A program made the translations under genes and the position numbers. A DNA stretch of 28,972 nucleotides from IMG/VR virus record IMGVR_UViG_3300002835_000086; one strand, given 5' to 3'. The notes under the pieces were generated by a model. It saw nothing but the letters and a program-made list of their open reading frames with translations, did not search any database and had not been told where the DNA came from. Of the stretch, positions 1 to 28,972 are shown in pieces. How positions within the stretch are numbered: position 1 is the stretch's first letter; every line of letters begins with the position of its first letter. This stretch comes from a virus (Duplodnaviria; Heunggongvirae; Uroviricota; Caudoviricetes).

Positions 1-2
1 TT

Positions 3-869
3 GTTTAATTGTAAATTTAGTTTAGTTATTAAGTTACTCAAGGATTCATTAGCCATTCTAACAAGGTCTGAGTCCAATTCTTGTCCAGCAGCAATTGCAA
101 TGTTTTTTTGGATACTACTTAAGTCAATATTTTTGATTGTGTTAACCATCTTGTTAATGTCTTGTTTTGCTCTTCTTTTTCTGAACTCTTTAGCACATTC
201 AACACGGTAAAGAGTTATACAGGTCATCACATCATCCCATTCCCATCCATTTGATACTAGCGTTGAATCATTAACAGTTATGTCTGAAGGGTTGTAAATA
301 CTCACTTCACCACCCATAGGATTAGAAGTTTCCTCATTGAATAATGCAAATTTAGAATAGTTTCCTGAAACTTCTTTTTTAGAAATTACATACACTAAAA
401 AACCATTTTTCACGTAACGATTAAATGTTGATTCATTGGTTTTAGATGCCGTACACCATCTTGTTGCCGCACCATACTTAAGGGAACCTTTGTGAGTTAA
501 AGGTTGTAACATAAGTAAATTTTCATTCTCCCAAAGAACTCTAATATGAGCATCTCGGTCAAATGTTTTTTCTTCGTGTTTTAAAATGGCGTCTTCAACA
601 GTTTTTTTCAATGTATCAAAATTTTGGTACATTGGATTGTAAATGTCCTTAACCTCTATGTAATTTTGATACAACTCAAAACTTCTAACTAAATTAATTA
701 GTGTTTCTGATGTAAAGTTTTTACCAATTTTTTTCTTATTAGCCCATACTTTTAAAAGAAATGGTAAATATTTGTGTGTGCTGGTATTATCCGCAGCACG
801 AAATTTATTAAAAATACCAGCACTTACGTTACTACTATAAGTCTTCCACAATTCATCTACTTTCGACAT
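3..869 (-). CDS. Conserved phage hypothetical protein, at least 289 aa, 3' end beyond window start; possibly PcfJ-like
   Basis: Not in ORF track because it runs off the window. Hand translation from ATG at 869: MSKVDELWKTYSSN...LQPLTHKGSLKYGAATRWCTASKTNESTFNRYV...NLQLN, no stop. Preceded by a consensus promoter. The PcfJ-like label is a tentative recollection of the YGxxTxWC motif. Confidence 0.8.
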   Translation of the reverse strand, partial: MSKVDELWKTYSSNVSAGIFNKFRAADNTSTHKYLPFLLKVWANKKKIGKNFTSETLINLVRSFELYQNYIEVKDIYNPMYQNFDTLKKTVEDAILKHEEKTFDRDAHIRVLWENENLLMLQPLTHKGSLKYGAATRWCTASKTNESTFNRYVKNGFLVYVISKKEVSGNYSKFALFNEETSNPMGGEVSIYNPSDITVNDSTLVSNGWEWDDVMTCITLYRVECAKEFRKRRAKQDINKMVNTIKNIDLSSIQKNIAIAAGQELDSDLVRMANESLSNLITKLNLQLN

Positions 870-883
870 AATAATATTTTTTT

Positions 884-915
884 CAAAGATAAGAATTAAA
901 CCTTAGTATGACAAA
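884..915 (-). promoter_or_regulatory. Bacteroidota housekeeping-sigma promoter (-33 TTTG / -7 TAnnTTTG)
   Basis: Minus strand: TTTG (915-912), 20 nt spacer, TATCTTTG (891-884), then 14 nt to the ATG at 869. Confidence 0.75.
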
Positions 916-1776
916 CTATCCAAGGATATTTTTCATATCCATATTAAGAACTGTATTGATAACATCTTTAGGGACACGGTATTCTTGGTAATCCCCATCA
1001 TCTTTGAGTAATACCACAATACTACCCAACAACTTCATATCACCATACTTTGTACCTTCCAACATCTTTAACAATAGTTTACCGTAGAAAGGTAACTGAA
1101 GATAGTAGTGTCCCAAAGCATTATTAGGATATAAGTCAAATGGATGATACATTGTCTTGGTAAACTTATTGGTTTCAAAATTCTTCTGTTTATTTGTTTT
1201 CCAATCAGTAACCAAGAAACCAATTTCAGTGCCAGTCGCATTAAGTGTTAACCATACTTTGTCACCTTGTCCTGTATAACCAAGTTCAGGATGACCCAAG
1301 ACAACTTCAGTATCCAATAATACCAATCCTCTGTCGTCACATAAATCCAAATATTTGTGACCAGCACGAATCATACTTTCACTTCTAGCTTCAGAAAAAA
1401 TATCACACTCAAAGACAGGTTGTCTAACTTCTTTGGTAAGTCCAAAACGAGACAAAGCCTCAACTTCCAAATGATAGTGTGTTCTACTACCCAAGTTAGT
1501 GGATTCGTCTGCCAACATCTTCCACTCTTCTTTTAATCTTTCGGCTTCTTTATAATCACCTTTCGCCTTCTTAAGTGCCGCCTCTTCTGTCGGGAACTCC
1601 TCGTAAAAGTTTTTCAGAAGTTTTGATACCGATGGGAAATCAGAACGTAATTCCCCATCAAGACCTTTCATATTATATTTGTGATTATCCTCAAAAAACT
1701 CAAGTCCAAATTCTTTTCTTTTATCGTCCAAAATTTGACGAATTTCTTCAGCAGCAATTTTTAAATCTAACATCAT
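916..1776 (-). CDS. PD-(D/E)XK RecB-family exonuclease
   Basis: GSRTHYHLE; E..GYTGQGD; VTDWKTNK; YYLQLPFY (QxxxY motif of RecB-type nucleases). Confidence 0.75.
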   Translation of the reverse strand: MMLDLKIAAEEIRQILDDKRKEFGLEFFEDNHKYNMKGLDGELRSDFPSVSKLLKNFYEEFPTEEAALKKAKGDYKEAERLKEEWKMLADESTNLGSRTHYHLEVEALSRFGLTKEVRQPVFECDIFSEARSESMIRAGHKYLDLCDDRGLVLLDTEVVLGHPELGYTGQGDKVWLTLNATGTEIGFLVTDWKTNKQKNFETNKFTKTMYHPFDLYPNNALGHYYLQLPFYGKLLLKMLEGTKYGDMKLLGSIVVLLKDDGDYQEYRVPKDVINTVLNMDMKNILG

Positions 1777-2691
1777 CTATTTTATTTCGTAATAATACTC
1801 GTCAATTTTACCCCCCAAGTCACATACGTCCTTGTCTTTAGGTAATTTCAAAATTTTAATTTTATCATATAACACACCACCATTTAAAGTGTGATATAGT
1901 TTAAGTGCGTTACTCCAAGCGTCACCATCCAAACATATGTGAATATAACCCTGAACATTATTGTATAGTTTTTCAAACAACAAATTTGAAAGGTGTTTAC
2001 CTAACATTGGGATTGGATTTGGTAGGAAGAACGCGTCAAACACACCTTCACATAGATACACATCTTTGGTCCAATCAATCCTACTTTCGTTGAAGATTAT
2101 TTCATCTTTTGGTACCGCAGGGTTTTTATACTTCATCTTTTTATTTGCCCAAGCTCGTCCAACAAAATAATTCAACTGACCGTTCATATCAAATGAGGGA
2201 ACAATAATACGATATGCGTAATCACCGCTTACGGTATAACCAATATCATACTTATCAATCATCTCATCAGTAATACCACGGGAGTGTAAGTAATTTAATG
2301 CTTCTCTGTGTGGAATAAATCTTGAGTTAGAGTCTTTGAATTTAACAAACCCCTCAGGTAAACGTAACTTAACTTTTGGTTTTTCATCCTCCCCTTCTTT
2401 TTTTGGTCTGATTAACTCAAAAATCTGTTTTTGTTTTTTGGTTGCGAACTGGTCAAATAGTTTACCCAACGCTCCTTGAGTTCCATAGGTTTCGGAACAA
2501 GCCCAACATTTGTATACACCTATGTTATAGTTAATTTCTAAGTTACCTTTACCATCTCCCTTGTCTAACCCTTTCTCCATAGAGCAAACGGGACAGTCGA
2601 AAGATATTTGACCTTTCGACTCGTAATGAAGTTTCTCCTTTCCTAAGAAATCTTTAAGTAACTCAACTATAACTTCAGATTCTTCACTCAT
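1777..2691 (-). CDS. DNA primase (zinc finger plus TOPRIM)
   Basis: CPVC...CWAC zinc ribbon; TOPRIM motifs LCEGVFDA and CLDGDA; C-terminal KDVCD. Confidence 0.88.
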   Translation of the reverse strand: MSEESEVIVELLKDFLGKEKLHYESKGQISFDCPVCSMEKGLDKGDGKGNLEINYNIGVYKCWACSETYGTQGALGKLFDQFATKKQKQIFELIRPKKEGEDEKPKVKLRLPEGFVKFKDSNSRFIPHREALNYLHSRGITDEMIDKYDIGYTVSGDYAYRIIVPSFDMNGQLNYFVGRAWANKKMKYKNPAVPKDEIIFNESRIDWTKDVYLCEGVFDAFFLPNPIPMLGKHLSNLLFEKLYNNVQGYIHICLDGDAWSNALKLYHTLNGGVLYDKIKILKLPKDKDVCDLGGKIDEYYYEIK

Positions 2692-2695
2692 TTTA

Positions 2696-3064
2696 TCAGT
2701 TTAATTTGAGTTTCCACTCTACTTTTTTTATGATGAAACTCCACTGGTTTATCCCAAATAACTCAATGTCCTTTCTTATTGCGTATTCCGCACATCTTCT
2801 AATCATTTTATTGAGTTTAACTTTAGAAATGTTGTGTGTAACTAAAATCTCAGACGTTAACCATTCAGAGTATCTGTTGTCAAGTCTGGCAAAGATTACT
2901 CCGTCGAAGATGATATCGATTTCATACACGTGAGGTCCGCCCTCATTGTATTTACGGACTTTTTTAACCTTTAAGGAACCATTGATTTTGTCATAGACAC
3001 TGAAAGGATATGATGCCATAACCTTGTTCAAGTAAGAAATGTGAGTGTCTTTGACCATTTTCAT
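2696..3064 (-). CDS. Hypothetical protein (~122 aa; start corrected from 3079 to 3064)
   Basis: The track's N-terminal MYLCT is the translated TATCTTTGTA promoter box; the next ATG (MKMVKD) is at 3064. Confidence 0.7.
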   Translation of the reverse strand: MKMVKDTHISYLNKVMASYPFSVYDKINGSLKVKKVRKYNEGGPHVYEIDIIFDGVIFARLDNRYSEWLTSEILVTHNISKVKLNKMIRRCAEYAIRKDIELFGINQWSFIIKKVEWKLKLN

Positions 3065-3068
3065 AGTA

Positions 3069-3099
3069 CAAAGATACACATATTTTTTAAATTACCAAA
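3069..3099 (-). promoter_or_regulatory. Bacteroidota housekeeping-sigma promoter
   Basis: Minus strand: TTTG (3099-3096), 19 nt spacer, TATCTTTG (3076-3069); lies upstream of the hypothetical-primase-nuclease run. Confidence 0.72.
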
Positions 3100-3691
3100 A
3101 TTTTTCTTGTTTCATAAATCCTAACACACAAGTATATGAGTCACTCATATCAAAGTTTTCCTTTTTAAGTGTGTTGTTTCTGGTGTATAACCAAGTGATT
3201 TGAGGTTCTCGTTTGGCAACCATATCCCAAATGACTTCTTTCTTATCAATCGTTTTTGGGTACCCCCCAAATAATACAAACTTACCCTTATCATTCTTTT
3301 GTACCAATTCAGGGAATGCACATTTACGAGCATTATAAGTAGATATCAACTCAGGTACAATACCAAACACATCATATACATCTTTACAGATAAGTGTGTT
3401 GTATCTCATAAGAGTTCCAACAGTGTAAACGTTATTTGAGTTTAATAGTGGTTCTTCAATAATGACTTTGGTGATACCAAGATTTTGATACTCCATAAGT
3501 TTTTCTTTAAAAATTATACTTTTGGTAATCAACTCTTCAATCTTATTTTCAGATTTTGGTTTTGGTTGAGGGGATAAGTGAGTAAGTTCTAATAGTTGTT
3601 GAGTTTGGATATCGAACAATGCGAATCCAATAGTTTTCGTACTAACATCTAAACCTAATACTTTAGGAGAATTTTTTTGAAGTTTTGCCAT
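3092..3691 (-). CDS. RuvC-like Holliday junction resolvase
   Basis: VLGLDVSTKTIG (first Asp), VIIEEP (Glu), DMSDS (DxxD) in RNase H-fold RuvC order and spacing. Confidence 0.8.
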   Translation of the reverse strand: MAKLQKNSPKVLGLDVSTKTIGFALFDIQTQQLLELTHLSPQPKPKSENKIEELITKSIIFKEKLMEYQNLGITKVIIEEPLLNSNNVYTVGTLMRYNTLICKDVYDVFGIVPELISTYNARKCAFPELVQKNDKGKFVLFGGYPKTIDKKEVIWDMVAKREPQITWLYTRNNTLKKENFDMSDSYTCVLGFMKQEKFW

Positions 3692-3692
3692 A

Positions 3693-5861
3693 TTAAAAAT
3701 CTAATTTAACTACAAACTGTTGTATACCCGCTCTTAGAACAGGAGATTGTAGTTTAGATATAACAATAAGGTCTAAATTAGAATCGTAAAGCCCAATTTC
3801 AGTAATGTAAGGGTTTGTCCCTGTTACAAATGTTGGGTTTGAACTCGTTGTAAATTGATTATTACCCAAGTTGATTAGATATCTCATCTCGTATATTGTC
3901 GCCGCAACATCAGTTTGTAGATTACCATAGAAATAATATTCATCCCCAAAGTTGAGTAACTCTGTTTGTCCGTTTTGAGGTATGTCTATGTAATTCGCTA
4001 AATTGTATGTGGTTGCACCTGTGTAATCCTCCAAAGATATTTGGAACACTTGGCTAGTAATACCTGAAGCGGTTATGAAATCATTTATTGTTGTTCCCGA
4101 TAATTGGTCGGTAACATCAATTTCTCTCCATAAGTTTGGTTGTGGTCTTGTATCACCTGAAACTAACTGACAAATAATCTTCATACTTGTTGCAGTAAAC
4201 CCTTCAGTAGAACCAGTACCTAAGAATGGGAACTCATTACCAAATCTAATTGCAACGTTCTGTGAATTCTCGGTACAAGCAGTTGTTGGTCCAAGAATAC
4301 TTGAATAGTAGTTACAATGTAACGAATCAGTGAATCCTGTTGAATCAAATCTATAAGTGACCCACATCTTTTCAGTTTCATTATTCATCACACCTTGACC
4401 TGAATTGTTATTTGTAAAACAAGTGTTAGGCGTAATCAAACTAAGTTGTGGTGCAGGTATCGTCCAGTTTCTATTTGCCTTATATGAAAGTGCAGCAACA
4501 ACTTCTTCATCATCTATAATAACAATTTCTTGGTCAGGGAATACCTTACCAATTCTGTTAAGATTATTGTTATCGTCAGGGTTGGTATCATATAAATGAT
4601 AATATCTAATACCCGGGTCATTCATATCAGGATTTGGAACCGACTTAATATAATATGGGACACATAAGTCATATCCCGGAGGGTCTATGTAAAATACTTC
4701 ACCCGTTGTATTACCAGTTGACTTGTGCCACATCAATGTTGGAATTGTCAACTTAAAGTTTCTTGCTAATCCTGGGTCTGATGTTGGGTTTTGTGGGTCA
4801 AAAGGAACTGTTGCAAATTTCTCAGCATAAACATTATCAATAGATTGATTAGTGTAGTGGATAATTGCAATAGTTTTTTGGTCCTTAGGTTGAACCACTA
4901 CTTTTTCATCAAAAGAATTATAATAAAAAGTTTGGCTTGTATCAGTCTGACCACTATTTTCTTGATAACCAAGATATTCTTTGGTTCCAATATAAGTAAC
5001 AGAATTGTATTGATTAAACCCTTCATATGTTGATGTGAAAACTCCTGCGGGTGATTCGCTCCAAGGAATATTCATATTCCAAATTAAAGTACTTTCTTTT
5101 TCACACTCATCAGTTGGTAGTGTCGGAACAATAGTATCGTAAAGTTCTGTCATACCTGAAGGATATACTAAACATCTTGCAATAACACCCGCAGACTGAC
5201 CAGTATAAATTGGTACAGCTCTGTCTAATGTTAGTGTCCAAGTTGTTGTTCCTGTTGTTCCTGTTGCAGGGTCAATATCCTGTATCTTGTATGTTAAAAC
5301 AGGAGATGTTGTAAATTCACCTGTATTGTATCCATTACCATCAAAGAAGAATGTAATGAAATCACCGATTGATGGTGTCCCTGTTGTTGACGCGGCAAAG
5401 TCATAAGTAATTGAAACCCCACTTGTTTGTCCTGATAAAGTATTCATCTCAACAACATAGTTAGATGTAACTGTGTAGGCTGAACTTGTCTGAGCACTAA
5501 ATGGGTAGGTATTACCTGTCACAAAAAACCCATAAGGAACTTGTGAATTATAAATGTAGTCGATATTGGAATCCATAAACGGTATTCCGTAAGTATTTCC
5601 TGTTACTCCTTTAACAAATAACGGGTATTTAATATTCTCTTTGTTAGACTGTGGGACACCGTTATCATTCTGAGCATTAAATGCCGGCATCAATATGTCA
5701 TTATTTGTAACACTATAACTTGGTACCGCAGTGTAATTTACTTCACTGTCCCCAATTGAAAAATAGGAAATCTGGAAACTTCCCTGAGAAATGTTTCTTC
5801 TTCCAACATCAGTAAGTCTAGTGTTGATTAACCCTGAAGTATTTTTAATGATATATCCCAT
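3693..5861 (-). CDS. Virion structural protein, baseplate/tail-associated (722 aa)
   Basis: Thr/Gly/Asn-rich beta-type sequence. N-terminal LTDVGRR and C-terminal YITEIGLYDSNLDLIVISKLQSP resemble baseplate/tail-collar type domains of large phages. Confidence 0.55.
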   Translation of the reverse strand: MGYIIKNTSGLINTRLTDVGRRNISQGSFQISYFSIGDSEVNYTAVPSYSVTNNDILMPAFNAQNDNGVPQSNKENIKYPLFVKGVTGNTYGIPFMDSNIDYIYNSQVPYGFFVTGNTYPFSAQTSSAYTVTSNYVVEMNTLSGQTSGVSITYDFAASTTGTPSIGDFITFFFDGNGYNTGEFTTSPVLTYKIQDIDPATGTTGTTTWTLTLDRAVPIYTGQSAGVIARCLVYPSGMTELYDTIVPTLPTDECEKESTLIWNMNIPWSESPAGVFTSTYEGFNQYNSVTYIGTKEYLGYQENSGQTDTSQTFYYNSFDEKVVVQPKDQKTIAIIHYTNQSIDNVYAEKFATVPFDPQNPTSDPGLARNFKLTIPTLMWHKSTGNTTGEVFYIDPPGYDLCVPYYIKSVPNPDMNDPGIRYYHLYDTNPDDNNNLNRIGKVFPDQEIVIIDDEEVVAALSYKANRNWTIPAPQLSLITPNTCFTNNNSGQGVMNNETEKMWVTYRFDSTGFTDSLHCNYYSSILGPTTACTENSQNVAIRFGNEFPFLGTGSTEGFTATSMKIICQLVSGDTRPQPNLWREIDVTDQLSGTTINDFITASGITSQVFQISLEDYTGATTYNLANYIDIPQNGQTELLNFGDEYYFYGNLQTDVAATIYEMRYLINLGNNQFTTSSNPTFVTGTNPYITEIGLYDSNLDLIVISKLQSPVLRAGIQQFVVKLDF

Positions 5862-5866
5862 ATAAT

Positions 5867-5875
5867 ATTAAATAG
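5867..5875 (-). promoter_or_regulatory. Variant of putative late-gene upstream motif (CTATTTAAT)
   Basis: 5 nt upstream of the structural gene ATG; resembles GTTATTTAT at 8536 and 13603. Confidence 0.25.
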
Positions 5876-5890
5876 TTTTACAATATTTTT

Positions 5891-7882
5891 TTATTGTACT
5901 GTTACTTGTGATGCATTTATTGTATGACTTAATTTAGCCTCTCCTTGATTGTATAACGCTGAACAACAATTACATCCGTTAATTGAAACGTTACTTAAGT
6001 ATACTGTAATATTTTGTGTTACCTCAGTCATACATCCATTAACATTCAACGGAGTGGTTATATTAACATTTGAGTTACAAGCTCCACTTACCACATCACC
6101 AGCAACCATAGTAATTGGGTATGTATTAACATAATCAGTTGTGTATTGGTTATTTGGTGCACAGAATGGTCTTGGGTCAACAGATGACGAACCTGTTGTT
6201 GTAGGTGTAAGTACGTTTGTATTCTTCTTAGTTGTCAGTGTGTAAGTTGCACTACCATCACCAGGTTGTTTTTCAATTTGTTCAACATCGATTCCTAAAT
6301 CAAATGATAATGTAACACCAGGTGATAAAGGTGGCAGTACATTTACTCTCCAAGTAATATTTCTACTAAATGTAGCGTTAGTCGCTTGGGTTAATTGTTG
6401 TATTCCAACTGAGTATGTTACCGGTGATGCTTGTGAAGCAACTACGACAGTTTGTTGGTATTGAGCGTTATTTTGGTCTTTTACCACTACAGAATATGCG
6501 CCAGGACATAATCCGTTTACGACATTGGTTCCATTGAATGTAACTCCGTTATCTGTTGAATATAAATAAGGTCCGATTCCGCCAGATGGTAAAATTGTTA
6601 TCGCTCCATCACAACTACTTAGACAACTTGATGCCTGTGCAGTTACTTTAGCACTTATAACATTAATTGTTGAACAAGTACCAGTGTAAACTGTTACGTT
6701 AGCATTTTTAGTAGCTCCAACAGGATACCATCCTGATAATGGTACTGATGAAGCGTCTTGAGAAGCAACAGTTCCACCATATTGAGTGTAACCAGTTACA
6801 TACCAAGTACTATTCTGTGGGTTCCATACCATACCATAAGTTGAACCATTTGACCAACTTGGTTTACCATTAATACTACCATTCGGGAAGAATTGGATTT
6901 GTTCAGGAGTGTTCTGACCCCATTGGATAAACATACATAAGTTTGGATACACAGGTGTTGCAGATGGTGTGATTGAAGGTGTTGGTGTATTAGTTGGTGT
7001 AGGTGATGGTGCTATTAACGAACAAGATGTATATGCTGTGAAATCACCATAAAAGTCGGATACAACAACTTGGTAAGACCCCCCCTTTAAGTTAAATAAG
7101 TAAGGTGTTTTTTGTCCACCCTCCCAAGTTATATCGTAAGGTGGTGTTCCACCTGTGATAGTTAGATATAATTTACCATCAAAACTTTTTGGTGTTGATG
7201 GGTTAACACCATAACAACTAACTCCCATTGGGAATACTGTGAACACATCACAATCATTCTTTGGGACATAAATAACATTGTTTGTTGGTGTCGGAGTTGG
7301 TGTTGGTGTATTAGTTGGGCTTGAAGTTACGGTTGATGTAACTGTTGGAGTAACTGTAGCAGTTGGTGTTGAATAAGGTGTAGCCGTTGGTGTTTGAGTT
7401 GGGCAAGTTGTAGATGCCGGAACAAATAGTTTTGTAACTCCGTTATGTGGTTTAGTGTAGTCAAATATAATTGTTGTGCCAGAACTTGTTCCATATACAT
7501 AGTTTCCACAACAATCGTAGTAATAACACTTCTCACTAGTCGTATATCCTGAACCACAAACAATAGATGTTGGTGTTGGAGTATAATTAGGTGTTCTAGT
7601 TGGGAATGGTGTTGGTGTTATACTTGGCTCGGGTTCATCAACACAAGGATTTAATAAAATACCATTAAAATTTATAAAACCACTTCCACCATTTTCAATA
7701 TAAACATCTTGACTCGTTGCGTATGAACCACTTTCTTGACAACCACAAACACTATAAAAATTACCAGGTTGTATGGTTGCACTTTGTGATGTAGTTCCAT
7801 CATTACAAGAATACGAATAAAAAATCTGAGGAGATTCAGACTCATTCCATACCATCCATCTAATACAAGTAGTACAAGCCAT
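5891..7882 (-). CDS. Putative virion appendage protein with Pro/Thr linkers, Cys-rich modules and two SprB-type repeats
   Basis: DGKLYLTITGGTPPYDITW...L.GGSYQVVVSD and CDGAITILPSGGIGPYLYSTDNG...L.PGAYSVVVKD; three TPTP-rich linkers. Confidence 0.65.
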   Translation of the reverse strand: MACTTCIRWMVWNESESPQIFYSYSCNDGTTSQSATIQPGNFYSVCGCQESGSYATSQDVYIENGGSGFINFNGILLNPCVDEPEPSITPTPFPTRTPNYTPTPTSIVCGSGYTTSEKCYYYDCCGNYVYGTSSGTTIIFDYTKPHNGVTKLFVPASTTCPTQTPTATPYSTPTATVTPTVTSTVTSSPTNTPTPTPTPTNNVIYVPKNDCDVFTVFPMGVSCYGVNPSTPKSFDGKLYLTITGGTPPYDITWEGGQKTPYLFNLKGGSYQVVVSDFYGDFTAYTSCSLIAPSPTPTNTPTPSITPSATPVYPNLCMFIQWGQNTPEQIQFFPNGSINGKPSWSNGSTYGMVWNPQNSTWYVTGYTQYGGTVASQDASSVPLSGWYPVGATKNANVTVYTGTCSTINVISAKVTAQASSCLSSCDGAITILPSGGIGPYLYSTDNGVTFNGTNVVNGLCPGAYSVVVKDQNNAQYQQTVVVASQASPVTYSVGIQQLTQATNATFSRNITWRVNVLPPLSPGVTLSFDLGIDVEQIEKQPGDGSATYTLTTKKNTNVLTPTTTGSSSVDPRPFCAPNNQYTTDYVNTYPITMVAGDVVSGACNSNVNITTPLNVNGCMTEVTQNITVYLSNVSINGCNCCSALYNQGEAKLSHTINASQVTVQ

Positions 7883-8529
7883 TATACGCAGAGTGTAAAG
7901 TTGATTATGATTCCACTTGAATCTATTTGTACCGCATATGTGTTAGCTCCGAATATCATTTTTCTCCATCTATTACCTTGATTTACAGGGTTGAATAAAC
8001 TACCACCAATGTTTGTTTGATAAACTGTTGCACCTATTACAGGTGTTGATGGTGTCGCAACATAAGAAGTATAGTAATAGTCATCTAAAAGTGTATCCAA
8101 ACACGCACTTGATGAATTAACATATAAATTTCTACCTATTTGATGCGGATAAACCAAACTTGTTGGTGTTGGAGTAGGCGTGTTACTTGATGTAGGTGTT
8201 GGGGTCGCTTGAAGTGTTGTTGAAGGTGTTGGTGTAATACTAGCGGTTGGTGTTGTAGTTGGAGTATGTGTTTGTGTTGGAGTTTGTGTTGGCGTATTAG
8301 TTGGTGTTGGAGTTGGTGTTATGTAAAGAGTCTGATAAACGGTACAACCCGCAGCATCAACAATTTTAATCACAAAGTCTAATGAAGAATATGAATCAGG
8401 AACATCAAATGTATAAGGGGCACTTGCAACAGTTGCAACTGAAACACAGTTCCCACTAAAACTATCGCAATAAAAAACCTCAAACGGTAAGTTTGCTGTA
8501 ATATTAGGTATGGTAACTGTTTGACTCAT
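7882..8529 (-). CDS. Small Pro/Thr-linker putative virion protein (N-domain, TP linker, C-domain)
   Basis: ~50-aa TPTPTPTNTPTQ linker; N-domain homologous to that of 8559..10166; TAATG-coupled to the next gene. Confidence 0.7.
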   Translation of the reverse strand: MSQTVTIPNITANLPFEVFYCDSFSGNCVSVATVASAPYTFDVPDSYSSLDFVIKIVDAAGCTVYQTLYITPTPTPTNTPTQTPTQTHTPTTTPTASITPTPSTTLQATPTPTSSNTPTPTPTSLVYPHQIGRNLYVNSSSACLDTLLDDYYYTSYVATPSTPVIGATVYQTNIGGSLFNPVNQGNRWRKMIFGANTYAVQIDSSGIIINFTLCV

Positions 8530-8535
8530 TTATCT

Positions 8536-8544
8536 ATAAATAAC
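8536..8544 (-). promoter_or_regulatory. Putative late promoter/upstream motif GTTATTTAT
   Basis: Exactly 6 nt upstream of ATG 8529; identical 9-mer with identical spacing at 13603-13611. Confidence 0.4.
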
Positions 8545-8558
8545 ATTTTTCATTTTTT

Positions 8559-10166
8559 TTATTGTCTAACTCCAAGTCCTCTGACTCTGTCTGTAAATAT
8601 TGTATTACCATTTGTGGTTGGTGTCCAAATTTCTCCGTCATTTGAAACCGCAAGTTGATTTGTTCCAATACCACCCATAATCCATTGGTTACCGTCCCAA
8701 GCAACTGAATACACTAATACAGTAATTATACCACTAGCGGTACTTGATGGTTGCCAACTGAACCCATCAGTTGAATATGCAATTTTATTTGTCCCTCCAC
8801 CACCGGCTAAGAATCTTAAACCATTGTGAGATACTGCGTATGTATCTGATGTAAATACGGTGTTTCCGTTTGTGGATGCAGACCAAGTAATACCATCGTA
8901 AGAAATTGCAACCTTATTTGTTCCACTTCCAACCGCAACGAATCTATCATTATACCAAACAATACTTCTAACTGCACTGTTTATAATTGAATTACCATTT
9001 GCCGATTGGAACCAAGTAACCCCATTATCATCAGAATAGAATATTGTTTGAGTAACTAAACCTCCAGCTTGTCCACCAATAACCCATCTACTTCCATTTG
9101 AAGCCGTACATAACAGTGCGTTGTTACCAAACACACCACTGGCTGAACTTCCTGTCCAAGTTATACCATCATTAGAATATGCAACTTTTGACGCTCCTGA
9201 ATTAATACCAACCGCCATCCAAAGACCATTATACCAATTCACCCCATAAACCAATGTACCAAATATTGAACTTCCATTCGCCGAGTCGACCCAAGTATCA
9301 CCATCATACGAGTATAGTAACTTGTTAGTACCAGATGCTCCAACAACAAATTTAACACCGTCACTCGCAACGCTCCAAGTTGTACTTGATGCCAAAGCAT
9401 TTCCGTTTGTAGAATTAGTCCAATTTAATCCATCCGTACTATACCCAAGTTTATTAATTGTTCCCGCAGCAACTATCAAAGGAGGTAGTGGTGCGGTTCC
9501 ACTTGGTGTTTGTGTTGGGGTATAACTTGGTGTTGGTGTATTAGTGTTAGTTGGTGTATTAGTTGGTGTATTTGTAGGTGTTTGAGTATTCGTAGGAGTA
9601 TTTGTTGGTGTTTGAGTATTCGTAGGTGTATGTGAAGGAGTATTGGTTGGGGTATTTGAATTTGTAGGAGTATTAGTATTTGTCGCAGTGTTAGTAGGAG
9701 TGTTTGTAGGCGTACTTGAATTTGTTGGGGTATTTGTTGTAGTATTTGTTGGTGTAGTAGTTGTTGTAGGCGTTTGAGTATTTGTCGGTGTATTTGTCGG
9801 AGTATTTGTCGGAGTAGATGTCGGAGTATTTGTTGTAGTATTAGTTGGTGTTACAGTTTGTGTATTTGTATTAGTCGGAGTGTTGGTATTTGTTGGGGTG
9901 TTTGTTGGTGTAGTAGTAGGTGTCGGTGTTGGAGTAGGTGTAAAATATATTAAAGACGTTCCTGTAAGAACACAATTTGACGCATCCACAACTTTCAAAA
10001 CATATTCATCTGAATTATCGTATGGTGATGGTATGTTAAATGTATATGGTATCTCAGAAGTCGTAATTCTATCAATATAAAAACAGCCTGTCCCATCAAA
10101 TTGACAGATGTAAACGTCATAAGGACTTGTTCCTGTTAACCCATTTATTGTTACTTGAATTGCCAT
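8559..10166 (-). CDS. Putative fibre/adhesin: N-domain, ~145-aa Thr/Pro/Asn stalk, 7-repeat Asp-box (BNR) beta-propeller
   Basis: Seven S-x-D-G-x-x-W type repeats (YSTDGLNW, YSYDGDTW, YSNDGITW, YSDDNGVTW, ISYDGITW, YSTDGFSW, VSNDGEIW) at ~44 aa spacing. Confidence 0.72.
   Translation of the reverse strand: MAIQVTINGLTGTSPYDVYICQFDGTGCFYIDRITTSEIPYTFNIPSPYDNSDEYVLKVVDASNCVLTGTSLIYFTPTPTPTPTTTPTNTPTNTNTPTNTNTQTVTPTNTTTNTPTSTPTNTPTNTPTNTQTPTTTTTPTNTTTNTPTNSSTPTNTPTNTATNTNTPTNSNTPTNTPSHTPTNTQTPTNTPTNTQTPTNTPTNTPTNTNTPTPSYTPTQTPSGTAPLPPLIVAAGTINKLGYSTDGLNWTNSTNGNALASSTTWSVASDGVKFVVGASGTNKLLYSYDGDTWVDSANGSSIFGTLVYGVNWYNGLWMAVGINSGASKVAYSNDGITWTGSSASGVFGNNALLCTASNGSRWVIGGQAGGLVTQTIFYSDDNGVTWFQSANGNSIINSAVRSIVWYNDRFVAVGSGTNKVAISYDGITWSASTNGNTVFTSDTYAVSHNGLRFLAGGGGTNKIAYSTDGFSWQPSSTASGIITVLVYSVAWDGNQWIMGGIGTNQLAVSNDGEIWTPTTNGNTIFTDRVRGLGVRQ
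9500..9941 (-). repeat. Degenerate coding repeat (TPTN/TPTQ)n
   Basis: Direct translation; synonymous codons vary, so the repeat is conserved mainly at protein level. Confidence 0.9.
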
Positions 10167-13100
10167 TAGTTACACTCAGTTATTGTTGATGGGGTTATGG
10201 AAATAATTCCGTCTACGATTGAAGTTACAGTATCGTTTAGGTTTGTTGAAGGACATATGTCACAAGTTGTAACAGTATATGTTTTACTAGCAGATGTCTG
10301 ACCTTGTGGTATACTAATAACCAAATTGGTGGTACCATTTCCTAAACAGTCACTAGTTGATAACTCAATTGTTACCGTAACATTTGTAGGTGCCGGATAT
10401 GGTGTTCCACCATTTCTTAGTGTAACCGTTACCTGATTATCTTGTCTTGTATATCCACCACATTGGTCAGGTAAACCTGTTCTAAATATAGATTCGGATA
10501 ATGTAACACATAACGCCAATGGTGACGGTGTTGGTGTTAAACCAGGTGTTTTAGTAACACCAGGTGTTTGAGTTATCAATACCACAGGGTTCGCTAAACA
10601 ATCAACACAATTAGCATAAATGGTTGGTTTATTTAAATTGAAATAATTTCCTGTGAAGTAAGTTAAAATTGTTTGACCTGCAGGGTAGTAATTCAAGAAT
10701 TGTCCAACATAAGTCCAACATTCACCATTTACAGTTTGGAATGTTTGTCCTGTCATAATAGCAAAATTCGTAGGTTGAGTTTGCATTATTGTGGACTGAG
10801 GATAGTTAGACTGATTCAATGCACAAGTTTGGAATACATAAACAAAGTCTGCCGGTGATGCGGTAGGTGTCATAGTTGGGCTTGGAGTTATAGTTGGTGT
10901 CGGTGTGTTTGATGCTGTAACACTTGGTGTAGGTGTCAATGTGAATCTACAATCAGTGCAGTTAGCATAAAGTTGAACAATAGAATTAAGAACCGAGTTT
11001 GGTTGTGTATTACTATCGTTTCTATCATATGTTAAACAGAATAGGTCACCATTCACGTATCCGCCAAAAGTTGTTCCAATTGAAATAGGTATTCCGTTAA
11101 ATGTTAATGTGTCGGATACATAGAACTCAAGATTACTATCACAATCTTTAAGAACTTTAGATGTTGGGCAAGTAAACGCCTCTTCAAAGAATGTATAAAC
11201 TAATTGTCCACCAACTTCAACTGTTCTCGTAGGACTAATCGTAGGAGTCAATGTTGGCGATGGTGTTGTTGGTGTATAAGCTGAGAATGAGAATGACATA
11301 TCACCAGCACAAGTAGATGTTGACGGTGTTGGGGTTGGAGTTGATGGAATAGATGTAACACTAAATGTTACATTATCACAAGTAATCGATGGTGTTGGTG
11401 TTGGGAATGGTACAAAATCACAATCAAAATATGCCGTAAAATCTAAAGTGTTACAATTTACCGAAGAAGGTGTTGGTGTAGGACAAGGTCCTGTTGAGAA
11501 GTAATTAGACGATATGTCGGGACATATTGAATAACAAGGGTATGTCCCCTCTAATAAACAAGTTCCACCTAAAGAATTACTTAAACACCAAACATCACCA
11601 GTATGATAGATGTAACCTGTGGTGATACCGTCTCCTGTATAGTAGAGTCTTGAATTGTATGTTCCAGCAACTTCAAAATTACCACTATAACCTGAAAGGG
11701 TTGGATAGTTTGTTCTAAAACAAAATTCTGTGTATGGACAAGAACTTGGTGTTGATGAAACTGTTGGTGTATTTGTTGGTGTTGGGTTTGGTGTTGGGGT
11801 TGGTGTAGGTGTTAAAACACAACTACTACAATCGCTATATGATGGAACACCTAATGAAGGTCCACCTGGTCCTGAGAATTCAACAAATGAATAACAACTA
11901 CCATTGTAAAGATATGTTGCACCCACAAAAGCAGTGTCAGTGTCAACTAAGGCGTAAAATATGGTACCATCACTACACTTAGTTAACAATGCAGAATCTT
12001 GAGGTCCTGTTCCTGTCGCAGTTGGCGTAGGTGTTGGTGTTCCTGTTGAAGTACTTGTTGGTGTTTGAGTTGGTGTCGGGGTGTTAGTCGCTGTTTGGCT
12101 ATTGGTTGGTGTTACTGTAGGTGTTTGGCTATTGGTTGGTGTTACTGTAGGTGTTGGTGTCACACAAGGAACCGATATCAAACAAGTTGCACAATCGACT
12201 TGTAATGTGAACACAACTCCAACTGAGGAATAAAGATTACCAACAGCTGAATATGGAACCACAGTTCCACAACCATTATATCCTGAACCACCAATTATAC
12301 TATAAACCTGCCCAACTGTTAAAGTTCCTGGAACGTTTTCATATCGGTAATAATTACCGTAACAACAATCTTGAAATAAATAAATGTCATACGGTTCAGT
12401 TGACGTTGGTGTCGGTGTAGGGGTAGTTGTTGTGGTATTTGTGGGTGTTTGAGTCGGAGTAGTTGTTGTGGTATTTGTAGGTGTTTGAGTTGGAGTATTA
12501 GTTGCCGTATTTGTAGGTGTTTGAGTCGGAGTATTAGTTGCCGTATTTGTAGGTGTTTGAGTCGGAGTAGTTGTTGTGGTATTTGTAGGTGTTTGAGTTG
12601 GAGTATTAGTTGCCGTATTTGTAGGTGTTTGAGTCGGAGTAGTTGTTGTGGTATTTGTAGGTGTTTGAGTTGGAGTATTAGTTGCCGTATTAGTTGGTGT
12701 TGGCGTTTGGCTTGCTGTTTGTGTAGGAGTTTGTGTCAATAATGACATACTACAACTTTCACAGTCACCATAAAGTATTTTACTAGCAGGTGTGTCGTCA
12801 GGTGTATTATAACTTAAACCATTATATGTATAACACCCATTTGGGACAATCGAGTTTTGAAAAACTATGTAGAAAACATCAAAAGGTGTTGGTAAACTTG
12901 GTCCCCAATCAATAGTATATGTTACAAACGTATCACAATTAGTGATTGATACTATCGTATAACCTTCTGTTGGTGTTGGTGTCGGAGTGGGTGTATTAGT
13001 TGATGTCGGAGTTGGTGTTGCAGTTGGACATACAATTTCTTCTGTAGATAAACAAGACGCACAATTCGTACCCACACCATAAGAAGTAAACCCATCTAAA

Positions 13101-13546
13101 GGATAACTCCAATTGTATGTTGAGTATGTGTCAGGTTGTACAATTACTGTATAACAAGTATTTTCGGGATTAGACCCACCAGGACTATTAAGTGATAAAT
13201 AAACAACCTCACCTAAAGTCCAAGATATAACACTGCCAGTATTAATCCTCCAATTAGCCCCACCACAACAAGGTTCCAAGTAATATTCAACATCAGAACA
13301 ATATTCTACAGATGTTATTTGTCCTCCACCGCCAGTTATAACATAAATAATTGTCCCATCATTTGGGTCTTGGTAAAACCCATCACTTGCAACTAAAGGA
13401 CCACAAGTTAATCCATCGTATAAGATAGTCCCAACTTGTAACACGGGAGTTATACCATCATCAAATGAAAATGAATCTATAAGTGGTGCAGTGCACGCAG
13501 TTACTTTAGAAGTTAAACTGTAATTTAAGGTAAGACCACTACACAT
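10166..13546 (-). CDS. Large Cys-rich modular putative virion protein with Pro/Thr linkers (1126 aa)
   Basis: Six modules each ending in (N/D)CxxC, separated by TP-rich linkers. Confidence 0.72.
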   Translation of the reverse strand: MCSGLTLNYSLTSKVTACTAPLIDSFSFDDGITPVLQVGTILYDGLTCGPLVASDGFYQDPNDGTIIYVITGGGGQITSVEYCSDVEYYLEPCCGGANWRINTGSVISWTLGEVVYLSLNSPGGSNPENTCYTVIVQPDTYSTYNWSYPLDGFTSYGVGTNCASCLSTEEIVCPTATPTPTSTNTPTPTPTPTEGYTIVSITNCDTFVTYTIDWGPSLPTPFDVFYIVFQNSIVPNGCYTYNGLSYNTPDDTPASKILYGDCESCSMSLLTQTPTQTASQTPTPTNTATNTPTQTPTNTTTTTPTQTPTNTATNTPTQTPTNTTTTTPTQTPTNTATNTPTQTPTNTATNTPTQTPTNTTTTTPTQTPTNTTTTTPTPTPTSTEPYDIYLFQDCCYGNYYRYENVPGTLTVGQVYSIIGGSGYNGCGTVVPYSAVGNLYSSVGVVFTLQVDCATCLISVPCVTPTPTVTPTNSQTPTVTPTNSQTATNTPTPTQTPTSTSTGTPTPTPTATGTGPQDSALLTKCSDGTIFYALVDTDTAFVGATYLYNGSCYSFVEFSGPGGPSLGVPSYSDCSSCVLTPTPTPTPNPTPTNTPTVSSTPSSCPYTEFCFRTNYPTLSGYSGNFEVAGTYNSRLYYTGDGITTGYIYHTGDVWCLSNSLGGTCLLEGTYPCYSICPDISSNYFSTGPCPTPTPSSVNCNTLDFTAYFDCDFVPFPTPTPSITCDNVTFSVTSIPSTPTPTPSTSTCAGDMSFSFSAYTPTTPSPTLTPTISPTRTVEVGGQLVYTFFEEAFTCPTSKVLKDCDSNLEFYVSDTLTFNGIPISIGTTFGGYVNGDLFCLTYDRNDSNTQPNSVLNSIVQLYANCTDCRFTLTPTPSVTASNTPTPTITPSPTMTPTASPADFVYVFQTCALNQSNYPQSTIMQTQPTNFAIMTGQTFQTVNGECWTYVGQFLNYYPAGQTILTYFTGNYFNLNKPTIYANCVDCLANPVVLITQTPGVTKTPGLTPTPSPLALCVTLSESIFRTGLPDQCGGYTRQDNQVTVTLRNGGTPYPAPTNVTVTIELSTSDCLGNGTTNLVISIPQGQTSASKTYTVTTCDICPSTNLNDTVTSIVDGIISITPSTITECN
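12423..12691. repeat. 36-bp tandem repeat, 7 units plus a partial, two alleles; encodes 12-aa TPTQTPTNT(TTT/ATN)
   Basis: Units start GTGTTTGAGT at 12445, 12481, 12517, 12553, 12589, 12625, 12661; allele order A,B,B',A,B,A,B. Confidence 0.92.
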
Positions 13547-13596
13547 TATTTTTTAAATACATTTGATATTATATCCATTAAGATATTCTTTGTCAT
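13546..13596 (-). CDS. Possible 16-aa leader ORF MTKNILMDIISNVFKK coupled (TAATG) to the 1126-aa gene
   Basis: ATG lies 6 nt below GTTATTTAT; its stop overlaps the next ATG by 1 nt. Confidence 0.25.
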   Translation of the reverse strand: MTKNILMDIISNVFKK

Positions 13597-13602
13597 TACA
13601 CA

Positions 13603-13611
13603 ATAAATAAC
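13603..13611 (-). promoter_or_regulatory. Putative late promoter/upstream motif GTTATTTAT
   Basis: Same 9-mer as 8536-8544, at the head of the Pro/Thr-protein run. Confidence 0.4.
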
Positions 13612-13640
13612 AGGATGAATCATTTTTTTAAAAAAAAGAT

Positions 13641-13880
13641 ATGGTAGTTTATTCTATAATAAAGGTGTTGTTTGTAATATTTATAATTGTGAGACTAATA
13701 AAAACAATTAAGAAGGTTATTGAAGAGGCGGAGGACAGATATCTCTCAGCTTGTGATAATGGTGTGTCTTTAGAAGAATTGGATAAGTTAGAGGAAAATT
13801 ATAAAAAATCCTTAAAGCTTATGAATATGTTAGAGTCAAAAAAACTCAACGAGGACACTCAGAAAAATAAGAAATTATAA
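13641..13880 (+). CDS. Small hypothetical protein, N-terminal hydrophobic helix plus charged helical tail
   Basis: VVYSIIKVLFVIFIIVRLI then a Glu/Lys-rich segment; fills the gap between opposite-strand genes; stop shares the palindrome TTATAA with the kinase stop. Confidence 0.6.
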   Translation: MVVYSIIKVLFVIFIIVRLIKTIKKVIEEAEDRYLSACDNGVSLEELDKLEENYKKSLKLMNMLESKKLNEDTQKNKKL

Positions 13881-14660
13881 CCCTCTCAAATATTCTGTAT
13901 ATTTCTTATCAGGTAAGGAAACACCCTTTTTATTTACCACGTCAGAACAGACTTCATTCGCAAATAATATTGAACTTTTAATGTCATTTGTTTTAATAAA
14001 ATGTGACACAAATGAAGCGACAAATGTATCACCAGCCCCACTAACATCAATAGTTTCTTGAGGTTTGGGTGAACCGAAAACCTGTCCCATATACATCGCA
14101 CCTTTGGACCCTAAAGTCACAATAAATTTTTCATCGTGGTTATCAACAATTTCTTTATTATATGAATATTCAACCTCGTTTTGTTTAGTAAATGTAATAT
14201 TACCGATAACATTTTCATTTAATTTTTTCTTGGTGTCCAAAATAGATATTTTTGATAAAACCCCAATTTGATTAATTAAATTTTCACTTACATAACCTTT
14301 ATTATAGTCACTTATTATTACAATGTCAGATTCGGTAATAGTTTTTCTTTGGTCAGGCGATAAAAATAATATTGTATCACAAGGTTCAAGTTCACCATCA
14401 TCAACTCTTGTAATCATTTGATTACTTTTCTTTTCAACATAACGAGTCTTTTCGATTTTGTTTAATTGATGCCAATGTAATACTTCACTATCAGGTAATA
14501 ATGTTCTTAAATTTTCTACAACATTTCCCGCCATACCATTGTTGGTTGTTGAATATAACGGATTTAAAACAGGGACTGGTGCCTCAGGACACAATCTCTT
14601 AATATCACAATACACAAATCGGTCAACACACAGTTCACCTATCACTAAAATCTTTGCCAT
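13875..14660 (-). CDS. rfaE1: D-glycero-D-manno-heptose-7-phosphate kinase (HldE domain I, PfkB family)
   Basis: ILVIGELCVDRFVY..RLCPEAPVPVL, GMAGNV, ISDYNKG, VTLGSKG, DVSGAGDT match HldE kinase motifs. Confidence 0.88.
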   Translation of the reverse strand: MAKILVIGELCVDRFVYCDIKRLCPEAPVPVLNPLYSTTNNGMAGNVVENLRTLLPDSEVLHWHQLNKIEKTRYVEKKSNQMITRVDDGELEPCDTILFLSPDQRKTITESDIVIISDYNKGYVSENLINQIGVLSKISILDTKKKLNENVIGNITFTKQNEVEYSYNKEIVDNHDEKFIVTLGSKGAMYMGQVFGSPKPQETIDVSGAGDTFVASFVSHFIKTNDIKSSILFANEVCSDVVNKKGVSLPDKKYTEYLRGL

Positions 14661-15060
14661 AATTAATTATTTTTGTTGACGAATAACCGTCTAATTTATC
14701 GAAGTAAATTATATTTTTTGCGTTGTCCCCACCAATCACTTTTTTATCTTTGTAATCAGAACCCACAACTAATATGTCGGTTTCCCAATTTAAAATGTGT
14801 TGTGATAAGTCAAAGTCACAATCAAAACTAACAACACTTTCAACCCCATTTATTCTTGATAACTGATACATTCTATCAAGACAAGAATTGACAGGTCTTT
14901 GATTTCCTTTGAGTTCTTTAACTCTTCTATCGGTGTCAACACCAACCCTAAGTACACCTAAAGATGATGCGTATTCCAACATCTCTAAGTGACCTCTGTG
15001 TAAGACATCAAAGGTCCCATTAACCCAAACTTTTAATGGTTCAGACTGTCTCCTCTCCAT
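14635..15060 (-). CDS. rfaE2: Heptose-1-phosphate nucleotidyltransferase (HldE domain II)
   Basis: NGTFDVLHRGH (HxGH), VGVDTD..VKELKG..RPVN...RM, LVVGSDY, GYSSTKII. Confidence 0.85.
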   Translation of the reverse strand: MERRQSEPLKVWVNGTFDVLHRGHLEMLEYASSLGVLRVGVDTDRRVKELKGNQRPVNSCLDRMYQLSRINGVESVVSFDCDFDLSQHILNWETDILVVGSDYKDKKVIGGDNAKNIIYFDKLDGYSSTKIINYGKDFSDR

Positions 15061-15425
15061 ACTCGGTATGAATCTGAATCGTAGTGAGTGGTAGATACTT
15101 CATAGATTCTACCTTCGGTTAATGCAAACAATTGGTGTGGTTGACCAGGGTATTGTCTAACAGTGTCGCCCACCTTTAAAGTTTGTTGATGTAGTTCAGC
15201 AGTTTCAGTATCAATCCATTTGTATAGGAACTCCCCACTTTCAACATACCAAGTTTCATCTTTAATCATATGATAATGCATTGAGAACTGAGCCCCCTCT
15301 TTGAAGACTAGTACTTTACCGCAATATTTTTCATTATTCTCAAATATAATTTCGTGTCCCCATCCTTTAGGAACTTTACATTCAGAACATTCTTCTACAT
15401 TATACACGAGTGGTTTTTCCATCAT
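15033..15425 (-). CDS. Metal-binding cupin, sugar(-phosphate) isomerase-like
   Basis: KGWGHE, FSMHYHMIKDETWYVESG (HxH-x4-E), PGQPHQL (His), YEVST. Confidence 0.75.
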   Translation of the reverse strand: MMEKPLVYNVEECSECKVPKGWGHEIIFENNEKYCGKVLVFKEGAQFSMHYHMIKDETWYVESGEFLYKWIDTETAELHQQTLKVGDTVRQYPGQPHQLFALTEGRIYEVSTTHYDSDSYRVWRGDSLNH

Positions 15426-16178
15426 TTAAAAATTTAATACATCATAATTTAATTCTGAAATAAGATGGGTTAAATCTTTATCCGACTTAATCAAATCTTT
15501 CATTTCATCACTCAAATTTAATTCTTTATGTCTATGTTGTAAATTGTTATGTGTTGAGAATGAACTTCGTGAACCTCTAATTCCATTCAAACCATATCTA
15601 TCCTTAACACCAAAAGTTTCAAAAATAAACCTTTCTCTAACCTCTTTATTATCAATCCAATCTTCAAATTTTAAATACGAAACTTTATTTTCAACACAAG
15701 CCATTGCGTGACTTTTCCATCTTTTAATAAATTCACCGTCTACTTTGAATAGGTGAGGTTCATTAGTATCCCATTTAGTAAAAATTGTTTCATTGTTTGA
15801 CTTTATCCTTGATGATAGTAAATCATAAAAATTTCTTATGAAACATATTCTACCCATATGCTCTATGTCATACTCTCCGTTCATTTCTAATGATAGTGGT
15901 CCTTTAAAAATTCTATCTTCATTAAATAAAGTATAATCCCAAGGAGCATCCTCGTAGTTAACCATTATAGTATGAATATCATTCTTAAATTCTTTTAAGA
16001 ATTTAAAACTCAACGGTATGTCGTGATTGGCCTCACCCAAGTGATAAAACTTAGTCCCTGTGGCATTAATCATTTTGTAGACCCATTCAACTTGAAATCC
16101 AACCAAATTTCTTATTACCCAATTTTTCATAGAATGGTGTCCCGACCTACTTAAACTCATTGTTTCATAAACTTTCAT
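15426..16178 (-). CDS. Sulfotransferase-like protein
   Basis: N-terminal SLSRSGHHSMKNW (5'-PSB-like loop), FIRNFYDLLSSR (3'-PB-like), LKFEDW. Confidence 0.5.
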   Translation of the reverse strand: MKVYETMSLSRSGHHSMKNWVIRNLVGFQVEWVYKMINATGTKFYHLGEANHDIPLSFKFLKEFKNDIHTIMVNYEDAPWDYTLFNEDRIFKGPLSLEMNGEYDIEHMGRICFIRNFYDLLSSRIKSNNETIFTKWDTNEPHLFKVDGEFIKRWKSHAMACVENKVSYLKFEDWIDNKEVRERFIFETFGVKDRYGLNGIRGSRSSFSTHNNLQHRHKELNLSDEMKDLIKSDKDLTHLISELNYDVLNF

Positions 16179-16179
16179 A

Positions 16180-17001
16180 CTATTGTTCTAAATAATTTTT
16201 ATAATCTTTAATACCCATCTCAAGGTTCCAAGTAGGTTTCCACCCACCCATCCATTTATTTGAGTCGCTACAAGTATAAAACTGATATCCAACAGGTATT
16301 TTATCCTCGTCAGTGTATTCGTATTTAATCCCCATATTGTCCAAGACATCTTCAAAACCTCTCGCCTCTCCAAAACCAACTTCGTAATATTTTCCTTTCA
16401 ATCTTTGGTAATTTCCGAGGGCAAATAAATTTGCAGAAACAACGTCCTTCACATATACAAAATCTCTTTGTGGTTTTTTAGGGAACAATAAAATTTCTTT
16501 ACCTGTCCAAGCCCTCAAATGCATTTGATATGCAACTGAAGCCATTTTACCTTTTTGGTCTTCACCAGGTCCGTAAACATTAAAATATCTTAACGCAACC
16601 CCTCCATTTGAAATAACATATCCTTCGCCAGCGTATTTACTCCATCCGTATAGATTTGAAGGGTATTCATTATTAATACCATAATTTGCTGCTGATGATG
16701 AATAAATCATCGGACAATCATTTTCTTTACACCAATCCATAATGATTTTTGTTGACTCGTAATTTCTTGTCATCATATAATCAACATCTTGTTCTAAAGT
16801 ATCCGAACAGGCACCTACGTGAAAAACAACATCAGGATTAATTTCATTTAACTGTATTAACAATACTTTTGTCCAATTTTCTTGTGAAAAATAACTTTCA
16901 TCTAAACCGTAGACATCATACCCATTCTTTTTTAATTCATTTAATAGTGAGCGACCAATGAATCCTTTGTGTCCTGTAACAATAACTTTTTTCATATACA
17001 T
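16180..17001 (-). CDS. hldD: ADP-L-glycero-D-manno-heptose 6-epimerase (start may be 16995)
   Basis: VTGHKGFIG, HVGACSDT, YSSSAANYG, NLYGWSK (YxxxK), LRYFNVYGPGEDQKGKMASV, RDFVYVKDVV. Confidence 0.9.
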   Translation of the reverse strand: MYMKKVIVTGHKGFIGRSLLNELKKNGYDVYGLDESYFSQENWTKVLLIQLNEINPDVVFHVGACSDTLEQDVDYMMTRNYESTKIIMDWCKENDCPMIYSSSAANYGINNEYPSNLYGWSKYAGEGYVISNGGVALRYFNVYGPGEDQKGKMASVAYQMHLRAWTGKEILLFPKKPQRDFVYVKDVVSANLFALGNYQRLKGKYYEVGFGEARGFEDVLDNMGIKYEYTDEDKIPVGYQFYTCSDSNKWMGGWKPTWNLEMGIKDYKNYLEQ

Positions 17002-17031
17002 TTGAATTATTACAATAATAAATTACCTTTG
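17001..17031 (+). promoter_or_regulatory. Bacteroidota housekeeping-sigma promoter for the SET gene
   Basis: TTTG (17001-17004), 19 nt spacer, TACCTTTG (17024-17031), 16 nt before ATG 17048. Confidence 0.72.
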
Positions 17032-17047
17032 AATAAAAGAATATAGT

Positions 17048-17449
17048 ATGTCATTCAGAATTAATACGCCAACAAAAATTTATGTAGATAAATCTCCTAT
17101 TCACGGATGGGGAGTCTTCGCGAGTGAGGACATTAACGAAGGAGAGTTAATTGAAGAGGTCCCTGTTTTGACATTACCAATTAACAAAGGTGAAGTTTCA
17201 GGACTGTTATTAGATTATCGGTTTAATTGGCCTCAAGGGGTTGAGTGGGAAGAACAAGTTGTTGGTTTAGGTTTTTCTAGTTTGTATAATCATAGTGAAA
17301 CCGCAAACGCTTATTGGATATCTGACTCAGATAAAAAAACCTTCAAATTCATATCACACCGAAATATATCTGCAGGTGAAGAAATATTCATTTGGTATGG
17401 TGATGTGAGTTATTGGAACGACGGTAGAAGTGAAATTAAAATAAAATAA
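17048..17449 (+). CDS. Minimal SET-domain protein-lysine methyltransferase
   Basis: KSPIHGWGVFA..DI..GELI, YNHS..AN, ISAGEEIFIWYG..YW. Confidence 0.88.
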   Translation: MSFRINTPTKIYVDKSPIHGWGVFASEDINEGELIEEVPVLTLPINKGEVSGLLLDYRFNWPQGVEWEEQVVGLGFSSLYNHSETANAYWISDSDKKTFKFISHRNISAGEEIFIWYGDVSYWNDGRSEIKIK

Positions 17450-17465
17450 TTTTTTATTTGGGTTA

Positions 17466-18446
17466 TTAATAACCCAAATAAATTAAATTTCTATCAATAT
17501 CTTTAAATAAATTTGATAAATCATACTCACCATTATTATCTACCATCGATATACTTTTAACAGATAAAGAGTCTAAACCAATATCAATAATTTTATTTTT
17601 ATTCAATTGATATTCTTTAACCACACCGTCAACATTAATTTTAATATTTTGTGATTCAAGAAAATCATAAAAATAAAATCTAAGATTAGATGAGACATCT
17701 TTTTCAACTTTTTCGTCACCTTCAGATACCCAACAAGTTGTTGGTTGGTTTTTACTAATATACATTTTATAATTAGGATTCATAGAATAATTGAAAAATC
17801 CTCTGTCACCCCAATAATATATTTTATCTCTCACGGGTGTTTTAGATATATTAATTGGGAATAATTGTGTCCACAACAACGCCTGTCCTTCAGCAACTCC
17901 ATCCCATTTTAAATAATCATCTAATTTTATGACATCAACAATCTTACTCATTATTTCTCTATCAAATATCATAAAATGTAATGTACAATCCCACCAATCA
18001 TCTTCTTTGTTTGGGTTTATTCTTGGGTGAACTAAATTAGTTACGTCAGATTTTATTGTATCAATAACATATTGGTCTATCTCCAAATCATATATTATAT
18101 GATAAAAATAATCGTAATCATAACTGAGAGCAATTTGACTCATTTTCTTTATTTGATATAACCCAGCCCAACCATAATCCGCAACATTTCTATGCATAGT
18201 TATCCAACCCTCACTTGAATAATGTGTCTGCCAAAATGTAAAACCTCGTAAAGGCCAATTTAATAATGGATTTTCTTTAGTGAAAAACACAAAATCAGAA
18301 ATTTCTATAATTTCATTAGGTAATGTTATTGGACTAATCACTAAAGTATCTAATCCTAAACTTTTCAACACTTTAATGTTTTCACTTAAAATGTTAATTT
18401 TTTCTTGTGTATCGCAATAAGAACTTATTAAAACTATTTTTTTCAT
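17466..18446 (-). CDS. Orphan family A protein, possibly GT-A-like (paralog of 21978..22964)
   Basis: Shares LI(S/T)xYC...(K/R)xNIL, P..I...FxF..KxNxxLxxW and H(I)xYD with 21978..22964; glycan-cluster context. Confidence 0.5.
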   Translation of the reverse strand: MKKIVLISSYCDTQEKINILSENIKVLKSLGLDTLVISPITLPNEIIEISDFVFFTKENPLLNWPLRGFTFWQTHYSSEGWITMHRNVADYGWAGLYQIKKMSQIALSYDYDYFYHIIYDLEIDQYVIDTIKSDVTNLVHPRINPNKEDDWWDCTLHFMIFDREIMSKIVDVIKLDDYLKWDGVAEGQALLWTQLFPINISKTPVRDKIYYWGDRGFFNYSMNPNYKMYISKNQPTTCWVSEGDEKVEKDVSSNLRFYFYDFLESQNIKINVDGVVKEYQLNKNKIIDIGLDSLSVKSISMVDNNGEYDLSNLFKDIDRNLIYLGY

Positions 18447-20587
18447 AACATTTCTTTGAATCTATACTCTCTATCTTTTTCTTTAATTTCTTCAACATCC
18501 ATTTTAGTTAAAATTATACAATTTTTAAAATAAGTTATTGAAGATATTAGGTTATTATTTCTCATTCCACTAAACTCGGAATTAATTTTATGGGGTACCG
18601 TTGAAAAGTAATCAACAACATTGTGATTTCCAACCTCATATCCATATATGGTATTTTTCGGATTCCAATAATTACATTCAATATCTTCAATAATATAGAT
18701 ACCACCATTTTTTAACATTTTATCAAATAAAAAATTAAAGGTGTTGATTTGGTGTTCAGGTACATGGCTACCATCATCAATTATTATATCACATTCTCCA
18801 ATAAGATTTATCATTTTTTGTAAATCATCTTCATTATTTTGGTCGCCTTTGAATACAGTTCCATTATCGGTAACTTTTTCTTCATTAATATCCATTGAGA
18901 AGATTTGTCCGTTGTGAAAATATTCTTTCCACAAGTTGAAAGATGCATAATCTGACCCACATCCTATTTCAAATAGTTTAACTTTGGTTTCTCTTAAACC
19001 ACTTAAAAATTTATCATAAATCTTGTCAAACCTATGATGAATAACTTTATCAGTATTATGTTTCAAACCAAGTGAAAAAATATTGTTATTTCTTACCAAG
19101 ACAAGATTATTATCGTTGTGTGTCCAAGCCAAACTTATAAGTTCAAACGAAAAATTTTTATACTTATTTCTTAGTTTGGGTATCTCTTTTTCCCAACTAC
19201 CTAAATCAGATTCACAAATATCCTCAATAATATAATAACCACCTGAACTTAATCTATCTAATGAATTTTCTAAAAAAAATAAATTATATTTGAATTCGTG
19301 TAAACCGTCGTCAATAATAATATCCATTTTTTCACCAATTTCTAACCATAAATTTTTTATATCAGAAATTGACGTTTCATCACAATAAAACGTTTTAATT
19401 CTTTCCTCTTCAAATAAAGTATTTTTATCTATATCGGCACCATATATCTTAGCTCGAGTAAAATATTCTTTCCAACCTCTAAGAGAAGCCCCAGGAGTAC
19501 CCATATTACCCATATTGTAAGGTATCAAAACATTATTGGTTCCAATACCTAATTCAAAAATTTTTATTTCTTTATCTCTAATACTTTCAAAAAGTTGTGA
19601 ATATAATCTAGTATAATTGTGACCACCAAAATCAACCCAATCAGGTTTACTAGCTTTATCACTCTTGTGTTTATCCATGATAGAACACAACTCTGTTCTT
19701 TCATCAATTACGACTTGTTTGATTTCTTTGGGTGAAATAACTAAATCAACTAAATGGTCAATAACATCTTTAAATTTACTATAAGGTCTACAACAATTTA
19801 CATCTATGTAATAACCATTTTTTAATTTTTCTTCATCATAAATTCCAAATTTTTTTTGATTTTCTTTCTCACCTTCAAATTCTAATTCAACAGGAAAATT
19901 ATGTCTTTCGATTCTTCTATTCGCAATCCATGGACTAGTGTAACCTCTTTTTAATTTATGAACTTCAATACCATGATTTTTATTATTCACACAATCAGAA
20001 AAATAAAATTCATCAATCATCCACATATATCTATAACCTGGTTTATAATTTCCATGTCTATTTACAAAATCTTCAAAACTACAATCAGTATCCAATATTT
20101 TATTAAATACCTTTCCTTTAGCGGCGTTATATGGATAATTATACATTTCTTGAGTAAATGGAAAAGGTTCAGTTTCAAAAAGTTTTTTTGCTTCTAACCT
20201 ATTTAAATCATAAGCATCACTTGAGTAAATTACTAAACTATTATCACTGAAGTTTTTAATTTGATTTATAAAATATTCTTTATTAATCATTAACATGTCT
20301 AAATCACATGTTAAACAAACCTCGTCAGGAAAATACTTTGTCCCATACATTCTAGCAATACATGCTAATAAACCTGTATGAACAACATTACCTGTAATGT
20401 GGTCGTTAACTTTTTTAATTTTTTTTACTAAACCATTACCATCATAATAAAAGTCACTTTCTTCATCACATATAAAAAAAAGTACAGGTTCTATTTCTAA
20501 AATCTCTTTACAAATTTTAGCTTGGATAGGCCAAAACTCCAAAAAATATGAGTCGTCGACCCCAAATATTGCTTTATCTATTTTCAT
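18443..20587 (-). CDS. Three-domain fusion: family B GT-like domain plus two MycE/TylE-type sugar O-methyltransferase domains
   Basis: N-domain with CDLDM (DxD). MT1: DK..HNY..ELGIG..GASLRGWKEYF..YGADID..IIDDGLH..GGYYIIEDI. MT2: TDK..H..EIGCG..LWKEYF..IIDDGSH..GGIYIIEDI. Confidence 0.72.
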   Translation of the reverse strand: MKIDKAIFGVDDSYFLEFWPIQAKICKEILEIEPVLFFICDEESDFYYDGNGLVKKIKKVNDHITGNVVHTGLLACIARMYGTKYFPDEVCLTCDLDMLMINKEYFINQIKNFSDNSLVIYSSDAYDLNRLEAKKLFETEPFPFTQEMYNYPYNAAKGKVFNKILDTDCSFEDFVNRHGNYKPGYRYMWMIDEFYFSDCVNNKNHGIEVHKLKRGYTSPWIANRRIERHNFPVELEFEGEKENQKKFGIYDEEKLKNGYYIDVNCCRPYSKFKDVIDHLVDLVISPKEIKQVVIDERTELCSIMDKHKSDKASKPDWVDFGGHNYTRLYSQLFESIRDKEIKIFELGIGTNNVLIPYNMGNMGTPGASLRGWKEYFTRAKIYGADIDKNTLFEEERIKTFYCDETSISDIKNLWLEIGEKMDIIIDDGLHEFKYNLFFLENSLDRLSSGGYYIIEDICESDLGSWEKEIPKLRNKYKNFSFELISLAWTHNDNNLVLVRNNNIFSLGLKHNTDKVIHHRFDKIYDKFLSGLRETKVKLFEIGCGSDYASFNLWKEYFHNGQIFSMDINEEKVTDNGTVFKGDQNNEDDLQKMINLIGECDIIIDDGSHVPEHQINTFNFLFDKMLKNGGIYIIEDIECNYWNPKNTIYGYEVGNHNVVDYFSTVPHKINSEFSGMRNNNLISSITYFKNCIILTKMDVEEIKEKDREYRFKEML

Positions 20588-20598
20588 AATTATTTTTT

Positions 20599-21435
20599 TT
20601 ATTTAGGGTTTGTTATGGACAATGCGATTTCAACTAAATTGTCAATAACTTTTTTATATTCAATATATGGTCTTGGACAATGAGCATCAATATAATATCC
20701 ATTTTTAAGTTTTTCCCAATCAAACACGCCATCGTTTAATTGAGCCGTAATCTCTAAATTATTATTTAATATTACGGGAAAATTATGTCTGTTAATTCTT
20801 TTTTCCGCTTTCCATGGAGAAGAATACCCTCTCTTAAATTTATGAACTTCAACACCATGAATATTTTCATTAACATTTTGACCAAAATAAATTTCATCAG
20901 TTCCCCACCCTAATTTCAACACTCCCAATTCATGAGCGTATTGACTGAATGGTCTATCAGTATCTAAAATTTTATTAAAAGTTGAACCTTTTCCAATATT
21001 GTAACAAATTGGGTATCTATTTTCACAAGGTTCATTATGATTTTGGCACTCTGGTCTTTCTAATGAGTATGCATCTTCATCTAAAATCACCAAAGAATTA
21101 TCATCAATATCTTTAATTTTATCAATAAACCAATCTCTGTTTATAATAATCATATCAATGTCATTGGTCATGCAAACATCATTTGGAAAATATTTTGTTC
21201 CATACATTCTAACAATTTGACTTAAAAACGAAGTGATAATACCTGGACAATTATTTCTATTTATTTTTTTTACAATTCCATTACCATCATCATAAAAATC
21301 ACTATCTTCATTTGTAATATGAAATAATACGGGTTGAGCATTAAATAATTTTTTAATTATTTTTGATTGGATTGGCCAAAAATTTTGGTATAATGGATTG
21401 TCATCCACACCAAAAATTACTTTATCTATCTTCAT
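20599..21435 (-). CDS. Family B putative DxD glycosyltransferase (paralog of the N-domain of 18443..20587)
   Basis: [48 protein letters not shown] shared between the two copies. Confidence 0.55.
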
Positions 21436-21976
21436 AAAATTTTTCTATAAATTCATCAATGTTGTTTGACCACATAGTCATCGCATTATCTTTAATTTTT
21501 TGTTCATCCCAATTCCACCAAGCAATAGATAATAATTTTTTAATTTGCTCGTCACTAAACCTATACTTAACAACTTTGGCTGGATTACCAGCAACAATCG
21601 CATATGGTGGTACGTCTTTACTTACAACAGAACCAGCCGCAACTATCGCTCCGTTACCAATTCTAACTCCTGACATTATAGTTGCTGTTGCCCCAATCCA
21701 AACATCATTTTCAATTATAATATCTCCTTTACAAGATGGATGTCCCATATCCATATGCATCTGAGCAATCTCATTAGTTACAGGACCCCACAGTTGGGAT
21801 GATGTTGTAACCCAATCGGGTCTATGATTTGCGTGTAGAAAAAAATTACAGTCTCTACCTATTGAATTGTACTTACCAATCCTTACGTGGTATTGGTCAC
21901 TCCAAGAAATTATGTTTACGTGTCTGTCAAAATAGGTTCCCCTGTCTGCGTGCCAAAGATGTATGTTTTCTATCAT
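21422..21976 (-). CDS. CatB/Vat-like (XAT) hexapeptide-repeat O-acetyltransferase
   Basis: [55 protein letters not shown]. Confidence 0.85.
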
Positions 21977-21977
21977 A

Positions 21978-22964
21978 TTATTCGTTTACTCTAAAACTCA
22001 TTAGTTTAAAAATTTCCCTGTCTTCATCGGATTTTAAATAAAATGTATCCCTTATCACATCATTCTCTAACACAATAATGGAATTAATTTCTTCAAGTTT
22101 ACCTAAGAAAACAATATTCCAATGATAATGATGGACTAATGGTATGTGAACTAATTTTGAACCATTAATAATAATTTTATATTCCAAACCATTTTTATTA
22201 GTTGTATTCCATGATATGAAATCAACATTACCTGTTAAATGGTCGTAATACGGTAAAGACCATGGGTTTTTATTTATTGATTGACTATTAATAACACCAA
22301 AAAAATTACCTTTTTCTTCTAAAACATTTCTGTTTTTAACAACAACACTACCTGAGTCTTCAATTAACTTAAGTAATAAACCTTCAGGTGATTTTGATAT
22401 TGCACCTCTAATTAAATCTTTAATTTTATCTTCATCCAATTCAATTAACATTGAATGTATTTTTGGGATATAGTATGATTGAAAACTACCGAACATTACT
22501 TCCGCAACTTTATCTTGGATGTCCATATAAACCACTGCACTATTTGTTTCTAATAAATCACTGTTTTCAACAAACTCGGATATTTCATTGATTTGACAAT
22601 CATACTCTATATGGTGAACTTTAGTAAACCCTAAGTTTTTAGCATTACTAAAACCTAAAATCATTAATCTCCATATAGCTAAGTGAGTGTTTTTTTTACT
22701 TAGAAAAGATGATTGGATTCTTCTGTTTCCTTCAGGTACAAACCAAGGTTGGTTTAATAAATCCCAATCAGTTAATATTTCATTTTTCTTATCATAGAAT
22801 GAAAATTCTACTTTATTTTGAATATCAATCGGTACTGGTGTATGACTAACAATCATTACCTCAAAATAATCTTTATATTTTTCTAATGAAGAAACTAAAT
22901 TCCTTAAAATATTTTCTCTATTATCATCAGGACAATACGCGGTAATTAAAATCAAATCTTTCAT
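21978..22964 (-). CDS. Orphan family A protein, possibly GT-A-like (paralog of 17466..18446)
   Basis: [17 protein letters not shown]; HHIEYD; see paralog. Confidence 0.5.
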
Positions 22965-23542
22965 TATTTAATATTTTTTGTGGGAACACCTCCATATACA
23001 CCAGGTGATTCAATATGTTTGACAACCGCACTATTCATACCAATTGTTACCAAACTATGTATTGATAATTTTTCTCGGATTGAGGAATTATTACCCATAT
23101 AAACAAGGTCGTATATTTTTACATTACCAGACACAATTGCACCTGGCATTGCACTAAAGTAATCACCAATTTCACAATCGTGACCAATATGGTTACCTCT
23201 ATTTAAAATTGCGTGTTTACCTATTTTTATATTTGTAGTTAGTATTGAATATGCACCAACAAAACTACCTTCTCCGATTTCAATGTTGTTATCCATAATT
23301 AACACTGTTGGATGAACCCAAGTAAAATATTTAGTCTCCTTGGGTAGTCTTTGGATAATATCAAATCTATCTCTTGAATCTGCAACCGCAACCATTATCG
23401 CATATTCTTTGGGGTTAAACTCAGATAGTGGTCTTGTTCCTTCTACAACATATTTGTCATCAACAAAACAAGTCAATTCCACCCCCATTTGAGCCATCAC
23501 CTCTTTAGCGTGACCACCATATCCAACTAATGCTTTTTTCAT
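22964..23542 (-). CDS. PglD/NeuD-family sugar N/O-acetyltransferase
   Basis: GYGGHAKEV N-terminal motif, WVHPT, left-handed beta-helix hexapeptides (IGEGSFVG, IGKHAILN, IGHDCEIG), GVPTK. Confidence 0.85.
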   Translation of the reverse strand: MKKALVGYGGHAKEVMAQMGVELTCFVDDKYVVEGTRPLSEFNPKEYAIMVAVADSRDRFDIIQRLPKETKYFTWVHPTVLIMDNNIEIGEGSFVGAYSILTTNIKIGKHAILNRGNHIGHDCEIGDYFSAMPGAIVSGNVKIYDLVYMGNNSSIREKLSIHSLVTIGMNSAVVKHIESPGVYGGVPTKNIK

Positions 23543-24183
23543 TGTTTATAAACGTCAAATTTAGATAAGTCAGGATATGGTAATTCTAAATCCTGATTAT
23601 GTTTTTTCGAACCGTCAATATTATAAAACTGATTCATCAACAGCATCCCTCTTGCCGCCAACTCAGGCATCATATAAAAGTTCCAACCAATCATATCCAA
23701 GTAATCATCGTGATATGAACATTCTCTTCTTCCACTATAACGAGCTCTCTTAAACCAATGATAAGCATCCAAACTATCCGTCAAAATTGCACCACCCTTA
23801 CTAAGTTTAAAATGTTTATAAGGTCCAGTAAAAGAAACACAAATGTGTTGGTCAGGTTTATACATATCGGCAGTAAAACTTAGTGCTGAGTCCCAAACAT
23901 TACTTCCTTTTAGTTGGTACATACCTTTAATTGTTTTACCCTCAACAGGTTCAAAATCAACCTTTAGCCCTGCGTGAATAATCTCACAAGGAACCGATGG
24001 GTATGTTCTACAAGGAATTGTTATCTTATCTGAAGTAATACTTTTCTTAACATTTTTTTCATAATATAACGCCAAGAACAAAGCGTTACTCATATTATCG
24101 AGAGTCACCACATACGGAGCTCCCGTATAATCTGCAAGTGCCTTCTCGAAATCTTCTGTAATTTTATAAATACCGTTTGCCAT
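23539..24183 (-). CDS. DegT/DnrJ/EryC1/StrS PLP-dependent sugar aminotransferase, short form (214 aa)
   Basis: FEKALADYTGAPYVV, TYPSVP, WDSA (PLP Asp), SFTGPYKHF...GGAIL (PLP Lys), GWNFYM. Confidence 0.78.
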   Translation of the reverse strand: MANGIYKITEDFEKALADYTGAPYVVTLDNMSNALFLALYYEKNVKKSITSDKITIPCRTYPSVPCEIIHAGLKVDFEPVEGKTIKGMYQLKGSNVWDSALSFTADMYKPDQHICVSFTGPYKHFKLSKGGAILTDSLDAYHWFKRARYSGRRECSYHDDYLDMIGWNFYMMPELAARGMLLMNQFYNIDGSKKHNQDLELPYPDLSKFDVYKQ

Positions 24184-24184
24184 A

Positions 24185-24221
24185 TATTGAAAAAATAAGA
24201 TAAATCAGTATCTTTTCAATA
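24185..24221. promoter_or_regulatory. Divergent intergenic inverted repeat, with a near-consensus + strand promoter
   Basis: TATTGAAAA...TTTTCAATA (9 bp IR) with inner AAGATA/TATCTT; + strand ATTG-N19-TATCTTTT ahead of ATG 24240. Confidence 0.35.
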
Positions 24222-24239
24222 ATCATATTCAATTATTAT

Positions 24240-26531
24240 ATGGAAAAACCAAAAATTTATCTTCACGGTTCTTATATTGGAACAACAGGTTACAATAACC
24301 ACACTCGTGATTTTTTAAGAGAATTAGTTAAACACACACCTGTTAAGGTTAGAAACTTTACTGTTGGTAGCACTTGGGATGGTTATAATCCAACCCCCCA
24401 CGATAACGAACCATACATTAATGATGTTGATAAATCAATGTTGTATAAACAAATTTTATACAACTCTGAAGGTAAGTTATCAGATTACGATATCTACCCT
24501 GACAAATCAAAAGAGTTTTTTCCTGATGTGAATATTGTATTGAGTGAGACTAATCACCATATATTCTATCACGATTATATTGGTCCAAAGATTGCTTATA
24601 ACGTATGGGAATCTACTCTTCAACCTAAAGAGTTTTTCAATGAACTTTTGAAATACGATGAGATTTGGGTTCCGAGTAAATGGCAAATGGAATGTACCAT
24701 CAACCAAGGTGCAACCCCTGATAAAGTTAAGGTGGTCCCTGAGGGTGTCGATATCCATACATTCTTCCCTGAAGATGTTGAGAAATTGGAACAATACAAT
24801 GATGGTAGATTTAAATTCTTATTATTTGGTCGATGGGATTATAGAAAATCAACCAAGGAGATTATTGAAACTTTCTTGAAAACATTTTCTTCGGATGAAC
24901 CTGTGGATTTGGTTGTATCGATTGACAATATGTGGGGTGAAGAGATGGATGGTTATAAAACCACCGAAGAAAGATTGGTAGGTTATGGTTTAACAGACCC
25001 AAGAATCAAAATGATTCACTTCCCAACTCGTGAGGATTATATCAAATACCTTAAAACAGGACACGTATTTGTTTCTTGCGCACGTTCTGAAGGATGGAAT
25101 CTACCTCTTATTGAAGCGATGGCTTGTGGTACCCCATCTATTTATTCAGAGTGTTCTGCTCAAATGGAGTTTGCTGAAGGTAGAGGTATTCCTGTTAAGA
25201 TTATAGGTGAAAAACTTGCAAGCGCAAATGACTACGGTAGATATACAATGAGTGATTTACCAGGAAACTATTACGAACCTGATTTTGTGGACTTGTCAAG
25301 ACAGATGAGATATACGTATGAGAACTATAAAGAATGTAAATTAAAAGCCGTTCAAGACTCAATAGAAATTCATAAAGAATTCTCTTGGGAACGAATTGGT
25401 GAGATTGGTTACAAAACAGTTGTTGATTTTATGAAAAATTATAAATCCACTGATGCGGATACCAATAAAATTATGGTTTCATATCTTGATGGTCCAAAAG
25501 TTGAAATTGTGGGTGCTGAAGACAGAACTTATTTAATTGAGTTTTTGGATGAAAATGATGCTGTAATTCATTCACATACAATGAAAAATAATCATTGGGT
25601 TCAATGTGGTAGAAAATATTACACCAAATGGAAAATCCGTGTTAATGGTAAAATTGTTGAGGAGTTAGATTTAACAGGAAAAAGAGTTTTAATCTCTTTT
25701 GAATCAAAATCAATTGGTGATACAATTGCTTGGGCACCTTACGCTGTTGAGTTTCAAAAGAAACATAACTGCCAAGTTATTCTAAGCACATTTCATAACA
25801 AATGGTTTAAACAAAACCCTAACTATCAGGATATTGAATTTATCGAACCTGGTATGGTCACAAATTGTCACGCACTTTATAGGATTGGTTGGATTAAATC
25901 TGACGAAGGTAAGTGGAACAAATATGATTCTTACCCTAACCCGATTCAAACTTTACCATTACAACAAACTGCAACAGACATCCTTGGTTTAAATTATGTT
26001 GAAAGAAACTACGGTTTATACTTTGATGTTAAACCGAGAACAATCAAAAACAAATATGTTGTTTTAGCCCCCGAGTCGACTGCAGGTTGTAAAGAATGGA
26101 CTTATGAAGGGTGGTGTTATTTGACAGACCAATTAATTAAAAAAGGTTATGAAGTCGTCATTTTAACAACAAAACCATATCAAGTAAAAGGTGCAAAATG
26201 TATTCACGGTAAACCATTAAACGACGCTCTTAATATCCTTTATCATTCAGAATTCTTGGTTTCGCCAAGTTCAGGTATGGCTTGGATGAATTGGGGTGTT
26301 GGTAAACACACTGTAATGATTAGTGGATTTACACCTAAACATCACGAGTTCCAAACTAATATTACAAGAATTATTAATGAACATTCTTGTAACTCTTGTT
26401 GGGCAAATATCAACTTTAAGTTTGACCCAGGAGATTGGGATTGGTGTCCAATTTGGAAAGGTACCGAAAAACAACACATTTGTGAAAAATCAATTTCGCC
26501 ACTAACAGTTCTTAATAGTTTACCAATATGA
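24240..26531 (+). CDS. Fusion of GT4 glycosyltransferase and Aah/TibC-type autotransporter O-heptosyltransferase
   Basis: N-half: TTGY, VWE, VPSKWQ, PEGVD, GRWDYRK, EGWNLPLIEAMACG (GT4). C-half from ~25473: N-terminal barrel ending RKYYTKWKI, RVLISFESKSIGDTIAWAPY..FQKKHNC, ESTAGCKEW, SSGMAW, ISGFT, CNSCW-x15-C-x11-C four-Cys iron finger. Confidence 0.88.
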   Translation: MEKPKIYLHGSYIGTTGYNNHTRDFLRELVKHTPVKVRNFTVGSTWDGYNPTPHDNEPYINDVDKSMLYKQILYNSEGKLSDYDIYPDKSKEFFPDVNIVLSETNHHIFYHDYIGPKIAYNVWESTLQPKEFFNELLKYDEIWVPSKWQMECTINQGATPDKVKVVPEGVDIHTFFPEDVEKLEQYNDGRFKFLLFGRWDYRKSTKEIIETFLKTFSSDEPVDLVVSIDNMWGEEMDGYKTTEERLVGYGLTDPRIKMIHFPTREDYIKYLKTGHVFVSCARSEGWNLPLIEAMACGTPSIYSECSAQMEFAEGRGIPVKIIGEKLASANDYGRYTMSDLPGNYYEPDFVDLSRQMRYTYENYKECKLKAVQDSIEIHKEFSWERIGEIGYKTVVDFMKNYKSTDADTNKIMVSYLDGPKVEIVGAEDRTYLIEFLDENDAVIHSHTMKNNHWVQCGRKYYTKWKIRVNGKIVEELDLTGKRVLISFESKSIGDTIAWAPYAVEFQKKHNCQVILSTFHNKWFKQNPNYQDIEFIEPGMVTNCHALYRIGWIKSDEGKWNKYDSYPNPIQTLPLQQTATDILGLNYVERNYGLYFDVKPRTIKNKYVVLAPESTAGCKEWTYEGWCYLTDQLIKKGYEVVILTTKPYQVKGAKCIHGKPLNDALNILYHSEFLVSPSSGMAWMNWGVGKHTVMISGFTPKHHEFQTNITRIINEHSCNSCWANINFKFDPGDWDWCPIWKGTEKQHICEKSISPLTVLNSLPI

Positions 26532-27274
26532 TAGATTTATCAAACTTTGATTGGGGATGGATGAATCGTCCTGTTGAATACGATGTTGATGGTCAAGTAG
26601 AATATCTTTGGCACATAAATCCTAATGGGTCTAAAACTCATATGAGTGAATATCACAAAAACTCAATAATCAAAGAAATTTTTGAAGATAAATGTTACGA
26701 ACAATTTTTTGAGGTTGAGGAGGGTGATACTGTTTTAGATGTTGGTGCGAGTGTTGGTCCATTTACATATTCAATATTACACAAAAAACCAAAACAAGTT
26801 TATTGTTTTGAACCAAGCGAAAGAGAGTTTAAAACTTTGGTTAAAAACCTAAAGGGTCATCAAGTAATACCAATCCCAAAAGGTATATCAAATGTAAGCT
26901 CAATCGTTAAAAGTGATATGTTGTTTGGTGGCGAGGATGAAATGGAAACACTAACATTTAATCGTTTTATAAATCTGTACAACGTAGATAAAATAGATTT
27001 TATTAAGACTGATTGTGAGGGTGGTGAATATGATATTTTCACTCAAGATAATTTAGACTTTCTTCAAAATAATGTTAAAAAAATTGTTGGTGAGTGGCAT
27101 TTAAGAAGTCCCCAACTTAAAGATAAGTTTAGAAATTTCAGGGATAATATATTACCATACTTTAAACGATATAAAATATTTTCTGTTGATGGTATTGATA
27201 TTGCTTGGGATTTGTGGAACGACCATTTCATTGAGTATTATAATGAGGTCATAATACACATTGATAATCGTTAA
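26528..27274 (+). CDS. FkbM-family SAM methyltransferase
   Basis: VLDVGASVGPFT, YCFEP, DFIKTDCEGGEYDI; ATGA-coupled to the heptosyltransferase. Confidence 0.85.
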   Translation: MIDLSNFDWGWMNRPVEYDVDGQVEYLWHINPNGSKTHMSEYHKNSIIKEIFEDKCYEQFFEVEEGDTVLDVGASVGPFTYSILHKKPKQVYCFEPSEREFKTLVKNLKGHQVIPIPKGISNVSSIVKSDMLFGGEDEMETLTFNRFINLYNVDKIDFIKTDCEGGEYDIFTQDNLDFLQNNVKKIVGEWHLRSPQLKDKFRNFRDNILPYFKRYKIFSVDGIDIAWDLWNDHFIEYYNEVIIHIDNR

Positions 27275-27276
27275 AT

Positions 27277-27310
27277 AAAAAAGGGAGTCGTTTGACTCCC
27301 TTTTCTTTTA
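27277..27310. terminator. Bidirectional intrinsic terminator
   Basis: AAAAAA-GGGAGTC-GTTT-GACTCCC-TTTTCTTTT between convergent genes. Confidence 0.9.
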
Positions 27311-27314
27311 TATC

Positions 27315-28970
27315 TTATTCCTGTATCGGTTTGTATTCTAACAGAACCTTTGGAACATCCTTACGTTCTGCGAAGACTGTGTAGAAACAATTTGGAGTTC
27401 CATCTTGACAGTTGATGTAAACCTTATTGTTTTCAATCTTCTCAACCCAATGAACACAAGGTCCTCCGATTGGTGTGAGTTGGACTGACCAATCTGTGTC
27501 GTGAACAAGTCCTACCCAATAATCAGGGAGTTCAATCACTTTACTTGTTGCGTGTCCTCTGAAATAAACTCCATGTTCTGGACCTTCCAAGTTTCCATAT
27601 CTTAATCTCCACCCTTCTTTAGTTGGGTGAGGGATGTCGAACGATTTACTGTTTGCAGATATATTATTAAAGTTATTGATGTTTGCAACACCACCACCTT
27701 GGATGTTACCAACCGCAGCACTCATGTCAATATCACCACCAACAAGGACAATATTACCACCCGCAACTTCAACATTTCCACCATTGGTATCAATGGTTCC
27801 ACCGCCAGTGTCAATTCCACCTCCCGTAGTACTCAAGGTCGTACCGTCCCACGTTAAGTTGGTTTCTGCATTTAATTCACCCGCGGTGTTACTACCTGTA
27901 ATAACTCTATTATCAGCGTTATTGTTGATAGTTGCTGCTCCTGAAGTACCCGATGAACCACTTGAGCCAGATGTTCCTGATGAACCTGAAGTACCACTTG
28001 AGCCAGATGTTCCTGATGAACCTGAAGTTCCACTTGAACCTGATTTACCTGAAGAACCTGAGCTTCCGCTAGTTCCTGAAGAACCACTTGAGCCAGATGT
28101 TCCTGAAGAACCACTTGAACCTGATGTTCCTGAACTTCCTGAAGTACCAGATGAACCTGATGTTCCCGAACTTCCTGAAGTACCGCTTGAACCACTTGAG
28201 CCAGATGTTCCTGAACTTCCTGAAGTACCGCTTGAACCTGATGTTCCCGAACTTCCGCTAGTTCCTGATGAACCACTTGAGCCAGATGTTCCTGAACTTC
28301 CTGAAGTACCAGATGAACCTGATTTACCTGAAGAACCTGAGCTACCACTAGTTCCTGAAGAACCACTTGAGCCAGATGTTCCCGATGAACCACTTGTTCC
28401 ACTTGAACCTGAACTTCCGCTTGTTCCTGAAGAACCACTTGAACCTGAAGTACCAGATGAACCTGATGTACCTGATGAACCACTTGAACCGCTAGTTCCT
28501 GAAGAACCTGATGTACCTGATGAACCTGAGCTTCCGCTAGTTCCTGATGAACCTGAGCTACCTGATGTACCAGAACTTCCTGAAGTACCAGATGAACCTG
28601 AAGAACCACTTGTTCCACTTGAACCTGATGTACCACTTGAACCTGAGCTTCCGCTAGTTCCTGATGAACCACTTGAGCCAGATGTTCCCGAACTTCCTGA
28701 AGTACCAGATGAACCTGAAGTACCACTTGAACCTGAAGAACCGCTAGTTCCTGATGAACCTGAAGTACCACTTGAACCTGAAGTACCACTTGAACCTGAG
28801 CTTCCGCTAGTTCCTGATGAACCACTTGAGCCAGATGTTCCTGAAGAACCTGAAGTACCACTTGAGCCAGATGTTCCTGATGAACCTGATTTACCACTTG
28901 AACCAGAACTTCCTGAAGTACCACTTGAACCTGAAGAACCGCTAGTTCCTGATGAACCTGAAGTACCACT
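27315..28970 (-). CDS. Tail fibre-like protein, 5' end beyond window; (Gly-X-Ser)n shaft, INNNADNRVIT neck, Gly-rich heptads, conserved C-terminal KxFxIxHP...LEGPE domain
   Basis: The frame of track ORF 27315..27836 continues upstream without stop: ...SGTSGSSGTSG AATINNNADNRVITGSNTAGELNAETNLTWDGTTL STTGGGIDTGGG...KSFDIPHPTKEGWRLRYGNLEGPEHGVYFRG. At least 551 aa. Confidence 0.85.
   Translation of the reverse strand, partial: SGTSGSSGTSGSSGSSGTSGSSGSSGKSGSSGTSGSSGTSGSSGTSGSSGSSGTSGSSGSSGTSGSSGTSGSSGTSGSSGSSGTSGSSGTSGSSGTSGSSGSSGTSGSSGSSGTSGSSGTSGSSGSSGTSGSSGTSGSSGSSGTSGSSGSSGTSGSSGTSGSSGSSGTSGSSGTSGSSGSSGTSGSSGSSGTSGSSGTSGSSGSSGTSGSSGSSGKSGSSGTSGSSGTSGSSGSSGTSGSSGTSGSSGTSGSSGTSGSSGSSGTSGSSGTSGSSGTSGSSGTSGSSGSSGTSGSSGSSGTSGSSGSSGKSGSSGTSGSSGTSGSSGTSGSSGTSGSSGSSGTSGAATINNNADNRVITGSNTAGELNAETNLTWDGTTLSTTGGGIDTGGGTIDTNGGNVEVAGGNIVLVGGDIDMSAAVGNIQGGGVANINNFNNISANSKSFDIPHPTKEGWRLRYGNLEGPEHGVYFRGHATSKVIELPDYWVGLVHDTDWSVQLTPIGGPCVHWVEKIENNKVYINCQDGTPNCFYTVFAERKDVPKVLLEYKPIQE
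27939..28970 (-). repeat. Gly-X-Ser triplet array (GSS/GTS, rare GKS), at least 114 triplets
   Basis: Gly codons from 28967 to 27941 in a 9-nt register (1026/9 = 114); no Pro seen. Confidence 0.95.
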
Positions 28971-28972
28971 TG

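Follow-up and report, generated by a model that had tools for sequence, protein, structure and literature searches.

A candidate phage-encoded protein O-glycosylation system next to a collagen-like Gly-(Ser/Thr)-Ser fibre gene

Introduction

Virion glycosylation was known before in mycobacteriophages, in which the capsid and the tail tube are glycosylated (Freeman, 2023, as cited in PMC12619734). In pelagimyophages, glycosyltransferases and rfaE lie inside the tail-fibre cluster and have been read as genes for host-surface modification (PMC7029224). The window analysed here is the whole 28 972 nt stretch of IMG/VR record IMGVR_UViG_3300002835_000086. A sequence-only reading had proposed that this phage glycosylates its own Ser/Thr-rich appendages and had named no characterized bacteriophage equivalent; the latter statement is superseded by this capsid and tail-tube precedent. 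New at this locus are a heptose pathway encoded by the phage itself, the extent of the sugar island and the link to Thr/Pro-linker (TP) proteins. The source is a giant freshwater phage.

Results

Organization of the cluster

The ORF map places 16 close-packed genes at 13875–27274, forming a sugar-making and sugar-attaching block of ∼13 kb; three of them, SET, GT4–TibC and FkbM, run on the plus strand and the other 13 on the minus strand. The block is flanked by four TP proteins on one side and by a collagen-like Gly-(Ser/Thr)-Ser fibre on the other, and the ORF map, family matches and flank composition bear out the earlier view of a glycan cluster set between Ser/Thr-rich genes. Its further inventory comprises four domains of GT-A fold, four of methyltransferase type (SET gene included), two acetyltransferases, one short aminotransferase and one candidate sulfotransferase. 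No membrane segments were found in any protein of the cluster and no flippase, polymerase or initiating phosphoglycosyltransferase was named for it in Pfam, NCBIfam and PHROG scans, which speaks for soluble assembly on the protein itself.

The GT4–TibC protein and FkbM

24240..25439, plus strand: GT4 (retaining GT-B) glycosyltransferase domain, N-terminal to TibC (PF00534, PF13692, phrog_2170)
25449..26531, plus strand: predicted TibC/Aah-type (BAHT) protein O-heptosyltransferase domain (TIGR04414, 221.7 bits)
26528..27274, plus strand: FkbM-family methyltransferase (PF05050, TIGR01444); its start overlaps the GT4–TibC stop

The proposed Aah/TibC-type transferase was confirmed at the level of family: the TibC domain exceeded the cut-off (200) of TIGR04414, an NCBIfam equivalog model, and aligned with TibC (PDB entry 4rap) over 350 residues (E = 5.5e-38), with the same architecture of β-barrel, GT-B core and Cys4 iron finger. 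Judged by sequence, it is a true member of the family of TibC, which glycosylates bacterial adhesins. D110, T226, K230, W305 and the four iron-finger cysteines are kept, and none of them varies among 77 distinct phage homologues; the key residues of the GT4–TibC protein are D494 (25719–25721), T614, K618 and W682, and its iron-finger cysteines are C717, C720, C736 and C748 (26388–26483). Across 110 phage loci the domain retained the catalytic Asp, the donor-binding Thr, Lys and Trp and the four iron-finger cysteines. The position of TibC Pro-300 is occupied by Ser, as in Aah; this residue allows the enzyme to use both ADP-D,D- and ADP-L,D-heptose (PMC4358343), consistent with the phage encoding a 6-epimerase. 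Conservation does not extend to Arg-286 of TibC, and the β-hairpin thumb is deleted, so that assembly and donor binding are expected to differ from those of TibC. GT4 and TibC share one ORF in 76 of 80 related loci, and FkbM forms part of the same polypeptide in L092, L123 and Mel-JY01; the last is a cultured Microcystis phage, which also has the fibre gene paired with this fusion. The single-protein fusions in other lineages (FkbM–GT4–TibC and FkbM–GT32–GT4–TibC) tie these enzymes into one pathway.

Heptose-donor genes

13875..14660, minus strand: HldE domain I/HldA-like heptose-7-phosphate kinase, PfkB-type (TIGR02198, rfaE_dom_I, 112 bits, cut-off 345)
14635..15060, minus strand: HldE domain II/HldC-like heptose-1-phosphate adenylyltransferase (TIGR02199, rfaE_dom_II, 86.9 bits, cut-off 181.5)
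15033..15425, minus strand: small cupin, candidate sugar isomerase or epimerase (Cupin_2, E = 1.2e-7; weak mannose-6-P isomerase and WbuC matches)
16180..17001, minus strand: HldD-like ADP-glycero-manno-heptose 6-epimerase (TIGR02197, 193 bits, cut-off 275)

The best PDB matches were HldA (4e84) for the kinase, which contains a GAGD motif, and HldC (5x9q) for the adenylyltransferase, which contains an HxGH motif; all top four PDB matches of the epimerase were ADP-heptose 6-epimerases (AGME; 1eq2, E = 4.7e-32). The earlier assignment of heptose genes thus stands in that HldA, HldC and HldD are the best family and PDB matches of the three, at scores that all lie under the NCBIfam trusted cut-offs; neither GmhA nor GmhB was found within the window, and GmhA was not found in the records of five relatives. 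Unlike in HldE, kinase and nucleotidyltransferase are split over two genes. A PDB search with the cupin gave no informative match.

Other glycosyltransferases, amino-sugar and tailoring genes

15426..16178, minus strand: possible sulfotransferase, phage family
17048..17449, plus strand: SET-domain protein, putative protein lysine methyltransferase (PF00856, E = 2.6e-15)
17466..18446, minus strand: putative GT-A, paralogue of 21978–22964 (aligned with it: common N-terminal motif and invariant Asp)
18443..20587, minus strand: three-domain enzyme, GT-A plus two class-I SAM methyltransferase domains (PF13578, PF13847, phrog_21658 in two stretches)
20599..21435, minus strand: GT-A-fold putative glycosyltransferase, invariant DxD (D92, D94)
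21422..21976, minus strand: Vat/CatB-like hexapeptide-repeat O-acetyltransferase (NF000311, 137 bits, below cut-off; Hexapep)
21978..22964, minus strand: GT-A-fold putative glycosyltransferase with C-terminal β-sandwich, phage-only family
22964..23542, minus strand: NeuD/PglD/VioB-type sugar N-acetyltransferase (TIGR03570, 146 bits, cut-off 161; PglD_N and Hexapep)
23539..24183, minus strand: short DegT/PseC-like aminotransferase of 214 aa (PF01041 match confined to the N-terminal part, E = 1.4e-10)

The orphan DxD proteins that had been taken for transferases adopt GT-A folds in their predicted structures. The AF2 model of 21978–22964 (pLDDT 82) matched glycogenin, TarS/TarP, GlyE and COLGALT1 in Foldseek (E about 3e-6), and that of 20599–21435 (pLDDT 80.5, pTM 0.85) matched LgtC (GT8; E = 2.5e-6, TM 0.50). 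The N-domain of 18443–20587 is paralogous to the latter protein (55% identity), and homologues of 17466–18446 are present in 14 related loci. The short length of the aminotransferase repeats in L004, L031, L061, L087 and L090, and the SET gene adjoins the epimerase in L001–L004 too. As for the predicted tailoring enzymes, the O-methyl and O-acetyl families were matched, while the sulfotransferase is a lead only: 15426–16178 gave no Pfam, NCBIfam or PHROG match, its Atlas feature neighbours include Sulfotransfer_1/3 clusters (0.96), and it contains motifs that we take to resemble PAPS-binding loops.

Thr/Pro-linker proteins and the collagen-like fibre

5891..7882, minus strand: TP1, 663 aa, 25 Cys, Thr/Pro linkers and SprB-like repeats (SprB 27 bits, just below cut-off)
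7882..8529, minus strand: TP2, 215 aa, central Thr/Pro linker (ORF map, composition)
8559..10166, minus strand: TP3, N-domain, ∼140-residue Thr/Pro/Asn linker and C-terminal repeat domain (ORF map, composition)
10166..13546, minus strand: TP4, 1126 aa, 50 Cys, Thr/Pro linkers between globular modules (composition)
27315..28972, minus strand: collagen-like fibre gene, 5' end outside the window (Pfam Collagen, E = 2.3e-50)
about 27315–27842, minus strand: C-terminal globular domain of the fibre, common to 457 viral stretches

All four TP proteins are rich in Thr (15–21%) and Pro (7–10%) with long Thr/Pro runs. Homologues of TP1 occur in L283 and L285 (39–41% identity) and of TP2 in L091, L123, L283 and L285 (46–53%), where the TP3 N-domain is also kept; those of TP4 (46–57%) adjoin TibC in L091, L123, L092–100, L283, L285 and L286. 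Synteny is conserved in L283, L285 and L286, which run from the fibre through TibC, a variable sugar island and TP4–TP3–TP2–TP1 to p722 and the replication genes.

The fibre repeat, earlier counted as at least 114 triplets, comprises 115 unbroken Gly-X-Y triplets (residues 2–346 of the visible part, about 27933–28967) and runs out of the window. X is Ser in 67, Thr in 44, Lys in three and Ala in one, Y is Ser in 114 and Ala in one, and there is no proline in the repeat. The gene matches PHROG tail-fibre families, and both the fibre and the TP proteins would be located on the virion. A plus-strand ORF (27634–28971) and a minus-strand ORF (27872–28969) were rejected as wrong-frame artefacts of the repeat.

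Comparative genomics

In a TibC-anchored sample a collagen-like ORF lay within reach in 33 of 80 loci and was of the Ser/Thr type in 15, often 70 bp upstream; among TibC-less fibre loci the counts were 6/50 and 0/50, respectively. TibC and Gly-Ser/Thr-Ser fibre genes stand side by side in nine or more distinct clades of the TibC tree and in two gene orientations. The neighbouring fibres bear unrelated C-terminal domains (Peptidase_S74 in L027), and in L269 TibC forms a compact module with genes for a heptose kinase and a heptose nucleotidyltransferase, convergent with the gene of a Ser/Thr collagen fibre. Modification genes follow fibre chemistry: 2OG-oxygenase (hydroxylase) genes stand alongside Pro-type fibres in 18/18 cases and alongside Ser/Thr-type fibres in 0/15. 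On a tree of the fibre C-terminal domain the Ser/Thr-collagen fibres all fall into one clade, so that this anchor yields one independent contrast only. Gly-Ser/Thr-Ser fibres are frequent among viral contigs, and only seven of 120 pattern-selected stretches, whose flanks were short, held TibC.

Discussion

These comparisons strongly support O-glycosylation of the fibre by a phage-encoded system as the predicted function, whereas the extension of the earlier proposal to the TP proteins draws on conserved synteny, by which they are possibly second acceptors. We consider it probable that the phage encodes cytoplasmic protein O-glycosylation with its own proline-free (Gly-Ser/Thr-Ser)n fibre as the main acceptor and the TP proteins as likely second ones. 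Gene content, the family of the TibC domain with its catalytic residues and the conserved neighbourhood are established; acceptor, sugar, order of steps and any benefit are what we infer. The split HldE-like kinase/adenylyltransferase and the HldD-like epimerase would enlarge the ADP-heptose pool, with the isomerase and phosphatase reactions supplied by the host or possibly by the cupin. The TibC-type domain would then transfer heptose to Ser/Thr hydroxyls of nascent fibre chains, the fused GT4 and the four GT-A-fold domains would add further sugars, possibly an N-acetylated amino sugar among them, and methyl-, acetyl- and perhaps sulfotransferases would decorate the glycan. Possible benefits are triple-helix stabilization replacing hydroxyproline, protease resistance and adhesion; that a glycan coat serves for stiffening, protease resistance or camouflage is a guess.

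The enzymes might instead remodel the host surface during infection, blocking superinfection or changing receptor display, with LPS core or O-antigen, capsule or a host autotransporter or adhesin as targets; adjacency to the fibre would then reflect the accessory-gene habit of the tail-fibre 'host recognition' region. This is the usual reading of such genes in pelagimyophages (PMC7029224), ADP-heptose is the LPS-core donor and the acetyl- and methyltransferases look like O-antigen tailoring enzymes. We consider it unlikely, because the enzyme of the first transfer is a member of the BAHT family, which is specific for proteins, and not of the LPS heptosyltransferases (WaaC/WaaQ models gave 15–19 bits against 221.7 for TIGR04414), the cluster lacks a membrane protein, flippase, polymerase or lipid-carrier enzyme, and neither the 70 bp adjacency to Ser/Thr fibres in at least nine clades nor the way in which hydroxylase genes follow fibre chemistry is explained. 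Quite unlikely, too, is the glycosylation of other phage proteins (capsid, tail sheath or tube, decoration proteins) with the fibre as a mere syntenic neighbour in a structural module. The mycobacteriophage acceptors are the capsid and tail-tube C-termini (PMC12619734), GT4–TibC lies directly upstream of tail sheath and tube genes in a widespread myovirus group, and TibC is also retained beside Pro-type fibres poor in Ser/Thr, so that another acceptor may exist there. However, a Ser/Thr-type fibre is found elsewhere on Pro-type contigs (L113, L115 and L117 with L074, L071 and L072, respectively), and in giant-phage lineages, this window included, the constant neighbours are the Ser/Thr fibre and the TP proteins, with no gene for a sheath, tube or capsid close by. 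Base glycosylation of phage DNA against restriction is highly improbable: phage glycosyltransferases are often DNA-directed and replication genes adjoin the cluster, but base hydroxymethylase, dNMP kinase and DNA-glycosyltransferase families were not matched in Pfam and NCBIfam, the families identified act on protein or sugar, and we know of no DNA hypermodification with a nucleotide-heptose pathway, amino-sugar enzymes or O-methyl/O-acetyl tailoring.

The FkbM and fibre genes converge, and the gap between them holds one further feature.

27279..27304, no strand assigned: hairpin of 11 pairs, candidate bidirectional terminator by consensus match only

Gene content of the window

The window is 28,972 bases long, with a G+C content of ~33%, and the genes at its left end are phage markers: an exonuclease (phrog_298), a primase and a weak match to a RuvC-like resolvase. 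The closest relatives are viral contigs of IMG/VR, and several of these are complete, at 295–321 kb. A megablast search of 20 kb against GenBank phages gave no match, and the single match from a scan of cellular contigs, a MAG contig, resembles a phage fragment and is thus uninformative on cellular relatives or the host. No tRNA genes were found in the window. The ORF map places 16 nearly gapless genes at 13875–27274, and none of the 16 proteins contains a membrane-spanning segment. The sequence-only reading had described this cluster as lying between Ser/Thr-rich proteins, a description borne out by the enzyme families, the triplets of the fibre and the composition of the four Thr/Pro-linker proteins (TP1–TP4).

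Further genes of the sugar cluster, with the basis of each assignment
15033–15425, − strand: small cupin (family match)
15426–16178, − strand: possible sulfotransferase, 250 aa (language-model neighbours)
17048–17449, + strand (opposite strand): SET-domain protein (family match)
18443–20587, − strand: three-domain protein with two methyltransferase domains (family matches)
21422–21976, − strand: Vat/CatB-type O-acetyltransferase (family match)
22964–23542, − strand: NeuD/PglD-type N-acetyltransferase, forming a pair with a DegT-like protein of 214 aa (family match)
26528–27274, + strand: FkbM methyltransferase (family match)

A promoter and terminator scan of the window stayed at background level, two perfect hairpins excepted. 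These lie at both points of gene convergence, 17453–17482 (the SET-domain gene against 17466–18446) and 27279–27304 (the FkbM gene against the fibre gene), and are candidate bidirectional terminators.

TibC-type domain

The gene at 24240–26531 encodes a GT4 domain in its first ~400 residues, followed by a domain (residues 408–759) that scored 221.7 bits against TIGR04414, the Aah/TibC equivalog model, for which the cut-off is 200. TibC (PDB entry 4rap) was matched with an E value of 5.5e-38 over TibC residues 17–376. The essential residues of TibC were taken as defined in PMC4358343. D494 aligned with the catalytic base Asp-110, and T614, K618 and W682 with the ADP-heptose-binding residues Thr-226, Lys-230 and Trp-305; the latter three are conserved, and invariant among the phage homologues. 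In the sequence alignment C717, C720, C736 and C748 fell on the iron-finger residues Cys-339, 342, 358 and 370, and the Asp, Lys, Trp and all four Cys are invariant across 77 distinct phage homologues. At the Pro-300 position the same 77 homologues carry Ser or Gly, never Pro.

The domain thus defined has the family membership by curated score, the catalytic Asp, the Thr/Lys/Trp set and the four Cys in common with the E. coli enzymes of the TibC–TibA and Aah–AIDA-I pairs (PDB entries 4rap/4rb4), as well as the N-terminal β-barrel. The logic proposed for the window is also theirs: a soluble cytoplasmic enzyme, ADP-heptose as the donor and a Ser/Thr-rich, repetitive, fibre-like acceptor encoded next door. 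Aah accepts both heptose epimers (PMC4358343). The window enzyme differs from TibC and Aah in being phage-encoded and fused to GT4, and Arg-286 is not conserved, its position being occupied by Ala in the window and by V/T/I/S in other phage homologues. The β-hairpin thumb (Phe-265/Val-266), which in TibC builds the dodecamer ring (PMC4358343), is removed by a nine-residue deletion relative to TibC that is common to most phage homologues. The acceptor of TibC and Aah is a β-helical autotransporter passenger, whereas that proposed here is a collagen-like protein and perhaps the Thr/Pro linkers; no autotransporter was found in the window, and the recurrent neighbours of TibC are collagen-like fibres. 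Aah and TibC add single heptoses, whereas in the window cluster the sugar would be further extended and decorated. The window thus holds a true relative of the TibC/Aah-type protein O-heptosyltransferase (BAHT) family, set apart by its proposed acceptor class, its fusion partner and the missing thumb.

Putative heptose supply

Three genes of the cluster are candidates for ADP-heptose synthesis. The kinase (13875–14660; 261 aa, under the usual length) gave rfaE_dom_I as its best family (112 bits, cut-off 345) and HldA (4e84) as its best PDB match. For the nucleotidyltransferase (14635–15060) these were rfaE_dom_II (86.9 bits, cut-off 181.5) and an HldC-type enzyme (5x9q). The epimerase (16180–17001) scored 193 bits against TIGR02197 (cut-off 274.6) versus 44 bits against GalE, and its best four PDB matches were all ADP-heptose 6-epimerases (AGME). 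All three remain under the NCBIfam trusted cut-offs, which marks them as either divergent family members or close relatives. GmhA (SIS) and GmhB (HAD) had no match within the 28,972-base window, and GmhA is absent from the records of five relatives, one of them 100% complete. The donor pathway presumably replaces or boosts the host supply of ADP-heptose. In one related viral locus (L269) the genes directly after TibC are homologues of the window heptose nucleotidyltransferase and kinase, and TibC converges on a Ser/Thr collagen fibre. Transfer of heptose from ADP-heptose to Ser/Thr is a prediction supported by gene context, the heptose genes lying within the cluster here and directly after TibC in L269.

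The cupin gene has the heptose nucleotidyltransferase on one side and the possible sulfotransferase on the other, and a PDB sequence search with its product gave no useful match. With GmhA absent, it may be speculated that the cupin is a non-orthologous sedoheptulose-7-P isomerase, with chemistry like that of mannose-6-P isomerase, or a heptose 3,5-epimerase. In three loci (L120, L134 and L141; e.g. L134 19058–20210), the heptose kinase and nucleotidyltransferase have homologues near fibres that are not collagen-like but share their C-terminal domain with the window fibre. No TibC was found within 10 kb of the heptose genes of these loci; these phages may contain another heptose user.

Other glycan genes

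Two orphan families (20599–21435 and 21978–22964) were modelled from small alignments, with pLDDT values of 80.5 and 82, respectively. The model of 21978–22964 matched the GT-A glycosyltransferases glycogenin, TarS/TarP, GlyE and COLGALT1 and that of 20599–21435 matched the GT-A glycosyltransferase LgtC; the structure matches of the two together cover GT8, GT2 and GT25. The DxD motif is invariant in the alignment of the 20599–21435 family. On these models both proteins are putative glycosyltransferases of GT-A fold. The cluster holds six glycosyltransferase domains, paralogues counted. The sequence-only reading had named DxD orphans as transferases and had listed a sulfo-modifying enzyme; the models uphold the former, and the latter is reduced to a lead. 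The protein encoded at 15426–16178 had no Pfam or NCBIfam sulfotransferase match (PF00685/PF13469); sulfotransferase clusters appear among its language-model neighbours, and a likeness to the PAPS-binding loop was judged by eye.

In other lineages FkbM, GT4 and TibC, at times with a GT32-like domain, are fused in one protein of 1229–1451 aa, which ties the separate FkbM gene of the window to the same pathway. The DegT-like protein (23539–24183, − strand) has 214 aa against the 360 positions of the Pfam DegT profile. This length is kept at 74–76% identity in five loci (L004, L031, L061, L087 and L090), always beside a NeuD-type acetyltransferase, and judged by this conservation the protein is a minimal form and not a pseudogene. 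The SET-domain gene, of the protein lysine methyltransferase type, lies inside the sugar island on the + strand and adjoins the heptose epimerase gene in L001–L004; the only X residues of the fibre repeats other than Ser and Thr are three Lys and one Ala.

Collagen-like fibre and Thr/Pro proteins

The visible part of the fibre gene (27315..28972, − strand) encodes 115 uninterrupted Gly-X-Y triplets, with Ser or Thr at X in 111/115 and Ser at Y in 114/115. The repeats match Pfam PF01391 (E = 2.3e-50). Among the 230 X and Y positions there is no Pro and Lys occurs only three times; with neither Pro/Hyp nor charge-pair stabilization, the triple helix is a putative one. A globular C-terminal domain comes after the repeats; it was found in 457 viral stretches and gave no useful match in a PDB sequence search. 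Two ORFs, 27634–28971 (+ strand) and 27872–28969 (− strand), were rejected as wrong-frame artefacts across the repeat.

TP1–TP4 (5891–13546) contain 15–21% Thr and 7–10% Pro and consist of globular modules linked by long Thr/Pro runs. None of the four has a signal-peptide-like N-terminus. The runs are retained in homologues of TP4, the TP3 N-domain, TP2 and TP1, and in L091, L123, L092–L100, L283, L285 and L286 such homologues adjoin TibC and a Ser/Thr fibre; in L286 a stand-alone TibC gene lies directly upstream of the TP4 homologue. Two loci, L283 and L285, share the entire backbone of the window (fibre, GT4–TibC, sugar island, TP4, TP3, TP2, TP1, a 722-aa protein, RuvC-like protein, primase and exonuclease), and the sugar island alone differs in size. 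The sandwich of the glycan cluster between Ser/Thr-rich proteins, noticed in the sequence-only reading, is therefore conserved. By synteny, the TP proteins are perhaps further acceptors.

TP4 (10166–13546) contains 50 Cys and TP1 (5891–7882) contains 25, mostly in the globular modules between linkers, which suggests disulfide- or metal-stabilized domains. The family, PHROG and PDB searches gave no match to the 722-aa protein (3693–5861, − strand); this protein directly follows TP1 in L283 and L285 (64–67% identity) and may be a structural protein belonging to the TP block.

TibC–fibre pairing across phages

At least 158 relatives of the TibC domain were found in IMG/VR, and 80 of these loci were fetched. 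GT4 and TibC are encoded in one ORF at 76 of the 80, the remaining four being cut by contig ends. Two contexts were distinguished: giant-phage sugar islands like that of the window, and a widespread group of myoviruses in which the gene order is fixed (collagen-like fibre, modification genes, GT4–TibC, tail sheath, tube and baseplate hub). A collagen-like ORF lies within the fetched flank at 33/80 TibC loci (Ser/Thr-type at 15/80), most of the loci without one having an upstream flank too short to tell. The Ser/Thr-type fibre is often exactly 70 bp upstream of TibC on the same strand. Of 50 loci that lack TibC and were anchored on related fibres of non-collagen type, six hold a collagen ORF and none a Ser/Thr-type one.

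The co-occurrence of TibC and Ser/Thr fibres across phages, proposed earlier as a check, was found in at least nine separate clades of a tree of 110 TibC domains, in tandem and convergent arrangements and with unrelated fibre ends, including Peptidase_S74. The heptose nucleotidyltransferase is missing from most complete TibC-bearing giant phage genomes; the donor pathway is thus accessory. The neighbouring enzymes matched fibre chemistry without exception: genes for 2OG-Fe(II) oxygenases, one of them fused to GT4 and GT25 domains, were present at 18/18 Pro-type fibre loci and at 0/15 Ser/Thr-type loci.

When the fibres served as anchors, TibC was nearby in 22/28 Ser/Thr-collagen fibres versus 0/47 others, but the former are one clade on the tree of C-terminal domains, so that this amounts to a single independent contrast and was dropped as statistical proof. 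Fibres of the Gly-Ser/Thr-Ser type are very common among viral contigs; in most of the stretches selected with the Gly-[ST]-[ST] DNA pattern no TibC was seen, and as these stretches are uneven and short, with short flanks, they give no fair TibC frequency. TibC also occurs beside Pro-type fibres, and in at least some of these contigs a Ser/Thr-type fibre is present as well, at a greater distance.

In a widespread myovirus group, L038 (5075–8021), and likewise L071, L075, L040 and others, encodes a 776-aa fusion of GT4, GT25 and 2OG-Fe(II) oxygenase together with a separate P4H-like oxygenase, between a Gly-Pro-X collagen fibre and GT4–TibC and just upstream of the tail sheath. By analogy, the set looks like the collagen hydroxylation and glycosylation of animals or of Mimivirus L230.

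Proposed mechanism and alternatives

In the best reading, which we consider probable, phage enzymes would boost the ADP-heptose pool, the BAHT domain would O-heptosylate fibre Ser/Thr in the cytoplasm, the GT4 and GT-A enzymes would extend the glycan and methyl, acetyl and possibly sulfate groups would then decorate it. Genes of this kind are usually read in the literature as modifying the host surface (PMC7029224), and the cluster might do so here; the protein-specific enzyme family, the lack of lipid-carrier machinery in the cluster and the matching of enzyme sets to fibre type make this unlikely. Virion proteins other than the fibre as the targets are rather unlikely too. Modification of DNA was rejected because no hallmark gene for it is present, and its chance is put close to nil; lipid-linked polysaccharide synthesis was likewise rejected, its hallmark genes being absent.

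The predicted fibre O-heptosylation allows a further proposal, which is tentative and on balance doubtful. The heptose-based, methylated, acetylated and possibly sulfated O-glycan would take the role of hydroxyproline, and dense Ser/Thr glycosylation would be required for the proline-free chain to reach or keep the collagen triple helix; lineages would switch between Pro with a hydroxylase and Ser/Thr with a TibC-type glycosylase, and the same enzyme would coat the extended Thr/Pro linkers in four more virion proteins, so that the phage surface would resemble mucin.

Comparison with known systems

The serine-rich-repeat adhesins of streptococci and staphylococci are primed by GtfA/GtfB and then modified by GtfC, GlyD/GlyE and others. 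Their islands follow a logic like that proposed for the window: a GT4-family primer glycosylates a very Ser-rich repeat fibre in the cytoplasm, and several soluble GT-A enzymes (GT8-like folds), encoded next to the substrate, then extend the glycan step by step. GlyE is among the fold matches of 21978–22964. Unlike them, the window has no GtfB chaperone or accessory Sec, its priming is probably by heptose through the BAHT enzyme and its substrate is collagen-like; the likeness is one of organization and fold matches, not of sequence homology. In the exosporium proteins BclA/BclA3 (Bacillus, Clostridioides) and in Riftia cuticle collagen, Gly-X-Thr repeats are O-glycosylated on Thr, and in Riftia the sugar replaces hydroxyproline in helix stabilization. 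These systems use rhamnosyl- and GlcNAc-transferases and SgtA, and differ from the window in their enzymes, in having cellular rather than viral substrates and in the proline of their repeats.

Virion glycosylation in mycobacteriophages was reportedly described by Freeman et al. in Cell Host Microbe in 2023. According to a text that cites this work (PMC12619734), mycobacteriophage glycosyltransferases O-glycosylate structural proteins of their own phage, the acceptors being capsid and tail-tube C-termini in actinophages. The sequence-only reading had named no characterized bacteriophage equivalent; within the scope of the citing text this is the only characterized bacteriophage precedent, a phage-encoded self-glycosylation as proposed for the window, and, unlike the window, it is described there with neither a BAHT enzyme nor a heptose pathway, nor with a collagen-like fibre (PMC12619734). 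Giant viruses also encode collagen-like proteins and the enzymes glycosylating them, nucleotide-sugar pathways and amino-sugar aminotransferase/acetyltransferase pairs, and bear methylated sugars on their virion fibres (PMC4691112). Mimivirus L230, from a eukaryotic virus, hydroxylates Lys and glucosylates the hydroxylysine (PMC4691112), whereas in the window the likely sites are Ser/Thr and a hydroxylase is absent; L230 has its closer analogue in other phages, at the loci with Pro-type fibres and the GT4–GT25–2OG-oxygenase fusion. By analogy, the closest viral parallels would be L230 with the Mimivirus fibril clusters and mycobacteriophage virion glycosylation, with a logic like that of the serine-rich-repeat islands. 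No paper that connects phage fibres with TibC-type enzymes or with heptose was found in a literature search.

Should the proposed mechanism be confirmed, protein O-heptosylation would for the first time be found outside bacterial autotransporters, and bacteriophages would have a second, mechanistically different route to glycosylating their own particles. 'LPS-like' glycosyltransferase and rfaE genes in tail-fibre regions would then be re-read from host-surface modification to self-modification, and the system would offer a natural test of sugars replacing hydroxyproline in collagen folding and soluble enzymes for glycosylating designed collagen-like materials. It is widespread, with the at least 158 TibC homologues in viral contigs coming from abundant aquatic myoviruses and giant phages; among the examples known to date the window is the richest, as it combines a donor pathway of its own with a large set of tailoring enzymes.

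A cultured example

Microcystis phage Mel-JY01 (PP395634.1) encodes a 1226-aa FkbM–GT4–TibC protein at 4750–8430 and, ~1.7 kb upstream, a Gly-[ST]-Ser fibre no shorter than 1016 aa (plus frame, 2–3052), the gene of which is cut by the start of the record. GenBank annotates this fibre region with antisense hypothetical ORFs (1–651 and 739–2298, − strand) rich in Pro, Val and Glu; these were rejected as artefacts over the real plus-strand fibre, of the same kind as 27634–28971 and 27872–28969 in the window. As Mel-JY01 is cultured and carries both the enzyme fusion and the fibre, the glycosylation hypothesis is directly testable in this phage.

Follow-up and report, generated by a model that had tools for sequence, protein, structure and literature searches.

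The stretch of virus DNA analysed here (28,972 nucleotides of IMG/VR record IMGVR_UViG_3300002835_000086, from a large uncultured phage and below called the window) carries a gene in which a GT4 glycosyltransferase is joined to a domain of the TibC/Aah type, and we consider it fairly probable that its product works in the cytoplasm as a bifunctional protein O-glycosyltransferase whose target, as the virion assembles, is the phage's own collagen-like fibre. The fusion itself, proposed for a tailed phage in the original prediction, is borne out by matches to PF00534, phrog_2170, TIGR04414 and TibC (4RAP). The gene and its parts are:

24240-26531, plus strand: GT4 + TibC-like fusion gene (P0001), 763 aa (ORF list and translation, domain matches, AF2 model).
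24240-25448, plus strand: retaining GT4 (GT-B) domain, residues 1-403 (PF00534, phrog_2170, Foldseek).
24828-24851, plus strand: GRWDYRKS, with the GT4 phosphate-binding Arg198 and Lys203 (aligned homologues).
25089-25115, plus strand: EGWNLPLIE, the GT4 E-x7-E motif, E284 and E292 (aligned homologues).
25449-26531, plus strand: TibC/Aah-like domain, residues 404-763, with beta-barrel, GT-B core and Cys4 finger (TIGR04414, 4RAP, Foldseek).
25710-25721, plus strand: SIGD, whose Asp494 corresponds to the TibC catalytic base Asp110 (alignment to 4RAP and 4RB4).
26076-26099, plus strand: STAGCKEW, with Thr and Lys corresponding to TibC Thr226 and Lys230 (TibC alignment).
26160-26213, plus strand: short loop in place of the TibC beta-hairpin thumb (tip Phe265/Val266), 9-10 residues missing.
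26262-26285, plus strand: SPSSGMAW, with Ser at the TibC Pro300 position and Trp corresponding to TibC Trp305 (TibC alignment).
26388-26483, plus strand: C717-x2-C720-x15-C736-x11-C748, corresponding to TibC Cys339, 342, 358 and 370 (TibC alignment).

Scored against TIGR04414 (hepto_Aah_TibC), the HMM that had been suggested as a check, residues 408-759 reach 221.7 bits, above the curated cutoff of 200, and span model positions 9-369 of 374; TibC itself (PDB 4RAP) aligns over residues 404-754 with E 5.5e-38, and identity to TibC/Aah is about 28-34%. The AF2 model of the fusion protein (mean pLDDT 93.5) reproduces the protomer architecture of an N-terminal beta-barrel, an atypical GT-B core and a Cys4 finger insertion, with seven beta strands at residues 410-475 where the barrel had been predicted. 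Foldseek searches with this model return TibC chains as all of the best 21 matches (TM 0.81-0.83 by target, E ~1e-30).

In TibC, Asp110 is the catalytic base, Thr226 and Lys230 touch the beta-phosphate, Trp305 touches the heptose O4 and Cys339, 342, 358 and 370 are the ferric iron ligands (PMC4358343). The catalytic Asp, donor Lys and four-Cys finger that had been read from the phage sequence alone are all present in the TibC alignment, SIGD and the C-x2-C-x15-C-x11-C finger at exactly the positions first given and the Lys in STAGCKEW. The column of Asp494, which carries D110A in structure 4RB4, holds Asp in 144 of 144 family members; the Thr226 column holds Thr or Ser in all 144 and the Lys230 column Lys in 143, the Trp305 column is conserved in the fusion protein and in 143-144 of 144 relatives, and the four finger Cys columns, the putative iron ligands, are conserved in 137-138 of 144. 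Fold, catalytic Asp, the Thr, Lys and Trp contacts and four Cys are thus common to the phage enzyme and TibC/Aah, the bacterial autotransporter heptosyltransferases with which E. coli glycosylates adhesins (BAHT; TIGR04414; 4RAP, 4RB4; PMC4358343).

Identity as an LPS heptosyltransferase (GT9: WaaC, WaaF, WaaQ) was rejected, as the HMM scores fall far under their cutoffs (TIGR02193, 19.1 bits against 185; TIGR02201, 11.9 against 170; NF007742, 15.1 against 467). A better match to these enzymes had been named as the observation that would overturn the assignment; the LPS models give 12-19 bits, against 221.7 for TIGR04414. GT9 is the distant parent family (PF01075, 20.3 bits, under the cutoff of 22), and this kinship lends something to the very improbable reading that the enzyme alters the host, at the LPS core or at surface proteins (autotransporters, for example), so as to mask receptors or exclude superinfection; phage glycosyltransferases that change host surface glycans are indeed well known (PMC12619734). 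Besides the LPS scores, however, that reading has against it that the gene lies amid virion genes and goes with fibre genes from one phage to the next, and that the window holds no autotransporter or AIDA-repeat gene.

The phage enzyme departs from TibC/Aah in lacking the thumb (Phe265/Val266) and Phe368 and in having Ala for Arg286. The TibC thumb, with its hydrophobic tip Phe265/Val266, and Phe368 assemble the dodecamer required for activity on TibA (PMC4358343). In the fusion protein the thumb region leaves a 9-residue gap in the TibC alignment (16 aa, against 26 aa in three genuine BAHTs), the AF2 model has no hairpin at this site and the Phe368 position is His; the thumb-tip columns are gaps in 134-144 of 144 relatives. 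Because the hairpin is absent, the fusion enzyme probably forms no TibC-type dodecameric ring, and the description "Fe-containing dodecamer", which the original prediction had given for Aah/TibC, should not be transferred to an enzyme whose dodecamer-forming thumb is deleted. A predicted complex of two copies of residues 404-763 received a score of 0.00 and a mark of 0.32, values that speak neither for dimerisation nor against it.

The N-terminal half matches PF00534 (Glycos_transf_1; 38.5 bits, cutoff 26.4, E 1.1e-9, residues 187-310) and the glycosyltransferase family phrog_2170 (E 8.6e-28, residues 14-388), resembles Streptomyces phage glycosyltransferases weakly (~25%) and has MshA, PBCV NY2A 3oy2, HepE, PimA and SdgB as structural neighbours in Foldseek. 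Among aligned homologues, Arg198 is kept in 66 of 69 and Lys203 in all 69, and E284 and E292 are both kept in 69 of 69-70. With SdgB of S. aureus, a GT4 enzyme that O-glycosylates Ser in a dipeptide repeat, this half shares the same retaining fold (Foldseek), and dense Ser glycosylation of short tandem repeats is a logic common to SdgA/SdgB and GtfA/GtfB, the streptococcal pair of transferases that glycosylate Ser of serine-rich repeat adhesins in two steps. Identity to SdgA/SdgB is nevertheless 12-13%, and their donor is UDP-GlcNAc, with adhesins of the bacterial cell wall as acceptors. The fusion enzyme may prime and extend, as the original prediction proposed, with either of its domains acting first.

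Three genes elsewhere in the window bear on the donor sugar:

13875-14660, minus strand: HldA-like heptose-7-phosphate kinase (split HldE domain I; TIGR02198 112 bits, cutoff 345).
14635-15060, minus strand: HldC-like heptose-1-phosphate adenylyltransferase (split HldE domain II; TIGR02199 86.9 bits, cutoff 181.5).
16180-17001, minus strand: HldD-like ADP-glycero-manno-heptose 6-epimerase (TIGR02197 193 bits, full-length coverage, cutoff 274.6).

They lie ~7-10 kb from the fusion gene, and the best NCBIfam family of each is an ADP-heptose step, all three scoring under their equivalog cutoffs; gmhA and gmhB were not found within the window. A kinase, an adenylyltransferase and an epimerase gene close by support heptose as the donor at this locus. 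Among 44 TibC/G-X-S phage records, 8 have an HldD-like gene (174-203 bits), against none of 26 controls; the five near-complete TibC-positive phage genomes all lack one, which is why the heptose-donor claim is not extended to the whole family. Adenylyltransferase-like genes (9 of 44 records against 2 of 26 controls) do not differ significantly (p = 0.19) and are left out as support. Pro300 is the stereoselectivity position of TibC, at which Ser is the AAH-like state that accepts ADP-L,D-heptose (PMC4358343), so that the L,D-tolerant Ser found here agrees with a phage-encoded HldD. The position is Ser in all eight loci with HldD, and two Ser and three Gly in the loci without it, a hint, from few and related loci, that Ser at this position may track HldD.

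It is unlikely, though worth weighing, that the TibC-like half glycosylates the fibre from a donor other than ADP-heptose while the nearby heptose genes serve another transferase of the cluster. Arg286 of TibC contacts the adenine, and its Ala mutant cripples the enzyme (PMC4358343); the fusion protein has Ala at this position, its relatives vary (Thr, Arg, Val, Ile or Ala) and three of three genuine BAHTs have Arg, so donor nucleotide recognition may differ from that of TibC. Most TibC-positive records, the five near-complete genomes among them, also lack HldD, and the adenylyltransferase-like genes in 9 of 44 records are not significantly above controls. Yet the Trp305, Thr226 and Lys230 contacts are near-invariant (143-144 of 144), the TIGR04414 score exceeds its cutoff, HldD-like genes were confined to TibC-positive records in the comparison, and every one of the eight HldD loci has the L,D-tolerant Ser. 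ADP-heptose can, moreover, come from Gram-negative hosts themselves.

The candidate acceptor is encoded next to the enzyme:

27315-28972, minus strand: collagen-like fibre gene, 5' end outside the window (PF01391 E 2.3e-50; tail-fibre PHROGs).

This fibre gene, 784 bp downstream of the fusion gene, encodes at least 115 proline-free Gly-(Ser/Thr)-Ser triplets and a C-terminal globular domain; Ser fills the Y position of all but one of 115 triplets (114 of 115), and the repeat has zero Pro. A collagen-like ORF of the G-(S/T)-S type recurs near such enzymes. In ten loci of the clade at 55-59% identity it precedes the enzyme gene by 67-68 bp, in the same orientation; in Microcystis phage Mel-JY01 it is 1.7 kb upstream of the gene for a 1226-aa GT4-FkbM-TibC enzyme, and in locus L084 it is 3.3 kb from a GT2-TibC enzyme. 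The clade at 64-70% identity shows no collagen gene within 10 kb on contigs that are at most 40% complete. In a reciprocal test, long viral contigs were picked by repeat DNA pattern alone and then scored for TIGR04414. The domain was present in 15 of 19 long contigs with Gly-X-Ser repeats and in none of 43 control contigs with Gly-Pro-X repeats (Fisher p 4e-11; size-matched 2e-6), contigs being counted without ancestry correction and the controls possibly stemming from other habitats and other phage groups. This whole-record search took the place of a short-chunk test, in which a TibC-like gene lay inside 5 of 76 Gly-X-Ser chunks that were short and not centred on the repeat. A collagen ORF lies within ~4 kb in 10 of the 15 positive contigs (25-40 bp away in two), and a GT4 domain occurs in only three of the 15 enzymes: enzyme and collagen genes are often direct neighbours regardless of the enzyme's additional domains, and enzymes adjoining collagen genes are scattered through the entire family tree.

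TibC glycosylates Ser, not Thr, at Ser-Gly sites and is also active on peptides; its acceptor is a folded beta-helix, very unlike the collagen chain that is the candidate here. As BAHT genes stand beside AIDA-repeat genes (the genuine BAHT loci L321-L323 have the AIDA-repeat substrate gene adjacent), so the phage gene adjoins the gene of a highly repetitive Ser-rich protein. The differences are that the phage domain is phage-encoded and fused behind GT4, and that its repeat neighbour, where BAHTs have a beta-helical autotransporter, is a collagen-like fibre without proline. The window contains no autotransporter or AIDA-repeat gene, which sets the acceptor class apart from that of the known BAHTs, as the original prediction had held. 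Rather than an autotransporter, the likely acceptor is the Gly-(Ser/Thr)-Ser fibre at 27315-28972; the (Thr-Pro)n proteins considered next probably do not fill this role.

It is conceivable, if rather improbable, that the target, alone or with the fibre, is a group of four mucin-like proteins encoded at 5891-13546, "beads on a string" with (Thr-Pro)n linkers. They flank the glycan cluster and are extremely rich in Thr and Pro, Ser+Thr reaching 60% over stretches of 60 aa; O-glycosylation classically occurs on Pro/Thr linkers, and the GT4 half could take their Thr as acceptor. However, the linkers are mostly Thr, and TibC-type enzymes use Ser, not Thr; it was Gly-X-Ser repeats that showed the reciprocal association; and homologues of these proteins occur in 0 of 80 related loci, so they do not travel with the enzyme. 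This lack of homologues beside the enzyme led us to drop them as main acceptor. Hypermodification of phage DNA with sugars by the glycan cluster, fusion enzyme included, seems to us barely credible: viral DNA-glycosylating glycosyltransferases are diverse, according to work cited in PMC12619734, but fold and catalytic residues here are of the protein-Ser heptosyltransferase type, no hydroxymethyl-pyrimidine pathway genes were seen in the window, and the genomic coupling is with fibre genes.

The fusion gene has these further neighbours:

22964-23542, minus strand: NeuD/PglD-type sugar N-acetyltransferase (TIGR03570 146 bits).
23539-24183, minus strand: short DegT-like protein (PF01041).
26528-27274, plus strand: FkbM-family methyltransferase (PF05050, TIGR01444), start overlapping the fusion stop by 4 nt.

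The FkbM gene is syntenic in 15 loci, and Mel-JY01 and 10 of 64 relatives have the same domain built into the enzyme itself; the NeuD/PglD-type and DegT-like genes adjoin the fusion gene in 10 related loci. GT4-TibC fusions are common in aquatic phage metagenomes, and the fusion is a widespread environmental phage family, no rarity. In a FastTree phylogeny of a reduced sequence set the genuine BAHTs form a separate long-branched clade, and on this sequence evidence the pathogen enzymes appear as one thumb-bearing clade inside a wider phage diversity. Compared with isolated phages by megablast, 25 kb of the window gave zero matches, and the phage is thus without a close cultured relative. Our search of the literature on TibC and heptosyltransferases in connection with phages or collagen, and on Mel-JY01, found no published account of such a system.

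Domain identity, catalytic residues, thumb loss and the genomic coupling to Gly-X-Ser collagen and heptose genes are established observations; the actual donor and acceptor, which of the two transfers comes first and what glycosylation does to the fibre are inferred. In the mechanism that we propose, the TibC-like half would transfer heptose from ADP-heptose to Ser hydroxyls, with Asp494 as catalytic base, and the most likely sites would be the invariant Ser at position Y, which Gly always follows, in the fibre's Gly-(Ser/Thr)-Ser repeats. ADP-heptose would be topped up by the phage's split HldE kinase and adenylyltransferase, and HldD would convert it to the L,D form. The GT4 half may add a second sugar, onto the heptose or onto other Ser/Thr, and the FkbM methyltransferase, translationally coupled to the fusion gene, probably methylates the glycan. 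The thumbless enzyme would probably work outside a TibC-type dodecameric ring. Taken together, the comparison of phages suggests that the enzyme decorates the phage's proline-free, serine-packed fibre with heptose.

Glycosylated collagen-like repeats have precedents: BclA of the Bacillus anthracis exosporium bears O-glycans on GPT repeats, Clostridioides difficile has, with SgtA, the glycosylated collagen-like protein BclA3, and Riftia cuticle collagen carries galactosyl-Thr in the Y position, where the sugar replaces hydroxyproline and stabilises the triple helix. The phage fibre resembles these in having a Gly-X-Y repeat whose Y residue bears a hydroxyl group, and glycans are seen in those systems; it differs in that enzymes and sugars are not the same, and the phage repeat is without proline and has Ser in Y. 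A bolder and distinctly tentative reading, which we judge possible but less than likely, is that dense Y-Ser heptosylation would replace hydroxyproline and stabilise a proline-free triple helix, that the phage would carry the full kit for this, and that the pathogen enzymes would be a thumb-gaining offshoot of a larger phage family of fibre glycosylases. The kit in such a reading consists of ADP-heptose supply, a thumbless non-dodecameric TibC-like transferase, a second transferase and a methyltransferase.

Mycobacteriophage-encoded glycosyltransferases modify the phages' own structural proteins (Freeman et al. 2023, PMC10527164, as presented in PMC12619734); the glycans described in that account are at the C-termini of capsid and tail-tube subunits, and it features no TibC-like domain, heptose pathway or collagen-like acceptor. 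If our proposal is true, the fibre enzyme would stand beside the mycobacteriophage case as a second type of virion glycosylation in phages, with a chemistry of its own, and would give TibC/Aah enzymes a new acceptor class, in which collagen-like repeats take the place of beta-helical autotransporters. It would supply a rationale for ADP-heptose genes in phages, and it puts forward a testable explanation for the stability of a collagen-like helix that lacks proline and hydroxyproline. With a cultured carrier at hand (Microcystis phage Mel-JY01) and an enzyme that is expected to work in E. coli, the idea is directly testable. The enzymes of pathogens would then be a small branch of a mostly phage-borne family, and for abundant aquatic phages a glycan coat on the fibres could affect how hosts are recognised, how well proteases are resisted, and how far the phages are grazed or recognised by immune systems.

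The 763-residue product of the gene at 24240-26531 (+), taken from the ORF list and its translation, joins two glycosyltransferase halves. Its N-terminal 400 residues are a retaining glycosyltransferase of family GT4 (PF00534, E 1.1e-9; phrog_2170, E 8.6e-28), in which Arg198 and Lys203, which bind phosphate, and the pair E284-x7-E292 are all present and recur in practically every homologue aligned. With TIGR04414 (hepto_Aah_TibC), whose curated cutoff is 200 bits, residues 408-759 obtain 221.7 bits. The models of LPS heptosyltransferases give no more than 12-19 bits, so that a better match to LPS enzymes, which would have spoken against the original prediction, was not seen. The TibC structures 4RAP and 4RB4 in the PDB match the protein with E 5.5e-38. 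An AlphaFold2 model built from an alignment of 110 sequences has a mean pLDDT of 93.5, and when it is searched against the PDB with Foldseek, TibC chains take all of the first 21 places (TM by target 0.81-0.83, E ~1e-30), ahead of GT4 enzymes on the N-terminal half: MshA, a chlorovirus glycosyltransferase, HepE and SdgB. The predicted fusion of a GT4 domain to an Aah/TibC-type domain is thus borne out, and the motif coordinates first read from the DNA proved exact.

The window is tailed-phage DNA: besides matches to tail-fibre PHROGs, it has genes for a primase, an exonuclease and a RuvC-like protein. Terminase, RecA-like, DnaB and Mre11/Rad50-like genes are present on a related contig. A glycan cluster of 13 kb surrounds the fusion gene.

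Features of the window
5891-13546 (-): four consecutive proteins with (Thr-Pro)n linkers
13875-17001: operon with matches to the HldE kinase half (heptose-7-phosphate kinase, 112 bits), the HldE adenylyltransferase half (87 bits) and HldD (193 bits, full length)
15033-16178 (-): cupin (130 aa) and 250-aa protein, between the adenylyltransferase-like and HldD-like genes
17048-17449 (+): SET-domain protein (PF00856, E 2.6e-15), within the glycan cluster
18443-20587 (-): 714-aa protein
20599-21435 (-): 278-aa protein
23539-24183 (-): short DegT-like protein, 214 aa; this gene and a NeuD/PglD-type acetyltransferase gene lie upstream of the fusion gene on the opposite strand
24240-26531 (+): GT4-TibC fusion gene
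start 4 nt ahead of the fusion gene's stop codon: FkbM methyltransferase
27315-28972 (-): collagen-like fibre, 5' end outside the window
27315-27836 (-): C-terminal part of the fibre, a Gly-rich stretch and then a globular domain

The aminotransferase family match of the DegT-like protein is limited to profile positions 24-97 of 360, and because this short form is conserved in relatives, the protein may be no aminotransferase. The SET-domain gene, of the protein lysine methyltransferase type, sits amid phage glycan and structural genes, and six related loci also have it close to the fusion gene. The 714-aa and 278-aa proteins have in common a paralogous N-terminal domain of ~270 aa, which has no family match and may be an unrecognised transferase fold; beyond it, the larger protein apparently has two methyltransferase domains.

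The window protein was compared with 144 cluster representatives and with three genuine plasmid-borne bacterial autotransporter heptosyltransferases (BAHTs), each of which has an AIDA-repeat gene directly downstream. In TibC, the catalytic base is Asp110, the donor contacts are Thr226, Lys230, Arg286 and Trp305, and the iron ligands are Cys339, 342, 358 and 370; Pro300 governs stereoselectivity and is Ser in AAH, which accepts ADP-L,D-heptose (PMC4358343).

TibC positions in the window protein and in the 144 relatives
Asp110: Asp; 144/144
Thr226: Thr; Thr/Ser throughout
Lys230: Lys; 143/144
Arg286: Ala; variable
Pro300: Ser; Ser in 69, Gly in 66
Trp305: Trp; 144/144
Four iron-ligand Cys: Cys at every position; 137-138/144
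Thumb region: 16 aa; tip columns are gaps in 134-144/144
Phe368: His; Phe in 123/144

The protein is therefore a true TibC relative, and its active site is intact. The thumb is a different matter: in TibC this hairpin (Phe265, Val266) builds the dodecamer, and mutants in it or in Phe368 lose both the dodecamer and activity on TibA (PMC4358343), whereas in the window enzyme it is missing, the region measuring 16 aa against 26 aa in each of the genuine BAHTs and the AlphaFold2 model having no projecting hairpin there. Consequently, a dodecameric ring is not to be assumed, and the iron-dodecamer property cited for Aah/TibC should not be extended to this enzyme, which is part of a "thumbless" branch.

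As donor, we favour heptose, because the protein falls in TIGR04414, its contacts to heptose and phosphate are invariant, HldA-, HldC- and HldD-like genes form an operon in the same cluster, and the Pro300 position has Ser, the residue with which AAH takes the L,D epimer made by HldD. Each of the three operon genes has an ADP-heptose enzyme as its top family, although all scores lie under the equivalog cutoffs. Neither gmhA nor gmhB was found within the window; the cupin and the 250-aa protein, the latter without a family match, keep their position in the closest relatives (L003-L005) and might replace the missing GmhA/GmhB steps or tailor the heptose. HldD-like genes (174-203 bits) occur in 8/44 TibC/Gly-X-Ser records versus 0/26 controls (p = 0.02), and all 8 loci with such a gene have Ser at the Pro300 position. 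The TibC-like family may nevertheless use several donors, as Arg286 is not conserved, five near-complete TibC-positive genomes have no HldD-like gene, and adenylyltransferase-like genes show no significant excess in TibC/Gly-X-Ser records over controls; alternatively, the phages without HldD may draw on the host pool. For the window enzyme, heptose remains the favoured donor. In the clade of loci L007 and L006, the HldD-like gene (203 bits) has one in-frame TGA inside the match on two separate contigs (G066:C1:1385-2185 and G086:C1:18015-18815, the records behind these loci), which may reflect recoding, a sequencing error common to both or a pseudogene.

Judging from its sequence and neighbourhood, the proline-free collagen-like fibre is the likeliest acceptor. 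BAHT genes normally adjoin the gene of their substrate, and in the window the fibre gene is the neighbour. It encodes at least 115 triplets, with Ser at Y in 114/115, Ser or Thr at X and no proline, and Gly directly follows each Y-position Ser; TibC targets Ser, not Thr, as in Asn-Ser313-Gly-Gly, and also accepts synthetic peptides (PMC4358343). Among 79 IMG/VR loci, a Gly-(Ser/Thr/Asn)-Ser collagen-like ORF recurs beside the enzyme gene. It precedes that gene by 67-68 bp, on the same strand, in ten loci of a clade at 55-59% identity, by ~4.2 kb in two loci and by 1.7 kb in Microcystis phage Mel-JY01; in the window and its close relatives it lies 784-786 bp downstream, in convergent orientation. 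A GT2/GT34-TibC enzyme (46% identity) has a GTSGSS-type ORF 3.3 kb away.

The association also holds in reverse. Viral contigs were scanned with a DNA pattern of three Gly-[ST]-Ser triplets, and the 19 long records obtained (66-299 kb) were searched with TIGR04414, which matched in 15 (14 above cutoff), including all 4 near-complete genomes. The repeat ORF lies within ~4 kb of the enzyme gene in 10 of the 15 (two at 25-40 bp), and only 3 of the 15 enzymes have a GT4 domain. Control records with Gly-Pro-X repeats gave no match (0/43; near-complete, 0/11; at least 57 kb, 0/16; Fisher p 4e-11 overall and 2e-6 size-matched, uncorrected for shared ancestry and with controls possibly from other habitats and phage groups). 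Conversely, of 25 fusion-bearing records, 13 show the repeat pattern, among them the only two with a completeness of at least 80%; no record without it exceeds 40%. The acceptor first proposed, Ser/Thr repeats in general, is narrowed by the recurrence and these counts to the fibre as the most likely one.

The two strands of the repeat (27634-28972) offer several open frames, among them 27634-28971 (+, 446 aa) and 27872-28969 (-, 365 aa). The Collagen Pfam model and tail-fibre PHROGs match the Gly-X-Ser frame alone, and gene callers can easily choose a wrong one. In Mel-JY01, the + strand frame 2-3052 upstream of the enzyme holds 149 Gly-Thr/Ser-Ser triplets, and the CDSs annotated on the opposite strand (1-651 and 739-2298) may be wrong-strand calls. 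After the window's repeat comes the Gly-rich stretch TTGGGIDTGGGTIDTNGGNVEVAGGNIVLVGGDIDM, which has the look of a short beta-helix and whose Gly-Gly-x-hydrophobic pattern loosely recalls AIDA-type repeats; it could be a second acceptor site. The globular domain matches phrog_17490 and phrog_28536. In the four (Thr-Pro)n proteins, long (Thr-Pro), TPTN and TPTQ linkers separate small Cys-rich domains, and one of the proteins has SprB repeats; unlike the collagen-like ORF, they have no homologues in 79-80 related loci, which makes them specific to this phage lineage.

Full-length fusions form more than 120 metagenome clusters (64-100% identity), many auto-named "autotransporter strand-loop-strand O-heptosyltransferase", and the TibC-like domain alone forms 1326 clusters at 50% identity. 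Its top matches are mainly multidomain proteins of 600-2000 aa; among 64 representatives, 19 carry GT4, 10 FkbM and 5 GT2, and the window's GT4 subtype occurs in 32/150, at times with additional domains between. A split form has overlapping GT4 and TibC genes adjoining a tail sheath gene. The nearest isolate, Mel-JY01 (PP395634.1), encodes a GT4-FkbM-TibC triple fusion of 1226 aa at 4750-8430, labelled "methyltransferase FkbM". Another triple fusion, GT4-TibC-PIG-L (de-N-acetylase; locus L082, 1638-9275), adjoins a PhyH-type dioxygenase gene and a Glyco_transf_25 gene, of the family to which animal collagen galactosyltransferases belong; its 12-kb contig has no collagen-like ORF.

We found no paper describing a phage TibC-like fusion with a collagen-like fibre; the published precedent for glycosylated phage virions, cited in PMC12619734, is that of mycobacteriophages, with glycans at the C-termini of capsid and tail-tube subunits. 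The fusion is real, and the original prediction is supported with corrections on acceptor, thumb and spread; the enzyme's activity, its donor and acceptor, and any effect on the fibre are what we infer. In a tree of the TibC-like domain, the genuine BAHTs form a single long-branched clade (100% support), and collagen-adjacent enzymes spread across both halves. The supposed pathogen-type enzyme is indeed a TibC relative, yet the GT4-TibC fusion is a widespread phage family and no one-off import from pathogens.
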